Shown here: positions 1 through 18,593 of the stretch, one piece after another
Numbering within the stretch: position 1 is the stretch's first letter
Layout of the letters: every line of letters begins with the position of its first letter
Origin: a virus
Lineage: Duplodnaviria > Heunggongvirae > Uroviricota > Caudoviricetes
Length of the DNA stretch: 18,593 nt
IMG/VR virus record: IMGVR_UViG_2534681832_000034
Coordinates: 1-18,593 of that record
Reading direction: 5' to 3' (one strand)
Program-made: the position numbers and the translations under genes
The notes under the pieces: model-generated
What the model was told of the DNA's origin: nothing
Databases searched by the model: none
What the model saw: the letters and a program-made list of their open reading frames with translations, nothing else

Positions 1-1035
1 CCTCTCGTCACCCGTAATGACATAGCCGAAGCGATCGCCCTGCATACTGCCTGTATGCCGACACGGGAGATCCCCGGCGCAATTGCCAACTATTTCATGA
101 TAACCAGGCGTTTTTATACCCGAACAGATAAGGCTGTGATCAACAGGCTACTGATAGCCGAGATCAGGGATTATTTGATTGAACAAGGACGTCTACGTTA
201 CGCAACGGTGGCAGCAGAAATGAGAAAGGAGGCACATAGAATGACCAGTAATAATTTGAATGTTAAAAAACCAGCATCTGTTGCTTCAGCTACGCCATCA
301 CCAGCTGTGAATGTTATCTCCAACACTGGAGATACAATCGACAGCCAGACGCTGTTAAAGATGGTTAATGAGGCGCGCAAGCTATGTGGGGAAAATGAGA
401 TCCGCAATAACGATTTTCTCAATAGAATTAAGGATGAACTTGATGGGGAATTTTACGAAACTTTCGTAAAATCCCATGGCACAAGGGCCGGGCGCTCTTT
501 TGAGGTCATAACCATGACCTACAAACAAGCCCTGCGAGTCGCCGCGCGCGAGTCAAAAGCGGTCCGCCGTTCGCTGATCGACAAACTGGAAGAATTGCAG
601 CAGGCAAACTCCCCTACCCCATCGATCCCCCAAACATTACCAGAAGCCCTACGTCTGGCTGCCGAGTTAGCAGAACAGAAAATGCAGTTGGAACAACAGC
701 TGGTGGCCGCAGCCCCTAAAGTCGATTTTGCTGACCGGGTATCAGCGGCTAATGGAATCCTGATCGGGAACTTTGCAAAGGTCGTTGGACTTAAGCAAAA
801 CGCCCTTTTCTCATGGTTGCGCCAGAACGGCATTCTCATGGCTTTTGGTGCGCGCAAAAACGTACCGCGCCAGCAGTACATTAACGCCGGGTATTTCACG
901 GTGAAAGAAGTGGTGCTGGATGATGAAAATGGCTACCAGATACGGCTGACGCCCCAATTAACGGGTAAAGGCCAGCAGTGGTTAACTCGCAAGCTACTTG
1001 ATGCTGGTTTGTTAAAACCAGTAGCAATAGGTTAA
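1..1035 (+). CDS. ant: Antirepressor, 5'-partial (Ant1-like); C-terminal ANT/KilAC-type domain
   Basis: Frame 1 is open from base 1 to TAA at 1033-1035, so the N-terminus lies upstream of the window. The C-terminal ~110 aa (LPEALRLAAELAEQK...APKVDFADRV...GNFAKV...WLRQNGIL...YFTVKE) is paralogous to the C-terminus of the next gene. P1 ant1/ant2 nested organisation is recalled, not searched. Confidence 0.6.
   Translation, partial: PLVTRNDIAEAIALHTACMPTREIPGAIANYFMITRRFYTRTDKAVINRLLIAEIRDYLIEQGRLRYATVAAEMRKEAHRMTSNNLNVKKPASVASATPSPAVNVISNTGDTIDSQTLLKMVNEARKLCGENEIRNNDFLNRIKDELDGEFYETFVKSHGTRAGRSFEVITMTYKQALRVAARESKAVRRSLIDKLEELQQANSPTPSIPQTLPEALRLAAELAEQKMQLEQQLVAAAPKVDFADRVSAANGILIGNFAKVVGLKQNALFSWLRQNGILMAFGARKNVPRQQYINAGYFTVKEVVLDDENGYQIRLTPQLTGKGQQWLTRKLLDAGLLKPVAIG
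241..1035 (+). CDS. Nested in-frame antirepressor isoform (Ant2-like), 264 aa
   Basis: ATG at 241 preceded by AAGGAGG (226-232) at 8-nt spacing, in the same frame as the longer ORF. Confidence 0.5.
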   Translation: MTSNNLNVKKPASVASATPSPAVNVISNTGDTIDSQTLLKMVNEARKLCGENEIRNNDFLNRIKDELDGEFYETFVKSHGTRAGRSFEVITMTYKQALRVAARESKAVRRSLIDKLEELQQANSPTPSIPQTLPEALRLAAELAEQKMQLEQQLVAAAPKVDFADRVSAANGILIGNFAKVVGLKQNALFSWLRQNGILMAFGARKNVPRQQYINAGYFTVKEVVLDDENGYQIRLTPQLTGKGQQWLTRKLLDAGLLKPVAIG

Positions 1036-1040
1036 CAAAA

Positions 1041-1072
1041 GAAAAAACCTGCCAGCAAACTGGCAGGTTTCT
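1041..1072 (+). terminator. Rho-independent terminator after the antirepressor gene
   Basis: Stem CCTGCCAG (1048-1055), loop CAAA, CTGGCAGG (1060-1067), followed by TTTCT. Confidence 0.6.
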
Positions 1073-1111
1073 GAGCAGATCGTCCAACCCGATCTGGATC
1101 GGGTCAGAAAA

Positions 1112-1129
1112 ATTTGCTCTAATAAATTT
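1112..1129 (+). promoter_or_regulatory. P1 C1-repressor operator-like site upstream of kilA-like gene
   Basis: ATTTGCTCTAATAAATTT is a near-perfect match to the remembered asymmetric C1 operator consensus ATTGCTCTAATAAATTT, about 70 bp upstream of the 1199 start. Confidence 0.6.
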
Positions 1130-1198
1130 CGTTTTCTAAGTGCAAAGAATCACCTTTTCGAGCTGGTGATTGAAGGTTGATGCAAATTTGGAGAAAAA

Positions 1199-1999
1199 AT
1201 GCAACAAACATTCAATGCGGATATGAATATATCAAACCTTCATCAAAATGTCGATCCTTCAACCACTCTGCCTGTTATTTGTGGTGTTGAAATTACGACC
1301 GACCGCGCTGGCCGTTACAACCTTAATGCTCTACACAGAGCGAGCGGACTCGGTGCCCATAAAGCGCCAGCTCAATGGCTAAGAACGCTGTCAGCCAAAC
1401 AGCTTATCGAAGAGCTTGAAAAAGAAACTATGCAGAATTGCATAGTTTCGTTCGAAGGCCGTGGCGGCGGTACGTTTGCCCATGAATTGCTCGCTGTGGA
1501 GTACGCAGGCTGGATTTCTCCCGCGTTTCGGCTGAAGGTAAACCAGACATTTATCGACTATCGAGCCGGAAGATTACAACCTGCTATTCCGCAGAGTCTC
1601 CCTGAAGCTCTCCGTTTGGCTGCCGACCTGGCAGAGCAAAAGCAACGGCTGGAGCAAAAAATGCTTATGGATGCGCCTAAAGTCGAATTCGCCGAACGCG
1701 TTGCTACCGCCAGCGGGGTTCTAATCGGCAACTATGCCAAAGTGCTCGGTCTGGGCCAAAACTATCTCTTCACCTGGTTGCGTGATAACGGAATTCTGAT
1801 CGCAACCGGTGAACGCAGGAACGTCCCCAAACAAGAATACATATCCCGTGGGTATTTCACCCTTAAAGAAACCGTGATCGATACAAGCAATGGAAGCAGG
1901 ATTTCTTTCACGACTCGTATAACCGGCAAAGGTCAGCAGTGGCTGATGAAGCGATTGCTTGATACTGGTGTGCTGGTACCTGTCGCGGCAACGCGCTAA
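1199..1999 (+). CDS. kilA: KilA-N domain / ANT(KilAC) domain protein, 266 aa
   Basis: ATG 1199 with GGAG at 5-nt spacing. The N-terminal region (VICGVEITTDRAGRYNLNALHRASG...GTFAHELLAVEYAGWISPAFRLKV) looks like a KilA-N domain; the C-terminus is the shared ANT-type domain. Confidence 0.85.
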   Translation: MQQTFNADMNISNLHQNVDPSTTLPVICGVEITTDRAGRYNLNALHRASGLGAHKAPAQWLRTLSAKQLIEELEKETMQNCIVSFEGRGGGTFAHELLAVEYAGWISPAFRLKVNQTFIDYRAGRLQPAIPQSLPEALRLAADLAEQKQRLEQKMLMDAPKVEFAERVATASGVLIGNYAKVLGLGQNYLFTWLRDNGILIATGERRNVPKQEYISRGYFTLKETVIDTSNGSRISFTTRITGKGQQWLMKRLLDTGVLVPVAATR

Positions 2000-2028
2000 C
2001 AGACGTAGTAAGAACCACCAGCATTGTA

Positions 2029-2607
2029 ATGCTGGCTAAAGTCACTTTCCTGAGCTGTATAACGATGAGCGATTTTACTTTTTCTGGCTATGAATTGGCC
2101 TGCTTTGTAACACACTCCGGTCTATCCCGTAGCGCCGGGCATATCCTGTCGCAATGTGCAAATCTAGCGGCAACAACCAGTGAATACTTCATTCACAAGC
2201 CTCACCGCCTGATCGCGGCAGAAACTGGTTATAGCCAATCAACCGTCGTTCGTGCATTCCGTGAAGCTGTAAACAAAGGAATTCTGTCTGTAGAGATTGT
2301 TATCGGCGATCACCGTGAACGTCGCGCTAACCTGTACCGGTTTACACCATCCTTTTTGGCCTTCGCACAACAAGCCAAAAATGCGCTGATTGAAAGCAAA
2401 TTAAAGATCTCTTCAGCGGCAACCAAGGTTAAAGCTGTTCTCGCTAAGACATTGGCTTTATTTAATTTTTTATCCACACCCCCATGTCAAAATGATACCC
2501 CCTCCCCCTGTCAGGATGACGTGGCAATAAAGAATAAGAAGTCACAAGTTAAAAAACAAAAAGATCAGTTTCCGGCGGTGCCGGAACGACCAGACTCAAA
2601 AAATTGA
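2029..2607 (+). CDS. HTH DNA-binding protein; probably the N-terminal part of a longer protein (possibly RepL-like lytic replication initiator)
   Basis: ATG 2029, TGA 2605-2607; helix-turn-helix-like segment AETGYSQSTVVRAFREAVNKGIL; basic Lys-rich tail. The RepL assignment is a positional guess (downstream of kilA). Confidence 0.55.
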   Translation: MLAKVTFLSCITMSDFTFSGYELACFVTHSGLSRSAGHILSQCANLAATTSEYFIHKPHRLIAAETGYSQSTVVRAFREAVNKGILSVEIVIGDHRERRANLYRFTPSFLAFAQQAKNALIESKLKISSAATKVKAVLAKTLALFNFLSTPPCQNDTPSPCQDDVAIKNKKSQVKKQKDQFPAVPERPDSKN

Positions 2608-2873
2608 CTTCATGGATCGCTGAGGCAAAAGCAAAGGCTGACAATCTGCGGTTATCCAAAAAACGCGCTCAAAAACATGAGTTCAAGCAGAAAGTAGAGG
2701 CGGCAGCGCGGAAATATGCTTACCTGAAGGACAAGCGTTCTCCTGATATTGGCGGGATATCAAACTTCGATAATCTGCCGCATTGCATGACGGTAAACGA
2801 AGCTCTTAATGCGGTTTTAGCCAAAAATAAAGATAACGAACAATGGGGTATACCGGCAGGATTCAGAGGGTGA
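2604..2873 (+). CDS. ORF with no in-frame ATG near its 5' end; likely the -1-frame continuation of 2029-2607
   Basis: This frame is open from 2553 (stop at 2550-2552). It overlaps the upstream stop as TTGA and has no SD; the first in-frame Met is near the C-terminus. Confidence 0.4.
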   Translation: MTSWIAEAKAKADNLRLSKKRAQKHEFKQKVEAAARKYAYLKDKRSPDIGGISNFDNLPHCMTVNEALNAVLAKNKDNEQWGIPAGFRG

Positions 2874-2923
2874 TAGATTGCTCTAATCTGGAGTCACCTG
2901 GCGTTTTCAGTTTGAGGTCGGAG

Positions 2924-3169
2924 ATGCAATCTGATTTTTTACAGTTAGCGATCGCTTTTGCAGGATATGTTTGTATTGGCTTCTGTGTATACATGATCAG
3001 CCGAAAAATGCTTGTCGATATCGACCGCAAAGAACGAGCAGAGGAGATCTTAGTATGGATTTTCTTTGGCGCGGTCTGGCCATTAGGGATCATGTTTGCT
3101 GCAACATTTCTTCTGATGTGGATATTCACCCTTCCAGGTGATTTCTATAGAAAAAAAGCCAGACATTGA
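2924..3169 (+). CDS. Small membrane protein, 81 aa, two predicted TM helices
   Basis: ATG 2924 preceded by GAGGTCGGAG; hydrophobic stretches LAIAFAGYVCIGFCVYMI and ILVWIFFGAVWPLGIMFAATFLLMWIF; TGA 3167-3169. Confidence 0.55.
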   Translation: MQSDFLQLAIAFAGYVCIGFCVYMISRKMLVDIDRKERAEEILVWIFFGAVWPLGIMFAATFLLMWIFTLPGDFYRKKARH

Positions 3170-3239
3170 TACAATCGTTGCGGGTGCTTGAGGCTATCTG
3201 CTTCAGGCATTACCCGAAAAGCAGATAGAAGAAAGCCCC

Positions 3240-3307
3240 AGATAACATTACGCGTCCTGCAAGACGCTTAACATTAATCTGAGGCCATATCTATGCTTAG
3301 CATACGT
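3240..3307 (-). ncRNA. sok: Predicted Sok-like antisense RNA covering the mok start region
   Basis: Minus-strand promoter: -35 TTGACC (plus 3337-3332), 18-bp spacer, -10 TAATCT (plus 3313-3308). The transcript would run antisense across the mok ATG (3293). A stem GCGTC/GACGC at about 3251-3266 is a candidate 3' structure. Ends are approximate. Confidence 0.45.
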
Positions 3308-3499
3308 AGATTAGCCTCTTACCGACCAAAAGGTCAAGGAGAAGCAGGCTATGAAGCAGCAAAAAGCGATGTTAATCGCTCTGATCGTCATCTGTTTAAC
3401 CGTCATTGTGACGGCACTGGTAACGAGGAAAGACCTCTGCGAGGTACGAATCCGAACCGGCCAGACGGAGGTCACTGTCTTCACAGCCTACGAATCTGA
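3293..3499 (+). CDS. mok: mok-like overlapping reading frame (translation-coupling ORF of the hok locus)
   Basis: ATG 3293; 68-codon ORF overlapping almost all of hok in another frame, as in hok/mok/sok loci. Confidence 0.5.
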   Translation: MLSIRRLASYRPKGQGEAGYEAAKSDVNRSDRHLFNRHCDGTGNEERPLRGTNPNRPDGGHCLHSLRI

Positions 3500-3506
3500 A
3501 AGGTAA
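3351..3506 (+). CDS. hok: Hok/Gef-family type I toxin, 51 aa
   Basis: Translation MKQQKAMLIALIVICLTVIVTALVTRKDLCEVRIRTGQTEVTVFTAYESER matches the Hok family pattern (LIVxCLT...LTRKxLCExRxRxG..EV.AF.AYES). AAGGAG precedes the ATG. The leader (GGTGCTTGAGGC..., TAGCCTCTTACCG, CAAGGAGAAG) resembles the R1 hok mRNA as I remember it. Confidence 0.8.
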   Translation: MKQQKAMLIALIVICLTVIVTALVTRKDLCEVRIRTGQTEVTVFTAYESER

Positions 3507-3577
3507 GAGACCTGGCGGGGAGAGATCTCCGCCACTCTTAGTGTGTCAGGTATCCTCAATGCACCCTTTCATCTCCA

Positions 3578-3606
3578 AATAAAAAAGCTCCCGAAGGAGC
3601 TTTAAA
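3578..3606. terminator. Bidirectional rho-independent terminator (end of minus-strand late operon; probable hok mRNA 3' end)
   Basis: Stem GCTCC (3587-3591), loop CGAA, GGAGC (3596-3600), flanked by A6 upstream and TTT downstream, so the minus-strand transcript ends hairpin + U6. Confidence 0.7.
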
Positions 3607-3622
3607 ATACAAGGGATGACTC

Positions 3623-4132
3623 TTAATCCCACTCAATCCAGTTGTAGACGATACGAAGTGACGGGCGCACAGCGGCAGTCACATCTTCGGTACTAAAGTC
3701 GATTGCATCACTGTAGATTTTGCAGTCCAACATTTCAATTGTTGTAGCAGCTTTTGTTACAGCGTTAACCCCGGAAGATTTGGATTCAGGGGTAGCAGCC
3801 ATCGTGATATCAACATAGTCCTTCGCCGCAATGCGATCCTTGATGAACTGAAGAATATCGCCTTCGATAGTCTCCACGCACTGGACCTGGATTTCCCCAG
3901 AGTTTCGAATTGGTCCGTGCTGGTTGAACTTCACACCATTCGGACCATAGTCCTCCACATCCTCGCGGGTCATTTCAGGAATTTGCGACGTGCGAACCAG
4001 TACGCTGATATCTTCATGGCCTGCAACAGTGAGCTGGAATTCAGAAGATACCAGTCGTTCGCCTTTGGCCGCGTTGGCAGTATAGCGGCCCTTAATAAAT
4101 TTACGGTTTCCCTTAGTGTTATTGTGCCCCAT
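3623..4132 (-). CDS. Late-operon structural/morphogenesis protein, 169 aa (function unassigned)
   Basis: ATG at 4132 (minus) with AAAGGA SD; TAA at 3623-3625; last gene before the terminator. Confidence 0.8.
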   Translation of the reverse strand: MGHNNTKGNRKFIKGRYTANAAKGERLVSSEFQLTVAGHEDISVLVRTSQIPEMTREDVEDYGPNGVKFNQHGPIRNSGEIQVQCVETIEGDILQFIKDRIAAKDYVDITMAATPESKSSGVNAVTKAATTIEMLDCKIYSDAIDFSTEDVTAAVRPSLRIVYNWIEWD

Positions 4133-4143
4133 ATAAAATCCTT

Positions 4144-4725
4144 TTACTGGAACGCCCGAACAATATCGGAGCTGTTATATATCGAAGAACCGGTCAACTG
4201 GAGGTTGACGGTGTTTTTCAGGAAATGCCCATTGCTGTCCCTGGGCGCATCGAGATCGAAACTTATGTCCTGGATAGCGACATCAATGATGTTGATCTGG
4301 CGACCAATGTTTAGCGTCACACGCTCCGGGATTCGACCACCAATACTGGCATCTTTAAGTTCCGGGCTAATCATCGCTGACAATGCGGCGATAGCTCCTG
4401 AAACCTCCGTGAATGGATCAAACAAAGCGATGAAAGTTACTGGCAGCGTGAAAGTTGGCGGTGTTCCCCCCTCCCAAACCATTAAGCTGTTCCAACGGGC
4501 CACCGACGTTGTTTCAGTACCAACCTGCGCAAAACCACTGAAGGCACCAGCAACAGACCCCATGGACATACCGGTAAACGGCGCTTCCCAATTCTGGGCC
4601 ATGTTCATTGCTGCCCCCTGGCTGATATATCCGGTAACCTGGTACTGAGAGTTCGTTAAAGTAACTTTCAGAAATGGCGATACACCGTCAGCCTGGCTGT
4701 AAACCCCATAAGGTATAGGTGCCAT
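4144..4725 (-). CDS. Late-operon structural/morphogenesis protein, 193 aa (function unassigned)
   Basis: ATG at 4725 (minus); Gly/Ala/Ser/Thr-rich composition typical of virion proteins; packed 11 nt upstream of the next gene. Confidence 0.8.
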   Translation of the reverse strand: MAPIPYGVYSQADGVSPFLKVTLTNSQYQVTGYISQGAAMNMAQNWEAPFTGMSMGSVAGAFSGFAQVGTETTSVARWNSLMVWEGGTPPTFTLPVTFIALFDPFTEVSGAIAALSAMISPELKDASIGGRIPERVTLNIGRQINIIDVAIQDISFDLDAPRDSNGHFLKNTVNLQLTGSSIYNSSDIVRAFQ

Positions 4726-4760
4726 TCAAGTTAAAGGCCGGAGTTCTCCGGCCTCCTCCT

Positions 4761-5576
4761 TTAGCCAAGGCGCTTACGGCGCAGTTTCATTGACTTTTTG
4801 CGGGCAAGTTTTGCCGCACCCGTCTGGGCTTTTCGACGCGCTTTTTTCAGCGCCGATTTTTGAGCCGCAGTCAGACGTTTTTTACGCAGGCGTTTACGGA
4901 TGAGTTTGATCTCACCGTTACGAACAACCTTCTTAAATGCTTCAGTCAGCATTTCATCAGAAGTGCCAGCAACAACAAACGCCGCTTCCAGTTCGTCACG
5001 GTCGTCGCTATCTAAACCAGCGATAGAGGCACCAACATCAGCAGCTGCGTCGTCGTCTTCATCGTCAGCCAGTGCTTCGATCAGGTCATCATCTACACCG
5101 CATGCTGCGAGGAAGTCAGCAACATTTGCCCATGCTTCGTTATAGGCATCGTCCTGTTCTTCTGTAACTTCGGAGTCGTCGTCATCAGAGATACCAGCGA
5201 TAGCCTGAACGAAACCATCAAGGGAGTCGAAAGTCAGATCACCGCTATCAGCCCAGGCGAAAACGGCGTCGGCCGCATCACTCAACGCATTCTGCATAGC
5301 ACTTCTATTTGCAGCTTCCAGAATCATCTGGTGCGCCTGTTCGACGGTCCATTCTTTACCGTCTTTCCCTTCCAGGATTTGCTCAGGAGCCGGGGCAGAT
5401 GGAACGTTATCGTTAGTCTGTGCCGCCGGTTCCGGATTATTATTAATAACCGGATCTGTTGGCTGTTCGGCGCTTGCTCGGGCAGACTCCATCAGCTGCA
5501 CAGGATCAGAGTTCAAAGCGAAACGAGACAGTCCATTCCCCAAAAATGCCCCGGATTGAAAAAAGTTTTTGCTCAT
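4761..5576 (-). CDS. Highly acidic protein with poly-basic C-terminal tail, 271 aa (possible scaffold or internal/DNA-associated virion protein)
   Basis: ATG at 5576 (minus) with AAGGGA SD; long Asp/Glu runs (DDDDSEVTEEQDD, DDEDDDAAAD) followed by a C-terminal ~50 aa rich in Lys/Arg. Confidence 0.8.
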   Translation of the reverse strand: MSKNFFQSGAFLGNGLSRFALNSDPVQLMESARASAEQPTDPVINNNPEPAAQTNDNVPSAPAPEQILEGKDGKEWTVEQAHQMILEAANRSAMQNALSDAADAVFAWADSGDLTFDSLDGFVQAIAGISDDDDSEVTEEQDDAYNEAWANVADFLAACGVDDDLIEALADDEDDDAAADVGASIAGLDSDDRDELEAAFVVAGTSDEMLTEAFKKVVRNGEIKLIRKRLRKKRLTAAQKSALKKARRKAQTGAAKLARKKSMKLRRKRLG

Positions 5577-5585
5577 TGTATTCCC

Positions 5586-7175
5586 TTACTTAATAAGCAG
5601 CGGTACGCCCTGGATACGACGGGCTACGCCAGTCGGGCAGCAGGCCCAGACTACTTCCCATTTATCGAATTCCGCCTGCGTAACTTTCAGCACATACGGT
5701 TCTGTACCGTCAGCATCAGGATCACGAGGAGCCACCAGAGCGCCGGAGGCGACAAAGCGATCTAAAAGTTTGGTCATCCCTTTAGTCAGGCCAGCCGCAG
5801 TAATACCGTCCGGGCTATGCTTCATCTGTCGGGCTAACTGGACAAAGAAACGGCTGATTGCATTCATCAGGGATGGGACGTGCTGGAAGTGCAGATAGTT
5901 ATCCTGCGTGCAGCAAGTTAAAGCATCGTCGATGATCATCTGGCCAGAGGTGCCAACAGATACTTTATTGAGACGGCCCTTGACCATTGCTTCTTCGTCC
6001 GGGGTATCTTCCGGATACAGCGGTTGAATTGACGCACGAGCAATGACGGCACGTTCTTCACCAGCCGGTGAGTAATGCCAACCGCCGACATCAGAGTTTT
6101 TCTTGACGCCACGAGCTTTCGCCGCATACGCCACGCCAGACAGACCAAAGACCACACGGGATTGGGTCCATTTGTCTTTGCAGGAGAACGGGTAGTGATA
6201 GACAGCACAGCTTACATAATCGGTACCAAGTAAACCGGTATCTTCAACAGCAGAGAGCGCTTCCGTATACGTCAATGTCGGTTTGACATCAAAGAAGCCA
6301 TCAATCAGGCGATCAGAACAGATATTACCTAACGCGGTGATCGCCGCATTGTCATAGCAACCCAGGCCGAGAACAGCGGTGTACATGTACGGCGCATTGT
6401 TCAGCACCTTAACCGCACGCAGGTACGCAGCGGTTGAGATTTTCGACTGATCACCGTTGGTACCACCAGTGAACGCCAGCGATTTTTTATTTGTTACTTT
6501 CGCCGTCGAAATCAGCTCTTCATTAACAACCGCGCGCAGATATTTAGAACGGGCTTCCAGAGCCGTAGGCAGATAACACAAGCGGCCCATGTCATCTTTC
6601 GCTTCTTCCGCCAAAGACACAGTGTGTGTCTCCAGGGTCGTTACCACGCCGAGCGAAGTCGTCTGGGTCAGTTTTAAGAGGAAGCGTTCATTACCCGCGC
6701 TGTCCGCTGTTGCCGTTTCGATGGTTAACTCACGGGTAGGTGAAATACACGGATCACCATCATCAACGTAGATAGCAAAGGCTTCGCCACTATCAAGTTC
6801 AATTTCAGAACCGTATGGCAACGCACTGTAAGCCGGTTCGCCTGATTCATCGAACATAATAATCGGGAACTTCGCATCATCCGGAACAGCACGAACAACA
6901 TAACCTGACGTTTGCTGAATAGCTTCGTATACATGGCGAATTGGTTCGAACTGTGAGCCGGAAGACGGCTTCAGCGGTTCGCCGAGAACATCTTTGTAAT
7001 TGGACTCAGTAACCGCAAGAACAGTAAACGGCTTGCCACGCGCAAATACGCCAATACCAGCCCACAAGCTGCTATTTAATGCAACACCGGTAGATAACGT
7101 CGAATCGGCATTGATCGGGCTAACCGCGACGCCGGATGCATTACCTAATGACTGTTGAATTGAATATTGAGACAT
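5586..7175 (-). CDS. Large late structural protein, 529 aa (possibly contractile-tail sheath; P1 gene-22-like by position)
   Basis: ATG at 7175 (minus) with AGGGAAAG SD; TAA 5586-5588; composition typical of virion structural proteins. The sheath assignment is a weak guess from position and a C-terminal ...GAL... segment. Confidence 0.8.
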   Translation of the reverse strand: MSQYSIQQSLGNASGVAVSPINADSTLSTGVALNSSLWAGIGVFARGKPFTVLAVTESNYKDVLGEPLKPSSGSQFEPIRHVYEAIQQTSGYVVRAVPDDAKFPIIMFDESGEPAYSALPYGSEIELDSGEAFAIYVDDGDPCISPTRELTIETATADSAGNERFLLKLTQTTSLGVVTTLETHTVSLAEEAKDDMGRLCYLPTALEARSKYLRAVVNEELISTAKVTNKKSLAFTGGTNGDQSKISTAAYLRAVKVLNNAPYMYTAVLGLGCYDNAAITALGNICSDRLIDGFFDVKPTLTYTEALSAVEDTGLLGTDYVSCAVYHYPFSCKDKWTQSRVVFGLSGVAYAAKARGVKKNSDVGGWHYSPAGEERAVIARASIQPLYPEDTPDEEAMVKGRLNKVSVGTSGQMIIDDALTCCTQDNYLHFQHVPSLMNAISRFFVQLARQMKHSPDGITAAGLTKGMTKLLDRFVASGALVAPRDPDADGTEPYVLKVTQAEFDKWEVVWACCPTGVARRIQGVPLLIK

Positions 7176-7190
7176 AACTTTCCCTGTTAT

Positions 7191-7209
7191 GCGCCCCGCA
7201 CGGGGGCGC
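7191..7209 (-). promoter_or_regulatory. GC-rich intercistronic stem-loop without U-tract
   Basis: GCGCCCCG / CGGGGGCGC inverted repeat between the stop of the 7236-8942 gene and the start at 7175. Confidence 0.5.
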
Positions 7210-7235
7210 TATGTTAAACGGAGAACTTCCCCTGA

Positions 7236-8942
7236 TTACTCAGAGTCACCGGCATCAATCGTGTCGCCGCTTATGAAGTTAAGCCCGCCTTTTTTGGCCA
7301 TTGTCAGCGTTACACGAGTGAAGTAATCAGCGCCGTTGCGTGGGTGCATATCGTTGATAGCCGAACCCCACAGTGTGGTACGGTTGACCAGCGCCGGAGT
7401 GGTCGGATGCTGGAACGGGATAGCCGGGACAGCATCACCAGTCACGAAGCCTGCTTTACCCGGATTTTCATCACGGACGTAGCACAGCACATCCATCGAG
7501 CTGAACTGAATGTTCTCTGTCGTTAAGTTCTTACAAATACCAGCAGGTACTTCGTACACTTTCACGTTACCGAACAGGGTACCGATGTAGTGAACATACG
7601 GAGTCTGGATATAGTCTTCGGCTGGCTGGAAGAAATCCTTCGGCAACTGTTTGAAGAAAGATGCTGCATCAGCACCAGCAAACATCCCCATCGCACCAGA
7701 AGATTTAACGCGCTCAATAATGTCGCGATATACAGTCTGGAATTTGCCACGAATGATGGTTGCCCATACATTAAAGGACTGGTTAACCGGCAGAGCGATG
7801 TCAAAGGTGTCGGTCGCAAGAGTACGCCAGATCATGATGCGAAGACGCAGCATATCCTGTTCATGAGACAGGTATTCCTTCAGGGTGCGGAACTGTAGGG
7901 AACCCAGGTCCAGACCAAATTCACGCTGTGCTTCATACGCCGCCTGTACCGTGTGCTCAGCCGCGATAACGAACTGACTTGGGAACAGGGTGTATTTCTT
8001 CATTTCGTGGTTGATCAGCGGGATCAGCTCAGGTGCGGCTTCAATATTGATTTCCGTCTCAATTGCGATCTCAGTGCCTTTATCCGGCGCTTTGGAGAAC
8101 GACAGGGCAATCTGACCAATGTTGTAGTTCAGAGAGCAGGTAACAGTGATTTGCTCACCAGCAGCATTAGTAAACGAGTGAAGTAGGCTGCCGGAACCGT
8201 TATCAACAACAGACTTAATACGGTTAACGTAGATGTTAGTGCGACCTTTTCGGATTGGTACATTCTGGCCTTCGAAGTCTTCCATCTTGAAGGTTGCGGT
8301 TTTGCTGGTGCCATCGGAGCTTGCCACCAGCACATAGCGGCGACGTAACTGGCTGTACACACCAACGGATTGCATGTCCAGAACATCACCAGCAGCATAA
8401 GAACCAAAAGAGGAACCTGCCACGTTAAAGACTTCATAGATGTCGGACTGGTCACGCGTAACCGGAATGAAGGTACACGCATCAGCGGTAGCTGCCCCCA
8501 ACTGAACAGGCAGGATCATCGCGAGGAATAAAGGCAGACGCATAACACCGTCAGAAACGCTCATCATCTCTGCTGCGACGGATTCCAGCATCGCTTTATT
8601 AGTGGCATCCATGCTATTGCGGGTGGACTCAATCAGGCAGTTTTCCAGCGTCTGGTGGCAGGAGGCCAGAATTTCCGGACGCGGCATAGATTTATGTGCT
8701 GCGGCGTAGTCAGCCAGTGCACTTGCCCACGCTGTAGCGATTTGAGCGGTGGCATTATCAGAGATACCCGCAAAAACCGGGTCTTTACGTGCAGCTTCAA
8801 GGATAGATGCGGCACGCGCGGCATCATCTTTAATGAATTGGTTATCAGTACCGAACTGCGCAGTGCTTGCCCAGCCAAGCACAGCTTTAGAGCGTTTTGC
8901 GATATCTGCAATACGATTCTGGTATTCGCGTAAGTTACTCAA
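7236..8942 (-). CDS. Probable major head (capsid) protein precursor with N-terminal helical delta-like region (P1 gene-23-like by position)
   Basis: First gene of the late operon, directly beside parB. Proposed start is TTG at 8942 (minus) with AAGGAAG SD at 6-nt spacing; the ORF track's start at 8963 is also TTG and has no SD. No in-frame ATG for about 90 codons. N-terminal ~140 aa is Ala-rich and helical, then a Gly/Ser/Thr-rich body. Confidence 0.7.
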   Translation of the reverse strand: MSNLREYQNRIADIAKRSKAVLGWASTAQFGTDNQFIKDDAARAASILEAARKDPVFAGISDNATAQIATAWASALADYAAAHKSMPRPEILASCHQTLENCLIESTRNSMDATNKAMLESVAAEMMSVSDGVMRLPLFLAMILPVQLGAATADACTFIPVTRDQSDIYEVFNVAGSSFGSYAAGDVLDMQSVGVYSQLRRRYVLVASSDGTSKTATFKMEDFEGQNVPIRKGRTNIYVNRIKSVVDNGSGSLLHSFTNAAGEQITVTCSLNYNIGQIALSFSKAPDKGTEIAIETEINIEAAPELIPLINHEMKKYTLFPSQFVIAAEHTVQAAYEAQREFGLDLGSLQFRTLKEYLSHEQDMLRLRIMIWRTLATDTFDIALPVNQSFNVWATIIRGKFQTVYRDIIERVKSSGAMGMFAGADAASFFKQLPKDFFQPAEDYIQTPYVHYIGTLFGNVKVYEVPAGICKNLTTENIQFSSMDVLCYVRDENPGKAGFVTGDAVPAIPFQHPTTPALVNRTTLWGSAINDMHPRNGADYFTRVTLTMAKKGGLNFISGDTIDAGDSE

Positions 8943-8993
8943 TTTACTCTTCCTTAAACACAAGGCACTTGTGTGAATCCCTTTTCGGAAGAG

Positions 8994-9022
8994 ATTTTAT
9001 TGAAAGTCACTTGTTGACTTTC
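8994..9022 (-). promoter_or_regulatory. Candidate phage late promoter: -10 TAAAAT plus upstream inverted repeat
   Basis: Minus-strand TAAAAT (plus 8999-8994); inverted repeat GAAAGTCA-N5-TGACTTTC at 9002-9022, centred about 25 bp upstream of the predicted transcription start; no -35 match. Confidence 0.4.
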
Positions 9023-9075
9023 TCGTGACAAGCAATTTTTTATTTTTTCGGGAGTAGGGGAGGAAGGTAAAATCC

Positions 9076-9162
9076 AAGGTGAAATCGTGGCGATTTCACC
9101 TTGAAATTTTAGATGGATTTACTTTAAAAACAGTAGGTTAATAGTGAAATTTGAATGGCGAA
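9076..9162. other. parS: parS partition site (P1-type centromere)
   Basis: Box A heptamers ATTTCAC/GTGAAAT at 9079-9085, 9093-9099 and 9144-9150; box B hexamers TCGCCA (as TGGCGA) at 9088-9093 and 9156-9161; AT-rich central segment consistent with an IHF site; immediately 3' of parB. Confidence 0.85.
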
Positions 9163-9165
9163 AGT

Positions 9166-10167
9166 TTAAGGCTTCGGCTTTTTATCGAGGCTCTTTCTAA
9201 GGATATGCCCAATCATCCTGTCGAGTTCTTCCTGTAGCTCTTTTGAAAGTCGATTAAACTCATAAGAAAATGCACGGCCTTTCACGCGCTTCCTTGCAAA
9301 GCGATCCTTGTCCTCAAATTTCCATAATTCAGTAACTACGGACTTATCTTTAGAACCTTTATCCGTGAGTAGTGAGGCTTCCTTTGTTATCAAGCGCAGG
9401 ATTTTATTTTTAACTTCATCTTCGGCCATTTCTTCAATGGATAAGATGTCGTTTATTTCCGGGGATATGTTTTGAATAAGCTGATCAAACTCTAAATTCT
9501 TGTTCCCCATTTCGTCGCCAACAGCACAAAGCGTTTTGTAGTCCGAAAAGGTTAATTCCGACTGCACAGGGAAAAGGGCGACTAATTCTTCCGGAGCACT
9601 CGCTGCCTGGAGAGCACGCGTGACCTTAGCCTGAGACAGCCCTTCTTTGGCTGCAATATCCTTCTGACTCATCCCATCATTTTTCATTCGCATCAAACGC
9701 AGACCTATTTCTCGAATGCTGTGCTGCAATGCTGTCTGAACGTCTTTCGCTAAATTTTGCGCTTCCTGAACGCTGATCTCCTGGTCCGTGACTAAAACCC
9801 GCAACCCTACGTTCTCTAAGATGGCAGAAGCTCGACGCCGGGAACCATCCAAAATTTCAATTTTCCCTGTACCCCGTCTAACACCTATTGCAGGGTAAAA
9901 TTGCTGATGCTTAATAGTGCTTCGGATACTTTTTAATGATTTTGGCGTAAGAGATGCCTGGTCACGCCCGTTGTTATGCTGATCAACAAAGGTATCGCTT
10001 TCTACCTGGTTCGGAGGTATTACCTCTTCAATAAATGTGGCCTGGCGACCAGTTGATAACTTGAATACCTGCTCGACTCGATCGCCAGAGGCTGAAGAAC
10101 TATCAAATCCGCTTAATATTGAAGGATTAAGGGTTCGCCCAATTGTTGGTCTGTTTTTCTTTGACAT
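9166..10167 (-). CDS. parB: Partition protein ParB, 333 aa
   Basis: ATG at 10167; the length and sequence (MSKKNRPTIGRTLNPSILSG...) match my recollection of P1 ParB; parS lies directly downstream. Confidence 0.95.
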   Translation of the reverse strand: MSKKNRPTIGRTLNPSILSGFDSSSASGDRVEQVFKLSTGRQATFIEEVIPPNQVESDTFVDQHNNGRDQASLTPKSLKSIRSTIKHQQFYPAIGVRRGTGKIEILDGSRRRASAILENVGLRVLVTDQEISVQEAQNLAKDVQTALQHSIREIGLRLMRMKNDGMSQKDIAAKEGLSQAKVTRALQAASAPEELVALFPVQSELTFSDYKTLCAVGDEMGNKNLEFDQLIQNISPEINDILSIEEMAEDEVKNKILRLITKEASLLTDKGSKDKSVVTELWKFEDKDRFARKRVKGRAFSYEFNRLSKELQEELDRMIGHILRKSLDKKPKP

Positions 10168-10183
10168 GGGGGTTTCTTACTCC

Positions 10184-11380
10184 TCAGTTAGATCTGATAA
10201 ATTCAATACGGTCAAAAACTGCTTTAGCAAAATCTTCCGCGGCAATTCGCGCGTTCTTCAATGCATCAGCACTACCAACATACGTTGCCGGGTTAGCTGA
10301 AATAACAGTGTCAAAAGACTCGCCGCAACGTTCAAAACCGTCAAGGCGAGGGAGGACGACATCGAGCATATCCCCACCGAACACTTCTTTAGCCAGGCTA
10401 TGGCAATACTTATGATCTGCCTTGTTACTCAACTTGGACATAAAACCAATGTTAGTCGCAAGCTGGCACTCGCAGCCTTCATCCGAAATGAGTTTCACCA
10501 ACTCAGGAAGGCGGGCAACGTATTTAAGCGATGAGTGGAAATCGACAGTTGCTGGCGGCAGAGGTGTAAACAGTATATTGGCCGAGGCCAAAGCATTTTT
10601 CAGGAAGGCGTCAAGGTGAGGACCACTATCAACGAGGATAAAGTCATAATCGCTCTTCAGCTTATCAATCACATTTTCTTTCAGGACAGCATGGATGTTC
10701 TGACCCGGTAGATGCTCATTGCACAGCTCTCTCCAATCGGATGCAATAAAGGCATCGTCAATCGACGCAGGCATAACGTCAACCCCAGGTACAACAGAAG
10801 GAACAATAAACTCCTCTAACAGCTCTTCACGGCTTACATTCTGCAACATAGCCTGTGCAGATGTTGCGTTTACGATACCAATAGAGTGTTTATGGCTTAA
10901 AAACATCGTTGCTGAAGATTGCGGATCAAGGTCAATAACCAGAATCCTTAAATCTTCCATCAGAAGATGAGGGTGAGCACGCATTGCATGCGCCAGAGAA
11001 ACCGTCGATACAGTTTTTGACACACCGCCTTTAAGATTGGAGATGAAAATCACATACGCTTCGCTGTAGCGATCCCGGTATTTTGGCACTCCGCGATGTT
11101 CATATATGTCAATGATGTTCTGAATTGACATCGCATATTTCATTGAAGAGCCAGCAGGGCGTTTATCGAAAACATAACCCTTTTCTTCCATTTCACTTAC
11201 GGCATAGTCAACGTTCGCTCGAGTCAGTAGAGGCAATTTTGCCAGTGCCGCTTTCGCATAGACCTGGTAAAACTCGTTCGCGTGTAGCTCATCCTTTTGC
11301 AACTGTACTTGTTCAGTCAGAACATTGAGCATTCTGTTTGCTCTTTGAGCAACCTTGTGAAGCTGGCTGGAATCACTCAT
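10184..11380 (-). CDS. parA: Partition ATPase ParA (type Ia, N-terminal DNA-binding extension), 398 aa
   Basis: ATG at 11380 with AAGGATGA SD; deviant Walker A NLKGGVSKT; 398 aa as remembered for P1 ParA. Confidence 0.95.
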   Translation of the reverse strand: MSDSSQLHKVAQRANRMLNVLTEQVQLQKDELHANEFYQVYAKAALAKLPLLTRANVDYAVSEMEEKGYVFDKRPAGSSMKYAMSIQNIIDIYEHRGVPKYRDRYSEAYVIFISNLKGGVSKTVSTVSLAHAMRAHPHLLMEDLRILVIDLDPQSSATMFLSHKHSIGIVNATSAQAMLQNVSREELLEEFIVPSVVPGVDVMPASIDDAFIASDWRELCNEHLPGQNIHAVLKENVIDKLKSDYDFILVDSGPHLDAFLKNALASANILFTPLPPATVDFHSSLKYVARLPELVKLISDEGCECQLATNIGFMSKLSNKADHKYCHSLAKEVFGGDMLDVVLPRLDGFERCGESFDTVISANPATYVGSADALKNARIAAEDFAKAVFDRIEFIRSN

Positions 11381-11500
11381 CGAAAGTCATCCTTTATGCT
11401 GTATTTTTGAATTTAATTAAAAATGCTGCATAAAATAATAATGTATGCGTAGATGCTTGTACATGGCATTCTCTGCATGTTTTGTTCATTTTGCACGATT
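11381..11500 (-). promoter_or_regulatory. par operon promoter/operator region
   Basis: AT-rich region upstream of parA with an imperfect inverted repeat (AAAAATGCTGCAT ... CTGCATGTTTTG), compatible with a ParA autoregulatory operator. Confidence 0.45.
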
Positions 11501-11520
11501 GAGAGTTACAAGAAAGGCAC

Positions 11521-11541
11521 AAAAAAGCCCCGTTCAGGGGC
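11521..11541 (-). terminator. Rho-independent terminator
   Basis: Minus-strand stem GCCCC / GGGGC (loop TGAAC) followed by T6 (plus A6 at 11521-11526), 8 nt after the stop at 11549. Confidence 0.7.
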
Positions 11542-11548
11542 ATCAGTG

Positions 11549-11953
11549 TTATTTGCTAAGAGCAGCGAATAATCGTTCGAAATCGATAGTATCTATAGCA
11601 CGCGTAAGCGCCGGAAGTTCAGCCTCAAAGTACCCGTGTCGATCGTAAAAGAAGGGACCGAAGAGCGAGGCATGTTGGATTCTACTTCGCCCCAGCCCGG
11701 ACACACAGTTAAGCCCATTACCGGCTAAAAGGCTAAAAAACTTCTCTGGATTATCGTGGTAAAGCTGAGAATCAATGGTGGCGGTTAACTCTTCCATAGG
11801 GAAGCACACCCGCCCTGTCTCCCAGGGATATTTAGTCCGAAGCATAAACATTGCTTTCAGCAATTCACATTGAGCGCGGATCGCGTCCGGTTCATAGCCA
11901 GATATGGAGACATAAGCCACGTCCCTCATTCCTGCGTCATCTTTGAAAGTCAC
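11549..11953 (-). CDS. C-terminal portion of the amber-split gene (annotated alone it is a 134-aa ORF with a poor start)
   Basis: No convincing SD at GTG 11953 or ATG 11929; in the same frame as the upstream ORF and separated from it by one TAG; terminator directly after its stop. Confidence 0.5.
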   Translation of the reverse strand: MTFKDDAGMRDVAYVSISGYEPDAIRAQCELLKAMFMLRTKYPWETGRVCFPMEELTATIDSQLYHDNPEKFFSLLAGNGLNCVSGLGRSRIQHASLFGPFFYDRHGYFEAELPALTRAIDTIDFERLFAALSK

Positions 11954-12022
11954 GATAGAAGTAACATCCAGTTCTTTTTCGAAAGAGCGAGCAGCATCTA
12001 CTGGACGCTGAAGTAAATCATT

Positions 12023-12358
12023 CTACTTAATGCGCTCGAGAATCCCTCCCCACATATCATTTAGATATTCGATATGAGCCAAAACCTTATCAAGACACTC
12101 TCGTGTAAACCATTCAGTATGCCCGCCACCGGCGCTTTTCTCCCACGGCGCATTCCAGGGGAAAAAGGTTGCGTGTAAAGCCCGCTCAAGATTAACCATT
12201 GCCAAACGCGTACCACGATAGACCCGTGAAAGCGCAAAATCGGGACTCACTTGTAGCCCTTTAAACCGTGCCAATGGACCACATGAAATGCCGATTTTAA
12301 AAGTATCTCCGTTCTCCGGCACCAGAACGTAGAGGTAGTGTTGTTTCTCTTCTTGCAT
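12023..12358 (-). CDS. GIY-YIG / T5orf172-like domain protein, 111 aa as annotated (ends at an in-frame amber)
   Basis: ATG at 12358; motif HYLYVLVPENGDTFKIGISCGPLARFKGL resembles the GIY-YIG/T5orf172 core; stop is TAG at 12023-12025. Confidence 0.6.
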   Translation of the reverse strand: MQEEKQHYLYVLVPENGDTFKIGISCGPLARFKGLQVSPDFALSRVYRGTRLAMVNLERALHATFFPWNAPWEKSAGGGHTEWFTRECLDKVLAHIEYLNDMWGGILERIK

Positions 12359-12393
12359 ATCAATACCACTGCTTGATGAGAACCGCGCAAATG

Positions 12394-12649
12394 TTGACTA
12401 TGCGCGAAAGTTAATGTGAATAGTTGACTATGCGCGATGTGACTACAGTCAAAAGTTGACTGTAGTCGATTTAACTCCACCAAAGATCGACTATGTAAGA
12501 TATTGTCGGGAGAAACGTTGACTATACGCGATGAAATGACCCTAAAAGCCATCTCAATAGCGACTTGCAGAATATTGACGCCAGCAAAAATCCACCAGCG
12601 TCAACGAATGTCGCCTATAGTCAACTTCTCGCTATCGCATATAGTCAAT
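12394..12649. repeat. incA: incA-like iteron array (about 9-10 RepA-binding repeats, mixed orientation)
   Basis: Repeats of core TTGACTRTRCGCGA and its reverse complement (e.g. 12394-12407, 12424-12437, 12441-12452, 12456-12469, 12518-12531, 12613-12625, 12637-12649), immediately 3' of repA. Confidence 0.8.
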
Positions 12650-12650
12650 A

Positions 12651-13535
12651 TTATGGATTGCGCTTATGGATCTGAAAGCCGATTTTCCTGCCGTTTTTTA
12701 TCTCTGAAAATTTAAGATATTCAATAGCTTCCAAATCTTTCATGGCTTTTCTGATAACGCTATTTTGCACGCTAACGGATGATTTGAGATTAAGCCTTGC
12801 TCTAAGGCGCTCAATGCTGACAGGTGCCGGGTTGGCGGGTAGAGCCTCAAAGAATGTATACAGTACCTTGGCCGTCTCTTTGCGCCCGAGCTTATCCAGC
12901 ATCTTCAGCTTCAGGATTCGCTTATAGTCAACATAGTAAAGTTCAGATAGCTGTTTCTGCGGCTGGATCTCGATAACATCAAGCTCGGTATTCAGGCTGC
13001 TATATGCCAACAAGTTGACGTTAATGTTATTGAGATGACCTTTTGCCGCCGGGAAGCGGAATTTGACAACTGTCTGCTGAATGCGTGTCAGAGAGTCATC
13101 AATACTTTTACGGAACGCCTTTGAAAGGCGCTTACGTGGATAGCCGCATCGATCGGCAAACTCGGAGAATGGCAGGGTGATTATGCCGTCATCATCAGGT
13201 GCGTAGTCAAACAACGCGGAGGTTATGCCCACCCACACCTTAAAATCAGTATCCATATCCAGGCGTGGACCATGAATTTCAATTCCCTCATAGCCTTCCT
13301 GCTCAACAATTTTGAGGCTTGATAGTTCTTCGGTTGCGTTCGTTGTGTTTGTAGTAACTGACGATCCGCGACGTAGTGCCACATTGGTAGATTTTAAGGT
13401 TGGCACAAACACACCTAAGCGCAACAAAGCAATGGGTTGTATAGTGCTATTGTTATTGGGTTTCAGGCTGTGGATTTCTCCTGTATTTCCTGCAACTTCT
13501 TCAACGCTAAGGAAGCCTTTATTTTCTTCCAGCAT
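12651..13535 (-). CDS. repA: Iteron-binding plasmid replication initiator RepA, 294 aa
   Basis: ATG at 13535 with GGAG SD (GGAGAAACCACG-ATG); the ORF track's 13592 start is a TTG lying inside the origin region. Flanked by iteron arrays on both sides. Confidence 0.85.
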   Translation of the reverse strand: MLEENKGFLSVEEVAGNTGEIHSLKPNNNSTIQPIALLRLGVFVPTLKSTNVALRRGSSVTTNTTNATEELSSLKIVEQEGYEGIEIHGPRLDMDTDFKVWVGITSALFDYAPDDDGIITLPFSEFADRCGYPRKRLSKAFRKSIDDSLTRIQQTVVKFRFPAAKGHLNNINVNLLAYSSLNTELDVIEIQPQKQLSELYYVDYKRILKLKMLDKLGRKETAKVLYTFFEALPANPAPVSIERLRARLNLKSSVSVQNSVIRKAMKDLEAIEYLKFSEIKNGRKIGFQIHKRNP

Positions 13536-13582
13536 CGTGGTTTCTCCATATGTGGCGCGGCCTGGCGTCATCTGGATTGCAG

Positions 13583-13826
13583 TTATCAACAACTGTGAAT
13601 AGTCAGGCTCTAAAATCGCGTACAGTCAATGTTTCTGTCGCATATAGTCAACAATAAATCGCGTGCAGTCAACAATAAATCGTGCACAGTCAACATAAAA
13701 TCGCGTATAGTCAATGTTGATCCCATTTCAGGCCAGAAATGGCGCGGCTTACAGCGATCCGGGATCTTCTTTGGATCTTCCTGGGTTCTCTTTAGGATCT
13801 GTTTATTGGATCTATGCTGTGGATAA
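13583..13826. promoter_or_regulatory. Plasmid replication origin: DnaA boxes + iterons + GATC cluster
   Basis: DnaA-box-like TTATCAACA (13583-13591); perfect DnaA box TGTGGATAA (13818-13826); six GATC sites between 13719 and 13812. Confidence 0.75.
13613..13714. repeat. Origin iterons (incC-like): five direct repeats at ~21-bp phasing
   Basis: AAATCGCGTACAGTCAA (13613-13629), CTGTCGCATATAGTCAA, AAATCGCGTGCAGTCAA, AAATCGTGCACAGTCAA, AAATCGCGTATAGTCAA (13698-13714), all in one orientation directly upstream of repA. Confidence 0.85.
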
Positions 13827-13834
13827 GTTGAATA

Positions 13835-13855
13835 AACCGGCCAACATAGCCGGTT
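13835..13855 (-). terminator. Hairpin after the 13869-14261 gene (weak terminator candidate)
   Basis: AACCGGC / GCCGGTT stem with 7-nt loop; the downstream minus-strand sequence is only moderately T-rich. Confidence 0.3.
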
Positions 13856-13868
13856 GGAAGGAAGGGTA

Positions 13869-14261
13869 TTATTCTACGCTTTCGATAAGAAGACCATGTT
13901 CATAACATTTAAGCTCATCGCCTTCGTACAGGAATTGGTATCCAATACCACCATTTTCATGGACATTAGGGAATAACTCATAACTCACTGAAGAGCAAAT
14001 CACACCAATGCAGCGATCAACGCCTTCTCGTTCTTCAGTGCTGAAAAAATCCTCTTCGGTAAGAACATGAGTACATTGCTCATCAGCATAGGTCGGAAAT
14101 ACATGCTCGATGCAATCCGGGTGTTTTAAACCAAGCTGATCGGCAAGCTCGAAAGCATGACGGTATTGTTCAGATCCTGGCTTGCCAACAGTGATGTGCT
14201 CAATTTTGTAGATTGAAGTCGCTTTGTTGATAGTTTGCTTTACTGTTACTTTATCAGACAT
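13869..14261 (-). CDS. Hypothetical protein, 130 aa
   Basis: ATG at 14261 with AAAGGGA SD; stop 13869-13871; 11 nt downstream of the lipoprotein gene. Confidence 0.75.
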   Translation of the reverse strand: MSDKVTVKQTINKATSIYKIEHITVGKPGSEQYRHAFELADQLGLKHPDCIEHVFPTYADEQCTHVLTEEDFFSTEEREGVDRCIGVICSSVSYELFPNVHENGGIGYQFLYEGDELKCYEHGLLIESVE

Positions 14262-14272
14262 AAAAATCCCTT

Positions 14273-14605
14273 TTAGTTACCGCTGATAGCGCGGTTGTAA
14301 TCATTAACGTTGCGATTCTTCCTGTTAATCCCCATCAGCATCGTTTCTGTATCGAGGATATACGCTGGCAGATCATCAAAATATTCACTGCTAAACTCTG
14401 GCATCCTGCACATAAACGCACTTTTGGGGGCAGGGTGGTTAACCTTTGTCGGCGTCGGCGTTAAATTCGCTGATCGACTCCCGGAGCAACCGCTGAGTGT
14501 CAGCAGGAATGCGCTGGCGAACATTACCCGCCGCAACCAGTTGTTTCTGAACTTCAGCTTTTCGTTCCATTTGCCTGTCAGCATATTTGGCTTGTTCTGA
14601 TTCAT
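14273..14605 (-). CDS. Lipoprotein (signal peptidase II lipobox LTLSG-C), start codon ambiguous
   Basis: Lipobox L-T-L-S-G-C with Ser at +2 and a Pro/Thr-rich mature region (TPTPTKVNHPAPK). ATG 14605 has AGGAAG SD; alternative starts at 14584 and 14524. The 5' 167 bp overlap the upstream gene in another frame. Confidence 0.7.
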   Translation of the reverse strand: MNQNKPNMLTGKWNEKLKFRNNWLRRVMFASAFLLTLSGCSGSRSANLTPTPTKVNHPAPKSAFMCRMPEFSSEYFDDLPAYILDTETMLMGINRKNRNVNDYNRAISGN

Positions 14606-14861
14606 TTTTCACTTCCTGGCTGTGAAAATGTTGCTCTGCTTTGTTCATCGTCTCAATGGTCTGGTTAAGATCCATTATTGACTTATCACGTTCCTTAACA
14701 GCCTGATCAAGACTGCCAATTTTCTCCATGGCTTGCTTTAGCTGATGACGTTCCCATGCAAACCCAGCACCAACAAGTGCGCAAATCAGAACAAGAACAC
14801 CAGTAGCAGCAAGTTTCTCCTTCAAAGACAAAGCTGTTTTTAACGTAGAAAAGAATGACAT
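14439..14861 (-). CDS. N-terminally membrane-anchored coiled-coil (periplasmic) protein, 140 aa
   Basis: ATG at 14861 with AGGAGG SD (the ORF track's 14888 start is TTG); one hydrophobic segment (LAATGVLVLICALVGAGFAW) then a charged helical region. Confidence 0.75.
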   Translation of the reverse strand: MSFFSTLKTALSLKEKLAATGVLVLICALVGAGFAWERHQLKQAMEKIGSLDQAVKERDKSIMDLNQTIETMNKAEQHFHSQEVKNESEQAKYADRQMERKAEVQKQLVAAGNVRQRIPADTQRLLRESISEFNADADKG

Positions 14862-15082
14862 GTCTTCCTCCTGAAGAAAAATTATCAATGAAGTCCTTTG
14901 TTACCGTGCCGCTTTGTTTAATTCATCAAGAACAGAATCAGGAACCAAAGCGGCGACTACGCTGGCTGTGCTGGCCTTATTTGCTGATGCTTCCGCAAGC
15001 GCGGTACCGATAGCATGGTTATAAGCAGTGAACCGCCCCGGAAATCCTGGAGACTAAACTCCCTGAGAAAGAGGTAAACAGG

Positions 15083-15409
15083 ATGACTAAAAATACTCGT
15101 TTTTCCCCCGAAGTCCGTCAGCGGGCGATTCGTATGGTTCTGGAAAGTCAGGATGAATATGACTCACAGTGGGCGGCAATTTGTTCCATTGCCCCAAAGA
15201 TTGGCTGTACGCCGGAGACTCTGCGTGTCTGGGTTCGCCAGCATGAGCGGGATACCGGGGGCGGTGATGGTGGGCTCACCAGCGCTGAACGTCAGCGTCT
15301 GAAAGAGCTGGAACGTGAAAATCGTGAACTGCGCCGCAGTAACGATATCCTTCGCCAGGCTTCCGCTTATTTTGCGAAGGCGGAGTTCGACCGCCTCTGG
15401 AAAAAATGA
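15083..15409 (+). CDS. IS3-family transposase OrfA (HTH, leucine-zipper)
   Basis: ATG 15083; [21 protein letters not shown]... typical IS3-family OrfA; ends in the A-run frameshift window. Confidence 0.9.
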
Positions 15410-16296
15410 TGCCACTGCTGGATAAGCTGCGTGAGCAGTACGGGGTCGGACCGGTATGCAGCGAACTGCATATTGCCCCGTCAACGTATTACCATTGTCA
15501 GCAACAGCGACATCATCCGGATAAACGCAGTGCCCGTGCGCAGCACGACGACTGGCTGAAGAGAGAGATACAGCGCGTATACGATGAAAATCATCAGGTG
15601 TACGGTGTGCGTAAAGTCTGGCGTCAGTTGTTACGGGAAGGAATCAGGGTGGCCAGATGTACAGTGGCACGTCTCATGGCGGTTATGGGACTTGCCGGTG
15701 TTCTCCGGGGTAAAAAGGTCCGTACGACCATCAGCCGGAAAGCCGTTGCCGCAGGCGACCGCGTAAACCGTCAGTTCGTGGCAGAACGACCTGACCAGCT
15801 GTGGGTGGCTGATTTTACTTACGTCAGCACATGGCAGGGCTTCGTCTATGTGGCGTTTATCATTGATGTGTTTGCCGGATACATCGTGGGGTGGCGGGTC
15901 TCATCGTCTATGGAAACGACATTCGTGCTGGATGCGCTGGAGCAGGCGTTGTGGGCCCGTCGTCCGTCTGGCACCATCCATCACAGCGATAAAGGCTCTC
16001 AGTATGTGTCACTGGCCTATACGGAGCGACTAAAAGAAGCCGGATTACTGGCATCAACAGGGAGTACAGGCGACTCGTATGACAACGCGATGGCTGAGAG
16101 CATCAATGGTCTTTACAAAGCGGAGGTAATACACCGTAAGAGCTGGAAAAACCGTGCAGAAGTGGAACTGGCCACACTAACGTGGGTGGACTGGTATAAC
16201 AATCGACGATTGCTGGGAAGGCTGGGCCATACTCCTCCGGCAGAAGCAGAAAAAGCTTATTATGCTTCCATCGGAAACGATGATCTGGCAGCCTGA
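15406..16296 (+). CDS. IS3-family transposase OrfB (DDE catalytic domain), expressed as OrfAB by -1 frameshift
   Basis: DDE-type motifs ([23 protein letters not shown]); -1 overlap with orfA at A-AAA-AAT-G (15400-15409). Confidence 0.9.
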
Positions 16297-17010
16297 GTTC
16301 ACAGATAAAACACTCTCCAGGAAACCCGGGGCGGTTCACAGTTATGGCTACGTTGGCGCTTTCATTCGCTCGTTCATACTGCTGTTGTAACGCAGTTGTG
16401 GGTGCTGTTGTCTGGTTGAAAACAACCCCAAACTGTTCAGTTGCTACTTTCAGAGATTCAATTTGCTCTTCTGTTAGTGCTGGTGGGGGAGTGGCAGTGC
16501 CGCCGCCTGAACCAGAGCCTGACGAGCTTTCTGAGCCAGTGTTAAGGGCCTGGTTAATCTCCCCCATTGCAGCGACTAAACTTGATGTATTAAGCGCGTT
16601 AACAGCGTCCTCAAGCGATTTAGTAATATTCACATCACCAATGGCAATAGAGATCGGCAGTTCTGAAACTTCTCGCTCATTAGCACGGCAGTAAACATCC
16701 CAACCAATATCGAGTTGAAGCAGCATTGACAGATCTGCATAACCAGCCAACAGGTCCGCGTGCTTAGTTGCCAGTTCTCCAATGTTCGTTAAGCCGGTTG
16801 TGGTTGTTCTGATCGTTGAAACATAGCTGGTAATAGTGTCGGGATAGACAATTGTATCCAGAATTAATCCGGTCAATTCTTCTGCAAGCAGTTTTGCTGT
16901 GTTAGCACTGTTTCGTGCCGATGTTATGGCACCAGGTGTTTTCATCCCACCGGCGGCGGCCAATTTTTTATATGCGGATAACTGGTAGTCTTTTTCCAGC
17001 ATGATATCTC

Positions 17011-17295
17011 CTAACTTACCTGAACCAGGCCGTCTCCGGACGCTACGGTAGATCCGCATGAAACAGGGTCACCAACGCATACGATCCCTTTACCATTGAC
17101 GGTAAACCATGCCCTGGTTGATATAGCTTGCCCACCGTGCGTACTGTTTCCATCGGTATGCTGTGCATATTGCTTACCATCAACTAACACTTCGACTCCG
17201 TTGACTTTAAGTAGTGGTTCACTCTCTACAGGAGGCCTGGATGGGAATCCTCCGTGCCCCGAACAAATGCTGTCTTTTGTTGCAATGCTTGCCAC
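17011..17295 (-). CDS. PAAR-like (spike-tip type) small protein, 94 aa, GTG start
   Basis: Motifs CSGHGG, STHGGQ and GDPVSCG in a ~95-aa Gly/Val-rich protein resemble PAAR-repeat proteins. No in-frame ATG, so GTG 17295 is the likely start. Stop TAG overlaps the SD of the downstream gene. Confidence 0.55.
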   Translation of the reverse strand: MASIATKDSICSGHGGFPSRPPVESEPLLKVNGVEVLVDGKQYAQHTDGNSTHGGQAISTRAWFTVNGKGIVCVGDPVSCGSTVASGDGLVQVS

Positions 17296-17376
17296 GCCAT
17301 CACCAATTATTTGCTCTGATTTTCGTTATTTTAACTTAGGTTATTTGTGGTCTGTATGGCGTTTACTTATCGCAAA

Positions 17377-17393
17377 ATTGCTCTAATAAATAT
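17377..17393 (+). promoter_or_regulatory. P1 C1-repressor operator-like site upstream of the 17465 operon
   Basis: ATTGCTCTAATAAATAT matches the remembered C1 operator consensus at 16 of 17 positions. Confidence 0.6.
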
Positions 17394-17464
17394 TGTTTTT
17401 TATGTCGTATTTTCGGTACCATTCAGCCATCGCCCTTCAATGGGCATTTGTTTGGAGTCGTCAG

Positions 17465-17749
17465 ATGCAGATGGAGCTAATAAGCCGCAAAGAGTTCGAT
17501 AGCCGTGTAACCAGCGGTGAACTCGACAACTTGCAGGCTATCAAGGTGAAAGAAGGCTTTTGCCTCATTGGGAATCAGAGCGGAATAAATCGCGTTTTTA
17601 TGCTTCGCCGTACGGATTTGAAGCCATTTGTCTGGAAGAACGAAATTGGTCCCAGCTCATACGCTCAAACGAGGGGGTGCCACAACCTGGCCTTTTTCTA
17701 CAAAGACGAGCTTTCTGTGGTTGATATTCAAGGGTTACAACATGTTTAA
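17465..17749 (+). CDS. Hypothetical protein, 94 aa, translationally coupled to the rdgC homologue
   Basis: ATG 17465 with GGAG at 7-nt spacing (the track's 17393 start is TTG within the operator); stop TAA 17747-17749 overlaps the next ATG (ATGTTTAA). Confidence 0.7.
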
Positions 17750-18152
17750 GCACTGGAAAAACATTACTATTTATAAACTTTCTCGTGAGGCGGATCTGAC
17801 CGACTTAGAAGATAAAAAGAAAATGATCCTTTTCACGCCATGCGGTAGTCAGGATATGGCCAAGTTCGGTTTTGTATCGCCATTTGGTGATAATTCTGAA
17901 GTTATCGCTATGCATGGAAATGGTTTTATCCTTGTTGAAGCAAAGCGCGAAACAAAAATTCTTCCCCCGCCGGTTATCCAGCGAGCTATTCAAGAAAAAA
18001 TTGAAAAACTTGAGCAAGAACAAGCGCGTAAACTGAAGAAAACAGAGAAGGACTCCCTGAAAGACGAAGTTCTGCATTCTCTTCTGCCACGGGCTTTTTC
18101 AAAGTTTTCTGTTATCCAGGCGATCTACGACGGTTCATCGATAGGAATTTAA
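17742..18152 (+). pseudogene. rdgC: RdgC-homologue (recombination-associated protein), truncated to 136 aa by mobile-element insertion
   Basis: [16 protein letters not shown]...[13 protein letters not shown]...[52 protein letters not shown] closely parallels the N-terminal ~130 aa of E. coli RdgC (~300 aa); similarity stops at about 18131-18136 and a stop follows 5 codons later. Confidence 0.7.
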
Positions 18153-18593
18153 ATCCCAAAAAGATTAAAAAACACCCAAAAACGGATGTTTATTCAACAC
18201 TGCCTGCGTGCCATGAGTGCACCGCCGTCAATTAAATGGATCTTATCGATTGATACTGCATATCACTGATGGTTTTTTACCCCATTCCCCTGAAAATGGA
18301 CGCAACTTCTCCGATGCGGCTCTCAGCCGCACACCCGCTGTTGCGCCAGTGGCTCATGCATCAGGACCAGCTCTGTCAGACGGTAGCCCCGCTTCAGCCC
18401 CGTAAAACGCATCTGACCTCCGCACAGGATGCACTTCAGCGGGTCAACCTTCAGTAACCGCTGATACATCCCTCTCCACCTGATTTGCATCGCCGTCTTT
18501 CTCACCGTCTCCGTTATGACGTACACAACATCTTCCAGTAACCGGCGCTTCACCGGACTCAGGAAACCGTAGTACCTCACCATACGGAACCCC
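18137..18593 (-). mobile_element. End of an IS91-family (rolling-circle, HUH Y2 transposase) element, partial; continues beyond window
   Basis: Junction lies immediately 3' of GTTC (18133-18136), the tetranucleotide IS91-family elements insert beside; no terminal inverted repeat; transposase 3' end reads toward the junction. Confidence 0.5.
18323..18593 (-). CDS. IS91-family transposase, C-terminal fragment (N-terminus outside window)
   Basis: ORF open to the window edge; ...VRYYGFLSPVKRR... and a CxxCGG motif resemble the IS91/ISCR transposase C-terminus as I remember it; TGA at 18323-18325. Confidence 0.5.
   Translation of the reverse strand, partial: GFRMVRYYGFLSPVKRRLLEDVVYVITETVRKTAMQIRWRGMYQRLLKVDPLKCILCGGQMRFTGLKRGYRLTELVLMHEPLAQQRVCG

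Follow-up and report, generated by a model that had tools for sequence, protein, structure and literature searches.

The DNA analysed here, a stretch of 18,593 nucleotides that we call the window, belongs to a known kind of element, a common variant of phage P1 that is not clearly decaying. It carries four lesions that are unequal in age and reliability. The explanation that best accounts for the whole, and that we hold to be probable, is an ordinary, maintained P1-like phage-plasmid whose lesions arose at different times. What the window displays is the ordinary traffic of insertion sequences (IS) and a mosaic of alleles in a phage-plasmid that is being maintained.

The backbone and its variable slots

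The window is the whole of contig AIGF01000063.1 of an E. coli draft assembly (GCA_000249795.2) and runs from ant1 through hrdC of a P1-like phage-plasmid, showing 18.6 kb out of some 95 kb. The original prediction had assigned it to the P1 family and proposed an alignment of the whole element against P1/P7 references. P1 (NC_005856) matches 75% of the window length at 97.4% identity in colinear blocks, and the assignment stands. Phage vB_EcoM-Ro157c2YLVW matches 91% of the window at 99.2% (99.2-100% by block, the inserted IS629/IS1203 excepted), plasmid pE2855-2 is 99.96% identical over window positions 3581-15029, and the nearest relative differs by 3 substitutions in 11.4 kb.

On the contig lie the immunity-I, lytic-replicon, tail/head, par and plasmid-replicon parts of the element, a P1-like (Punavirus) phage-plasmid from a widespread sublineage that departs from P1 at two variable slots. 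At one, an 81-aa ORF and a hok/sok locus stand in the place of rlfA-rlfB-pmgF of P1; at the other, a different Rep3-type RepA/iteron replicon and a T5orf172/GIY-YIG gene stand in for incA-repA-incC. The features of this part, together with the second C1 operator, are as follows.

1..1035, plus strand: ant1/ant2 antirepressor gene, colinear with P1 ant1; 5' end lost at the contig start
1113..1129, plus: C1 repressor operator preceding kilA-repL, counterpart of P1 Op53/OrepL, at the position annotated in P1
1199..1999, plus: kilA, intact, 266 aa, length equal to that in P1 and Ro157c2YLVW
2924..3169, plus: 81-aa ORF directly upstream of hok/sok; phrog_3772 (unknown function), 181 bits
3182..3506, plus: hok/sok type I toxin-antitoxin locus, from Rfam and Pfam profile matches
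3623-4132, minus: bplB, intact, ORF length as in P1 and Ro157c2YLVW
4144-4725, minus: pmgG, intact, ORF length likewise
4761-5576, minus: gene 21, intact, ORF length likewise
5586-7175, minus: gene 22 (sheath), intact, ORF length likewise
7236-8942, minus: gene 23 (major capsid), intact, ORF length likewise
9081..11380, minus: P1-type partition module, intact, inside a P1-like block
~9081-9163, minus: parS, by transfer of P1 coordinates
9166-10167, minus: parB, 333 aa as in P1
10184-11380, minus: parA, 398 aa as in P1
11549..12358, minus: T5orf172/GIY-YIG-superfamily gene with in-frame amber; Pfam PF10544, phrog_2876
12389..12652, unstranded: array of incA-like iterons on the downstream side of repA; repeat search gives at least 6 copies like TCGCGCATAGTCAAC
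12651..13538, minus: repA, Rep3-family plasmid initiator, intact; Pfam Rep3_C and Rep3_N
13611..13718, unstranded: origin-side iterons, incC/oriR equivalent; 5 copies by repeat search, several 21 bp apart
17377..17393, plus: C1 operator preceding uhr-hrdC-dmt, counterpart of P1 Op68/Odmt, position as in P1

Each operator has one mismatch to the C1 consensus (ATTGCTCTAATAAATTT), and the two sites compare with 0.10 expected by chance in the window; at the place of Op55, which in P1 lies just 3' of repL, the search gave no C1-consensus match. The ant segment at about 394-521 is hypervariable relative to Ro157c2YLVW, with clustered mismatches and indels that add a net 6 nt and keep the frame. Alignment of the structural block (3623..8942) to Ro157c2YLVW revealed no indels, and bplB, pmgG, 21, 22 and 23 score as essential in P1 (PMC10695390).

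The original prediction held replication and partition to be intact, and we agree: parABS lies in a block (3581-11479) that is 98.3% identical to P1, and the repA ORF, annotated as an 885-nt CDS in relatives, is whole and flanked by iterons. Its RepA is 41% identical to that of P1, and the replicon (repA and iterons) is of another type than P1's, a point the prediction had missed. Together with hok/sok, parABS and repA with its iterons make up the functions for plasmid maintenance, all of them intact, as is every structural gene within the window.

Within the hok/sok locus, the leader of the hok mRNA with the Sok target (3182-3356) matches the Rfam sok family RF01794 at 114.9 bits, the 51-aa hok ORF (3351-3506) matches Pfam HOK_GEF over its full length at 78.7 bits, and a mok-like ORF (3293-3499) overlaps hok. 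The same locus is annotated as hokD in a 100% identical plasmid, and relatives carry the 81-aa ORF as a hypothetical gene. The repL-hok-bplB arrangement occurs in 235 E. coli genomes and the GIY-YIG gene in 411, while P1 has no such gene between parA and incA. The two modules that had been called likely acquisitions are real, but they count as acquired only relative to P1 itself and are not recent gains here: hok/sok and the GIY-YIG gene are the majority state in E. coli P1-like plasmids, and the variable regions that hold such modules have already been described (PMC6906374).

The predicted in-frame amber is also present in the GIY-YIG/T5orf172 gene, as TAG at 12023-12025 (codon 112 of 269) where relatives have TCG. 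Because PF10544 matches residues 8-86 (30.3 bits), the 111-aa N-terminal product keeps the whole T5orf172 domain. The amber is common to pO111_2, pE2855-2, pSF4-1 and others, and no fewer than 28 complete plasmids, from O111, O157:H7 and O103:H2, carry it; contigs with the 111-aa fragment number at least 1000, those with one intact variant 766. Given this spread over complete plasmids and contigs, it is an old inherited allele rather than decay within this element. The TCG to TAG change would be the earliest of the lesions, passed down with the backbone.

Insertion sequences in upfB and hrdC

Two IS disruptions had been predicted, and both are borne out in the right part of the window.

13869-14261, minus strand: upfA, intact, colinear with P1 and Ro157c2YLVW
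14273-14605, minus: mlp, intact, colinear with both
14439-14861, minus: ppfA, intact, colinear with both
14901..15028, minus: upfB 3' fragment, last ~42 codons, transferred from Ro157c2YLVW upfB (16397-17185)
15029..16338, plus: IS629/IS1203 (IS3 family), 1310 bp, 100% identical to annotated IS1203 copies
16339..17002, minus: upfB 5' fragment, phrog_1559, 100% identical to Ro157c2YLVW from 16339 on
17011..17295, minus: upfC (PAAR-like), intact
17465-17749, plus: uhr, intact
17742-18136/7, plus: 5' 396 nt of hrdC/rdgC; Pfam RdgC 128.7 bits, profile positions 3-128 of 298 only
18137..18593, minus: IS91-family end (the target-adjoining end) with the 3' part of the transposase gene; the contig stops inside

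IS629 has terminal inverted repeats TGAACCGCCCCGG and is flanked by a 3-bp target duplication, CAG, at 15026-15028 and 16339-16341. Its orfA (15083-15409) and orfB (15406-16296) are both intact, the Rfam ALIL frameshift pseudoknot is matched at 15364-15480 (121.5 bits), and upfB is colinear on either side of the element. The upfB junction was found in none of 5426 complete E. coli genomes, nor on a sister contig (L021), which has both the amber and the hrdC insertion and shows a single mismatch over 7.3 kb. The insertion is genuine and private to this contig; it would be the third lesion, a cut-and-paste insertion of IS629/IS1203 into upfB in this contig only.

The hrdC gene is cut after nt ~396 (18136/18137), directly behind GGTTC, and colinearity with Ro157c2YLVW stops at 18137. 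What follows matches annotated IS91-family elements at 99.6-99.8% identity; GTTC is the usual target of IS91, and GTTC/CTTG adjoins the element in 4 of 4 compared copies. At least 24 other draft contigs have an identical junction, with 0-79 mismatches to the window over 1.8 kb of their upfB-hrdC flank; the junction was absent from the 5426 complete E. coli genomes and from PLSDB. This would be the second lesion, a rolling-circle insertion of IS91 beside GTTC that the sister lineage has as well. The window contains one IS91 junction, the second lying beyond the contig, and a deletion or rearrangement past hrdC is possible; pIDPH8234-2 is among the relatives that show one at that place.

The original prediction allowed that the IS elements might be chimeric joins, that is, collapsed repeats uniting unrelated contigs. 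The assembly is a draft and the contig terminates within IS91, as such an error would have it. Against it, upfB continues on both sides of IS629 with a 3-bp direct repeat, the IS91 junction falls exactly behind GTTC, and that junction recurs in at least 24 independent assemblies; we regard chimerism as highly improbable. For IS629 in particular, the flanking upfB sequence and the repeat effectively refute it.

The repL frameshift and the question of decay

2029..2873, plus strand: repL, lytic replication initiator with oriL inside the gene, frameshifted
9036..9041, unstranded: T6 run, intergenic, upstream of gene 23; T7 in all relatives, a private contraction

In repL, an A7 run of the relatives is reduced to A6 (2551-2556), which stops the frame at 2607 and gives 192 aa in place of 281, with the rest (2604-2873) in another frame. 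The run falls in the 43 bp of P1 repL with the highest A/T content (nt 498-540, 79% A/T), a stretch that fits the AT2 element as described in PMC9948254. P1 lytic replication is reported to require repL (PMC9948254; PMC6906374), which is counted among the known essential genes of P1 (PMC10695390), and its loss has been discussed as blocking self-mobilisation (PMC6906374). No other lesion in the window affects a gene that lytic growth requires. The predicted frameshift is thus present in the sequence, while its status as a true mutation is doubtful, being a homopolymer contraction in a draft contig. We consider a recent slippage mutation and a homopolymer sequencing error about equally likely.

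All 3 private 1-bp indels of the contig are contractions of runs of at least 7 bases: the repL run, the T6 run and an A run at 18167 in IS91 (A6 here, A7 or A8 in relatives). Since they are all of this type, the frameshift may be a sequencing artefact. The chances are roughly even that the three are under-calls and that the true repL is intact, in a phage-plasmid that is functional as far as the window shows. Of runs of at least 7 bases, 3 of 4 are shortened to 6, while none of ~85 runs of 5-6 bases is changed. The exact 61-mer with T6 occurs in 0 of 551 complete-genome records and is also unique among 11 loci compared. Three real homopolymer indels would be surprising beside 3 substitutions in 11.4 kb, by a rough expectation of rates. 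Across 12 kb, 0 mismatches separate two sister drafts (L009 and L015), yet there are two single-base indels between them, and a gene is split at each. The exact 61-mer with the repL A6 appears in 2 of 389 complete-genome records, in one of which the neighbouring genes are all flagged as frameshifted, and truncated RepL is found on 9 contigs, at least 4 of them from one accession series (AIF*/AIG*), against 954 for one full-length variant. On the other hand, long homopolymers are natural slippage hot spots too, and A6 recurs on at least 5 distinct backbones, some with later accession series, and in two lineages (L009/L015/L016 and L010/L013) that each come from separate sequencing projects. The site therefore probably mutates in nature, and the frameshift in this contig could be real.

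If it is real, RepL would lose its C-terminal 105 residues, the AT-rich oriL element may be altered too, and the IS hits and the amber could be read as further erosion of a prophage-plasmid that no longer grows lytically and keeps its plasmid functions; loss of inducibility would follow only in that case. We think this decay unlikely, though it deserves consideration. Plasmids of this group do undergo decay by IS: in pSF26_102-2, a close O111:H8 relative, IS91 lies within the essential gene 21. Conversion of phage-plasmids to plasmids has been treated in the literature (PMC10879196). Apart from the homopolymer evidence, however, the structural genes are whole, the amber is much older than this element, and scores for plaque formation in P1 place upfB, hrdC and dmt, which lies downstream, among the non-essential genes (PMC10695390). 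The case for decay comes down to the unverified repL frameshift, because the other three lesions are in genes that are dispensable in, or absent from, P1. Improbable, in our view, is selection, in which losing hrdC (with polar reduction of dmt) and upfB would benefit the plasmid state and so account for repeated IS hits in upfB-hrdC. The one hrdC junction is seen on alleles that have diverged and next to either of two IS91 end variants, and further IS91 sites lie in upfB (pE2855-2), at rdgC nt ~126 (pSF4-1) and in the upfB/rdgC interval (pIDPH8234-2). A GTTC/CTTG target rule together with tolerance in non-essential genes explains this pattern equally, IS91 has also entered essential gene 21, and the junction is rare. 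The original prediction, which had read the lesions as decay, possible non-inducibility or selected loss, was thus right in its list and weak in what it drew from it: the amber is old, three of the four lesions lie in dispensable genes, and the remaining one may stem from faulty sequencing. Lesions elsewhere in the ~95 kb could still make the element defective.

Relation to known systems

The ordinary, maintained phage-plasmid that we favour has close counterparts. Ro157c2YLVW (NC_050153), pO111_2 (NC_013370) and pE2855-2 (NZ_AP018798) have the gene order of the window at 99.2-99.96% identity and, like it, combine P1-type par with a non-P1 RepA and iterons and a GIY-YIG gene. The repL-bplB region of Ro157c2YLVW is the same as the window's, and pO111_2 and pE2855-2 have the amber in common with it. 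Unlike the window, all three keep the full runs, A7 in repL and T7 at 9036, and lack both IS629 in upfB and IS91 at hrdC nt 396; pE2855-2 carries rlfA (DUF3800) in place of hok/sok and an IS91 in upfB. P1 itself is colinear over ant1-kilA-repL, bplB-pmgG-21-22-23-parS-parB-parA and upfA-mlp-ppfA-upfB-upfC-uhr-hrdC (95.6-98.3% identity) and has C1 operators at the same two places. It differs in carrying rlfA-rlfB-pmgF where the window has the 81-aa ORF and hok/sok, and in its iterons.

The hok/sok loci of plasmid R1 and of the chromosomal hokD type also combine a Hok/Gef ORF, an overlapping mok-like ORF and a leader matched by Rfam sok. The window locus, known from sequence alone, differs from them in occupying a phage-plasmid slot beside the lytic replicon, and the chromosomal hokD loci are only 85-91% identical to it.

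In pSvP1, pTZ20_1P and pJIE250-3, ORFs replace rlfA-rlfB-pmgF between repL and bplB, other ORFs are inserted between repA and parA, and there are IS-mediated interruptions (Venturini et al. 2019, PMC6906374). These plasmids have the same regions of difference as the window, from which they are set apart by resistance or virulence cargo, of which the window has none, and by larger deletions.

Identity of the element and its variable slots

The window is part of a P1-family phage-plasmid, as the original prediction held. An exact-protein look-up with the truncated RepL matched it to the complete contig AIGF01000063.1 (18,593 bp) of the draft assembly GCA_000249795.2. In megablast searches of phage records, vB_EcoM-Ro157c2YLVW (a phage isolate, below Ro157c2YLVW) covered 91% of the window at 99.2% identity, and the reference phage P1 covered 75% at 97.4%. 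Pairwise BLAST showed the window to be colinear with Ro157c2YLVW over 1-15029 (99.2%) and 16339-18137 (100%), and limited the colinear matches to P1 to four blocks: 1-2887, 3581-11479, 13732-15029 and 16339-18137. The first of these, with ant1/2, kilA and the repL/oriL block, is 96.7% identical to P1; the second, which includes bplB, pmgG, 21, 22 and 23, is 98.3% identical at the nucleotide level, with ORFs of equal length. Among the features that lie between the blocks are the following.

15029-16338: IS629/IS1203, 1310 bp, with 100% identity to elements annotated in RefSeq as IS3-like IS1203
12358..11549, minus strand: GIY-YIG/T5orf172 gene, whose colinear counterpart in Ro157c2YLVW encodes a 269-aa "GIY-YIG nuclease family protein"

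Annotation transfer from P1 and Ro157c2YLVW gave the gene order ant1 (cut at its 5' end), kilA, repL, a variable slot, bplB, pmgG, 21, 22, 23, parS-parB-parA, a second variable slot with repA, upfA, mlp, ppfA, upfB, upfC, uhr and hrdC. As expected of a Punavirus, the morphogenesis genes are colinear, the immunity-I/lytic replicon block lies under C1 operators (the one heading it at 1113-1129), and par is accompanied by an iteron-controlled repA.

Within ant1, positions 394-521 carry dense substitutions and small indels relative to Ro157c2YLVW (net +6 nt, frame kept), and the rest of the gene is approximately 99% identical; this patch is a mosaic or hypervariable part of the antirepressor. A gap in ant1/2 has been described in one P1 variant (Venturini et al., PMC6906374). 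A 243-aa ORF at 3917-4648 (plus strand), antisense to pmgG and bplB, was called as a gene on the AIGF contig, where it replaces pmgG and shortens bplB. Since the minus strand has full-length ORFs for both pmgG and bplB, this call is most likely an artefact.

In the slot between repL and bplB, an 81-aa ORF (phrog_3772) and hok/sok occupy the place of P1 rlfA-rlfB-pmgF. The Rfam model for sok (RF01794) matched at 3182-3356 with 114.9 bits (gathering score 59; model positions 1-157), a Hok/Gef ORF at 3351-3506 matched PF01848 with 78.7 bits (profile positions 1-42 of 42), and a mok-type frame (ORF 3293-3499) overlaps hok; at the level of sequence, these matches confirm the predicted hok/sok type I toxin-antitoxin locus. 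A segment spanning the repL-hok-bplB junctions was found in 235 E. coli genomes, the majority of the approximately 390 with this repL. The slot is filled differently in other plasmids: pE2855-2 has rlfA there instead of hok/sok, and pSF4-1 has a ParA/DUF3892 module. At the place of the P1 operator Op55/Orlf (2877-2893, right after repL) no C1 site within 3 mismatches of the consensus was found. Because the similarity to P1 ends at 2887, this sublineage seems to have lost Op55/Orlf along with the rlf operon.

The second non-P1 block, 11480-13731, extends beyond the GIY-YIG gene. Its RepA, a member of the Rep3 family, is 41% identical to P1 RepA, and repA is flanked by iterons of its own, with at least six copies at 12389-12652 on one side and five at 13611-13718 on the other; the whole plasmid replicon is therefore of another type than that of P1, a swap that the original prediction overlooked. 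That prediction had instead named hok/sok and the GIY-YIG gene as acquisitions. Both are present here and absent from P1. However, both slots match "regions of difference" already described in P1-like plasmids, and P1's own rlf genes are regarded as recent acquisitions (Venturini et al., PMC6906374). Thus, "acquired" holds only relative to P1, and the change could have run in either direction.

IS insertions and the amber codon

The IS629/IS1203 copy is complete. Both of its termini carry TGAACCGCCCCGG, in inverted orientation, its ORFs of 108 and 296 aa are intact, and Rfam detected the IS3-family ALIL frameshift pseudoknot (121.5 bits). On either side of the element upfB resumes, with CAG as the target duplication. 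These are the properties of the IS3 family: a length of approximately 1.3 kb, terminal inverted repeats, orfA/orfB with a programmed -1 frameshift and a target duplication of 3-4 bp. The insertion is a bona fide transposition and not a mis-join. Its 80-bp junction occurred in 0 of 5426 complete E. coli genomes, exact-pattern scans gave no match in IMG/VR or GTDB genomes, protein look-ups with the UpfB-IS629 read-through ORFs from two alternative starts gave no match, and the near-identical sister contig L021 has no counterpart of the insertion. As far as could be checked, upfB::IS629 is private to the AIGF strain.

The match of hrdC to its relatives ends at 18137, right after GGTTC, and the single junction visible reads GGTTC followed by ATCGATAGG. 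We assign the sequence past 18137 to IS91 because it is 99.6-99.8% identical at the nucleotide level to elements annotated as IS91 family transposase; the window holds only the C-terminal 86 codons of the transposase, which in this family is of the HUH/Y2 rolling-circle type, and these codons gave no Pfam match. Members of the IS91 family insert 3' of GTTC or CTTG without target duplication. One or the other motif adjoins each of the four IS91 copies compared (window, pE2855-2, pSF4-1 and pIDPH8234-2), and the copy in pE2855-2 measures 1830 bp and has no target duplication. Both disruptions by insertion sequences had been predicted, and both are borne out. That they might be chimeric joins was rejected on the CAG duplication, the GTTC rule and the occurrence of the hrdC::IS91 junction in independent assemblies.

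The hrdC::IS91 junction was absent from complete E. coli genomes and from PLSDB, and exact-pattern scans of IMG/VR and JGI metagenomes gave no match. The 136-aa HrdC'-fusion protein that it creates was found on at least 24 draft contigs. In the loci L018-L024, the last approximately 60 nt contain a junction at hrdC nt 396 identical to that of the window (18133-18162). The upfB-hrdC flank of the draft contigs differs from the window by 0-79 mismatches in 1.8 kb. There are two variants of the IS91 end among contigs with this junction, and their backbones differ, with a P1-type RepA, a P7-like Par, or a non-P1 replicon with an intact or amber GIY-YIG gene. Given the number of draft contigs, the diverged flanks and the two end variants, the insertion is shared or recurrent, not private. 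Either the GTTC in hrdC is a hot spot for IS91, or the insertion spreads by recombination.

Other IS91 insertions were seen in P1-like plasmids of O111:H8 strains. In pSF4-1 (21531-26900), IS91 lies at nt ~126 of rdgC, and rdgC resumes only after a further ~3.5 kb beyond the far end of the element, including a 960-aa autotransporter gene; this insert looks like cargo carried in by read-through (one-ended) transposition of IS91. In pSF26_102-2 (16105-18748) the element interrupts gene 21, an essential gene of P1, and in pIDPH8234-2 (28541-31047) a deletion from upfB to rdgC adjoins it. IS91 is very active in this group of plasmids, some of which are probably defective.

The amber lies at codon 112 of the GIY-YIG gene, which reads TAG in the window and TCG in Ro157c2YLVW. 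The 111-aa N-terminal product keeps the whole T5orf172 domain (PF10544, residues 8-86; 30.3 bits, cut-off 20), and the protein also matches the endonuclease family phrog_681, though weakly. The annotations of pE2855-2, pSF4-1, pIDPH8234-2 and pSF26_102-2 show the gene split in the same way. An exact 61-mer containing the amber is present in at least 28 complete records, including O111:H- 11128, O157:H7 and O103:H2, and the 111-aa fragment occurs on at least 1000 contigs, as compared to 766 for one intact variant. In other words, the predicted in-frame amber exists, but it does not count as decay: the allele is real, old and successful, and is no sign of decay in the AIGF element itself.

We also considered a plasmid-borne tRNA that would read the amber and rejected it: the window has no tRNA of any kind, and a close relative encodes no suppressor, its tRNAs being Asn(GTT), Tyr(GTA), Thr(TGT) and Met/Ile(CAT). 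Similarly, the GIY-YIG protein, the 81-aa ORF and UpfB matched no family of the PADLOC defence models at E <= 0.01 and were rejected as known defence genes. A 134-aa ORF that starts with GTG (11549-11953, minus strand) lies downstream of the amber and takes in the greater part of the C-terminal portion of the GIY-YIG gene, and in relatives RefSeq annotates a separate "hypothetical protein" of 123-126 aa in this position. Judging from these reading frames, the nuclease-like and C-terminal domains might be made as two separate polypeptides from the amber allele, which is widespread.

The repL frameshift

The window reads GTTAAAAAAC in repL where all close relatives read GTTAAAAAAAC, and this contraction from A7 to A6 cuts RepL short at 192 of 281 aa. 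The run falls in the 43-bp stretch where P1 repL is richest in A and T (nt 498-540, 79% A/T). This stretch fits the description of AT2, an element reported to be integral to RepL-driven replication (PMC9948254), with the overlap judged from base composition since the paper gives the AT2 coordinates in a figure only.

The A6 allele is rare, being found in 2 of 389 complete records, in one of which every neighbouring gene is flagged as frameshifted. Truncated RepL is present on 9 contigs, and one full-length variant alone is on 954. Three 1-bp indels are private to the AIGF contig, all of them contractions of long homopolymers: the one in repL (2551), one at 9036 (T7 to T6, with T6 in 0 of 551 complete genomes and 0 of 11 other loci), and one in the IS91 A-run at 18167 (A6 in the window versus A7 or A8). 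A search with a 61-mer spanning the IS91 run found no match, probably owing to the masking of low-complexity sequence. Of the four runs of at least 7 bases, three fall one base short of every close relative, and the approximately 85 runs of 5-6 bases are all unchanged; such a threshold in run length is typical of homopolymer under-calling in draft assemblies. Only 3 substitutions in 11.4 kb separate the window from its nearest relative. Accessions beginning with AIF or AIG belong to at least four of the nine contigs with A6, and we take the AIE-AIH accessions to be drafts from a 2012 collection of diarrheagenic E. coli. Three A6 drafts (L009, L015 and L016) provide an internal gauge of indel error in such assemblies: their whole loci differ by 0-1 substitutions, and by single-base indels that split a sit-like SLT gene or a 203-aa gene. 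The private contractions, the scarcity of substitutions, the accession series and the gene-splitting indels all argue for under-calling. On the other side, at least five distinct backbones have A6, and two such lineages carry accession prefixes of different projects, so the site probably mutates in nature too. The frameshift that had been predicted is thus present in the sequence as assembled, with artefact and real mutation at roughly even odds.

Decay or maintenance of the element

Taken together, the lesions had been read as a sign of a decaying, possibly non-inducible element that keeps replication and partition. The latter part stands: parS-parB-parA is of P1 type and whole, and repA and its iterons are intact. 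The hok gene is also intact, both C1 operators are in place, bplB, pmgG, 21, 22 and 23 are full-length ORFs with no indels relative to Ro157c2YLVW, and the backbone of that phage isolate, deposited as such, is 99.2-100% identical to the window. The genome-wide CRISPRi map of P1 shows upfB, upfC, uhr, hrdC and dmt to be non-essential and bplB, pmgG, 21, 22 and 23 to be essential; repL, listed there as known to be essential, went undetected in the screen (PMC10695390). By this map, three of the four lesions fall in genes that are dispensable in P1 or absent from it. Every observation listed in the original prediction is in the sequence, and its interpretation is supported in part; the reading as decay rests on the repL frameshift, which is unverified. 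IS-driven erosion does occur in this plasmid group, as in pSF26_102-2 and pIDPH8234-2. As a general idea, decay is therefore reasonable; for the window, to which this assessment applies, it is not demonstrated, some 75 kb of the element lying beyond.

The lesions may have accumulated in a definite order. The amber would have come first, because it is common to several serotypes. IS91 would then have entered hrdC, since the sister contig L021 has it together with the amber, without IS629 and with T7. IS629, being private, would have entered upfB after that, and the private homopolymer contractions in repL, at 9036 and in IS91 would be either very recent or artefactual. We think it improbable that two recurrent hot spots, the A7 run inside the AT2/oriL-like stretch of repL and the GTTC at hrdC nt 396, repeatedly push P1-like phage-plasmids toward a plasmid-only life. 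If they did, slippage in the A-run would switch lytic replication on and off, and one site of the uhr-hrdC-dmt operon would be receiving IS91 repeatedly.

Lesion counts from draft contigs should be treated with caution, as they can blend inherited alleles with IS insertions that are genuine and private and with probable errors in homopolymers, and claims of prophage decay are to be judged by which genes are essential. Two minor leads are that the hrdC::IS91 junction recurs on diverged backbones and that the A6 allele of repL recurs as well. The contig has been public for years, and P1-like phage-plasmids that have IS insertions and exchanged replicon or cargo slots have been documented well. 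The element is an ordinary member of this already well-described type.

Follow-up and report, generated by a model that had tools for sequence, protein, structure and literature searches.

A repL gene split by a one-nucleotide deficit in an A-rich tract of a P1-like plasmid prophage

In phage P1 (NC_005856), repL is a single ORF of 846 nt and 281 aa and is annotated as containing the lytic origin oriL. Its product initiates P1 lytic replication and acts on this origin inside its own coding sequence. A 43-bp block named AT2, which ends in a GATCTTTTTGTTT motif and is preceded by a G/C-rich stretch, has been proposed as the DNA-unwinding element of oriL, and a fragment bearing AT2 is enough as a target for RepL given in trans (PMC9948254). 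The single 846-nt ORF is also present in pEF45-2, pO111_2 (strain 11128, NC_013370), pE2855-2 (AP018798) and p08_4455-1 (CP077541).

The stretch of DNA analysed here, referred to as the window, comprises 18,593 nt and is the complete draft contig AIGF01000063.1 of assembly GCA_000249795.2. The uninterrupted ORF of about 281 codons expected of RepL is absent from the window, where the gene is divided into ORFs of 192 and 89 aa.

Identity of the split gene

Judged by its sequence, the locus is the kilA–repL lytic replicon of a P1-like (Punavirus) plasmid prophage of E. coli. The gene order in the window is ant, the P53/Op53 region, kilA and repL, with repL downstream of kilA under the C1-repressed P53/Op53, as in the P1 RepL replicon (Table 1). 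When one A is restored, the two ORFs yield a 281-aa protein that is identical to P1 RepL (YP_006518.1) at 277 of 281 positions and that matches phrog_2418 over its full length (E = 1e-157). PF26868 (Phage_P1_RepL) is recorded as a precomputed match for both halves of the gene. The family assignment is based on these precomputed matches and on the identity to P1 RepL, since the local Pfam scan returned only weak, sub-threshold matches of the HTH/MarR type, at residues 55–96 of the N-terminal part. We therefore identify the split gene, from its translated sequence, as phage P1 repL of about 281 codons, a RepL family member in a disrupted or mis-sequenced state. A first-pass annotation of the same DNA had tentatively called the gene "RepL-like" and had taken it to be one gene split by a one-nucleotide change of frame; the identity of 277/281 once a single A is added bears out both suggestions.

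The reading frames given in that annotation agree with the sequence when checked. The first ORF (positions 2029–2607, 192 aa) ends in TCA AAA AAT TGA, the stop codon being 2605–2607. The −1 frame is open from 2553 to a stop at 2871–2873 and is preceded by a TAA at 2550–2552, and the A-rich run AAAAAACAAAAAG occupies 2551–2563. The heptamer A AAA AAT at 2598–2604 is in phase with the first ORF, its zero-frame codons being AAA (2599–2601) and AAT (2602–2604). The downstream ORF has neither a nearby in-frame ATG nor a GGAG-like Shine–Dalgarno (SD) sequence, and its sole possible start is the TTG at 2604. Joining the two frames gives 280–281 aa, in line with the roughly 280 aa first estimated. The 89-aa ORF at 2604–2873 is the version of the 3′ part of repL produced by gene callers. 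The juxtaposition of the two ORFs is not due to chance, because both are parts of one known gene.

Table 1. Coordinates of the features of the kilA–repL region, as positions of the window
Feature	Position	Strand	Basis
C1 repressor operator Op53/OrepL, overlapping P53/PkilA, with three GATC Dam sites upstream	1113–1129	+	Identical in alignment to P1 where NC_005856 annotates OrepL and PkilA
kilA, 266 aa, intact, first gene of the lytic-replicon operon	1199–1999	+	KilA-N and ANT domains; length and position as in P1 kilA
repL, authentic-frame part, codons 1–176, ending ...V K K	2029–2556	+	Translation compared with P1 RepL
AT2, A/T-rich core and putative DNA-unwinding element of oriL inside repL	2524–2566	.	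Description in PMC9948254 and exact motif match; boundaries approximate
Lesion: A6 where intact repL has A7 (repL nt 523–529), a 1-nt deficit that shifts the frame	2551–2556	+	Homologue alignment, run-length audits and allele counts
repL 3′ part, −1 frame, native codons 177–281, T K R S V S G G A G T T R L K K L T S W ... F R G and stop	2556–2873	+	Translation compared with P1 RepL
Out-of-frame tail of the first ORF, QKDQFPAVPERPDSKN and stop, non-native, ending at a fortuitous TGA (2605–2607)	2557–2607	+	Compared with the P1 protein
Perfect 7-bp inverted repeat TTCCGGC-GGT-GCCGGAA, directly after AT2	2570–2586	.	−10.5 kcal/mol, z = −1.8; invariant in aligned homologues
A AAA AAT, candidate slippery heptamer; intact repL reads AAA AAA (Lys-Lys) then TTG	2598–2604	+	Identical in intact homologues

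Several further features surround the replicon. Of the P1 C1 operator Orlf/Op55, only about the first 11 nt are kept (2877–2887), after which the sequences diverge. Where P1 carries rlfA–rlfB after repL, the window has an 81-aa ORF (2924–3169) followed by a hok/sok type I toxin–antitoxin module, made up of a sok RNA (3182–3356; Rfam, 114.9 bits) and a 51-aa Hok ORF (3351–3506). A gene for a nuclease of the GIY-YIG/T5orf172 type (11549–12358) consists of two small ORFs in both the window and pO111_2, whereas p08_4455-1 carries it as one uninterrupted 269-aa gene. Both ends of the contig lie in repeated or mosaic DNA (1–1035 and 18138–18593). At the 5′ end the contig opens within a mosaic ant, which has a divergent block at about 447–505 and an ORF of 326 aa, compared with about 347 aa in relatives; at the 3′ end lies the terminus of an IS91-family element, with an A-run at 18167.

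The A-tract, oriL and the question of recoding

Both the alignment of homologues and the whole-window comparisons place the indel at the first A-run, 48 nt upstream of the stop. The first-pass annotation had proposed aligning the gene with homologues from P1-like elements; these indeed have a single ORF, but the indel lies at 2551–2556 and not at the stop-proximal A AAA AAT.

The six-A allele is rare. It was present in 2 of 518 finished E. coli records and in 3 of 514 PLSDB plasmids, nearly all others having the A7 length (up to 516/518 and up to 511/514, respectively). All 21 phage records had the A7 length and none had A6; the same was true of the metagenome contigs (A7 length in 39/39, A6 in 0/39). 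Among 74 IMG/VR contigs, 70 carried A7, four carried A6 and none carried A8. Overall, A7 and an unsplit repL ORF are shared by about 99% of the finished E. coli and plasmid records. At the protein level, nine contigs encode the 192-aa form, against at least 1000 for the repaired 281-aa product.

Across public assemblies, repL breaks repeatedly at its A7-C-A5 tract. The variants seen among related loci at the equivalent of repL nt 523–537 are A6, A8, A12, A6 together with a C>T change that creates a stop, and an 11-nt deletion; another variant has an extra A after the G. A phase-variable (contingency) homopolymer locus would be expected to switch often in length between close relatives; here, A6, A8, A12 and the 11-nt deletion are distributed over at least nine haplotypes and together account for about 1% of records, many of them from error-prone assemblies.

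The position of this tract coincides with the A/T-rich core of the lytic origin. The 3′ end of AT2 in the window (2554–2566) reads AAACAAAAAGATC, exactly the 13-mer-like motif GATCTTTTTGTTT when reverse-complemented, and its positions 2563–2566 form a GATC Dam site. The AT2 block is 74% A/T and the stretch before it (2498–2523) is 69% G+C. These properties match the published description of AT2, and we conclude that the A-rich tracts seen in repL correspond to AT2 of oriL and are not a recoding signal. The near-invariance of the tract at the DNA level is attributed to its double role, in origin function and in coding for a Lys-rich linker. The missing A consequently has two effects: it shifts the frame, and it shortens AT2 by one base pair, so that AT2 in the window is 1 bp shorter than in P1. 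The inverted repeat that directly follows AT2 could serve the origin as a site for protein binding. We also considered the corresponding hairpin (2570–2586) as a frameshift stimulator and rejected it; it begins 13 nt from the A6 run, its z-score is modest and it is invariant in intact genes.

The end of the first ORF had initially been compared to a dnaX-type programmed −1 frameshift at A-AAA-AAT. We find no support for the comparison, as the split is not conserved, a stimulatory structure is lacking and the trans-frame product would be the wrong one. More generally, the split could be functional, with RepL made by a −1 frameshift at 2598–2604 or on the A6 run, or by transcriptional slippage, as a way of throttling the lytic initiator; we regard this as extremely improbable. 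In its favour is the in-phase X XXY YYZ heptamer directly before a stop. However, the appearance of a slippery site plus stop arises because the native Lys-Lys-Leu-Thr codons are read one base out of frame, and such heptamers are ordinary in the window: A6N occurs 17 times on the + strand, and XXXYYYZ sites number about 4.4 per kb per strand. A two-ORF layout is not conserved either, given the single A7 ORF in about 99% of homologues. Moreover, if the ribosome slipped at 2598–2604, the native TKRSVSGGAGTTRLK would be replaced by 17 foreign residues (QKDQFPAVPERPDSK...). The exact wild-type protein would instead result from slippage of the P-site tRNA-Lys on AAA AAA at 2551–2556, or from one A added during transcription. 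Efficient transcriptional slippage is known from runs of about nine or more, and the A/T homopolymer at this frame junction is only A6, too short by that standard; a single related record, CP042617, has an A12 tract.

The surrounding RNA likewise offers little to a recoding signal. The segment after the heptamer (2605–2680) folds at −13.4 kcal/mol (z = −0.15), no better than shuffled sequence, and neither GGAG nor AGGA occurs as an SD-like stimulator upstream, in 2580–2597. No Rfam family matched within 2400–2800 at E ≤ 1, whereas the ALIL pseudoknot scored 121.5 bits in the same scan. This pseudoknot (15364–15480) belongs to a copy of IS1203, an IS3-family element (15029–16338) that is inserted relative to pO111_2; it is a bona fide frameshift signal and served as a positive control for repL. 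The orfA of IS1203 (15083–15409) ends in AAA AAA TGA and overlaps orfB (15406–16296) in the −1 frame. The window thus does contain an annotated programmed frameshift site with a run of six A just before a stop, a resemblance that can be cited in favour of recoding at repL.

Origin of the missing nucleotide

The first-pass annotation had allowed, as a fallback, for an inactivating indel or a homopolymer sequencing error, and the evidence favours this fallback. Of the two, we consider that the missing A was probably lost when the homopolymer was under-called in an early draft and that the real plasmid carries an intact repL. The same project contributed at least six assemblies with A6 (AIFB, AIFV, AIGA, AIGC, AIGF and AIGH), and those compared represent at least three different kilA–repL haplotypes. 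Three of the four IMG/VR contigs with A6 likewise come from the assembly batch of the window. Homopolymer errors can be seen directly in this project: over 12,088 nt, AIGC and AIGA have no substitution between them and are separated by two homopolymer indels, and each indel disrupts an ORF in one assembly or the other. The sequencing chemistry of the source project was presumably flow-based. The AIF* and AIG* prefixes belong to the draft collection of diarrheagenic E. coli (DEC), a link indirectly confirmed for AIG*, and unexplained frameshifts have been remarked on in DEC assemblies (PMC5592225). Several other carriers of A6 are error-ridden assemblies, among them CP042641 and CP016549, in a region of which every gene is "frameshifted". 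With the gene identity, the position of the indel, the rarity of the allele and the homopolymer errors in same-project assemblies established, we infer that the A6 of the window belongs among those errors.

A second contraction points in the same direction. The backbone of the window is 99.96% identical to pE2855-2 over 11.4 kb, and at position 9036 a T7 is reduced to T6 in the window, an allele found in 0 of 564 finished E. coli records. This run is the first of an intergenic pair of T-runs, TTTTTTATTTTTT (9036–9048), located between a large structural gene and parB. The window has the combination (T6, T6), which is likewise seen in 0/564 finished E. coli records, and relatives have (7,6) or (7,7). 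It follows from these combinations that the second T-run is naturally polymorphic and that contraction of the first is confined to the window.

We also considered a stronger version, in which all runs of at least seven bases had collapsed to six in this contig, and rejected it as too strong; only the contractions at 2551 and 9036 remain rare. It was dropped because the run at 1042–1047, just after the ant stop, is a genuine A6/A7 polymorphism of the population in the fetched loci, because the A-run at 18167 is A6, A7 or A8 across finished genomes, and because carriers of A6 call other runs normally. Elsewhere in the window, the C-run at 4466–4471 is C6 and leaves a 193-aa PmgG-like ORF (4144–4725) intact; pE2855-2 has C5 and a shortened gene, which indicates that homopolymer frameshifts also occur in "finished" relatives.

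Some observations stand against an under-call. Other assemblies of the same project that carry A6 call several 7- and 8-base runs normally, so a miscall would need the particular sequence context A7-C-A5. The A6 allele also occurs in assemblies from other projects that are free of further indel anomalies, and it is common, together with one further homopolymer state, to AIGC and AKNH, two assemblies of separate projects.

The alternative is that replication slippage in A7 truly removed one A, leaving repL a pseudogene and AT2 one base pair shorter; we consider this unlikely. The product would consist of the N-terminal 176 residues followed by a 16-residue nonsense tail, and the element would be kept as a plasmid by RepA/ParAB with its lytic replication impaired. 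That repL can be lost is clear from unrelated, non-artefactual events, which include truncation by IS91 (CP077576) and 5′ deletions (AASXJY and AAXCUS). The A-tract itself is affected by the 11-nt deletion in DARBQI and by A6 with the C>T stop in two finished plasmids, and A8 alleles are among the repL disruptions of other P1-like plasmids. The recurrence of A6 on at least nine haplotypes can be read in the same way, as can CP090325, in which repL alone was flagged as "frameshifted" by PGAP. In the group formed by DADGTQ, JAJANK and CP121349, A6 co-segregates with the haplotype without other indel noise; DADGTQ and JAJANK both have A6 and differ by 10 SNPs and no indels, which looks like a real inherited allele. 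Natural homopolymer length polymorphism also exists in this element, as the 39 loci with A6 and the 33 with A7 at site 1042 show.

Against a genuine mutation in the window stand a population frequency of A6 of about 1% or less, with no case among the 39 metagenome contigs, and its presence in six assemblies of one project on different haplotypes. The window also carries a second homopolymer contraction that is unique to it, sister assemblies differ from each other only by homopolymer indels, and the closest finished plasmids, of the O111 type, all have A7. A more far-reaching proposal is that the A7-C-A5 tract acts as a switch: natural mutations there would repeatedly deprive P1-like phage-plasmids of lytic competence, which could be regained by reversion or low-level slippage. 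We regard this as highly unlikely. The window would then be a genuine "off" variant, in which trace amounts of RepL might arise through tRNA-Lys or RNA-polymerase slippage on A6.

The biological weight of the lesion is small under either origin. If it is an under-call, which we favour, the lytic replicon of the plasmid is normal, and the 192-aa "MarR/HTH" and 89-aa "RepL" proteins in databases are fragments of one gene; the sole consequence would be one of annotation hygiene, including that of PHROG families 8046 and 7057. If the mutation is real, the window adds another case to the P1-like plasmid prophages whose lytic initiator is inactivated, which would bear only on induction and transduction. 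In that case the C-terminal 105 residues would be lost from a protein with a family profile that extends over both halves, and low-level slippage of tRNA-Lys or RNA polymerase on A6 might conceivably regenerate the exact wild-type RepL.

Comparison with described elements

The split is already present in public records. PGAP has annotated "frameshifted" MarR-family/repL pseudogenes in CP090325 and CP016549, and repL is split in CP042617 and CP051361. These copies have the same division into 192 and 89 aa, or near variants of it, at the same A-tract, and do not differ substantively from the window. The split halves even form separate PHROG families, 8046 and 7057. Since repL has long been known and this split is on record, nothing in the window departs from known biology.

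The closest relatives, pO111_2, pE2855-2 and p08_4455-1, have the same backbone genes as the window and are 99.1–99.96% identical to it in DNA sequence over most of its length. All three have an intact 846-nt repL with A7 and a T7 at the equivalent of 9036, whereas the window has A6 and T6.

Programmed frameshift sites of the IS3-family and dnaX types resemble the repL locus in having an A-rich, in-phase heptamer directly before a stop and an overlapping ORF in the −1 frame. They differ in that repL has no pseudoknot, hairpin or SD stimulator, its split is not conserved and its trans-frame product is not the conserved protein; the features that repL lacks here are all present at the IS1203 site. 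For readers of the raw sequence, the conspicuous A-tracts of repL are the AT2 core of oriL, and it is the IS1203 site that shows a genuine frameshift signal.

The P1 lytic replicon (NC_005856) remains the closest described system. It has the same order of ant, P53/Op53, kilA and repL, and AT2 and the 13-mer-like motif lie at the same intragenic position; the difference lies in the tract itself, which is A7 in the unsplit repL of P1 and A6 in the split gene of the window.

Follow-up and report, generated by a model that had tools for sequence, protein, structure and literature searches.

Between positions 3148 and 3566 of the window (the whole stretch of 18,593 nucleotides of viral DNA analysed here, IMG/VR record IMGVR_UViG_2534681832_000034), we identified what is very probably a complete and uninterrupted hok/mok/sok type I toxin-antitoxin cassette. 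As judged from its sequence, it belongs to the prophage lineage of Rac and of 933W hokW, it is carried by a P1-like phage-plasmid, and its most likely role would be post-segregational killing alongside phd-doc. A complete hok/mok/sok locus had been claimed in a preliminary description of this DNA, and the Rfam and Pfam matches, the register of mok and Sok, and the fold of the tac and fbi elements all agree with that claim.

Identification of the locus

The Rfam sok model RF01794 matched 3182-3356 on the plus strand over its entire length (model positions 1-157 of 157) with 114.9 bits against a gathering threshold of 59 (E = 5.8e-26). To calibrate this score, the model was run on reference loci, giving 118.3 bits for hokC/sokC of K-12, 113.5 for hokW/sokW of 933W, 111.1 for Rac and 87.2 for an R1-type locus. 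As the window falls within this range, it scores like bona fide hok/sok loci. The R1-type locus was retrieved with the R1 Hok protein sequence, a query that matched real plasmids at 100%.

At the protein level, the 51-aa ORF matched all 42 positions of the Pfam HOK_GEF profile (PF01848) with E = 2.4e-22 and 78.7 bits, the cut-off being 22, as well as phrog_251, which is described as MokW-like host killing (E = 4.9e-32). The NCBIfam Hok models did not reach their curated cut-offs, the Hok-family model giving 49.5 where 73 is required and HokA 38.1 where 89 is required, and the Mok peptide matched no family in Pfam or NCBIfam. At the DNA level, blastn showed 87.6-91% identity to the 933W and Rac hok loci, spanning exactly 3170-3566. 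In an alignment of five loci (window, Rac, 933W, hokC and R1-type), tac, the Shine-Dalgarno (SD) sequence of mok, the mok ATG, the sok hexamers, the SD of hok and fbi were all in register. The preliminary description had proposed a covariance-model search, a BLASTN comparison with hok/sok and an RNA fold for 5'/3' pairing, and all three bear it out: the RF01794 score is like that of the reference loci, the DNA identity places the window next to 933W and Rac, and the tac/fbi helix is present in the minimum free energy (MFE) structure described below.

We give virtually no weight to the idea that these features arose by chance, as a short ORF plus hairpins unrelated to hok/sok. The single point in its favour is that a generic promoter scan missed the sok promoter, and it is refuted by the Rfam and Pfam E-values, by the roughly 88-91% DNA identity to annotated hok/mok/sok loci, by a fold z-score of -8.8 and by the calibration on reference loci.

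Position of the cassette in the P1-like genome

The surroundings of the cassette are P1-like, with the following features at and between the two junctions:

2888-3580, plus strand: segment replacing rlfA-rlfB-pmgF, which holds the 81-aa ORF and hok/sok (homology to P1 AF234172 ends at 2887 and resumes at 3581)
2924-3169, plus strand: 81-aa ORF (phrog_3772, E = 1.7e-53 over residues 28-108 of a longer ORF; hypothetical protein in NZ_CP057105)
3584-3603, no strand assigned: hairpin, terminator of bplB (minus strand) and possible weak stop for hok transcription, in the P1-homologous block from 3581

Upstream, 804-2887 matches P1 AF234172 (end of ant, kilA and repL) at 98.6%, and downstream, 3581-4769 matches P1 bplB and pmgG. 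Between repL and bplB, canonical P1 (AF234172 / NC_005856) has no hok/sok and carries rlfA, rlfB and pmgF instead, 1826 bp compared with 693 bp in the window. On the left, the break falls within the C1 operator Op55, of which ATTGCTCTAAT is kept at 2877-2887. Because P1 homology stops at 2887 and resumes at 3581, the hok/sok locus was acquired, and the earlier suspicion that hok is no part of canonical P1 and represents an acquired module holds, with 2888-3580 taking the place of rlfA-rlfB-pmgF. This P1 segment is one of eight variable regions described in P1-like phage-plasmids (PMC9603915). By comparison with the P1 sequence, the cassette is accessory cargo in a subset of P1-like elements.

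The 81-aa ORF had no family in Pfam, NCBIfam or PADLOC. It is co-acquired with hok and lies outside the lambdoid-type hok block. The lambdoid homology covers exactly the stretch from the -10 to fbi (3170-3566), thus the hok -35 and any terminator are supplied by the flanks.

Genes, promoters and the predicted Sok RNA

The genes and transcription signals of the cassette are:

3148-3175, plus strand: hok (mok-hok) promoter, -35 TAGAAA at 3148-3153, 16-nt spacer, TGn-extended -10 TACAAT at 3170-3175 (promoter scan)
3182-3606, plus strand: predicted full-length mok-hok mRNA (Rfam model start at 3182; fold)
3281-3284, plus strand: SD of mok, GAGG (GAGGC unchanged throughout the five-locus alignment; masked by ucb in the MFE of the full-length RNA)
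3293-3499, plus strand: mok reading frame, 68 aa (ORF list; mostly identical to Rac Mok; phrog_37205)
3336-3341, plus strand: SD of hok, AAGGAG (within the block AAGGAGAAG, invariant in the five-locus alignment)
3351-3506, plus strand: hok toxin gene, 51 aa (Pfam HOK_GEF, phrog_251; identical DNA annotated hokD in NZ_CP123199)
3308-3337, minus strand: sok promoter, -35 TTGACC at 3337-3332, 18-nt spacer, -10 TAATCT at 3313-3308 (read directly; aligned to reference loci)
3225-3301, minus strand: predicted Sok antisense RNA (annotated ends of 933W SokW and K-12 SokC mapped onto the window)

Both the 51-aa Hok-family ORF and the overlapping mok-like frame noted in the preliminary description were recovered. 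The ATG frame of mok overlaps hok with its start offset by 58 nt from the hok start, so mok is in a different frame from hok. It begins and ends at the positions of the annotated Rac mok, and mokC and mokW share its start position.

The -10 of the hok promoter is in register with that of the Rac, 933W, hokC and R1-type loci and ends 6 nt ahead of position 1 of the Rfam model. G3182 is the most likely start of the mok-hok transcript. Where the predicted mRNA ends is uncertain: the analogy with R1 would place its 3' end at about 3573, and the P1 hairpin would place it near 3606. The reason is that the native terminator seen in Rac is missing and that a terminator is predicted at the P1 hairpin (3584-3603) for the minus strand only. 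We considered this hairpin as the cassette's own terminator and rejected it, since it belongs to the P1 backbone. The interval 3183-3606 proposed earlier thus contains the locus, with two corrections at its borders: the start moves to G3182, with the promoter from 3148 just outside, and the hairpin at its far end is part of P1.

An antisense promoter had also been claimed earlier, and TTGACC and TAATCT are indeed present on the minus strand, aligned with the reference sok promoters: the hexamers lie in register with the R1-type TTGCGC / 17 nt / TATCCT and also with those of hokC, Rac and hokW. A generic sigma-70 scan did not list this promoter, since the -10 agrees with the consensus at no more than 3/6 positions, and we accept it on the grounds of the alignment with the R1, hokC and hokW reference loci. 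Position 3301 corresponds to the annotated 5' end of both SokW and SokC, whose 3' ends fall at 3231 and 3225, respectively. Between Rac and the window, 2 of the first 25 nt of the Sok 5' region are different. The predicted Sok comprises a 5' single-stranded tail, a long hairpin at 3240-3281 and a U-rich tail, and covers the SD of mok and the mok start codon. It folds at -32.9 kcal/mol from 3301 to 3225 (z = -6.0). Its terminator hairpin has an extra GC-rich tip that is common to Rac and 933W and absent from hokC and R1. Because of this tip, the predicted Sok is 71-77 nt long (3301 to about 3225-3231), longer than the roughly 65 nt first assumed.

RNA elements, folding and covariation

The elements that could govern folding of the mok-hok mRNA, as defined for hok/sok (PMC9841398), are:

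3182-3193, plus strand: tac, 5' translational activator element, GGGUGCUUGAGG (pairs with 3554-3566 in the full-length MFE)
3194-3228, plus strand: leader hairpin, arms CTATCTGCTT at 3194-3203 and AAGCAGATAG at 3219-3228 (upper tac stem; Rfam structure line)
3233-3239, plus strand: ucb, anti-SD of mok, AAGCCCC (partner of the mok SD at 3281-3285 in the closed form, and of tac in the open form given by Rfam)
3314-3318, plus strand: dcb, GCCUC (Rfam structure; pairs with the mok SD in the open form)
3513-3534, plus strand: GC-rich 3'-UTR hairpin, presumed protective 3' stem of the processed mRNA (inverted repeat; role of the last stem-loop according to PMC9841398)
3554-3566, plus strand: fbi, fold-back inhibitory element CCUCAA-U-GCACCC (12 pairs with tac and one bulged base in the MFE)

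For the 427-nt RNA 3182-3608, the MFE structure has an energy of -164.6 kcal/mol (z = -8.8 relative to shuffled sequences) and includes the 5'/3' pairing. In this structure, CCTCAATGCACC at 3554-3565 faces GGTGCTTGAGG at 3183-3193, and the tac/fbi helix amounts to 12 bp with U3560 bulged. The near-complementarity of a 3' element to the 5' end had been noticed before; the pairing is confirmed by the MFE and by covariation, and fbi extends to C3566 instead of ending at 3565. In a similar way, the 10-bp inverted repeat reported in the leader is present, and its extent had been underestimated, as it is the top of a longer imperfect repeat of 21 nt (3183-3203 / 3219-3239), the tac/ucb stem. With the same folding, the tac/fbi pairing was recovered as a positive control in the R1-type RNA (nt 1-7 with 385-391), which we take to be 398 nt long following the Gerdes-lab literature, and in the Rac and 933W RNAs.

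The MFE of the full-length RNA corresponds to the closed state, in which tac/fbi and ucb/SD-mok occur together. Imposing tac/ucb, and with it the open state, raises the energy by 6.8 kcal/mol in 3182-3608 and by 12.3 kcal/mol in 3182-3570. When fbi is removed (3182-3540), the two states differ by 0.5 kcal/mol, with the closed one favoured. Other partners are available for tac, namely 3201-3215 in nascent or truncated folds and also ucb at 3233-3239; nascent 5' fragments fold into a local tac hairpin at 3182-3215. Under constrained folding, the SD-mok/dcb pairing forms spontaneously once tac/ucb is enforced. In plain folding of 3'-truncated RNA, the open form was never the MFE, a metastable 5' hairpin with ucb/SD-mok appearing in its place. 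As the MFE of the truncated RNA stays closed, the folding supports the conformational switch as a near-isoenergetic change and does not predict it outright.

To look at conservation of the tac/fbi helix, 47 Hok loci from a scan of a genome collection were considered, the comparison covering those other than the Erwinia and short-contig loci. Wherever tac was recognisable (Escherichia, Kluyvera, Pantoea, Citrobacter, Photorhabdus), fbi was found 45-56 nt past the hok stop. The Photorhabdus and Citrobacter loci were missed by a motif-based search for tac and recovered by a motif-free search for long-range duplexes. The two strands of the helix read as follows:

Window: tac GGGUGC... with fbi ...GCACCC
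Pantoea: tac GGGCGC... with fbi ...GCGCCC
Photorhabdus: tac GGGCGCUUGAGA with fbi UCUCAAGCGCCC
One Photorhabdus copy: U-G intermediate at position 4
Citrobacter: tac ...UUGAAG with fbi CUUCA...

Across 11 distinct haplotypes, 95.5% of the cells of this helix were paired, compared with 21-60% when the partner was slid, in an alignment that was assembled by hand and whose fbi segments were located partly by complementarity. Compensatory double changes occurred at 3 of the 12 tac/fbi pairs in the same haplotypes.

Proposed mechanism

By homology with R1 hok/sok (mechanism as in PMC9841398) and with the in silico support given above, we infer transcription, processing, toxicity and phenotype of the locus as follows. 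The extended -10 promoter would give rise to a stable mok-hok mRNA from 3182, whose 5' tac would be held in the local hairpin 3182-3215 while the RNA is nascent. In the full-length RNA, the tac/fbi pairing (3554-3566) together with ucb (3233-3239) would hide the SD of mok, allowing neither translation nor Sok binding. Slow trimming from the 3' end back to the hairpin at 3513-3534 would then remove fbi, and the leader could refold to tac/ucb and SD-mok/dcb, thereby exposing mok, to whose translation that of Hok would be coupled. As long as the plasmid is retained, the short-lived Sok would pair across the mok SD and start codon and lead to RNase III decay. Upon plasmid loss or a shut-off of transcription, Sok would decay first, so that Hok is made, resulting in inner-membrane damage and cell death.

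Comparison with known systems

The closest relatives are hokW/mokW/sokW of 933W (AF125520) and hok/mok of Rac (MN652886), which share 87.6-91% DNA identity with the window across the functional unit 3170-3566. Like the window, they have a 51-aa Hok, a 68-aa mok frame, the extended tip of the Sok hairpin, tac, and one bulged base in fbi. This base is C in both relatives, whereas it is U in the window, and the window Hok differs in ending with ...TVFTAYESER. Both flanks are also different; the hok -35 and the downstream terminator of the window come from the P1-like context. Furthermore, 933W and Rac are integrated lambdoid prophages, while the replicon of the window is a plasmid prophage.

In the case of R1 hok/sok (parB), the likeness lies in the architecture, in the alternative pairings (tac/fbi, ucb/SD-mok, tac/ucb and SD-mok/dcb), in sok hexamers at homologous positions and in the match to RF01794, with 87.2 bits for the R1-type locus and 114.9 for the window. 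Unlike the prophage loci, R1 DNA is too diverged for blastn; its Hok has 52 aa, its tac reads GGCGC... with compensating changes in fbi, and its Sok hairpin is shorter. Post-segregational killing is proven for R1, whereas for the locus in the window it is a prediction.

The K-12 locus hokC(gef)/mokC/sokC gave the best Rfam score (118.3) and has the tac of the window, and the SokC 5' end and the starts of both mok and hok lie at equivalent positions. Its fbi is cut off by IS186 at the position homologous to 3525, in contrast to the uninterrupted copy in the window; many sibling P1-like plasmids carry an IS insertion of this hokC type. A different picture is offered by K-12 hokD (relF), which is a decayed locus. 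Its toxin is closely similar, the K-12-type HokD in locus L017 differing from the window Hok at 4 residues, but the sequence upstream of it is relE, and a leader with tac, mok or sok is absent. As the window has the full regulatory apparatus that the K-12-type hokD is without, the name 'hokD' refers to the protein and not to the system.

Finally, the P1 plasmid prophage has phd-doc as an addiction module too, so that the presumed biological role of the two is alike. The phd-doc module is of type II (protein antitoxin), sits at another locus and belongs to the conserved P1 core, whereas hok/sok is of type I (RNA antitoxin) and accessory.

Distribution, insertions and annotation

The same arrangement was found at at least 99% identity in the phage records MH422554 (where the CDS is annotated MokW), MH445380, MH445381, phi456 and Ro157c2YLVW, and identical DNA carries the PGAP name hokD in RefSeq plasmids. 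Among 680 PLSDB records with bplB, 475 matched a probe for the hok 3' UTR, 227 of these without interruption; about 190 further PLSDB records were split at 3527, an estimate from an evenly spaced sample of rows. These counts suggest that the cassette is present in roughly 60% of the approximately 680 P1-like PLSDB plasmids and that roughly 40-45% of the copies are interrupted. The copies on P1-like plasmids are 95-100% identical.

The interruptions are due to IS186/IS421, which splits the cassette between hok and fbi, with a hotspot at 3518-3527 in the 3'-UTR hairpin; NZ_AP027620 carries one such interrupted allele. At locus L007 the insertion is accompanied by a 10-bp duplication (GGGAGAGATC), and the IS186 junction in K-12 hokC maps to 3525 of the window. 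With roughly 40-45% of the P1-like copies interrupted, an intact locus is evidently dispensable for the element.

In the literature on P1-like elements we found no explicit description of hok/sok and no dissection of its RNA elements; the nearest statement is that of an 'antibacterial toxin' in place of rlfA-rlfB-pmgF (PMC6906374). A 2025-26 survey describes thousands of Hok homologs in phages and plasmids, enriched in prophages and large plasmids (10.1101/2025.08.07.668861). The cassette is already known in P1-like elements: hundreds of public records name the gene, and as a toxin-antitoxin system under RNA control it is a textbook case, in a mobile element expected to carry such cargo. The remaining gap is one of annotation and not of biology: annotations of P1-like phage-plasmids give the toxin CDS only (hokD or MokW) and leave out both mok and sok as well as the RNA elements. 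Resistance genes, ESBL genes among them, are spread by P1-like phage-plasmids. A second addiction module based on RNA in most of these plasmids, nearly half of its copies split by IS186/IS421, would be relevant to studies of plasmid curing and stability.

Possible biological roles

By analogy with R1, the most likely role is that of a second addiction module, which would kill plasmid-free segregants of the low-copy prophage-plasmid alongside phd-doc. It is less likely that the cassette is a structurally intact passenger, silent or too weak for post-segregational killing, that hitch-hikes in a recombination-prone variable region. Its lineage, that of prophage and chromosomal hok, fits such a passenger, as the chromosomal hokA, hokB and hokC reportedly fail at post-segregational killing (Pedersen & Gerdes 1999, as cited in 10.1101/2025.08.07.668861). 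The same can be said of the 40-45% of P1-like copies split at the 3'-UTR hairpin, with the element apparently not lost, and of phd-doc being already at hand, phd and doc counting among the most conserved genes of P1-like phage-plasmids (PMC9603915). Against a mere passenger speak the regulatory elements, all of them intact and in register, and the presence of the cassette at 95-100% identity in roughly 60% of the P1-like plasmids. Moreover, according to the survey, diverse Hok homologs are toxic irrespective of their location (10.1101/2025.08.07.668861).

We consider it rather improbable that phage exclusion (abortive infection) is the main role, where a lytic phage would shut off host transcription, Sok would decay and Hok would kill the lysogen before the phage cycle ends. 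Such exclusion was reported for R1 hok/sok against T4 (Pecota & Wood 1996, as described by a citing paper), and temperate phages often have defence cargo in variable regions, of which rlfA-rlfB-pmgF is one (PMC9603915). However, neither Hok nor the 81-aa ORF had a match in PADLOC-DB, so the curated defence libraries do not support a defence function, and the survey finds no enrichment of hok near defence systems (10.1101/2025.08.07.668861). A link to the P1 lysis-lysogeny circuit, with an induction-coupled, membrane-damaging Hok affecting lysis timing or superinfection exclusion, seems to us highly improbable. It is raised by the start of the replacement inside Op55, directly 3' of the C1-controlled kilA-repL operon, because of which read-through upon induction could carry hok with a 5' extension. 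If this were the case, the extension would prevent normal tac/fbi closure, and selection for escape from the cost of Hok would account for the frequent IS186 insertions. As a side remark on the roles named here, phage exclusion and post-segregational killing are compatible and not mutually exclusive.

Insertions in the hok 3' untranslated region

The 3' UTR of hok contains a hairpin, rich in GC, that is a hotspot for IS186/IS421 (insertion site at window 3518-3527). Many P1-like plasmids carry an IS4-family element of 1.3 kb at this hairpin, e.g. at 3879-5237 of the Hok locus L007 (NZ_AP027620), and its insertion is accompanied by a 10-bp duplication, GGGAGAGATC. In these interrupted copies hok is cut off from its fold-back inhibitory element (fbi). 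Both the insertion site and the IS end sequence match those of the IS186 copy at hokC of K-12. Based on an evenly spaced sample of rows of the plasmid database PLSDB, roughly 40-45% of the P1-like hok copies are estimated to look interrupted.

Identical Hok segments in other assemblies

Two very short contigs from the genome-collection scan encode stretches of Hok that match the protein of the window at 100% identity, namely L018 (JQCU01000506.1, 275 bp), in an assembly labelled Acinetobacter idrijaensis, and L030 (NZ_JPLE01000323.1, 431 bp), in an assembly labelled Xanthomonas pisi. Enterobacterial contamination of both assemblies is the most likely origin of these segments.

Left edge of the replaced segment

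Regarding the replacement of rlfA-rlfB-pmgF, the left recombination breakpoint lies within the C1 repressor operator Op55 (window 2877-2893), of which the conserved half ATTGCTCTAAT is retained and the remainder replaced. One further ORF travels together with hok in this replacement:

2924-3169, 81-aa ORF, phrog_3772

No family match was obtained for this ORF in Pfam, NCBIfam or PADLOC. Its 3' end contains a terminator-like hairpin (3126-3141), directly upstream of the hok promoter.

Other features of the window

Compared with P1, MH422554 and NZ_CP057105, repL (2029-2875) carries an A7 to A6 change at about position 2550 (tract 2545-2556), which splits the gene into ORFs 2029-2607 and 2604-2873. 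This is either a true frameshift, in which case the initiator of lytic replication would be inactivated, or an assembly error in the homopolymer tract.

The GIY-YIG nuclease gene (11549-12358) is present as two ORFs (11549-11953 and 12023-12358), whereas its counterpart in NZ_CP057105 is intact (810 nt). As there is no indel between these two nuclease sequences, a nonsense substitution is implied as the change splitting the window copy.

The counterpart of the window's plasmid replication initiator (12651-13592) in the near-identical plasmid carries a RepB-family annotation. This initiator may represent the p0111-type replicon found in P1-like elements, as opposed to the IncY repA of canonical P1.

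Lastly, comparison with NZ_CP057105 places an IS3-family insertion at 15030-16338, where a hypothetical gene is disrupted. The following parts of the element could be identified:

15083-15409, IS3-family orfA
15406-16296, IS3-family orfB
15364-15480, ALIL frameshift pseudoknot of the element (121.5 bits)

Follow-up and report, generated by a model that had tools for sequence, protein, structure and literature searches.

In a P1-type phage-plasmid, a relative of phage P1, pmgG is most likely served by a split (non-contiguous) ribosome-binding site at its junction with the gene 21 homologue. Judged from its sequence, it would most likely be a new natural example of the kind of site known from phage T4. 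In the window, that is, the whole stretch of 18,593 nucleotides analysed, these two late genes are separated by a gap of 35 nt, and the junction reads TAA-AGGAGGA-(GGCCGGA GAAC UCCGGCC)-UUUAACUUGA-AUG. In DNA letters, positions 4763–4723 of the minus strand are TAA AGGAGGA GGCCGGA GAAC TCCGGCC TTTAACTTGA ATG. The elements of the junction are the following, with the evidence for each in brackets.

4761–5576, minus strand: homologue of gene 21, 271 aa (ORF list, translation, P1 annotation, PHROG 1053).
4754–4761, minus strand: Shine-Dalgarno (SD) motif AAGGAGGA (sequence; kept 5′ of the stem in relatives).
4747–4753, minus strand: 5′ arm of the hairpin, GGCCGGA (folds, perfect-hairpin list; A4754 can add an eighth pair).
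4743–4746, minus strand: tetraloop GAAC (the loop sequence is unconstrained among relatives).
4736–4742, minus strand: 3′ arm of the hairpin, UCCGGCC (folds, perfect-hairpin list; U4735 can add an eighth pair).
4726–4735, minus strand: 10-nt A/U-rich spacer UUUAACUUGA without an SD (anti-SD 6-mer energies).
4144–4725, minus strand: pmgG, 193 aa (ORF, PHROG 1114, N-terminal alignment, PMC9024508, bioRxiv 10.1101/2025.07.21.665459).

The reading frame of the gene 21 homologue comprises 271 codons, ends with TAA at 4763–4761 and encodes an acidic product with a very basic C-terminal tail. The first A of the SD is the last base of this stop codon. Seven bases, AAGGAGG (4761–4755), are complementary to the 3′ end of 16S rRNA, and their duplex with ACCUCCUUA has an energy of −11.6 kcal/mol. 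Counted along the linear sequence, 29 nt separate the last G of GGAGG (4755) from the A of the AUG (4725), which is beyond the linear limit of about 15 nt. The 10-nt spacer 3′ of the stem contains no 6-mer able to pair with the anti-SD, the best one reaching +1.3 kcal/mol. A preliminary description of this DNA had placed the only good SD about 30 nt from the ATG, which agrees with these values. It had written the SD as AGGAGGAGG; the free part, (A)AGGAGG(A), stands, but the third GG is in fact the first two bases of the stem. The motif AGGAGG alone is not enriched in the window (6 matches vs. 5.8 expected), so the significance of the site rests on its arrangement and conservation rather than on the motif count.

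The AUG at 4725–4723 opens a frame of 193 codons and is the true start of pmgG. It is secure because a TGA formed by the last three bases of the spacer (4728–4726) closes the pmgG frame directly upstream, and because the N-terminus is conserved: in 16 homologues with identities as low as 44%, the start is no more than 3 codons away from this AUG, and G7, D13, S16 and K20 are invariant in their alignment. There is no alternative or upstream start of pmgG and no small ORF that could use the SD, as no start codon is found 5–12 nt past it; a TTG at 4729–4727 is out of frame and opens 13 codons only. As a separate observation, truncated pmgG calls are common in public annotation.

The hairpin has a 7-bp stem (4753–4747 with 4742–4736) and the GAAC tetraloop; counting A4754-U4735, there are 8 Watson-Crick pairs. 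The 2-nt AA loop drawn in the preliminary description is sterically impossible. The 41-nt junction folds with −20.7 kcal/mol, as compared to −8.2 ± 2.5 kcal/mol for 200 dinucleotide shuffles, none of which is as stable (z = −5.1). This confirms that a stable hairpin separates the SD from the pmgG AUG, as had been claimed. For the 101-nt context of the junction, z is −3.2. The core stem has an energy of −13.0 kcal/mol and a pairing probability of about 1 in three context sizes from 121 to 275 nt. The hairpin sequence occurs only once in the window. In Rfam, no family reached the gathering score, the sole match being RAGATH-25 on the opposite strand at chance level (15.6 bits vs. 49, E = 0.34).

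A first collection of about 140 loci gave 36 distinct 21/pmgG junctions, and a GC-rich hairpin is present in 35 of them. In these 35 junctions, stem changes are compensatory, G·U pairs are found on the sense strand, and the loops vary freely (GAAC, GAGC, TTTC, TTCC, TTAA, GCGA, ATTG, TTCG and ATA among the relatives). Folding favours the sense over the antisense strand in 32 of the 35. For 24 junctions, RNAalifold gave a consensus helix of 7 bp with compensatory double changes at five of the seven pairs; the covariation case rests on the wider family, of which the MAFFT alignment is imperfect. The loop-closing pair forms a compensatory series, being A-U in the window, G·U in P1 and G-C in Salmonella lineages. 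Three stem substitutions occur among close relatives; two leave a wobble pair in place, and the third disrupts the outer pair. The hairpin is an RNA-level, sense-strand element under purifying selection. A DNA palindrome or protein-binding site was rejected, given the covarying stems, the sense-strand G·U pairs and the more stable sense fold. The only lineages without the hairpin are L176 and two from Vibrio (L180 and L181); their gaps are short (4–13 nt), and an SD-like run lies beside the start in L176 (GGGG) and L180 (AAGGG).

The position of the SD relative to the hairpin distinguishes two types of junction. In type A, GGAG abuts the stem on its 5′ side and there is no 3′ SD, whereas in type B the SD is 3′ of the hairpin. 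Type A amounts to 13 distinct sequences, a new S. arizonae variant (L183) included, and its members are P1, P7, SJ46, JK004 and phage-plasmids of Salmonella and Klebsiella; the E. albertii junction L182 equals that of L066, and the junction of phage JK004 equals that of L170. All 13 retain GGAG directly 5′ of the stem. The best 5′ SD has −6.9 to −9.8 kcal/mol and is located 0–1 nt from the stem, and the best 6-mer 3′ of the stem is at +0.4 kcal/mol or weaker in all type-A junctions. In every type-A lineage, the best SD 6-mer is 27–28 nt from the start. The stem-to-AUG distance is 10 nt, except for 9 nt in L173 and 11 nt in L070 (outer stem pair lost), and the stop-to-stem distance is 7–8 nt (10 nt in L173). 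When counted on the 7-bp core stem, the effective spacing is 10–11 nt in all lineages. In L170/JK004, the N-terminus of PmgG is two codons shorter and the hairpin is still 10 nt from the AUG. Type B comprises 23 sequences, plus phage D6 and L008, with the SD 2–8 nt 3′ of the stem. In coliphage D6 and all other hairpin-bearing clades outside type A, the SD follows the hairpin on its 3′ side at normal spacing, and each hairpin-bearing lineage that lacks a 5′ SD possesses a 3′ SD.

Across seven type-A lineages, identity is 0.93 in the stem arms, 0.29 in the loops, 0.42 in the spacer and 0.53 at neighbouring third codon positions. The 5′ flank has an identity of 0.47 column by column, yet GGAG is found in all seven lineages, the window being shifted by one register. 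Divergence of type-A loops, spacers and synonymous sites is thus close to saturation, while the 5′ SD, the stem and the 10-nt distance are conserved. Within type A a single compensatory pair is seen, and the shuffle control is not significant, with 68 of 500 shuffles scoring at least as high as observed. Type A is monophyletic and spans PmgG identities as low as 68%; L007/L177, the sister clade, and the deeper clades are of type B. Type A arose once, so its lineages are not independent replicates, and this counts against the split-site reading.

The either/or placement of the SD, together with an effective spacing of 9–11 nt (29 nt minus the 18–20-nt hairpin; from 27 to 11 nt in T4 gene 25), favours a functional split ribosome-binding site. 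The 5′ GGAG would be the SD used for pmgG, and the hairpin would be needed for this use. Formation of the hairpin would bring the SD from a distance of 29 nt to an effective 9–11 nt from the AUG, and a 30S subunit bound at AAGGAGG would then have the AUG in its P site, with the hairpin looped out. The suggestion that spacing becomes normal once the hairpin forms agrees with these numbers, T4 gene 25 having 11 nt. The likeness to T4 genes 38 and 25, proposed at the same time, is the reading with most support, from the conserved SD, stem and distance and from sister clades that carry the SD on the opposite side of the homologous hairpin, although it is drawn from comparison and the SD is predicted to be part-paired. 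The effective spacing plus the width of the helix falls among the longest that still work, which is a further point against a split site. As the hairpin is present with the SD on either side, it probably serves a purpose that does not depend on the split arrangement. We infer that it is older than that arrangement. Probably it was one of the intercistronic hairpins common in the late operons of P1 and D6, and its ancestral role may have been that of an exonuclease barrier or structural insulator. The SD would have switched from one side to the other a single time, at the root of the P1 clade.

Folding of the mRNA, which the preliminary description had proposed as a check, supports the stable core hairpin but predicts that the SD itself is partly paired with the 3′ spacer. 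In the predicted minimum-energy fold, the stem is extended into the SD (GGA:UUU, then AAG:CUU). Partition-function folding of the window pairs four of the six bases of AGGAGG with the 3′ spacer, and this too counts against a split site. In the predicted folds of type-A lineages, the mean unpaired probability of the best SD 6-mer is 0.09–0.50. Freeing the SD costs 2.0–7.3 kcal/mol in seven of eight lineages, as compared to 7.4–11.6 kcal/mol gained by pairing with the anti-SD, and the core hairpin persists in folding once the SD is freed. In P1 proper, the SD pairs also with codons 2–3 (GCU CCU), and the cost of freeing it, 13.1 kcal/mol, exceeds the 11.6 kcal/mol that SD binding yields. Given the partly paired SD and this balance in P1 proper, the structure could dampen initiation rather than enable it.

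We give a small, though not nil, chance to a negative element, in which the extended helix hides the SD (in P1 by codons 2–3 as well as by the 3′ spacer), translation of pmgG is kept low, and initiation takes place only once the outer pairs have been opened by ribosomes that complete gene 21. Such a mechanism would be a form of translational coupling: the stop-adjacent SD would hold the post-termination 30S subunit, and the refolded core hairpin would deliver the AUG. Besides the pairing at four of six positions and the cost in P1, it agrees with the predicted pairing of the two stem-nearest SD bases in every type-A lineage, with an SD that starts inside the stop codon 7–8 nt (10 nt in L173) before the stem, and with the low copy number expected of the product. 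From general ribosome geometry, the base of the stem would sit at the mRNA entry site of the terminating ribosome. Nevertheless, the outer pairs are weak (G·U, A-U) and have no covariation support, SD:anti-SD pairing outweighs the opening cost in seven of eight lineages, and a fully melted hairpin would leave the SD useless at 29 nt. Such an element would still need the core hairpin to be looped out, and it is therefore a regulated split ribosome-binding site rather than a true alternative.

A related reading, which we regard as unlikely, is that a 30S subunit that has just terminated is caught by the SD, which begins inside the gene 21 stop codon, and is carried across to the AUG, 35 nt distant, by the hairpin acting as a bridge. 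The process would amount to long-range termination-reinitiation via RNA looping, with an SD that moved across a pre-existing intercistronic stabiliser hairpin. If true, PmgG output would be a fixed small fraction of gp21 translation. Classical translational coupling by termination-reinitiation was rejected, as the stop and start are 35 nt apart and neither overlap nor lie within a few nucleotides of each other; folding of the hairpin would reduce this to an effective distance of about 17 nt. Recoding by a hairpin 7 nt after the stop was rejected as well: readthrough of TAA would add 9 codons before the next TAA, the TGA at 4728–4726 closes the pmgG frame, and no slippery heptamer precedes the gene 21 stop.

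The operon around the junction contains further features that bear on the role of the hairpin.

7191–7209, minus strand: second GC-only intercistronic hairpin, GCGCCCC-CGUGC-GGGGCGC, in the gap that separates gene 23 from gene 22 within this late operon.
3623–4132: bplB, the major tail-tube gene, in the same operon downstream of pmgG.
3584–3603, minus strand: canonical intrinsic terminator AAAGCUCC-UUCG-GGAGCUUU followed by UUUAUUU (terminator scan, fold).

PmgG is reported to be essential (PMC9024508; bioRxiv 10.1101/2025.07.21.665459) and to be a baseplate protein with six copies per virion (bioRxiv 10.1101/2025.07.21.665459); it is gp48-like, not gp25. The product of bplB is reportedly needed in as many copies as the sheath, 322 (bioRxiv 10.1101/2025.07.21.665459). 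In a split site whose SD is partly paired with the spacer, translation of pmgG would probably be modest, and a modest output would be fitting for a baseplate protein of six copies whose gene has neighbours on both sides with products required in hundreds of copies. Judging by titles and abstracts, the eight papers found to mention pmgG do not appear to address its ribosome-binding site, and the P1 Δhfq RNA-seq preprint gives no information on the 21/pmgG junction.

The hairpin could also be an element of mRNA stability, processing or insulation only, with pmgG translated without help of an SD; this has a minor but appreciable probability. It could act as a 3′ exonuclease barrier for genes 23-22-21 or as a 5′ protective stem for pmgG-bplB. 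In either case, pmgG would depend on weak SD-independent initiation at an unpaired AUG or on ribosomes arriving from gene 21, and the upstream AGGAGG would be irrelevant to pmgG or serve another role. The presence of the hairpin with the SD either 5′ or 3′ is in line with this proposal. So are the similar GC-rich hairpins without a U-tract in other gaps, namely 23/22 in both P1 and the window, where the window copy has a weak SD 3′ of it, and five late-operon gaps in D6. In the predicted fold, the AUG and the two preceding bases are for the most part free (probability of being unpaired at least 0.9), and as only six copies of PmgG are reported per virion, SD-independent initiation at this largely unpaired AUG may be enough, which is also to be counted against a split site. 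The proposal leaves unexplained, however, why GGAG is kept beside the stem while its surroundings have diverged to identities of 0.29–0.47, why the stem-to-AUG distance is held at 10 nt despite the two-codon shift of the N-terminus, and why a 3′ SD is found in all hairpin-bearing lineages without a 5′ SD. Its ancestral part is compatible with a split ribosome-binding site; it is only the claim of an unused SD that conflicts.

It is highly improbable that an intrinsic (Rho-independent) terminator or attenuator is at work here, with the hairpin lowering transcription into pmgG and bplB, as the preliminary description had considered in proposing an intercistronic attenuator. In the window, the GC-rich stem of 7–8 bp does carry a tetraloop and precedes UUUAACUU, in which 5 of 8 nt are U, and AUUUU or GUUU follows the stem in L110, L111, L116 and L175. 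Nevertheless, the terminator scan makes no call at this site, although it detects the canonical terminator downstream of bplB at the end of the operon. The U-tract is short and unconserved: type-A junctions have at most 3 U directly after the stem, many relatives have one U or none, and tails such as AAUGAGG, AUGCCGG, UAUCAGG and AGGGGUG contain no U-tract. In addition, attenuation would be counter-productive because the high-copy bplB lies downstream. The proposal of an attenuator is not supported.

The spacer portion UUAACUUGA resembles the epsilon sequence of T7 gene 10, UUAACUUUA. An epsilon-type enhancer was rejected, as this portion is not conserved among type-A junctions (TTATTGACAG, TTGAATTATC, TTAACCTGAT, TACATTGCA).

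To our knowledge, few natural split ribosome-binding sites have been proven, the textbook cases being T4 genes 38 and 25. In T4 gene 25, at the gene 26-25 junction, the SD is 27 nt from the AUG (29 nt in pmgG) and the effective spacing is 11 nt; the site was proven by mutagenesis, lacZ fusions and DMS probing (Nivinskas et al. 1999; Malys & Nivinskas 2009, reviewed in PMC3014915). Mutations that destabilise the T4 structure lower translation (PMC3014915; PMC7297116). The pmgG junction shares with it a stable hairpin of 16–18 nt placed wholly between SD and AUG with an effective spacing of about 11 nt, an intercistronic location in a late tail/baseplate operon, and a low-copy baseplate product. 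In both cases the split arrangement is confined to one sub-clade and distant relatives are conventional, those of T4 being described as lacking it (PMC3014915). The two sites differ in that they have no sequence homology and belong to other phage families and other genes. The pmgG hairpin occurs in relatives with a conventional SD as well and so predates the split. Furthermore, the T4 site is proven experimentally, whereas the pmgG site is proposed from comparison.

In T4 gene 38, a late tail-fibre assembly gene, as pmgG is also late, the intervening hairpin turns a non-functional distance of 22 nt into a functional one of 5 nt (Gold 1988). The effective spacing differs from the 9–11 nt of pmgG, and there is no homology. 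In E. coli thrS and rpmE, the ribosome likewise tolerates a stem-loop in the initiation region, which arranges the recognition elements; these are, however, 5′-UTR operators with an autoregulatory protein (PMC7297116), whereas the pmgG site is intercistronic. The freely varying loops of the pmgG junctions argue against a sequence-specific protein ligand. With intercistronic stabiliser hairpins and terminators, the pmgG hairpin has in common a GC-rich stem-loop just past a stop codon that recurs along the operon. It is not a terminator since it has no conserved U-tract, and a stabiliser role would not explain the placement of the SD.

The site is present in phage P1, a classic genetic tool, and P1 and D6 offer a natural experiment: a homologous hairpin with the SD on opposite sides in sister clades that share the host species, E. 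coli. Swaps of the junctions would make the limits on looping-out of structure by the 30S subunit directly testable. The arrangement is also one way in which a six-copy baseplate protein could be under-produced beside operon partners needed in hundreds. Gene finders that score the ribosome-binding site at a fixed spacing may miss the pmgG start. In PLSDB, 892 plasmid records have a PmgG match, 695 of them at least 90% identical to the PmgG of the window, and the split arrangement is present in most of the 892.

Over positions 4100-5600, the window is 95-99.9% identical to phage P1 and its relatives (P7, SJ46, RCS47 and others). P1 records show this region as a late operon with the genes 23 (major capsid), 22 (sheath), 21, pmgG and bplB, transcribed from the predicted late promoter LP23.

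Late operon features in the window
about 7236-8963, minus strand, gene 23 ORF
5586-7175, minus strand, gene 22 ORF
4761-5576, minus strand, gene 21 ORF
4144-4725, minus strand, pmgG ORF
3623-4132, minus strand, bplB ORF
3603-3584, minus strand, canonical terminator 3' of bplB (terminator scan)

The finding concerns the 35 nt that separate gene 21 from pmgG, where the minus-strand sequence is TAA AGGAGGA GGCCGGA GAAC TCCGGCC TTTAACTTGA ATG, that is, a Shine-Dalgarno (SD) motif followed by a 7-bp stem with a GAAC tetraloop (8 Watson-Crick pairs counting A4754-U4735), and not with the 2-nt loop of the preliminary description. Its SD-to-ATG distance of about 30 nt holds (29 nt from the last G of GGAGG to the A of AUG), as does the stability of the hairpin: the 41-nt junction folds at -20.7 kcal/mol vs. 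-8.2 ± 2.5 in shuffles (z = -5.1). The 10-nt spacer between stem and AUG contains no SD-like 6-mer (best +1.3 kcal/mol). AGGAGG is not enriched across the whole window; therefore, significance must rest on arrangement and conservation.

Judged from sequence, the pmgG AUG is the true start. The in-frame codon directly 5' of it is TGA (4728-4726), and the following in-frame Met comes only at codon 40. The N-termini of 16 homologues (identity down to 44%) all lie within three codons of the assigned AUG, and G7, D13, S16 and K20 are invariant in their alignment.

Removal of the 18-20-nt hairpin from the linear path would leave an SD-AUG spacing of 9-11 nt. In T4, hairpins cut this spacing from 22 to 5 nt (gene 38) and from 27 to 11 nt (gene 25), and destabilising mutations reduce translation from these sites (PMC3014915), which are termed split or non-contiguous (PMC7297116). 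The looped-out segment is of nearly the same size, 18-20 nt at 21/pmgG vs. 16-17 nt in T4. Since both spacing and looped-out size resemble the T4 cases, we lean towards a functional split ribosome-binding site (RBS) at this junction. Long-range termination-reinitiation, with RNA looping bridging the distance, seems improbable. The split RBS is already known from T4 genes 38 and 25, and P1-type pmgG is judged to be a further, new example. Also new is that sister clades sharing a host species carry the SD on different sides of a homologous hairpin. Judged by title and abstract, the eight papers mentioning pmgG do not evidently address its RBS, and an Rfam search with the junction matched no family.

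About 140 loci, drawn from genomes, IMG/VR contigs, specific protein clusters, phages and plasmids, supplied the 21/pmgG junctions; those first collected gave 36 distinct sequences. A GC-rich hairpin lies 5-11 nt 3' of the gene 21 stop in 35 of these, with core energies of -9.7 to -22.7 kcal/mol. Its stem sequence depends on the clade (e.g., GGCCGGA, GCCGCCGG, GCAGCCGG, GCCACCAGC, GGCCACCA, GCCCGCCAGC) and its loop varies freely. RNAalifold on 24 junctions gives a consensus helix of 7 bp, in which five of the seven pairs show compensatory double changes. The sense strand folds better than the antisense in 32/35 junctions because G·U pairs sit on the mRNA strand; the element is therefore RNA, and a DNA palindrome is ruled out. 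Three lineages, a metagenomic one (L176) and the Vibrio plasmids L180 and L181, have a gap of 4-13 nt and no hairpin, which suggests that the hairpin arose inside the enterobacterial P1/D6 group. An SD-like run stands beside the start in L176 and one of the two Vibrio plasmids.

The junctions split into two types by the side of the SD relative to the stem. Type A (13 distinct sequences) includes the window, P1, five close P1-like variants (L066, repeated in E. albertii L182; L069; L070; L072), Cronobacter phage JK004 and phage-plasmids of Salmonella, Klebsiella and S. arizonae. Their GGAG or GGAGG (-6.9 to -9.8 kcal/mol) is separated from the 5' side of the stem by 0-1 nt, and 3' of the stem nothing is SD-like (+0.4 kcal/mol or weaker). 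Stem and AUG are 10 nt apart, 9 in one lineage and 11 in L070, where the outer stem pair is lost. In type B (23 sequences, coliphage D6 and the Xenorhabdus szentirmaii locus L008) the SD follows the stem at 2-8 nt from the start, and 5' of the stem there is a weak SD or none. In the PmgG tree type A is monophyletic, and its sister clade, Pantoea L007/L177, is type B. The simplest history would start from a tight junction without a hairpin, followed by gain of the hairpin 5' of the SD and then, at the base of the P1 clade, a single move of the SD across the hairpin. In the L090-L109 clade, SD-like runs flank the hairpin on either side (5' AGGGAU or AAGGGG, -4.8 to -6.3 kcal/mol; 3' UGAGGA, -5.6 kcal/mol), which may be an intermediate state of the SD changing sides.

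Mean pairwise identity over seven type-A lineages
Third codon positions, last 25 codons of gene 21: 0.53
Loops: 0.29
3' spacer: 0.42
Each stem arm: 0.93
7-nt 5' flank, column by column: 0.47

Although the flank is so variable, GGAG is present in all seven lineages (one register shifted in the window), so what is maintained is the motif and not the precise sequence. The N-terminus of PmgG in L170/JK004 is shorter by two codons, and the stem-to-AUG distance is still 10 nt. Covariation inside type A is confined to the loop-closing pair, which goes from A-U through G·U (P1 itself) to G-C, and is not significant against a shuffle control.

Partition-function folding predicts that the helix runs on into the SD (GGA:UUU, then AAG:CUU), leaving two of the six bases of AGGAGG free in the window; across type A the mean unpaired probability of the best SD 6-mer is 0.09-0.50. 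In seven of eight lineages the SD can be freed for 2.0-7.3 kcal/mol with the core hairpin intact, and SD:anti-SD pairing yields more than that (7.4-11.6 kcal/mol). In P1 proper (L001 4841-4890), pmgG codons 2-3 are GCU CCU, predicted to pair with AGGAG across the hairpin, and the cost is 13.1 kcal/mol; the window (4760-4711) and most P1-like plasmids have GCA CCU, at 7.3 kcal/mol. The structure may thus also throttle initiation, and its opening could depend on ribosomes finishing gene 21. Throttling would suit a six-copy protein. PmgG is an essential virion protein related to T4 gp48 (PMC9024508) and has been modelled as a hexameric ring between tube and hub (bioRxiv 10.1101/2025.07.21.665459); the latter work gives 322 sheath subunits and assigns the tube to BplB. 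On these figures, pmgG is a six-copy gene between genes of very abundant proteins.

As to the original role of the hairpin, a conserved terminator was rejected: the terminator scan does not call it, the tails after the stem vary (AUUUU to AAUGAGG), and the gene for the abundant tube protein is further downstream. The attenuator suggested in the preliminary description is not supported, on the same grounds. The 23/22 gap of P1 and the window has a similar GC-rich hairpin without a U-tract:

7191-7209, minus strand, second intercistronic hairpin, capsid gene 23/sheath gene 22, GCGCCCC-CGUGC-GGGGCGC, only G-C pairs

In the window it is followed by a weak SD, GGGAAAG; it and the 21/pmgG hairpin have the top G-C fraction among perfect stems of at least 7 bp in the 18.6 kb. 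In D6 (L178, NC_050154.1, 301-4322), five intercistronic gaps of the late structural operon carry GC-rich hairpins without U-tracts, four of them, 21/pmgG included, with an SD-like motif and start codon 3' of the hairpin. From these five gaps, intercistronic hairpins appear to be habitual in late operons of the P1/D6 type; a general role as exonuclease barrier or structural insulator is plausible.

Several annotations deserve comment. The gene 21 product (271 aa) is strongly acidic and has a C-terminal tail that is extremely basic (KKRLTAAQKSALKKARRKAQTGAAKLARKKSMKLRRKRLG); no Pfam family matches it, and it belongs to PHROG 1053 (unknown function). A search of the P1 virion-proteome paper did not turn it up, and the older name "baseplate or tail tube" seems questionable. 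PmgG is named "head morphogenesis" by PHROG 1114 and RefSeq; HHpred and cryo-EM work place it instead as a gp48-like ring between tail tube and baseplate hub. RefSeq splits or shortens pmgG in some P1-like plasmids: in E. albertii pEA50_2 (L182, 401-979) it gives a 79-aa call and an antisense ORF where tblastn finds an intact frame of 193 codons, and clusters P0027-P0029 and P0032 hold truncated calls of 114-135 aa. Such calls may stem from the absence of a canonical RBS at the true start. The annotated D6 pmgG start (ATG at 3195; L178:3177-3197) is probably six codons too short; the homologous N-terminal sequence, MICGAIMPDG, is encoded from TTG 3177 on, and GGGAGA stands 8 nt before this codon. 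In L008 (about 2580-2640) the homologous frame ends after 16 codons and similarity picks up again at residue 16 in a different frame; this apparent disruption suggests a decaying prophage-plasmid, in which the junction hairpin and 3' SD are still there.

Follow-up and report, generated by a model that had tools for sequence, protein, structure and literature searches.

An amber-truncated T5orf172 nuclease gene at the edge of the p0111 replicon of a P1-like phage-plasmid, and the probable homing-endonuclease-like nature of its intact product

The DNA analysed here, referred to as the window, is a stretch of 18,593 nucleotides (IMG/VR record IMGVR_UViG_2534681832_000034, positions 1 to 18,593). 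Its replication and partition region includes a gene interrupted by an amber codon, located between an array of iterons and the par promoter. Far from this locus, two adjacent antirepressor-type genes with KilAC/ANT domains occupy positions 55-1035 and 1199-1999, the second one also carrying a KilA-N domain. The features of the replication and partition region are as follows:

10184..11463, minus strand: par promoter region and parA
11483..13731, unstranded: block without homology to P1 (origin iterons, repA, incA-like iterons, nuclease gene and terminator), delimited by blastn and alignment
11517..11541, minus strand: intrinsic-terminator-like hairpin (GCCCC TGAAC GGGGC) and T tract, 3' of the gene
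11549..12022, minus strand: 3' part of the gene, codons 113-269 and TAA, orphan acidic C-terminal domain
12023..12025, minus strand: amber codon TAG in place of Ser112 (TCG), from the alignment with RCS47 and Ro157c2YLVW and the one-base difference from STEC799
12023..12358, minus strand: 5' part of the gene, codons 1-111 (T5orf172 / GIY-YIG-superfamily nuclease domain) and the amber codon
12389..12649, unstranded: about seven iterons with the core TAGTCAAC, an incA-like array that separates repA from the gene (repeat families D2 and D4)
12651..13535, minus strand: repA of the p0111 replicon type, Rep3-family initiator (Pfam Rep3_N and Rep3_C; RefSeq annotation in relatives)
13611..13718, unstranded: five origin (incC-like) iterons upstream of repA (repeat families D1 and D5)

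The interval from 12358 to 11549 on the minus strand forms a single frame of 269 codons with one internal stop. The frame opens with the ATG at 12358 and runs for 111 codons to the TAG at 12025..12023; past this codon, a further 157 codons are free of stops, down to the TAA at 11551..11549. A simple calculation puts the chance of such a stop-free run at approximately (61/64)^157, or about 5e-4. The original prediction had described two ORFs lying in the same minus-strand frame and separated only by this TAG, and both its coordinates and the frame were correct. It had further proposed that the ORFs belong to a single gene, about 270 codons long and interrupted by a nonsense codon. Database comparisons bear this out. 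Matches to the 0.8-kb stretch, at 95-100% identity, come from about 390 PLSDB plasmids and 12 phage records; most of the plasmids, as well as RCS47 and Ro157c2YLVW, have it annotated as a single 810-bp CDS for a "GIY-YIG nuclease family protein". An intact version of the window's haplotype is found on the E. coli STEC799 plasmid (NZ_CP173116.1). A single base differs across the whole gene, at gene position 335 (C>A; window position 12024, G>T on the plus strand), so that codon 112 reads TCG (Ser) in the STEC799 plasmid, as it does in RCS47, Ro157c2YLVW and MOD1. This codon is not conserved, being Asn in a 44%-identical orthologue from a P1-like element designated L006. The gene was thus found in the P1-like relatives with a sense codon, TCG, at position 112 in most of them; homologues in the form of two separate genes were seen only among other mutants. 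Together, these comparisons indicate that the two ORFs are one gene with a single-base truncating nonsense mutation. In the TAG allele, translation stops just past the nuclease domain, so that the product lacks the C-terminal domain; the 3' part (11549..12022) is no longer translated as part of the protein. The stand-alone 111-residue nuclease domain might keep some of its predicted activity.

No Shine-Dalgarno-like sequence was found upstream of the first possible restart codon past the amber, GTG at 11953. This agrees with the claim that the second ORF lacks a credible ribosome-binding site of its own. The ATG chosen as start of the downstream fragment in RefSeq is immediately abutted by an AGGA motif. 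At the other end of the gene, the predicted terminator was found as a stem-loop followed by six Ts (11541..11527), which folds at -11.9 kcal/mol (z = -2.5). The hairpin is real but short, and its description as "strong" was too generous. A consensus scan revealed no promoter-like site for the nuclease gene; co-transcription with repA through the iterons is a possible arrangement.

Carriers of the gene make up approximately 8% of complete E. coli genomes (412 of 5426). The amber allele was found in 28 of these carriers, in 27 instances at 100% identity and once, in MBT-5, at 99.9%, with one base difference beyond the amber allele itself. All 28 records show the split annotation. The strains are mostly O111 and other STEC: O111:H8/H- (including the pO111_2 plasmid of strain 11128), two O157:H7, one O103:H2 and others. 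The exact 111-residue amber product occurs on at least 1000 contigs of a large protein collection; in the same collection, the intact protein of the same haplotype was found on 358 contigs. When 60 of the 412 E. coli carriers were sampled at even spacing, four had the amber allele and one another split, with nearly all the remainder annotated as a single CDS; by this measure, about 90% of the copies are intact. There is virtually no chance that the TAG reflects a sequencing or assembly error in the record. Such an error was ruled out by the recurrence of the identical TAG in 27 E. coli genomes finished independently of one another, which span several laboratories, serotypes and decades, and on the 1000 or more contigs mentioned above. 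The amber allele is inherited and widespread. The truncating mutation behind it is recent and ordinary; a successful lineage of STEC plasmids, of the pO111_2 type, has carried it along, and RefSeq already presents the allele as two CDSs.

The window's amber codon is not the only lesion of this gene. The copy in NZ_CP062896.1 (positions 301-1110) has two other amber codons, L93 (TTG>TAG) and W103 (TGG>TAG). The W103 stop allele was found on 147 contigs, a W68 stop allele on 95 Salmonella contigs, and several frameshift alleles are present as well. All the disruptions seen lie within the first 112 codons, in a search whose detection route is biased to N-terminal fragments. These loss-of-function alleles are independent of the amber in the window. 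The existence of natural mutants, along with that of relatives devoid of the gene (see below), implies that the full-length protein is dispensable for plasmid maintenance. In itself, the amber codon is of minor significance, a lineage marker of the STEC pO111_2-type plasmid; it also represents a natural knock-out, showing that maintenance of the plasmid needs no full-length protein.

These data bear on the three meanings that the original prediction had offered for the amber codon: an inactivating mutation, a suppressor-dependent allele or a readthrough site. The first is in line with the Ser codon (TCG) of the relatives, the Asn codon of the orthologue and the other nonsense and frameshift alleles. 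The other two found no support, as the stop is not conserved and the window contains no tRNA gene. Nor does a broader version of the idea fare well, in which the split would be functional, either because the amber is read through or suppressed to yield a regulated full-length protein or because the two halves act as separate polypeptides. One could invoke in its favour the fully intact downstream frame and the fact that the amber allele is common. However, a single step separates the stop from a Ser codon that is itself not conserved (Ser in about 90% of copies, Asn in L006), the second half has no start signal, other alleles have stops at other codons, and neither a tRNA nor a suppressor gene lies within the window. 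As for the intact downstream frame, it is to be expected of a recent mutation one base away from an intact allele. We consider a functional split very improbable. Since the stop is not conserved and about 90% of the copies are intact, the amber codon is best explained as a truncating mutation rather than as a programmed readthrough site.

In the comparison with phage P1, blastn identity is 95.6% up to position 13732 and 99.2% from 11482 on; between 13731 and 11483 the window shows no DNA homology to P1 (blastn of the P1 locus and alignment). One exchange breakpoint (13732) falls within oriR and precedes the origin iterons; the other (11482) lies immediately upstream of Ppar, 67 nt beyond the stop codon of the nuclease gene. 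Thus, the gene forms the right edge of a block that replaces P1 repA and incA. Within the block, four of the five origin iterons are consecutive with a 21-bp spacing, and the last incA-like iteron ends about 30 nt ahead of the ATG of the nuclease gene. The window's RepA is 40% identical to P1 RepA, while the ParA proteins are identical. In the program-made ORF list, repA opens at a TTG at 13592 (12651-13592, 313 aa), whereas relatives are annotated with 294 aa from the ATG at 13535; the longer ORF runs into the origin-proximal region. The replicon is of the p0111 type, which is named in PMC9603915, and not of the IncY type of P1.

Two further departures from related elements were noted outside this block. 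A 1309-bp IS3-family insertion sequence, absent from P1 at that point, occupies positions 15030-16338 and interrupts the upfB homologue. It has terminal inverted repeats TGAACCGCCCCGG... / ...CCGGGGCGGTTCA, is flanked by a 3-bp CAG duplication and encodes a transposase with rve and HTH_21 domains (15406-16296); it may be IS629, an element typical of STEC. At the right end of the window (17628-18593 region), the RdgC-like ORF measures 174 aa versus 302 aa in related elements. Most related plasmids cease to match at 18137, and the few that match through 18593 have annotated IS91-family transposases. The short ORF and the point at which the match ends make the gene appear truncated by another inserted element.

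The original prediction regarded the nuclease gene as cargo inserted into the classical P1 arrangement, described as one in which incA abuts the par promoter. Classical P1 indeed has no gene between incA and Ppar; the two do not literally abut, a 190-bp spacer lying between them. No remnants of the gene were detected in this spacer by blastn and tblastn, so that gain of the gene and its loss in P1 cannot be distinguished. The cargo interpretation itself had to be abandoned, the replicon being wholly different. In PLSDB the gene is found in 401 plasmids and p0111 repA in 399, with nearly identical genus counts. The gene is thus a near-constant companion of p0111 repA and not a separate insertion into the P1 arrangement. 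No p0111 "empty site" lacking the gene was found in E. coli, as the gene is nearly fixed there. Among E. coli copies, dN/dS of the gene is 0.14-0.29, compared to 0.05-0.06 for repA and approximately zero for parA, all values being derived from small counts. The intact gene is thus under purifying selection, and the low dN/dS, combined with full-length conservation in the 44%-identical orthologue, argues for a real coding gene. The gene family is uncharacterised, and travels with the replication module of the plasmid.

A domain search with the joined 269-residue protein matched residues 8-85 to the Pfam family T5orf172 (PF10544) at 27.5 bits (cut-off, 20), confirming the nuclease-like character suggested by the original prediction. 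The PHROG match is to phrog_681, "endonuclease" (E 1e-9), and the predicted structure of the N-terminal half has the features of a GIY-YIG-type fold. Full-length PHROGs matches were confined to one family of unknown function, and current annotations read either "GIY-YIG nuclease family protein" or "unknown gp57". Nine residues are invariant in the alignment of relatives: Y10, K21, G23, R31, E58, H62, E82, W83 and F84. For Y10, R31, H62 and E82, this invariance covers 23 relatives and the four full-length members of the family described below. Odn, a T5orf172 nuclease, retains and needs an Arg and a Glu residue (PMC8263062). By analogy with this enzyme, Y10, R31 and E82 are assigned putative catalytic roles. 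The intact protein matched none of the PADLOC-DB 2.0 families at E values up to 1, which leaves the suggested role in defence or anti-defence without support, and yielded no NCBIfam match.

The C-terminal half is an orphan. It has no sequence match in the PDB and matches no known DNA-binding family. Its predicted fold is weakly Rep-WH1-like / winged-helix (TM 0.35-0.42), recalling the WH1 domain found in initiators of iteron plasmids, in AlphaFold models resting on shallow alignments of 23 and 4 sequences. When its profile was compared by hhalign to six RepA proteins of three types, the probability was 0.2%. Each of the four members has an acidic C-terminal domain (pI 5.05-5.13, net charge -4 to -9), and the intact protein as a whole is acidic too (pI 5.7). 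Such a charge is unusual for a sequence-specific DNA-binding domain; the domain may bind the basic RepA protein rather than DNA. Given the weak fold scores, the absence of sequence relation to RepA and the acidity, its designation as an initiator-like winged-helix domain is to be taken as a lead only.

A search of 1.84 billion representative proteins returned about 70 relatives of the N-terminal domain. A full-length HMMER alignment was obtained with P0004 only; P0010 and P0011 were matched through the N-terminal domain, and the C-terminal motifs they have in common were seen only in an alignment. Three distant homologues, all from Logan assemblies, reside in P1-like elements (L006, L008 and L009) and occupy the same slot, in the order repA, iterons, gene, parA. 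In L006, the RepA is p0111-like (83% identical) and the gene product is 44% identical to that of the window; L008 has an IncY-like RepA (83% identical to P1 RepA) and a 25%-identical gene product; in L009, the RepA is of a third type (41-48%) and the gene product is 26% identical. In all four loci the ATG lies 23-30 nt beyond the last iteron, with iterons belonging to three unrelated sequence families. Between L006 and the window, identity is 44% for the gene, 83% for RepA and 89% for ParA, values that show the gene to evolve faster than its neighbours. The ParA proteins of L006 and L008 have no mismatch over their aligned length, and the flanking DNA is 96-98.6% identical; the two elements differ in the whole block of iterons, repA, iterons and gene. 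The right breakpoint of this exchange lies 63-84 nt beyond the gene. Thus, in two independent pairs, window/P1 and L006/L008, the exchange boundary is found near the 3' end of the gene.

The slot can also be empty. A Salmonella Wandsworth plasmid (NZ_CP146848.1), whose replicon is the closest PLSDB relative of that of L008, has this replicon type without the gene: 11 nt in the plasmid (region 1020-1460) correspond to about 0.97 kb in L008 (region 5640-7070). The difference is a clean indel that starts directly after the last iteron and spans the gene and short flanks. The gene is likewise missing from a phage-plasmid with a related RepA (L007). Relatives sharing only the N-terminal domain (P0012, P0013 and P0018) are found in contexts other than rep-par loci, which makes the iteron-adjacent niche specific to the four full-length members. 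Searched by tblastn, phages and plasmids yielded the p0111-type gene (at least 90% identical) and, beyond it, only one N-domain match from Cupriavidus; a scan of genome contigs added only one more Escherichia copy and an unrelated N-domain match from Flavobacteriaceae. The co-variation of the gene with replicon type rests on four loci, and simple linkage within a block exchanged as a whole could explain it.

Odn combines a T5orf172 domain with an initiator-derived DNA-binding domain and cuts the iterons of an origin (PMC8263062, eLife 2021). The protein described here might likewise be a weapon, its initiator-like C-terminal domain finding the iterons of a rival P1-like plasmid, a satellite or a superinfecting phage, with destruction of the rival's origin to the advantage of the carrier plasmid. 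The amber allele would then be a disarmed copy. The parallel architecture speaks for this explanation, as do the location of the gene inside the replicon module, its variation with replicon type and its rapid change relative to RepA and ParA, as expected in a conflict. On the other hand, the binding domain of Odn resembles the RepA of its target in sequence, whereas the domain examined here shows no similarity to the three RepA types tested and is acidic. Furthermore, the gene variant follows its own replicon and not that of a rival, cutting one's own type of iteron would be self-destructive unless a protection mechanism exists, and no PADLOC match was obtained. On balance, we judge a weapon, and with it a disarmed amber copy, unlikely.

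In the four loci the gene keeps a constant position, immediately upstream of Ppar and 23-30 nt from the end of the iteron array. This position and the near fixation of the gene with p0111 repA might instead reflect a domesticated role. The protein would be an accessory factor that has ceased to cut and binds RepA or iteron DNA, tuning copy number, incompatibility or par expression; the amber mutation would amount to a tolerated loss of fine control. A WH1-like acidic domain could pair with the WH1 domain of RepA, and there is a precedent for T5orf172 homing-endonuclease relatives turned regulators: CapR of PLE, which acts as a repressor (PMC10448857). Against this, the invariance of Y10, R31, H62 and E82 argues for retained activity; replication and partition proceed in the absence of the gene in P1, the Salmonella IncY-like plasmid and L007, and many loss-of-function alleles persist. 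We therefore hold both the accessory role and the corresponding reading of the amber allele to be rather improbable.

The explanation that we find probable is that the intact protein is a replicon-linked, homing-endonuclease-like nuclease and that the amber copy in the window is an inactivated product of decay. We postulate that the 269-residue protein, with an N-terminal T5orf172 endonuclease domain and a C-terminal targeting domain, would be a site-directed nuclease of the free-standing homing-endonuclease kind. The Rep-WH1-like C-terminal domain would guide it to iteron DNA of the replicon type to which it belongs, through binding of the DNA itself or by docking onto the cognate RepA. Copies devoid of the gene would be cut, and recombinational repair would copy in the gene along with neighbouring replicon DNA. 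Once fixed in the p0111 replicon, the gene would decay, the amber allele being one of several decay products. Our confidence in this mechanism is moderate, mainly since the C-terminal domain is acidic, the fold scores are weak and the family has few members.

It can be speculated, although we find it doubtful, that P1-like phage-plasmids carry a cognate nuclease for each replicon type, its gene fixed to the last iteron, which drives or polices replicon exchange as its initiator-like domain reads their own RepA or iterons. If so, the consequences could be replacement of an IncY by a p0111-type module, or elimination of competitors of the same incompatibility that lack the gene, with a specificity borrowed from the control of plasmid replication. 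Such nucleases would then be drivers of replicon-type turnover in clinically important, resistance-carrying phage-plasmids. The gene marks the edge of the module that separates IncY from p0111, the two replicon types by which P1-like phage-plasmids are classified; mcr-1 or ESBL genes are carried by many of these elements. A replicon-based homing or competition nuclease would explain the exchange of replicon modules among P1-like elements; were this true, the link between T5orf172 and initiators seen in phage-satellite conflicts would extend to plasmid biology.

Comparison with known systems puts this gene in perspective. The classical GIY-YIG homing genes are free-standing and intergenic, with weak translation signals. 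In I-TevI and the Seg proteins of T4, about 100 N-terminal residues form the catalytic domain, which a linker connects to the targeting domain at the C-terminus, for a total of about 250-270 aa. The window protein is similar to them in predicted domain order and size, and in being encoded by a free-standing intergenic gene whose translation signals are weak. It differs in that its catalytic domain belongs to the T5orf172 branch and that it has no NUMOD or helix-turn-helix module; moreover, the I-TevI and Seg enzymes are basic, whereas the window protein is acidic. A closer likeness is found with the T5orf172 homing genes of phages (ICP1 and others; Barth, Dunham and Seed, 2023). These occupy boundaries of genetic exchange and swap binding domains; one of them, gp5 of ICP1, is frameshifted in over half of the isolates (PMC10448857). 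Like the gene described here, they combine the same nuclease domain with a separate, fast-changing second domain, are single genes that border a recombination block, with essential genes on either side, and show presence/absence polymorphism and frequent disrupted alleles. In contrast, 87% of the phage T5orf172 genes carry Zn-finger binding domains (CapR, DUF723 or DUF4397; PMC10448857), whereas the window protein has no Zn finger and possesses an orphan acidic domain in its place. Furthermore, the window gene lies in the plasmid-maintenance module of a phage-plasmid, where homing is a proposal.

The Odn protein of ICP1 and the Odn-like proteins of coliphages Inny, Muut and Mt1B1_P17 share with the window protein the combination of a T5orf172 domain with a domain of initiator type, and both Odn and the window gene are tied to replicon modules swapped as units. 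The RepA_N domain of Odn is similar in sequence to the RepA of its target and the catalytic Glu is at residue 180; in the window protein the nuclease domain is N-terminal and the likeness to a Rep3-type WH1 exists at the fold level only. Odn, moreover, is carried by the enemy of the replicon, while the window gene is carried by the replicon itself. CapR of PLE shows that this gene family can be recruited for a function of the host element; it acts through a Zn-finger DNA-binding domain, unlike the window protein, which lacks a Zn finger and has conserved nuclease-type residues. Set against these systems, the family described here is a plausible new member of the T5orf172 homing or conflict nucleases, in an unusual niche, the replicon of a phage-plasmid.

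Follow-up and report, generated by a model that had tools for sequence, protein, structure and literature searches.

A p0111-type replicon in the probable place of the P1 replication module, beside P1-type partition genes, in a P1-like phage-plasmid

Introduction

P1-like phage-plasmids carry replicons of either the IncY or the p0111 type, and this split is well published; the p0111 replicon is already known and common. IncY and p0111 account for 31 and 24 of 55 P1-like phage-plasmids in one study (PMC9603915), for 52 and 63 of 119 in another (PMC10879196), and for 94 and 132 in Salmonella (PMC11165635). The p0111 type has been defined from plasmid pO111_2 and contrasted with IncY (PMC9603915, PMC11165635), with AP010962 named as its PlasmidFinder reference (PMC11165635). 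At the protein level, the RepA of phage-plasmid SJ46 is 42% identical to P1 RepA (PMC5241659), and the IncY and p0111 types “can theoretically be compatible” (PMC11165635). For the P1 oriR, two arrays of DnaA boxes are described in a passage of a review (PMC4980987).

Our literature search found no experimental test of IncY/p0111 compatibility and no paper that deals with the iterons of p0111, with binding by its RepA, or with a requirement for Dam or DnaA. The fine structure of the p0111 origin, with its bipartite iteron, six-iteron control array and exact cassette boundaries, appears to be undescribed. A single DnaA box suffices for the P1 origin according to the title of a 1990 paper by Abeles et al., which that review lists among its references (PMC4980987). 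AP010962 is presumably the same record as NC_013370.

Here, we analyze a stretch of 18,593 nucleotides (IMG/VR record IMGVR_UViG_2534681832_000034, positions 1 to 18,593), hereafter the window, in which an initial annotation had placed a P1-like origin at 13583-13826. This origin is very probably the plasmid-prophage oriR of a P1-like phage-plasmid in which a p0111 replicon replaces the P1 module and P1 partition is unchanged.

Results

The P1 reference was NC_005856, in which iterons, Dam sites and the DnaA site carry curated annotation. Window positions 6169-11482, spanning gp22, gp23, parS, parB, parA and the par promoter, are 98.9% identical to it by blastn, and the match then breaks. The partition features in this stretch are:

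9079..9161, minus strand: parS (incB) centromere, P1 type, aligned with the annotated P1 parS
9166..10167, minus strand: parB, P1 type, about 99% nucleotide identity to canonical P1
10184..11380, minus strand: parA, P1 type, about 99% nucleotide identity to canonical P1

To the initial annotation all three had looked P1-type, and the alignments agree. The par region is 99.3% identical to K02380; P7 is absent from the matches, and P7 par forms a group separate from P1 par. Within parS, every box A and box B (the ParB boxes) is identical to P1, and the five differences fall in the IHF site (two) and between sites (three).

Two database observations touch on this assignment. Record OP279344.1, labelled ‘Escherichia phage P1’, carries P7-type parAB (98.9% to AF503408; L002, 2300-4650) together with an IncY replicon. 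The par of the window is only about 65% identical to that of OP279344.1, which could be taken to mean that it is not P1's; we rejected this because that record has P7-type par. Separately, ParA and ParB of RCS47 and SJ46 have been called identical to P7 and distant from P1 (PMC5241659). Contrary to that description, the par DNA of both is 99.1-99.2% identical to the P1-type par of the window.

Beyond the par promoter, the similarity to P1 gives way to a replication cassette:

~11483..13834, no strand: replication cassette of about 2.35 kb replacing P1 incA-repA-oriR; the P1 equivalent is NC_005856 61316 to ~62929
13841..13857, minus strand: terminator-like hairpin after upfA, right edge of the cassette, where high P1 identity resumes

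The left edge lies just past the par promoter, and between the two edges lie the control iterons, repA and the complete oriR. From 11483 to 13731 there is no DNA-level match to canonical P1 save a 59-bp stretch, and blastn to P1 restarts at 13732, 16-17 bp past the last iteron in both elements. Taken at face value, this restart would suggest a crossover at 13732 and hence a hybrid origin, of which the iteron half and repA were imported and the GATC/DnaA half is P1's own DNA. The identity profile led us to reject that crossover: identity to P1 is 62-72% across 13715-13834 and jumps to 90-100% only at 13835. The same GATC half also goes with a related replicon in a D6-like element that lacks the P1 flank, and we regard a hybrid origin as very unlikely. 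With P1 identity so low up to 13834 and so high beyond, the GATC/DnaA half appears to have diverged like the rest of the cassette, and its resemblance to P1's is best ascribed to shared ancestry of the replicons and the same host factors, not to retained P1 DNA. The homology breaks at 11483 and ~13834 thus point to replacement of the whole module, and show the unit of exchange to be a complete incA-repA-oriR module.

The origin itself consists of the following elements:

13583..13591, plus strand: repA-proximal DnaA-box-like site TTATCAACA, one mismatch to the consensus, position conserved in relatives
13611-13631, 13633-13653, 13654-13674, 13675-13695 and 13696-13716, plus strand: five origin iterons, direct repeats found by repeat finder and position weight matrix (PWM); the iteron sequence read on the repA strand is TTGACTRYRCGCGATTT
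13717..13755, no strand: G+C-rich spacer, 54% GC, holding the GATC at 13719, the block GCCAGA..TGGCGCGGC and a 10-nt near-palindrome
13756..13812, no strand: GATC-heptamer region, five sites in (G/T)GGATCT-like repeats, aligned with P1 Dam methylation sites 1-5
13818..13826, minus strand: distal DnaA box, perfect TTATCCACA, aligned with the annotated DnaA binding site of P1 oriR

The range given in the initial annotation is accurate, running from box to box, and the components that it named (helically phased iterons, a GATC cluster and flanking DnaA boxes) are all present. With phased iterons, GATC heptamers, a G+C-rich spacer, flanking DnaA boxes and an adjoining repA, the window has a P1-type oriR layout, and both the element order and the iteron spacing equal those of the curated P1 annotation.

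The five iterons (13611-13716) are spaced 22, 21, 21 and 21 bp from start to start, that is, by two helical turns. The 17-mer that the initial annotation had offered as the iteron core, AAATCGCGTRYAGTCAA, occurs exactly in three copies and with two mismatches in one; the second copy, TGTCGCATATAGTCAA, has four mismatches to it and a degenerate left half, and was recovered by the repeat finder and the PWM (25.7 bits). Allowing up to three mismatches, the 17-mer has ten matches in the window against 0.12 expected, a number reached in none of 200 shuffles. Outside 13583-13826 lie six of the ten: one falls within repA, at 12915, and the other five belong to a second array (12424-12648). The PWM, built from the five origin copies, scores these at 25.7-32.1 bits, against a shuffle maximum of 17 bits. 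The iteron consensus is TCG-N5-YAGTCAAY, in which TCG and AGTCAA are invariant in all eleven copies of the origin and control array and the centre is variable; such a two-part motif would suit recognition by an initiator monomer with two domains. Two weaker PWM matches were seen elsewhere: the iteron-like site AGGATTCGCTTATAGTCAACA at 12913-12933 inside repA (12.8 bits) is within the shuffled range (maximum 17) and may be due to chance, and a match at 11483-11503 (8.1 bits), also below the 17-bit shuffle maximum, is possibly chance.

Given the P1 par and phage genes next to it and an architecture and spacing that are the same, the locus could be read as the classical P1/P7 (IncY) oriR, the initial annotation having been mistaken in describing the repeats as not P1's. 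The sequences argue strongly against this. P1 and P7 iterons are of the GATGTGTGCTGGAGGGAAA type and share nothing with TTGACTRYRCGCGATTT, so that the p0111 iterons (TCG-N5-YAGTCAAY) and those of P1 have no sequence in common. The alignment of RepA and iterons with P1, in which identity would have refuted the initial annotation, gave 41% amino-acid identity over the full length of RepA, no P1-sequence iterons and, across 11483-13731, no DNA match save 59 bp, and there was no megablast match. In the opposite direction, a search with P1 rep brings up P1, P7 and a few more phage records of IncY type, and not one p0111-type record. The IncY reading is almost certainly wrong, and the pairing of P1-type partition with a different RepA specificity, which the initial annotation had raised as a possibility, is what the comparison supports.

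The GATC sites start at 13719, 13756, 13763, 13774, 13796 and 13809. These six sites in 94 bp form the densest cluster of the window, and none of 1000 first-order Markov simulations reaches six GATC per 100 bp. One site is shifted relative to P1, in that GGGATCT of P1 is GGGTTCT in the window and GGACCT of P1 is GGATCT. By analogy, 13756-13812 is presumed to be a Dam-methylated, SeqA-sequestered unwinding region. The TGGCGCGGC block of the spacer is common to the origins of P1, p0111 and the RepA 85% relative described below (L004). The near-palindrome at 13723-13742, with 10-nt arms (CCATTTCAGG / CCAGAAATGG), sits between the iterons and the GATC heptamers and may be a chance occurrence; RCS47 has one compensatory A:T to G:C change in it, and pairing is weaker in other variants.

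By count, DnaA boxes are not above chance, with seven matches of at most one mismatch in the window against four expected. Their positions are conserved: both are occupied in all six aligned p0111-type origins, including a relative with diverged flanks. The distal box is invariant in the six, and the proximal box is a perfect TTATCCACA in L004.

The remainder of the cassette lies on the other side of the proximal DnaA box:

12651..13535, minus strand: repA (repA'), 294 aa, initiator of the P1 RepA / RepFIB family, with GGAG 8 nt upstream of the ATG
12392..12650, four on the minus and two on the plus strand: incA-like control array of six iterons, PWM 14.6-22.7 bits
12392, 12422, 12454 and 12516, minus strand: control iterons, spacing 30, 32 and 62
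12606 and 12630, plus strand: control iterons abutting the repA stop codon, from the PWM scan
11549..12358, minus strand: T5orf172-domain ORF, 269 aa, cassette cargo gene, Pfam T5orf172 E = 6e-7

In Pfam, the RepA scores 27.3 bits for Rep3_C (cut-off 21.1) and 22.0 bits for Rep3_N, which is 0.4 under the cut-off of 22.4, and P1 RepA gives much the same Rep3 result. An NCBIfam search returned no match for either protein, and a PDB sequence search with the RepA of the window returned nothing significant. An AlphaFold model based on 20 homologues (mean pLDDT 75.7) has as its best solved folds RctB domains 2-3, F RepE, R6K pi, pPS10 RepA WH1 and TrfA, at a probability of 0.92-1.00. TM-scores to solved initiators are low globally (0.2-0.36) and reach 0.58-0.62 for single domains. 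The model predicts an iteron-binding initiator of the Rep_3 type, with two winged-helix domains (WH1-WH2).

The control iterons nearest repA are oriented like the origin copies and the distal ones are inverted. A sigma-70 consensus scan found no promoter on the repA strand within the iterons; TTGACT occurs in each iteron on that strand, without a good -10 element at the right distance. The one candidate repA promoter seen on manual inspection is weak, pairing TTGACT (13672-13667) with GACTAT (13649-13644). As the consensus scan found no repA promoter, autorepression by RepA is proposed here purely by analogy.

Homologues of the RepA fall into a tight cluster at ≥99% identity (the p0111 group), a few at 85-94%, Proteus and Providencia proteins at 53%, and thousands of RepFIB-type proteins at 44-49%. 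The RepFIB-type homologues are thus the most numerous, and several GenBank records name the p0111 protein ‘RepFIB replication protein A’, as would fit an IncFIB (RepFIB) replicon of F-type or virulence plasmids that the phage-plasmid had acquired. E. coli RepFIB proteins are, however, only about 47% identical, which is about as distant as P1 RepA (41%). None of the homologues lies between 60% and 80%, and those above 80% belong only to p0111-type or D6-like phage-plasmid replicons; the initiator superfamily is the same and the specificity group different. We consider acquisition of a RepFIB replicon highly improbable. Naming is uneven in GenBank, where the p0111 rep protein appears variously as RepFIB RepA, RepB family and ‘replication helicase’.

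We compared the region upstream of repA in five elements: P1, the window, L004 (RepA 85%), a Proteus plasmid (L007, 53%) and L009 (49%). Common to all of them are a DnaA box, a GATC cluster and a spacer, together with five repeats 21-22 bp long, and the repeat sequence differs in each. A DnaA-type box between the repeats and repA is found in the window, P1, L004 and L009, and none was identified there in the Proteus plasmid. Conservation across the six p0111-type origins extends to the TCG and AGTCAA cores of the iterons, to five GATC sites and to the positions of both DnaA boxes, and the iteron centre changes from CGCGTR in p0111 to CGCACA in L004. Since the iteron sequence differs wherever RepA differs, specific binding of the iterons by RepA is supported, as far as sequence comparison can show. 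The same pattern supports a division of labour in which the iteron half would carry plasmid-specific recognition and the GATC/DnaA half recognition by host factors.

Two of these relatives merit a separate remark. L004 (3630-4885; a contig of GCA_013513435.1) comes from an E. coli phage-plasmid about 90 kb in size, and the genes that flank the replicon match phage D6 at 81%. L009 (3700-4000) is an E. coli contig with a tail-spike (Peptidase_S74) gene, a RepA at 49% and the same origin layout; GATC lies within its iterons, GATCTACTGTATGCTAC, so methylation might affect their binding.

Replicon typing, which the initial annotation had suggested, places the window, by identity to the reference sequence, in the p0111 type, contrasted with IncY: positions 12600-13900 (1301 bp, including all of repA) are 100% identical to the reference record of that type, E. 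coli O111:H- plasmid pO111_2 (NC_013370.1). At least seven other E. coli plasmids are also 100% identical over these 1301 bp, and phage-plasmids Ro157c2YLVW, SJ46, JL22 and RCS47 are 97-99.5% identical. In PLSDB, 376 plasmids match 12600-13900 over most of its length. Among 5,426 complete E. coli genomes, 414 carry the 281-bp origin; of the 419 places where it occurs, 411 are on plasmids, and among the matches listed it carries no annotated feature in RefSeq E. coli records. MOB-suite typing in PLSDB gives pO111_2 (L001) a single replicon label, ‘IncHI1B’, where PlasmidFinder-based papers call it p0111. The par and rep modules clearly assort independently: P1 joins P1 par to IncY, P7 and OP279344 join P7 par to IncY, and the window joins P1 par to p0111.

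The cargo gene of the cassette is damaged. In the window and in pO111_2 the T5orf172 gene is interrupted by an amber codon (12023-12025); RCS47, in which the gene is intact, differs by the one change of TCG to TAG. This decay would fit a dead relic, or repeats that are an operator or regulatory array, in an element that replicates from elsewhere. Against that, diverged copies keep the iteron cores, GATC sites and DnaA box invariant, repA is intact, and hundreds of plasmids of about 90-100 kb carry the module. The lytic replicon of P1, repL, has no role in plasmid maintenance. A relic or purely regulatory array is hardly credible, and we retain the view that the p0111 replicon serves as the plasmid-prophage origin.

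Two further observations concern neighbouring genes. The pO111_2 ORFs annotated ‘GIY-YIG nuclease family’ and ‘hypothetical’ are the halves of one T5orf172-domain gene. At 15030-16338, the window carries a 1,309-bp IS3-family insertion (orfA 108 aa, orfB 296 aa) that neither pO111_2 nor P1 has. Projected onto P1, its site is inside the upfB homologue; the alignments on either side share 4 bp, as would fit a short target duplication.

Discussion

The p0111 replicon is homologous to the P1 incA-repA-oriR module, though diverged from it, and its mode of action can be proposed by analogy with P1. RepA monomers would bind the five phased iterons and, because these are two helical turns apart, would lie on one face of the DNA. 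Together with host DnaA on the flanking boxes, RepA may then open the adjacent GATC-heptamer region, which would fire only when Dam-methylated and, hemimethylated after replication, would be sequestered by SeqA. RepA on the origin iterons is also likely to repress repA, and the six downstream iterons may titrate RepA and pair with the origin iterons (handcuffing), which would keep the copy number low.

The initial annotation had expected incompatibility grouping to be affected, and this is upheld for one of the two mechanisms. Replication incompatibility (incA/incC) with P1 and P7 should be absent, since neither the iterons nor RepA match. Partition incompatibility (incB) with true P1 is predicted to remain, since parS, with boxes identical to those of P1, and ParA and ParB are P1's. 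This second prediction leans on established knowledge of partition incompatibility. Because P1 parS is retained, predictions of compatibility made from rep typing alone may be incomplete. Tentatively, then, the contribution of this locus may be a p0111 element that is incB-incompatible with true P1 and fully compatible with elements carrying P7 par, together with an origin anatomy not described before and a D6-like relative suggestive of exchange.

The scientific weight of the replicon as such is small, given that standard typing databases already include the type and that papers have repeatedly described how it alternates with IncY. On the practical side, exact coordinates are now available for marking the origin, its iterons and the control array in hundreds of plasmid records that are blank there at present, and the cassette boundaries define what is exchanged.

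Among known systems, pO111_2, RCS47, SJ46 and JL22 have the same replicon as the window. For pO111_2 the likeness extends to 8.4 kb of surrounding DNA (99.96% identical) and to the gene order parS-parB-parA-(T5orf172 gene)-iterons-repA-oriR-upfA, the difference being that pO111_2 is without the IS3-family insertion at 15030-16338. The RepFIB replicons of IncF and virulence plasmids share the initiator superfamily (RepA about 47% identical) but, judged on the initiator proteins, form a clade distinct from p0111.

The closest relatives outside p0111 are the D6-like phage-plasmids (NZ_CP085065.1, L004), with a RepA at 85%, 77% nucleotide identity over ori and repA, an identical ori layout, and the same GATC heptamers and DnaA boxes. 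They differ in their iteron centres (AAATCGCACATAGTCAA) and in the position of the replicon, which adjoins pmgB/transglycosylase genes and not par and upfA. The presence of a related replicon with variant iterons at another genomic position suggests cassette exchange between D6-like elements and P1-like phage-plasmids.

P1 itself shares the full order of oriR: DnaA box, five GATC heptamers, G+C-rich spacer, five iterons at 22/21/21/21 bp, DnaA box and repA, the spacing in the window being that of P1 iterons 10-14. In DNA sequence the GATC/DnaA halves agree at about 70%, RepA is homologous, and both elements have a control iteron array in two orientations beyond repA, that of the window resembling P1 incA iterons 1-9 in orientation pattern and in their spacing of about 31 bp. 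The differences are in the 19-bp, GATGTGTGCTGGAGGGAAA-like iterons of P1 as against TTGACTRYRCGCGATTT on the repA strand of the window, in the number of control iterons (nine in P1, six in the window), in the distal DnaA boxes (two in tandem in P1, one strong box in the window), in the extra T5orf172-domain gene that the window has between the control iterons and parA, and in the PlasmidFinder type, which is IncY for P1 and p0111 for the window.

Follow-up and report, generated by a model that had tools for sequence, protein, structure and literature searches.

Why would two genes with the layout of a phage spanin lie beside the replication origin of a plasmid? In the 18,593-nt stretch of viral DNA analyzed here (IMG/VR record IMGVR_UViG_2534681832_000034, positions 1 to 18,593; hereafter the window), a first-pass annotation had picked out a membrane-anchored protein and a lipoprotein gene that overlaps it out of frame, and had compared them with the overlapped i-spanin/o-spanin pairs of phage lysis. 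We recovered both open reading frames, at 14439..14861 and 14273..14605, and found that they are encoded on the minus strand, which that annotation had not given. We estimate a probability of about 85% that they constitute a two-component spanin of the overlapped layout, carried by a P1-like phage-plasmid, with disruption of the outer membrane as the predicted function. Topology signals, a +1 overlap, conservation of both frames, PHROG family matches and the similarity of the lipoprotein to P2 LysC together support the spanin reading.

By sequence identity, we assign the two genes as ppfA and mlp of a P1-like phage-plasmid. A 616-bp segment spanning the pair is 98.9% identical to ppfA/mlp of P1 and P7 and 100% identical to Escherichia phage vB_EcoM-Ro157c2YLVW. 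In P1 and P7 the proteins (PpfA, gp064; Mlp, gp063) have the same lengths, overlap, lipobox and neighbors as the pair here. Relative to P1, PpfA differs at a single residue (M45 here, I45 in P1) and Mlp at two signal-peptide residues (N7 and A32 here, S7 and V32 in P1), and identity across P1-type phage records is 99-100% for PpfA and 97-100% for Mlp. The surroundings agree with this assignment: the window keeps the P1 gene order upfC-upfB-ppfA-mlp-upfA-oriR-repA-incA-parA-parB-parS-23-22-21, it contains tail sheath, capsid, parAB and repA genes as well as oriR, and 91% of its length aligns to the Ro157c2YLVW phage at 99.2% identity. Based on the shared gene order and this identity, we take the window to be part of a P1-like phage-plasmid.

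The co-oriented upfA gene (13869..14261, minus strand; phrog_1453, unknown function) lies 11 nt downstream of mlp and does not consistently accompany the pair: in relatives its slot is replaced or empty. Five origin iterons with 21-bp spacing (13611..13718, without strand assignment) precede repA at the position of P1 oriR/incC and represent the plasmid origin that the first-pass annotation had mentioned. Compared with P1 and P7, this copy resides in a P1-like element of the alternative replicon type and has an IS3-family insertion sequence (15030..16338, plus strand), delimited by synteny breakpoints against P1 and matching NCBIfam transpos_IS3 at 2.9e-94. This element interrupts upfB, lies 168 nt ahead of the ppfA start codon and is part of the context, outside the spanin pair.

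Scans of viral contigs and genome contigs returned almost exclusively near-identical P1-like loci. A tblastn search of PpfA and Mlp against 50,697 phage records likewise matched P1-like phages only, so no lysis-cassette context could be obtained from it. Among plasmids, we rejected the idea that the pair occurs as an orphan on ordinary conjugative plasmids: an initial count of 3106 records fell to 651 when the query was limited to the spanin genes, and 532 of these were non-mobilizable. The surplus in the initial count probably arose because its query included 51 bp of IS sequence. Plasmid records carrying the pair were mostly ~72-100 kb among the matches listed.

The upstream gene, ppfA (14439..14861, minus strand), is predicted to encode the i-spanin on the basis of its ORF and translation, P1 match, phrog_89 match, AlphaFold2 model and heptad pattern. 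It extends from an ATG at 14861 to a stop codon at 14439-14441, encodes 140 aa, and is preceded at a distance of 5 nt by the Shine-Dalgarno sequence AGGAGG (14867..14872, minus strand), which is kept in all relatives. Its product contains one hydrophobic segment, residues 17-35 (Kyte-Doolittle maximum of 2.35 in a 19-residue window), corresponding to a transmembrane anchor encoded by approximately nt 14757-14813 and followed by a periplasmic part of 104 aa in which 36% of residues are charged. The sole cysteine of PpfA falls within the membrane segment, and the periplasmic part is Cys-free. AlphaFold2, run on a shallow alignment of 13 sequences (mean pLDDT 70), modeled a continuous helix over residues 13-110 and another over 120-139, with the segment 111-119 (AAGNVRQRIP) as a break between them. 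The N-terminal anchor and charged helical domain that had been described for this gene are thus both present in the predictions.

We also found coiled-coil propensity in this protein, the lack of which had been named in advance as evidence against a spanin. Five consecutive heptads run without a break through residues 38-72 of PpfA, and 9 of their 10 a/d positions are hydrophobic; when the periplasmic domain was shuffled 5000 times, only 42 sequences did as well. An i-spanin is recognized by a single N-terminal TMD, an N-in/C-out orientation and a mostly alpha-helical periplasmic domain, and PpfA is predicted to combine all of these. We found no solved structures related to PpfA or Mlp.

The downstream gene, mlp (14273..14605, minus strand), is the predicted o-spanin precursor, as judged from its ORF, its match to phrog_30284, BLASTP against P2 LysC and comparison with relatives. 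It encodes 110 aa between an ATG at 14605 and a stop at 14273-14275 and is read in the +1 frame relative to ppfA. The gene therefore starts inside ppfA and out of frame, as had been reported, creating a dual-coding overlap of 167 nt (14439..14605, minus strand) in which divergence from relatives is reduced. The lipobox, LSGC, occupies codons 37-40 (nt 14486-14497); the codon for the lipobox Cys40 (14486-14488) lies within the ppfA overlap and is followed by Ser at +2, in agreement with the first-pass annotation, and Gly at +3. As Mlp has Ser at +2 and lacks the Asp+2 signal for inner-membrane retention, sorting to the outer membrane is predicted. By sequence, Mlp accordingly shows the lipobox and cysteine without Asp+2 that define an o-spanin.

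Mature Mlp consists of 71 aa and has a single further cysteine, at residue 66. The description of this region as Pro-rich holds for the N-terminal linker, where 4 prolines occur in the first 21 residues (TPTPTKVNHPAP), but not for the mature part as a whole, which has 6 Pro in 71 residues compared to 10 in 40 for lambda Rz1. A two-component spanin is expected to offer one or more periplasmic cysteines for disulfides between molecules, and 507 of 528 pairs do so; here this residue is Mlp Cys66, present in every relative and matched by a Cys in the alignment to P2 LysC. Spanin genes are also expected to be adjacent, and these two overlap by 167 nt, or by 98 nt if translation of mlp begins at the TTG at 14536.

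This choice of start codon affects the signal peptide. The first ATG (14605) is preceded at 6 nt by a Shine-Dalgarno-like AGGAAG (14612..14617, minus strand), a site likewise marked in Table S1 of Kongari et al. and occupied by AGGAGG in diverged relatives, and the position of this ATG is kept within one codon in 7 of 7 sequences. It yields an unusually long signal peptide of 39 residues, marked as 'too long' by Kongari et al. (PMC6139136), and this length is a point against the spanin reading. Comparison of the ORF with relatives and alignment to P2 LysC revealed an alternative in-frame start, a TTG at 14534..14536 (minus strand), 16 codons ahead of the lipobox Cys, that would give a canonical 16-aa signal peptide. 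The codon is TTG here and in P1, ATG in four of five diverged relatives and missing in JK004, and it aligns exactly with Met1 of P2 LysC; no Shine-Dalgarno sequence was found upstream of the TTG. Because the lipobox Cys codon lies within the overlap, all possible lipoprotein starts are inside ppfA, which excludes a start downstream of the overlap, the finding that had been named in advance as evidence against a spanin. The overlapped layout is independent of the choice, since the ATG and the TTG both lie in ppfA and lead to an identical mature Mlp.

We then compared both proteins with phage protein families. PpfA matches phrog_89 ('Rz-like spanin') at 1.2e-25 over almost its full length, and Mlp matches phrog_30284, also labeled 'Rz-like spanin', at 2.2e-77; P2 LysB and LysC match these same two families at 5.8e-61 and 5.4e-4, respectively. 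Direct comparison of Mlp to P2 LysC by BLASTP (5e-8) gave 37% identity over 68 residues including the lipobox region and the second Cys, and the two proteins have in common the lipobox region, a PTP motif, the second cysteine in a C-x-MP context and a DL-A motif. From this similarity we conclude that Mlp and the P2 o-spanin LysC are distant homologues.

The corresponding comparison for PpfA and P2 LysB detected no significant similarity by BLASTP (E 57) or by hhalign with a shallow profile (probability 1%), so PHROG clustering is the one link between these two proteins. Scores against the curated NCBIfam models TIGR03495 (phage_LysB; 19.0 bits against a cut-off of 92.75) and NF038368 (P2_Rz1; 14.3 bits against 27) fell far below threshold, and the pair is therefore better described as a distant relative of LysB/LysC than as a member of the curated families. 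Neither PpfA nor Mlp had a Pfam match above threshold. The missing direct similarity to LysB, the low curated scores and the empty Pfam result all count against the spanin reading.

To see how the two frames evolve, we used five diverged relatives with PpfA identities of 59-63%, namely Cronobacter phage JK004 and four P1-like contigs obtained via exact-protein look-up. Database names for the proteins of the four contigs point to Salmonella, Klebsiella and Cronobacter hosts. The +1 mlp ORF is open in all five (109-110 aa), with its start at the same place within one codon and preceded by AGGAGG. Their lipoboxes read LSAC, LNGC or LNAC, each in register at the Cys and the +2 Ser, two residues that are kept in six other sequences; the h-region is also conserved in the five relatives, as is the FMCRMPE motif that contains the second Cys of Mlp (5 of 5). 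Where mlp extends past ppfA, pN (0.12-0.18) is well below pS (0.52-0.84), and dN/dS outside the overlap is ~0.10-0.14 where computable. Nucleotide divergence from the relatives is 0.21-0.24 in the overlap versus 0.38-0.41 in the ppfA-only part, and PpfA identity is 67-78% at residues 87-140 versus 48-55% at residues 1-85. This substitution pattern supports dual coding of the overlap. Judged from these alignments, purifying selection acts on both the ppfA and the mlp frame, and the lipoprotein ORF is not a chance ORF.

In the literature, ppfA/mlp is already catalogued as a predicted two-component spanin of the overlapped type. Kongari et al. 2018 (PMC6139136, Table S1) list P1 gp064/gp063 as an 'ovl' spanin pair in its own family, 'P1', with an N-terminal anchor segment of 36 residues (to the TMD end), a 104-aa periplasmic domain, a 71-aa mature lipoprotein, one periplasmic Cys and LipoP cleavage after residue 39; the sequences, ribosome-binding sites and segment lengths in that table agree with those found here. 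Bednarek et al. 2022 (PMC9025707) name ppfA and mlp as the spanin genes of P1 and place their operon apart from the other lysis genes, with lyz-lydD-lydE, lydA-lydB, lydC and ppfA-mlp at separate places; they attribute the identification, made on predicted features, to Summer et al. 2007. The first-pass annotation was right to place the pair next to the plasmid origin and apart from the lysis genes, an arrangement already published as a peculiarity of P1. In the Bednarek article and in a table of a 2025 preprint the two roles are swapped, with ppfA given as the o-spanin and mlp as the i-spanin, contrary to the sequence.

Further published data bear on conservation and phenotype. Among 77 P1-like phage-plasmids, mlp and ppfA belong to the 21 most conserved genes, and the repA-upfA region is variable (PMC9603915). 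CRISPRi knock-down in P1 found both genes non-essential for plating, with EOP values of 0.24 and 0.19 for mlp and 1.3 and 1.2 for ppfA, and lambda Rz essential in the same study (PMC10695390); the P1 result is a counterpoint to the spanin reading. As a pair from a textbook phage that is already catalogued as a spanin, ppfA/mlp offers little discovery value. What our comparisons add is the conservation of the mlp frame in five relatives, including both Cys residues, the dN/dS estimates and the homology between Mlp and LysC.

Under the lambda Rz/Rz1 model, inner-membrane PpfA would bind to lipidated, outer-membrane Mlp, each through its periplasmic C-terminal part, and the complex would bridge both membranes through the peptidoglycan mesh. 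Mlp may form a dimer through its single conserved periplasmic Cys66. The complex would be harmless while restrained by the mesh, until the holin LydA and the SAR-endolysin Lyz destroy the wall; it could then collapse, fuse the two membranes and clear the last barrier to phage release. PpfA-Mlp binding, dimerization through Cys66 and membrane fusion are all carried over by analogy from lambda (PMC6139136). A spanin that is inert until the wall is degraded would have no need of a location in a lysis cassette, which would explain the site beside upfA-oriR-repA.

A spanin is expected to be expressed late, during the lytic cycle. The P1 record has 11 annotated late promoters, none of which serves the ppfA/mlp operon, and predicts only sigma-70 promoters for ppfA; our generic sigma-70 scan upstream of ppfA found nothing convincing. 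We built a weight matrix from 10 annotated P1 late promoters (a 9-bp box with consensus AAGTGACTT, 4 nt, and a -10 hexamer), which highlighted a weak late-promoter-like site at 14881..14899 (minus strand; AAAGGACTT-catt-GATAAT) in the 38-nt spacer from the upfB stop to ppfA. The site scores 9.8 bits, ranks 28th in the P1 genome, and carries a G where 10 of 10 annotated P1 late promoters carry T; leave-one-out scores for 9 of those 10 promoters are 13.5-20.6 bits. In two relatives the orthologous site has the exact AAGTGACTT box at the same spacing and reaches 17.8 bits, and in the other three it scores 12.9, 9.8 and 6.9 bits. We regard the site as a candidate promoter only, and its weakness here, together with the lack of an annotated P1 late promoter for the operon, speaks against the spanin reading.

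A tentative suggestion, which we think rather doubtful, is that the P1-type spanin pair has its own Lpa-dependent late promoter in the upfB-ppfA spacer, matching the consensus in some P1-like elements and departing from it in P1 and the window. Here the IS3-family element would separate the pair from promoters farther upstream, and not from this candidate site. Expression values for mlp and ppfA in the supplementary tables of a 2025 P1vir preprint are near zero and uninformative on timing. If the pair does have its own late promoter, then the lack of a plating phenotype under CRISPRi would imply either that the P1 spanin is weakly expressed or that, on plates, P1 has no need of it to breach the outer membrane. 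A bolder and less likely idea has the plasmid prophage expressing the pair as well, for an envelope function outside lysis.

A rival explanation is an envelope module that has nothing to do with lysis: sigma-70 promoters would drive it in the plasmid prophage, and, as with other prophage lipoproteins, its role would be in lysogenic conversion or superinfection exclusion. The absence of a plating phenotype on knock-down (PMC10695390) would suit such a module, as would the prediction of sigma-70 promoters only, the plasmid-maintenance surroundings (oriR, repA, parAB) distant from lyz and lydAB, and the labels first given in the annotation of P1 ('membrane lipoprotein precursor', 'possible periplasmic function'). 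We nevertheless consider it improbable, given that a type II helical anchor protein paired with a +1-frame outer-membrane lipoprotein is the signature of a spanin, that the Mlp homologue LysC belongs to a lysis cassette in P2, and that PpfA and Mlp both fall in PHROG spanin families. In addition, the operon begins with the PAAR-like virion gene upfC, which suggests lytic-cycle expression.

In shaken cultures, a spanin defect shows as delayed or incomplete lysis. This argues against another explanation, that PpfA and Mlp modulate the timing of lysis and do not disrupt the outer membrane. Timing was the first phenotype assigned to P2 lysB/lysC, which are still annotated in the P2 record as 'nonessential; affects timing of lysis' and 'regulation of lysis', and the P1 mlp note says likewise 'by homology'; in later work, however, LysB/LysC became a paradigm spanin pair (PMC6139136), and we give lysis timing a slightly smaller chance still than the envelope module. 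It is hardly credible that ppfA alone is real, with the +1 ORF as a by-product and a 46-aa non-overlapping fragment as the true downstream gene. Gene callers (PGAP and others) do annotate a 46-52-aa remnant of mlp or nothing after ppfA, and as a result mlp is still missed or shortened in hundreds of P1-like phage-plasmids, but such callers have a known bias against overlapped o-spanin genes (PMC6139136). The full mlp ORF is kept in five relatives along with its Shine-Dalgarno start, lipobox Cys and h-region, and the similarity to P2 LysC takes in the region ahead of the 46-aa fragment, so we disfavor this explanation.

The two-component spanin is thus the reading that we prefer, and it can be placed among known systems. 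P2 lysB/lysC encode proteins of 141 and 96 aa, compared to 140 and 110 aa here, and are also overlapped in the +1 frame, by 146 nt versus 167 nt. The P2 genes directly follow the holin and endolysin genes in the Y-K-lysA-lysB-lysC cassette, whereas the P1 pair is unlinked.

Lambda Rz/Rz1, the experimentally characterized prototype, is an embedded pair: Rz1 is fully contained in Rz, whereas Mlp reaches 166 nt past ppfA in an overlapped arrangement. Rz has type II topology in the inner membrane and a hinge between its helical periplasmic segments, as predicted for PpfA, and Rz1 is a +1-frame outer-membrane lipoprotein, as predicted for Mlp; periplasmic Cys residues are available for homodimer disulfides in lambda and likewise in the P1 pair (PMC6139136), although Rz has two of them and PpfA none. 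The lambda proteins have no sequence similarity to PpfA/Mlp and belong to phrog_13 and phrog_3198, the latter (lambda Rz1) matched by Mlp only marginally, at 0.058. The spanin genes of T4, PseT.3/PseT.2, are separated and non-overlapping and have no sequence similarity to ppfA/mlp, yet, as in P1, they are located apart from the holin and endolysin genes, demonstrating that linkage to these genes is not required (PMC6139136).

Two recent P1 papers (PMC9025707 and a 2025 preprint) call ppfA the o-spanin and mlp, the gene that overlaps it, the i-spanin. The sequences show the reverse of these labels, with ppfA as the predicted i-spanin and mlp as the predicted o-spanin. Annotation pipelines shorten mlp (window 14273-14605) to an ORF of 46-52 aa or leave it out: among the P1-like elements compared with the window, one locus (L001) has an annotated mlp remnant at 9474-9614 and another (L093) has no annotated feature at the place of mlp, between 14757 and 14935.

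The gene slot 3' of mlp is variable (window 13869-14261; ~4600-4966 in the relatives L089-L092). It is occupied by upfA in P1 and the window and by a Phage_gp49_66-family gene in L089, L091 and L092, and it is empty in L090. At the other end, the first gene of the upfC-upfB-ppfA-mlp-upfA block, whose genes all point the same way, upfC (17011-17295, minus strand), is PAAR-like, matching the NCBIfam model T6SS_PAAR_dom at 4.5e-9, under the model cut-off. This resemblance suggests that a tail-spike tip protein is encoded together with the spanin genes.

Within the block, upfB is interrupted by a 1309-bp IS3-family insertion sequence (15030-16338) that carries orfA (15083-15409) and orfB (15406-16296), both on the plus strand, and is flanked by a duplication of 4 P1 bases, one copy on each side. 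The insertion left a 3' remnant of upfB (15029-14901) immediately upstream of ppfA. P1 synteny stops within hrdC/rdgC, at 18137, and the stretch at ~18138-18593 matches regions that carry an IS91-family transposase annotation in numerous E. coli plasmids. Taken with the IS3-family element, this match indicates at least two IS insertions in the P1-like element of the window.

We scored late-promoter-like sites with a matrix derived from 10 annotated P1 late promoters. An exact AAGTGACTT box at 2039-2047 on the minus strand, followed by 4 nt and CAGCAT, reached 19.2 bits, on par with the annotated P1 late promoters. The site, located at the 5' end of repL, is oriented antisense into kilA; its P1 counterpart (NC_005856 position 50744, minus strand) is unannotated. 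A second site, in the upfB-ppfA spacer (14881-14899, minus strand), is weak at 9.8 bits in both the window and P1. Its orthologue in each of two diverged P1-like elements is canonical at 17.8 bits and is found just upstream of position 4001 (L090 and L092).

Between parA and repA, the GIY-YIG nuclease gene is broken into three ORFs (11549-11953, 12023-12358 and 12247-12552), whereas in phage vB_EcoM-Ro157c2YLVW, a close relative, it is whole at 810 nt; the window copy is probably a pseudogene. The replicon (11480-13731) gave no match to P1 by megablast and differs from that of P1, encoding a different RepA (12651-13535, or ending at 13592) beside five origin iterons with 21-bp spacing (13611-13718) and an inverted iteron set (12388-12650). 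This divergence is consistent with reports that P1-like phage-plasmids have two replicon types.

Follow-up and report, generated by a model that had tools for sequence, protein, structure and literature searches.

An IS629-interrupted upfC-upfB tail-tip gene pair in a P1-like phage-plasmid

Introduction

The PAAR-repeat proteins of T6SS sharpen a trimeric beta-helical spike. In phage P1, the spike complex consists of trimeric gp5 and monomeric UpfC, and cryo-EM has shown that it is strikingly like the gp5/gp5.4 complex of phage T4 (PMC12810830, from 2026). A helical protein, UpfB, forms a "tripod" that is anchored to UpfC at the spike tip (PMC12810830). The position of UpfC at the tip of the needle has independent support (bioRxiv 10.1101/2025.07.21.665459), and UpfC was also assigned to gp5.4 by HHpred (PMC9024508).

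T4 gp5.4 (97 aa; PDB 4ku0 and 5iv5) has the same seat on the gp5 trimer as UpfC does (PMC12810830). The gp5 of T4 has a lysozyme domain, while the gp5 of P1 does not. A tripod like that of UpfB has not been reported for T4; in another paper from 2026, gp5.1 of T4 is only modeled as potentially binding to gp5.4. Like UpfC, gp5.4 is reported to be non-essential. In-frame deletions of upfB and of upfC have been made in P1, and plaquing defects were found only in five named pmg knock-outs. When the two genes, upfB and upfC, were knocked down by CRISPRi, the efficiencies of plating were 1.3 and 1.1. For the virion location of UpfC and UpfB, and for their dispensability for plaque formation, we rely on these reports.

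Here we analyze a stretch of 18,593 nucleotides of viral DNA ("the window"). An earlier reading of its sequence alone (the sequence-only reading) had pointed to a gene for a spike-tip protein and a coupled partner gene that an IS element disrupts. This observation is correct but ordinary; UpfC and UpfB of P1 have already been described. UpfC is the spike tip of P1 and UpfB its tripod; both were structurally characterized in 2025-2026 and had earlier been shown to be dispensable for plaques, and the observation carries little weight beyond annotation. The window contributes a natural upfB::IS629 knock-out in a P1-like plasmid of the Shiga-toxigenic E. coli type. Our comparisons add, modestly, that the PAAR and tripod genes form a conserved coupled unit in a small clade and that the rep/par genes explain why the pair lies next to the replicon.

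Results and Discussion

The window is from a P1-like phage-plasmid

We are confident that the whole observation is explained by upfC and upfB as a gene pair of a P1-like phage-plasmid (Punavirus) that has a Shiga-toxigenic E. coli background. Outside the IS, positions 14000-18137 of the window show 100% identity to the phage vB_EcoM-Ro157c2YLVW and 96.7-98.4% identity to records of P1. The window contains the P1 sheath gene 22, the capsid gene 23, parAB, repA, and antirepressor genes. We took annotation notes and gene names from the GenBank record of P1: the 94-aa ORF is upfC (gp066) and its 262-aa partner is upfB (gp065). Both are real genes and not chance ORFs, because the structure of UpfC has been solved and UpfB matches phrog_1559 along its full length (E = 1e-136 for the reconstructed 262-aa protein, over 1-262 of 263 positions).

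P1 and the window share the gene order upfC-upfB-ppfA/mlp-upfA-repA, as well as uhr-hrdC, which is divergent and flanks the pair on its opposite side. They differ in that upfB in the window is split by IS629 after codon 221, and in that residue 86 of UpfC is S in the window and A in P1. The coordinates are in Table 1.

Table 1. Features of the upfC-upfB region of the window
Feature	Position	Strand	Basis
upfC, 94-aa PAAR-like / T4 gp5.4-like spike-tip protein, intact	17011-17295	-	GTG start, 9vyi_A, profile matches
upfC stop / upfB ribosome-binding site / upfB start	17000-17013	-	TAGGAGATATCATG read from sequence
upfB 5' part (codons 1-221 and first base of codon 222): helical N-terminal domain, Gly/Ser linker, beginning of C-terminal domain	16339-17002	-	reconstruction, phrog_1559, P1 gp065
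78 codons of the IS that continue the frame of truncated upfB	16103-16338	-	299-aa fusion ORF ends at 16103
IS629 (IS3 family), 1310 bp, opposite orientation to upfB	15029-16338	+	100% identity to IS629 in Stx2 phages, inverted repeats
IS629 orfA	15083-15409	+	
IS629 orfB	15406-16296	+	
Target-site duplication CAG (3 bp), left and right copies	15026-15028, 16339-16341	.	read from sequence
upfB 3' remnant (last 41 codons and stop), start codon gone; conserved C-terminal segment	14901-15028	-	reconstruction
ppfA, same orientation, downstream of upfB	14442-14864	-	phrog_89 / phrog_30284 "Rz-like spanin"; P1 annotation
mlp, overlapping ppfA, Rz/Rz1-type spanin pair with ppfA	14273-14605	-	phrog_89 / phrog_30284 "Rz-like spanin"; P1 annotation

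UpfC is similar to PAAR proteins and to gp5.4

On the minus strand, upfC starts with GTG at 17295-17293 and stops with TAG at 17013-17011. The protein contains SGHGG (residues 12-16), THGG (residues 52-55), and GDPVSCG (residues 75-81). The sequence-only reading listed HGG and GD..C.G as repeated motifs. There are indeed two copies of HGG, but the other motif has a single copy and reads GDxxxCG, so the description was slightly inaccurate. Residues H14, H46, H53, and C80 presumably correspond to metal ligands near the apex in the structures of PAAR proteins and gp5.4. These four residues align with H, H, H, and C of T4 gp5.4, which also shares the SCG(D/S)TVA motif, and H14, H46, and C80 align with the same residues in a PAAR protein of Vibrio cholerae (4jiv).

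Profile and structure-database searches bear out the call of a PAAR-like protein. The "PAAR motif" family phrog_281 matches residues 1-93 of UpfC (2e-30). The Pfam family PAAR_motif (PF05488) matches with E = 8.5e-6 and 26.4 bits, which is 0.6 bits below the gathering cut-off of 27. NCBIfam's T6SS_PAAR_dom matches residues 4-93 with E = 4.5e-9 and 36.3 bits, as compared to an equivalog cut-off of 124. Although the curated cut-offs are missed narrowly (Pfam) or clearly (NCBIfam), UpfC appears to be a clear homolog of PAAR proteins. When we compared UpfC to the PDB with phmmer, we found T4 gp5.4 (8.6e-8 for 5iv5 and 1.2e-7 for 4ku0, or about 1e-7, with ~85 residues aligned), a gp5.4-like chain (9f4b_BA, 4.8e-10), and the V. 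cholerae PAAR protein (4jiv, 3.7e-4).

The window's UpfC is identical to the solved UpfC of P1 (PDB 9vyi_A) at 93 of 94 positions. Given this identity, it should have the conical fold and should sit as a monomer on a trimeric spike. UpfC would then be a PAAR-type cone that consists of one domain and has a conserved His3-Cys site. Like gp5.4 in T4, it would cap the blunt end of the trimeric beta-helical needle of gp5 and sharpen the tail spike. The P1 record already remarks that UpfC is 31% identical to ORF 5.4 of T4.

upfC and upfB are translationally coupled

At the junction of the two genes, the minus strand reads TAGGAGATATCATG. The upfC stop codon (TAG) overlaps a GGAG Shine-Dalgarno sequence, as had been noticed from the sequence alone; its final base doubles as the first G of GGAG, and the ATG of upfB (17002-17000) is 8 nt past the upfC stop. 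UpfB would be translated directly after UpfC, from the same mRNA. The P1 record places the start of upfB 19 codons further upstream, within upfC. We favor the start that gives 262 aa as the probable one because the Shine-Dalgarno sequence, the phrog_1559 profile, and the N-termini of all of the homologs agree on it. When homologs of UpfB are aligned, 35 of 35 have M at this position, followed by L in at least 90%.

The linkage is conserved as well. In 34 of 35 related loci, the PAAR homolog ends 0-36 nt from the start of the UpfB homolog, and in the 30 loci from IMG/VR, the stop codon shares 1 nt with the start codon. The PAAR-tripod pair is a conserved, translationally coupled unit that is restricted to a small clade of P1-like phages of ~80-95 kb.

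Reconstruction of UpfB

Removing positions 15029-16341 restores an ORF of 262 aa, with a stop codon that ends at 14901. This matches the size that the sequence-only reading had proposed for the uninterrupted gene. For structure and representative searches, the homolog P0001, which is 97% identical to the reconstructed UpfB, stood in for it as the first row. The AlphaFold2 (AF2) model is all-helical (pLDDT 82.7), with a disordered linker at 158-170 and helices on either side; this fits the helical N-terminal region, linker, and C-terminal domain that had been described. In the reconstructed UpfB, the linker GSESSSGSGSGGG is residues 156-168. UpfB is modeled as a ~260-aa all-helical protein in which a flexible linker of Gly/Ser/Thr/Pro would connect two helical domains.

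UpfB belongs to a small family, with 88 clusters at 50% identity. The reconstructed protein has the motifs of this family, namely ML at the N-terminus, IGWD, and the linker. In profile searches with UpfB, we did not find any enzymatic or toxin domain.

IS629 removes the conserved C-terminus of UpfB

The sequence-only reading also held that an IS3-family element cuts the partner gene after codon ~220. The element is IS629, and the intact and disrupted frames share exactly 221 residues. It is complete, with terminal inverted repeats (TGAACCGCCCCGG...), and it is 100% identical to copies of IS629 in Stx2 phages of O157:H7. (NCBIfam's transpos_IS3 matches its ORF with 316 bits.) The size of 1310 bp, the orfA/orfB layout, the A-rich slippery overlap, and the 3-bp target duplication are all the same as in IS629/IS1203 (IS3 family) of enterohaemorrhagic E. 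coli, and we found no difference from that element.

IS629 appears to have inserted recently, into codon 222 of upfB. The disrupted frame comprises 221 aa of UpfB and 78 codons of the IS, which gives a 299-aa fusion ORF, and the 41 conserved C-terminal residues are separated from the rest. In the window, upfB is a pseudogene of its family. Judging from conservation, the tripod protein is very probably non-functional, because these 41 residues are lost and 78 unrelated residues are gained, while UpfC is intact. The phage-plasmid need not be dead, because P1 forms plaques despite the deletion of either gene.

We think it unlikely that the insertion is neutral for UpfB, with the C-terminal 41 residues being dispensable and the main effect being a polar one on the spanin genes ppfA and mlp. 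The last ~30 residues of UpfB do have low confidence in the AF2 monomer (pLDDT 44-63), and a distant subfamily of UpfB terminates just past a conserved I/L-x-P motif. But conservation across the family is among the strongest at residues 222-250: A244 and P250 are conserved in at least 90% of 35 diverse members, and Y223, A226, A230, L231, A234, S235, A247, P250, V253, and L257 are invariant in P1-like UpfB proteins. The truncated protein also carries the 78 foreign residues. As for polarity, the P1 record predicts two sigma-70 promoters for ppfA inside upfB, and IS629 lies between them. Any read-through transcription from upfC would be cut off. However, these promoters are only predicted, and our own promoter scan (see below) found nothing above chance.

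upfB is interrupted in other P1-like replicons

Searches of 20,395 complete E. coli replicons and of PLSDB with the upfB::IS629 junction of the window found no contiguous match. The seven full-coverage matches to the junction query have IS3-family insertions at other positions in upfB. There are at least three independent sites of IS3-family insertions in upfB of P1-like plasmids from E. coli.

Contiguous upfC-upfB is retained in 550 of 618 matching replicons (missing in 11%), as compared to 728 of 756 for the capsid gene as a control (missing in 4%). This does not show upfB to be a preferred target of IS elements, as the neighboring upfA-ppfA stretch is also broken (it is contiguous in 550 of 750 replicons). 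The whole region is mosaic, so the difference between upfC-upfB and the capsid gene cannot be attributed to upfB specifically. The repeated disruption could mean that UpfB is required on some hosts or envelopes but not on others, in which case natural knock-outs might differ in host range or infection efficiency; this is rather unlikely. The natural knock-out in the window, together with the linkage, could aid the search for a phenotype of the tripod.

UpfB as part of the virion

UpfB would attach to the UpfC cone and form a tripod with three legs where the tail ends. This tripod presumably would assist the first contact with the envelope or the passage through it. In the published map, the density for the tripod is at medium resolution only, and UpfB was fitted as an AlphaFold3 (AF3) model instead of being built (PMC12810830). 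Two papers also differ on the stoichiometry, with a "three trimeric tripod" in PMC12810830 and "three copies" in the other. The sequence-only reading had suggested a comparison with the proteomics of P1 virions. Neither UpfB nor UpfC is in the main text or tables of an LC-MS/MS study of P1 virions, while cryo-EM places both at the tip. Because of the medium-resolution fit and the absence from LC-MS/MS, the assignment of UpfB to the tripod falls short of atomic-level proof.

The same two facts would be expected if UpfB were an assembly chaperone or adaptor that folds UpfC or loads it onto gp5, with the tripod density being something else, and tight translational coupling is also typical of chaperone-client pairs. 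Nevertheless, we consider it quite improbable that UpfB is not a stable part of the virion. The AF3 model of the UpfB trimer is reported to be a good fit to the three-legged density (PMC12810830). The absence of UpfB from the LC-MS/MS main text and tables is weak evidence because UpfC, gp5, and gp26 were missed there as well, although they are now seen in the structure. The deletion of upfB has no plaquing defect, but neither does the deletion of upfC, so this does not discriminate.

The sequence-only reading had offered a tail-tip/cargo pair or an effector-like module, and only the tail tip is supported, by the published cryo-EM of the P1 baseplate (PMC12810830). UpfC and UpfB are a tail-tip pair and are neither a toxin nor a cargo module. 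It is extremely improbable that the PAAR tip carries UpfB as an effector or toxin and delivers it into the target cell, like the PAAR-associated effectors of T6SS, and that the IS inactivated a weapon instead of a structural part. The order of a PAAR gene and then a partner tightly coupled to it does resemble a T6SS PAAR-effector pair, T6SS_PAAR_dom does align over most of UpfC, and the published density sets UpfB at the extreme tip, where it would be the first to enter the envelope (PMC12810830), but this option is unsupported because the searches found neither an enzymatic nor a toxin domain in UpfB, which is modeled as an all-helical bundle.

The similarity to T6SS proteins is in the cone domain, which is homologous between UpfC and PAAR-repeat proteins such as VCA0105 of V. 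cholerae (E = 4e-4 for PDB 4jiv and E = 8.5e-6 for PF05488). In contrast, UpfC belongs to a phage tail and has no N- or C-terminal effector extension, and its partner is a structural helical protein and not a toxin. T6SS-type PAAR-effector systems would have a toxin or enzymatic partner or extension plus an immunity gene; the window contains no such combination, and we found no T6SS structural genes in it.

Genomic context of the pair

As the sequence-only reading had stated, the pair lies beside the replicon and away from the structural genes, and this is the P1-type order. In some relatives, upfC-upfB is directly upstream of the capsid gene, and the replicon is not in between. The pair is beside the replicon in P1-type genomes simply because the rep/par module sits between the pair and the capsid gene.

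Downstream of upfB, the ppfA/mlp region (14273-14864, minus strand) matches both phrog_89 and phrog_30284, which are both described as "Rz-like spanin." We scanned positions 13800-17800 for promoters and terminators, and the sites were no more numerous than in shuffled sequence. One weak sigma-70-like site is located just upstream of upfC, at 17334-17306 on the minus strand.

The spike-tip gene and its interrupted partner

The region 14901–17295 contains an insertion sequence together with two genes, both on the minus strand (see the table). The system is already known: these are upfC and upfB of phage P1 (gp066 and gp065 in the P1 reference), which encode a PAAR-like spike-tip protein and its partner. 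Nothing in it is new except this strain's own pseudogene allele of upfB, which runs for 221 codons before it reaches the end of an IS629 element.

Features of the tail-tip region and its surroundings
Feature	Position	Strand	Remarks
parA-repA stretch with an extra ORF	11549-11953 and 12651-13592		annotated in related plasmids as GIY-YIG nuclease family protein
ppfA and mlp	14273-14888		mlp overlaps ppfA out of frame
upfB 3' remnant	14901-15028		last 41 codons, stranded beyond IS629
IS629	15029-16338		1310 bp; inverted termini TGAACCGCCCCGG...; flanking 3-bp CAG duplication
upfB ATG	17002	minus	junction reads TAGGAGATATCATG on the minus strand
upfC TAG stop	17013-17011	minus	one G common to TAG and the GGAG Shine-Dalgarno
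upfC	17295 to 17011	minus	94-aa ORF, GTG start; contains SGHGG, THGG, GDPVSCGS
Sigma-70-like site	17306-17334	minus	TTAAAA-17-AATAAT
hrdC (truncated) and the sequence beyond it	17742-18593		rdgC homolog

Deleting 15029–16341 in silico restored an ORF of 262 amino acids; the last base of its stop codon is 14901, exactly where the sequence-only reading had put the left boundary. That reading was also right that the upfC stop overlaps the Shine-Dalgarno of upfB, that an IS3-family element interrupts upfB (after codon 221, for a predicted ~220), and that HGG is repeated in UpfC. Its description was accurate apart from the exact break codon and the GD..C.G motif, which it had called repeated and which occurs once. 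The P1 record places the start of upfB 19 codons earlier, within upfC. However, it is the ATG at 17002 that has a Shine-Dalgarno, and phrog_1559, the profile of the UpfB family, begins there; all 35 aligned homologs start here with M, and at least 90% have L next.

UpfC is the spike-tip protein

The proposal that UpfC is PAAR-like was borne out. UpfC matches phrog_281 (“PAAR motif”; 2e-30) and aligns to the spike-tip protein gp5.4 of T4 (5iv5 and 4ku0; E about 1e-7) and to the Vibrio PAAR protein 4jiv (E = 4e-4). Its match to Pfam's PAAR_motif (E = 8.5e-6, 26.4 bits) lies 0.6 bits below the gathering cutoff, and it scores 36 bits against NCBIfam's T6SS PAAR model, whose equivalog cutoff (124) is far higher. 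The His/His/His/Cys positions of gp5.4 coincide with H14, H46, H53, and C80 of UpfC. Among solved structures, UpfC is identical at 93 of 94 positions to chain 9vyi_A, “UpfC”. The P1 GenBank record already noted 31% identity to T4 ORF 5.4, and Gonzales et al. 2022 (PMC9024508), using HHpred, identified UpfC as the gp5.4 spike tip and saw no plaquing defect in a upfC deletion. In two cryo-EM studies, the gp5 needle carries a UpfC monomer at its tip (bioRxiv 10.1101/2025.07.21.665459; PMC12810830).

UpfB is probably a tail-tip protein

Over its whole length, reconstructed UpfB matches phrog_1559, a family of unknown function (1e-136); it has no sequence match in Pfam, NCBIfam, or PDB. The family is small: clustering at 90% identity gives 51 clusters, a search of 1.84 billion proteins gives 88 representatives at 50%, and nearly all full-length members have 245–265 amino acids. 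According to a 2026 PLoS Pathogens paper (PMC12810830), UpfB forms a novel “tripod” attached to the spike-tip protein; an AlphaFold3 model of the trimer was fitted into medium-resolution density. In a later paper, the tripod consists of three copies of UpfB on UpfC, and its role is called unclear. Neither deletion of upfB nor CRISPRi knock-downs of upfB and upfC disturbed plaque formation.

The sequence-only reading had offered a tail-tip/cargo pair or an effector-like module; the cryo-EM of P1 supports the tail-tip form. There is a small chance that UpfB is only a chaperone, because the tripod assignment depends on a fitted model and UpfB is not reported in the virion proteome. Support is lacking for an effector or cargo role: UpfB contains no domain of a toxin and keeps a constant architecture, the gene after it does not look like an immunity gene, and the setting is a phage. 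In the best-supported reading, that of a tail-tip pair, UpfC would cap and sharpen the gp5 needle, UpfB would be translated by coupling from the UpfC transcript, and the UpfB tripod would bind the UpfC cone; IS629 would inactivate UpfB here, not necessarily disabling the phage.

A UpfC homolog lies directly upstream of the UpfB homolog in 34 of 35 related loci, which are mostly on contigs of about 80–95 kb. In the 30 IMG/VR loci, the stop codon of the first gene shares one base with the start codon of the second, so the coupling is conserved down to about 31–45% identity of UpfB. The exception is locus L009, where the UpfB homolog comes directly before the capsid gene and the PAAR gene is 3 kb upstream, as is a gp5-like gene. 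In L009 (775–7591), the PAAR gene follows the gp5-like spike gene and seems to be split into two frames.

Genomic setting

Without the IS, 14000–18137 is 100% identical to vB_EcoM-Ro157c2YLVW (a Punavirus of Shiga-toxigenic E. coli O157) and 96.7–98.4% identical to phage P1 records; over its entire length, the window is ~99% identical to plasmids of P1 type from O111:H8 and O111:H- strains. The P1 reference has the order upfC, upfB, ppfA/mlp, upfA, oriR-repA-parA-parB, and beyond parB the window carries sheath gene 22 and capsid gene 23. In a Salmonella lineage, no replicon intervenes: PAAR and UpfB are followed by a 149-aa gene, which takes the place of the ppfA spanin, and then by gene 23. 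In P1, the rep/par module separates the pair from gene 23, which explains why the pair seems to lie next to the replicon and apart from the structural genes, as had been noticed. In more distant P1-like phages, the major capsid gene comes directly after the pair (L005–L007, 3668–7388) or after UpfB alone (L009), without an intervening plasmid replicon.

Between parA and repA, the P1 reference has only incA iterons, whereas the window has an extra ORF; the 134-aa ORF in the window has no Pfam match. On the other side of upfC, P1 has the divergent uhr-hrdC-dmt operon. The divergent intergenic region contains the sole sigma-70-like site upstream of upfC and, in P1, the C1 operator Op68 and, on the opposite strand, Pdmt. 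No upfC promoter is annotated in the P1 record.

The IS629 allele

This IS629 is 100% identical to the IS629 copies of Stx2 phages (E. coli O157:H7). The IS3 transposase model matches its orfB with 316 bits. The broken upfB continues for 78 codons into IS629, giving a fusion ORF of 299 amino acids. Because the 41 residues that were removed rank among the best conserved of UpfB, the allele is very probably null. Ten positions of this segment do not vary among P1-like sequences, and across the family A244 and P250 are conserved at 90% or above.

Directly downstream of upfB, ppfA and mlp match Rz-like and Rz1-like spanin families. They have the same orientation as the tail-tip pair, and all four genes are possibly on one transcript. 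IS629 may be polar on ppfA/mlp; less probably, its effect would be purely polar.

We did not find the exact upfB::IS629 junction in 20,395 complete E. coli replicons or in PLSDB. Other IS3-family insertions interrupt upfB at about codon 167 in pLR-48_1 (L003, 3522–5623) and about codon 36 in pHI1B-o111 (L004, 3522–5470), and upfB is truncated at several further breakpoints in P1-like replicons. Of the matching replicons, 89% have a contiguous copy of upfC-upfB; the value is 96% for a capsid control and 73% for the adjacent upfA-ppfA stretch. Since the whole neighborhood is variable, specific targeting of upfB cannot be claimed.

What is left of hrdC covers positions 3–129 of 298 in the RdgC profile. 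The window's similarity to P1 stops at 18137, and the sequence past this point matches part of a plasmid where an IS91-family transposase is annotated. The hrdC truncation is a second mobile-element disruption, less than 3 kb from IS629. In P1-like plasmids of E. coli, the upfB-hrdC neighborhood seems to be hit repeatedly by decay or insertion. Both pLR-48_1 and pHI1B-o111 also have a truncated rdgC, followed by transposase fragments.

Follow-up and report, generated by a model that had tools for sequence, protein, structure and literature searches.

An IS91-type insertion sequence in hrdC, the rdgC homologue of a P1-like plasmid prophage of Escherichia coli

The stretch of DNA considered in the current analysis, referred to here as the window, comprises 18,593 bp and has been identified, through an exact look-up of its truncated open reading frame, as the entire contig AIGF01000063.1 of the E. 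coli draft genome assembly GCA_000249795.2. The window encodes parB, parA, an initiator of the RepB/RepA type, genes of the ppfA/upfB type, uhr and hrdC, in an order collinear with plasmid pE2865-1 and phage P1, and its backbone is the par/rep/hrdC region of a P1-like plasmid prophage. The source host is a pathogenic E. coli carrying such a prophage; one protein of a second contig of the same assembly, AIGF01000101.1, is named 'Escherichia coli DEC8A' by its source. The gene order in P1 is uhr-hrdC-dmt (table in PMC10695390). The uhr homologue of the window matches the CDS WP_001177859.1 of pE2865-1, which occupies an equal relative position, and a Pfam search with its product of 94 residues gave no match. 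The features that concern us are the following.

15029-16338, plus strand: a second insertion sequence, IS1203/IS629 (IS3 family), 1310 bp, with the ends TGAACCGCCCCGG… and …CCGGGGCGGTTCA
17465-17749, plus strand: uhr homologue, 94 aa, intact, upstream of hrdC and overlapping its start by 8 bp
17742-18136, plus strand: 5' part of hrdC (P1 homologue of rdgC), codons 1-131 and two bases of codon 132
18133-18136, plus strand: GTTC target tetranucleotide, hrdC nt 392-395, abutting the oriIS end
18137-18152, plus strand: IS-derived tail of the truncated hrdC frame (…S-SIGI-stop), giving a fusion product of 136 aa
18137-18593, minus strand: first 457 bp of an IS91-type element, counted from the oriIS end (ATCGATAGGAATTTAAATCCC...); the element is cut by the contig end
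18323-18592, minus strand: 3' end of tnpA, last 89 codons and stop, encoding an IS91 family HUH/Y2 transposase and reading toward the hrdC junction

The IS1203/IS629 copy is flanked by a 3-bp duplication, CAG (15026-15028 and 16339-16341), and its target, relative to pE2865-1, is the 3' part of a 262-aa gene of the upfB type; an ALIL frameshift pseudoknot has been assigned to it from Rfam at 15364-15480. A sok antitoxin RNA has also been identified at 3182-3356 on the plus strand (Rfam RF01794, 115 bits). The stretch around it, 2888-3580, does not align with pE2865-1, where a DUF3800 gene region stands instead. The presence of the sok RNA suggests that this P1-like variant has an addiction module of the hok/sok type.

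The hrdC frame starts with an ATG at 17742 and ends at 18152. Its DNA is 100% identical to the intact hrdC/rdgC of P1, P7 and many P1-like plasmids through 18137, where the identity stops abruptly. Base 18137 (A) is common to hrdC and the IS, and the break is therefore placed after the GTTC at 18133-18136, with which the 5' part of hrdC ends. The fusion product consists of 132 native HrdC residues followed by SIGI and a stop. Its residues 5-130 correspond to positions 3-129 of the 298 positions of the Pfam RdgC model PF04381 (E=3e-37), which falls short of the full-length RdgC domain of about 300 residues; the intact allele of pE2865-1, with 301 residues, covers model positions 3-298. Judged by its sequence, the hrdC of the window is a truncated remnant of a true member of the RdgC family. 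A naturally short RdgC of about 136 residues has been considered and rejected, as the intact alleles of P1, P7 and related plasmids encode 301 residues.

Seven independent IS91-type junctions have been aligned, three of them in hrdC (the window and the plasmids pSF4-1 and p22AR0434B) and four elsewhere on O111 plasmids. All seven have GTTC (five sites) or CTTG (two sites) immediately 5' of ATCGATAGG; by our own arithmetic the chance of either tetranucleotide is 2/256 per site, and GTTC/CTTG is the target described for IS91 (PMC13181058). The element always starts with ATCGATAGGAATTTAAA in these alignments, which fixes the IS boundary at 18137 of the window. The junction of the window thus shows insertion 3' of the target tetranucleotide, abutting oriIS, as is characteristic of the IS91 family. 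The oriIS end is a putative assignment made from its position and from homology to characterised IS91; its single-strand folding revealed no notable hairpin in comparison with shuffled sequence (z=+0.7 and -0.8). The 457 bp of the IS present in the window are 99.8% identical, with one indel, to bases 1-458 of complete copies of 1828 bp on O111 plasmids.

The product of 18323-18592 (...VRYYGFL...CILCGG...) is identical in 89 of 89 residues to the C-terminus of WP_000937595.1, an IS91 family transposase of 395 aa, and matches positions 296-355 of the 356 positions of the NCBIfam model NF033538 (E=4e-8). The full-length transposase scores 291.5 bits on this model against a cut-off of 125 and, as read from copies that are 99.8-100% identical, comprises the Pfam domains Zn_Tnp_IS91 and Y2_Tnp (PF14319 and PF04986). 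It is an HUH/Y2 transposase with an N-terminal zinc-binding domain, the arrangement that defines the IS91 family, and the window holds its last 89 codons only. The ISCR clade Ia model NF052416 gives the transposase 15.7 bits against a cut-off of 925, so that the element does not match the ISCR clade.

A simple insertion predicts, on the far side of the element, a gene call starting at Met148 or Met152 of HrdC. Both predicted C-terminal fragments, of 150 and 154 residues, are present in the protein collection as found by exact look-up, the 150-residue fragment on AIGF01000101.1 of the same assembly (GCA_000249795.2) and the 154-residue version in other assemblies; a protein search with the C-terminal half of HrdC returned contig-edge fragments only, as cluster representatives. 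AIGF01000101.1 opens with 257 bp that are identical in 257 of 257 positions to the ter end of complete IS copies and that contain, on the minus strand, codons 1-56 of orf121. The terIS end, …GCAGCCGCCAGGCTGCCTACTCG, is joined directly to AACTAAACGTATC…, the hrdC stretch found downstream of GGTTC in intact alleles. After hrdC the contig carries dmt and other P1 genes, among them TerB-like, DnaB-type helicase and ANT-domain genes, in the order of the gene table.

The structure of the interrupted gene is accordingly GGTTC / ATCGATAGG ... CCTACTCG / AACTAAACG, and across the window and AIGF01000101.1 both junctions are contiguous with hrdC, with no base repeated and none lost. Since terIS is joined to the very next hrdC base, there has been neither target duplication nor deletion, and transposition terminated properly. 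Five to six other complete copies also end in …CCTACTCG. A subterminal hairpin of terIS, GCAGCC(GCCA)GGCTGC (AIGF01000101.1 positions 170-257), lies 7 nt from ...CTCG and folds far better than shuffled sequences (z=-3.8); a palindrome of this kind beside CTCG is likewise a feature of the IS91 family. A second sample, SRR13262281, has both the left junction (locus L016) and the right junction (locus L031).

The clean joint at terIS bears directly on the question of cargo. One-ended transposition could in principle have carried adjacent donor DNA into this hrdC, since terIS is reportedly passed over in 1-10% of IS91 events (PMC13181058) and pSF4-1 provides such an event in hrdC, with 3.5 kb of extra DNA. 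Read-through would, however, place non-IS DNA at the joint between terIS and hrdC, as it does in pSF4-1, whereas here the 3' part of hrdC follows immediately on the cleavage site of terIS (...CCTACTCG/AACTAAACG), and the same direct joint recurs in SRR13262281. We consider cargo in this copy very unlikely, and the most likely structure is a clean and simple insertion of about 1.83 kb, properly terminated at terIS and free of cargo.

It has also been considered whether the assembler created a chimeric junction by extending the contig end erroneously into a repeat, hrdC being really intact. The contig does end in a repeat, and draft assemblies are known to yield chimeric ends. Against this, the 136-aa junction-specific product is encoded by at least 24 contigs belonging to independent assemblies and read sets other than this one, which were produced with different assemblers, the junction DNA has been confirmed in all of the 10 loci fetched, the reciprocal junction is present both in the same assembly and in SRR13262281, and the break falls exactly at an IS terminus next to a canonical target. 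The probability of a chimera is close to negligible. The exact junction was not found in scans of species-representative genomes, IMG/VR and JGI metagenomes, as is to be expected of a feature found at strain level in E. coli, and a BLAST search with the junction against complete E. coli genomes, PLSDB plasmids and phage records retrieved no record containing it.

The end of the contig at 18593 is probably due solely to the multi-copy nature of the IS, a repeat not bridged by short reads, and the middle 1.1 kb of the copy is unassembled. Each contig breaks off within the element, and short-read data do not distinguish one copy from two. Two IS91 copies, or an IS91-mediated cointegrate, might then lie between the contigs (hrdC'-IS91-other DNA-IS91-'hrdC), as would arise if the hrdC copy recombined by homology with another IS91, for example that of a pO111-type virulence plasmid, and carried extra DNA along. 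The IS type of the window is multi-copy on O111 plasmids, with up to 22 places per genome, and rearrangements of a P1-like backbone mediated by the IS91 family have been published for pSvP1 (PMC6906374). The two junctions nevertheless match each other reciprocally, at precisely the same nucleotide position, as expected of one insertion, and no two-copy structure at the hrdC site was seen among the complete records searched; a cointegrate would, moreover, still have begun as a simple insertion in hrdC. We regard such an arrangement as unlikely. A single IS copy bridging both contigs is the parsimonious reading, and with high confidence we propose that one IS91-type copy (about 1828 bp, with orf121 and tnpA between oriIS and terIS) is inserted in hrdC of the P1-like prophage. 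Contigs AIGF01000063.1 and AIGF01000101.1 can be joined through this one copy, and for the purpose of annotation the 136-aa 'RdgC' ORF and the RdgC-family fragment of 150 aa represent the halves of a single interrupted gene.

The features of the element point to IS91 itself. In a sister copy with 100% identity, on pSF4-1, the stop of orf121 overlaps the start of tnpA by 1 nt (TGATG); the presence of orf121 upstream of tnpA, here observed with the overlap region read in the sister copy, marks IS91 as against IS801, IS1294 and ISCR. The two ends of the element differ, with only a weak resemblance of 8-9 nt (ATCGATAGG against CGAGTAGG), so that it has two different ends without long terminal inverted repeats and makes no target duplication, as expected in the IS91 family. 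IS91 is known for cleavage of terIS at CTCG, for the lack of target duplication and for an orf121 that overlaps tnpA (PMC13181058). On the strength of the target tetranucleotide, the two different ends, the CTCG site, the orf121/TGATG arrangement and the size, the element is IS91 proper by the features tested; as to the named isoform, we leave it as 'IS91-type'.

The first-pass annotation had described an RdgC homologue truncated at the GTTC of 18133-18136 by the origin end of an IS91/ISCR-type element, with a transposase C-terminus reading toward the junction and no inverted repeat. Its coordinates and features hold, with P1 hrdC stopping at residue 132 of 301, GTTC or CTTG standing at every junction compared and the minus-strand frame proving to be an IS91 family transposase and not some other protein; the remark on inverted repeats is essentially right, and of the double family label the IS91 half stands while the ISCR half falls away. 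It had further proposed that the missing 3' portion of rdgC be sought beyond the window edge, and this portion has been recovered on AIGF01000101.1. The continuation of the element past 18593 could be followed in part, the far end (last 257 bp) being available there and the middle of the copy not. Its suggestion of cargo past the edge finds no support here, terIS lying directly against the 3' part of hrdC. The premise that such elements mobilise adjacent DNA is borne out at hrdC in pSF4-1, with 3.5 kb of a virulence plasmid.

In pSF4-1 (NZ_CP077443.1) the insertion lies after nt 126 of hrdC, at the GTTC of nt 123-126. The insert of 5367 bp (locus L002, 6569-11935) contains first the IS, its terIS intact, and then 3.5 kb 100% identical to the O111 virulence plasmid pO111_3, where this region stands beside an IS91 copy. 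The cargo stops at a CTTG within a gene for an autotransporter, which has consequently reached the phage-plasmid in truncated form only; beyond this point hrdC continues with no base missing. The event is a textbook one-ended transposition. The window and pSF4-1 form a natural pair in the same gene, one showing proper termination and the other read-through of virulence-plasmid DNA. A third insertion is found in p22AR0434B (NZ_CP195464.1), where a related IS of 1830 bp makes a simple insertion after nt 636 of hrdC, with the same no-duplication geometry and a CTCG end.

Two further observations concern IS91-type copies at other sites. On pO111_3 itself (NC_013366.1, locus L032, 2698-2802) the terIS of IS91 stands beside a 37-bp remnant of an IS629 end followed by a second terIS end of 68 bp, an arrangement resembling a scar left by IS events that were nested or took place in succession; at the corresponding place pSF4-1 shows a single terIS. 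NZ_CP045829.1 (locus L005, 5011-10237), a plasmid with an intact hrdC of the P1 type, carries the IS91 type of the window next to another GTTC; about 350 bp past the ter end of that copy lies cnf3, a toxin gene, which may likewise represent IS91-linked cargo on a phage-plasmid.

The hrdC gene tolerates disruption. It has been scored as non-essential in a genome-wide CRISPRi screen of P1 (PMC10695390), and among 554 complete records of E. coli that contain hrdC of the P1 type, 81 (about 15%) have no match covering at least 80% of the gene. In the records opened the causes include IS100, IS-rich resistance regions and IS91-type elements, and other assemblies, as well as one phage record, contain frameshifted copies. 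In locus L017 (SRR7249701), loci L024-L026 and locus L020 (phage vB_EcoM-813R1) the allele is divided into two ORFs although no IS is present, the result of either a frameshift or a sequencing error. A contig of SRR28172162 (locus L027, 1-96) has a junction at another GTTC, hrdC nt 328-331, with unrelated DNA upstream. A recurrent truncation at nt 551 has also been noted in NZ_CP142795.1 (locus L021, 4551 onward) and in about seven listed records, after which follow IS fragments (a transposase fragment, IS30 family, IS3 family and IS1); the one such record opened is plasmid pSX48-4-mcr-1. This truncation is a shared rearrangement distinct from the IS91 events.

Several of the contigs with the 136-aa product have different rep and par alleles, from which it follows that the insertion is not private to one strain, and it has probably moved between P1-like backbones by recombination. 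The junction, common to at least 24 draft assemblies or read sets, can serve as a lineage marker for strain typing. The three independent IS91-type insertions in hrdC share one orientation, all at plus-strand targets. The gene contains 19 target tetranucleotides, 10 on the plus strand and 9 on the minus strand, and an orientation bias was rejected, three of three not being significant given 10 sites against 9. That hrdC is a preferred or selectively favoured landing site for IS91-type elements, and that its loss is adaptive in EHEC lineages, is very unlikely. The three hits in one orientation and the spread of this insertion over backbones with different rep and par alleles would agree with it, and a non-essential gene with 19 targets explains them equally well; were a favoured loss true, relief of an RdgC-like brake on RecA in cells with Stx prophages would be a possible route.

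IS91 transposition proceeds by a rolling-circle route through a single-strand intermediate (PMC13181058). Following the published work on IS91, the HUH/Y2 transposase would nick at oriIS, the displaced single strand would reach as far as terIS with its CTCG cleavage site, and after circularisation it would integrate beside a GTTC/CTTG tetranucleotide. In the window the element stands immediately 3' of GTTC, with oriIS toward the 5' part of hrdC and tnpA antisense to the gene. Indirect support for rolling-circle transposition comes from the one-ended event of pSF4-1, which ends at a donor CTTG. The interrupted hrdC is predicted to be a pseudogene yielding at most an N-terminal fragment of 136 aa that would lack more than half of the RdgC fold. 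In intact plasmids hrdC and dmt overlap by 4 bp, which makes a polar effect on dmt plausible; transcription from the uhr-hrdC promoter into the overlapping downstream dmt would probably be interrupted. The feature is a known IS, of known behaviour, in a dispensable gene; it is nothing new in kind and implies no new biology.

Comparison with known systems places both partners of the insertion. Intact P1 HrdC, as the 301-aa allele, matches E. coli RdgC (PDB 2OWL) over residues 5-300 (E=1e-112), whereas the HrdC of the window differs from it in being the product of a disrupted gene, with residues 1-132 kept and 4 residues encoded by the IS. The element resembles IS91 in its GTTC/CTTG target at oriIS, the lack of duplication, a terIS with CTCG and a subterminal palindrome, a size of about 1.83 kb, the 1-nt overlap of orf121 and tnpA (TGATG) and a transposase with Zn_Tnp_IS91 and Y2_Tnp domains. 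With ISCR elements (ISCR1, ISCR2 and others) it shares the family-level mechanism, the layout with oriIS downstream of tnpA and the capture of adjacent DNA by read-through, but it differs from them in its recognisable terIS, its orf121 and its proper termination in the hrdC of the window. The insertions of pSF4-1 and p22AR0434B are like that of the window in gene, IS family, orientation, GTTC/CTTG target and absence of duplication, and differ in the point of insertion (nt 126 and nt 636 respectively, against nt 395 in the window). The pSF4-1 event is further set apart by its 3.5 kb of extra DNA, and that of p22AR0434B by a diverged variant of the IS, whose 1830 bp are about 91% identical overall to the 1828-bp type of the window and 82% identical over the first 457 bp.
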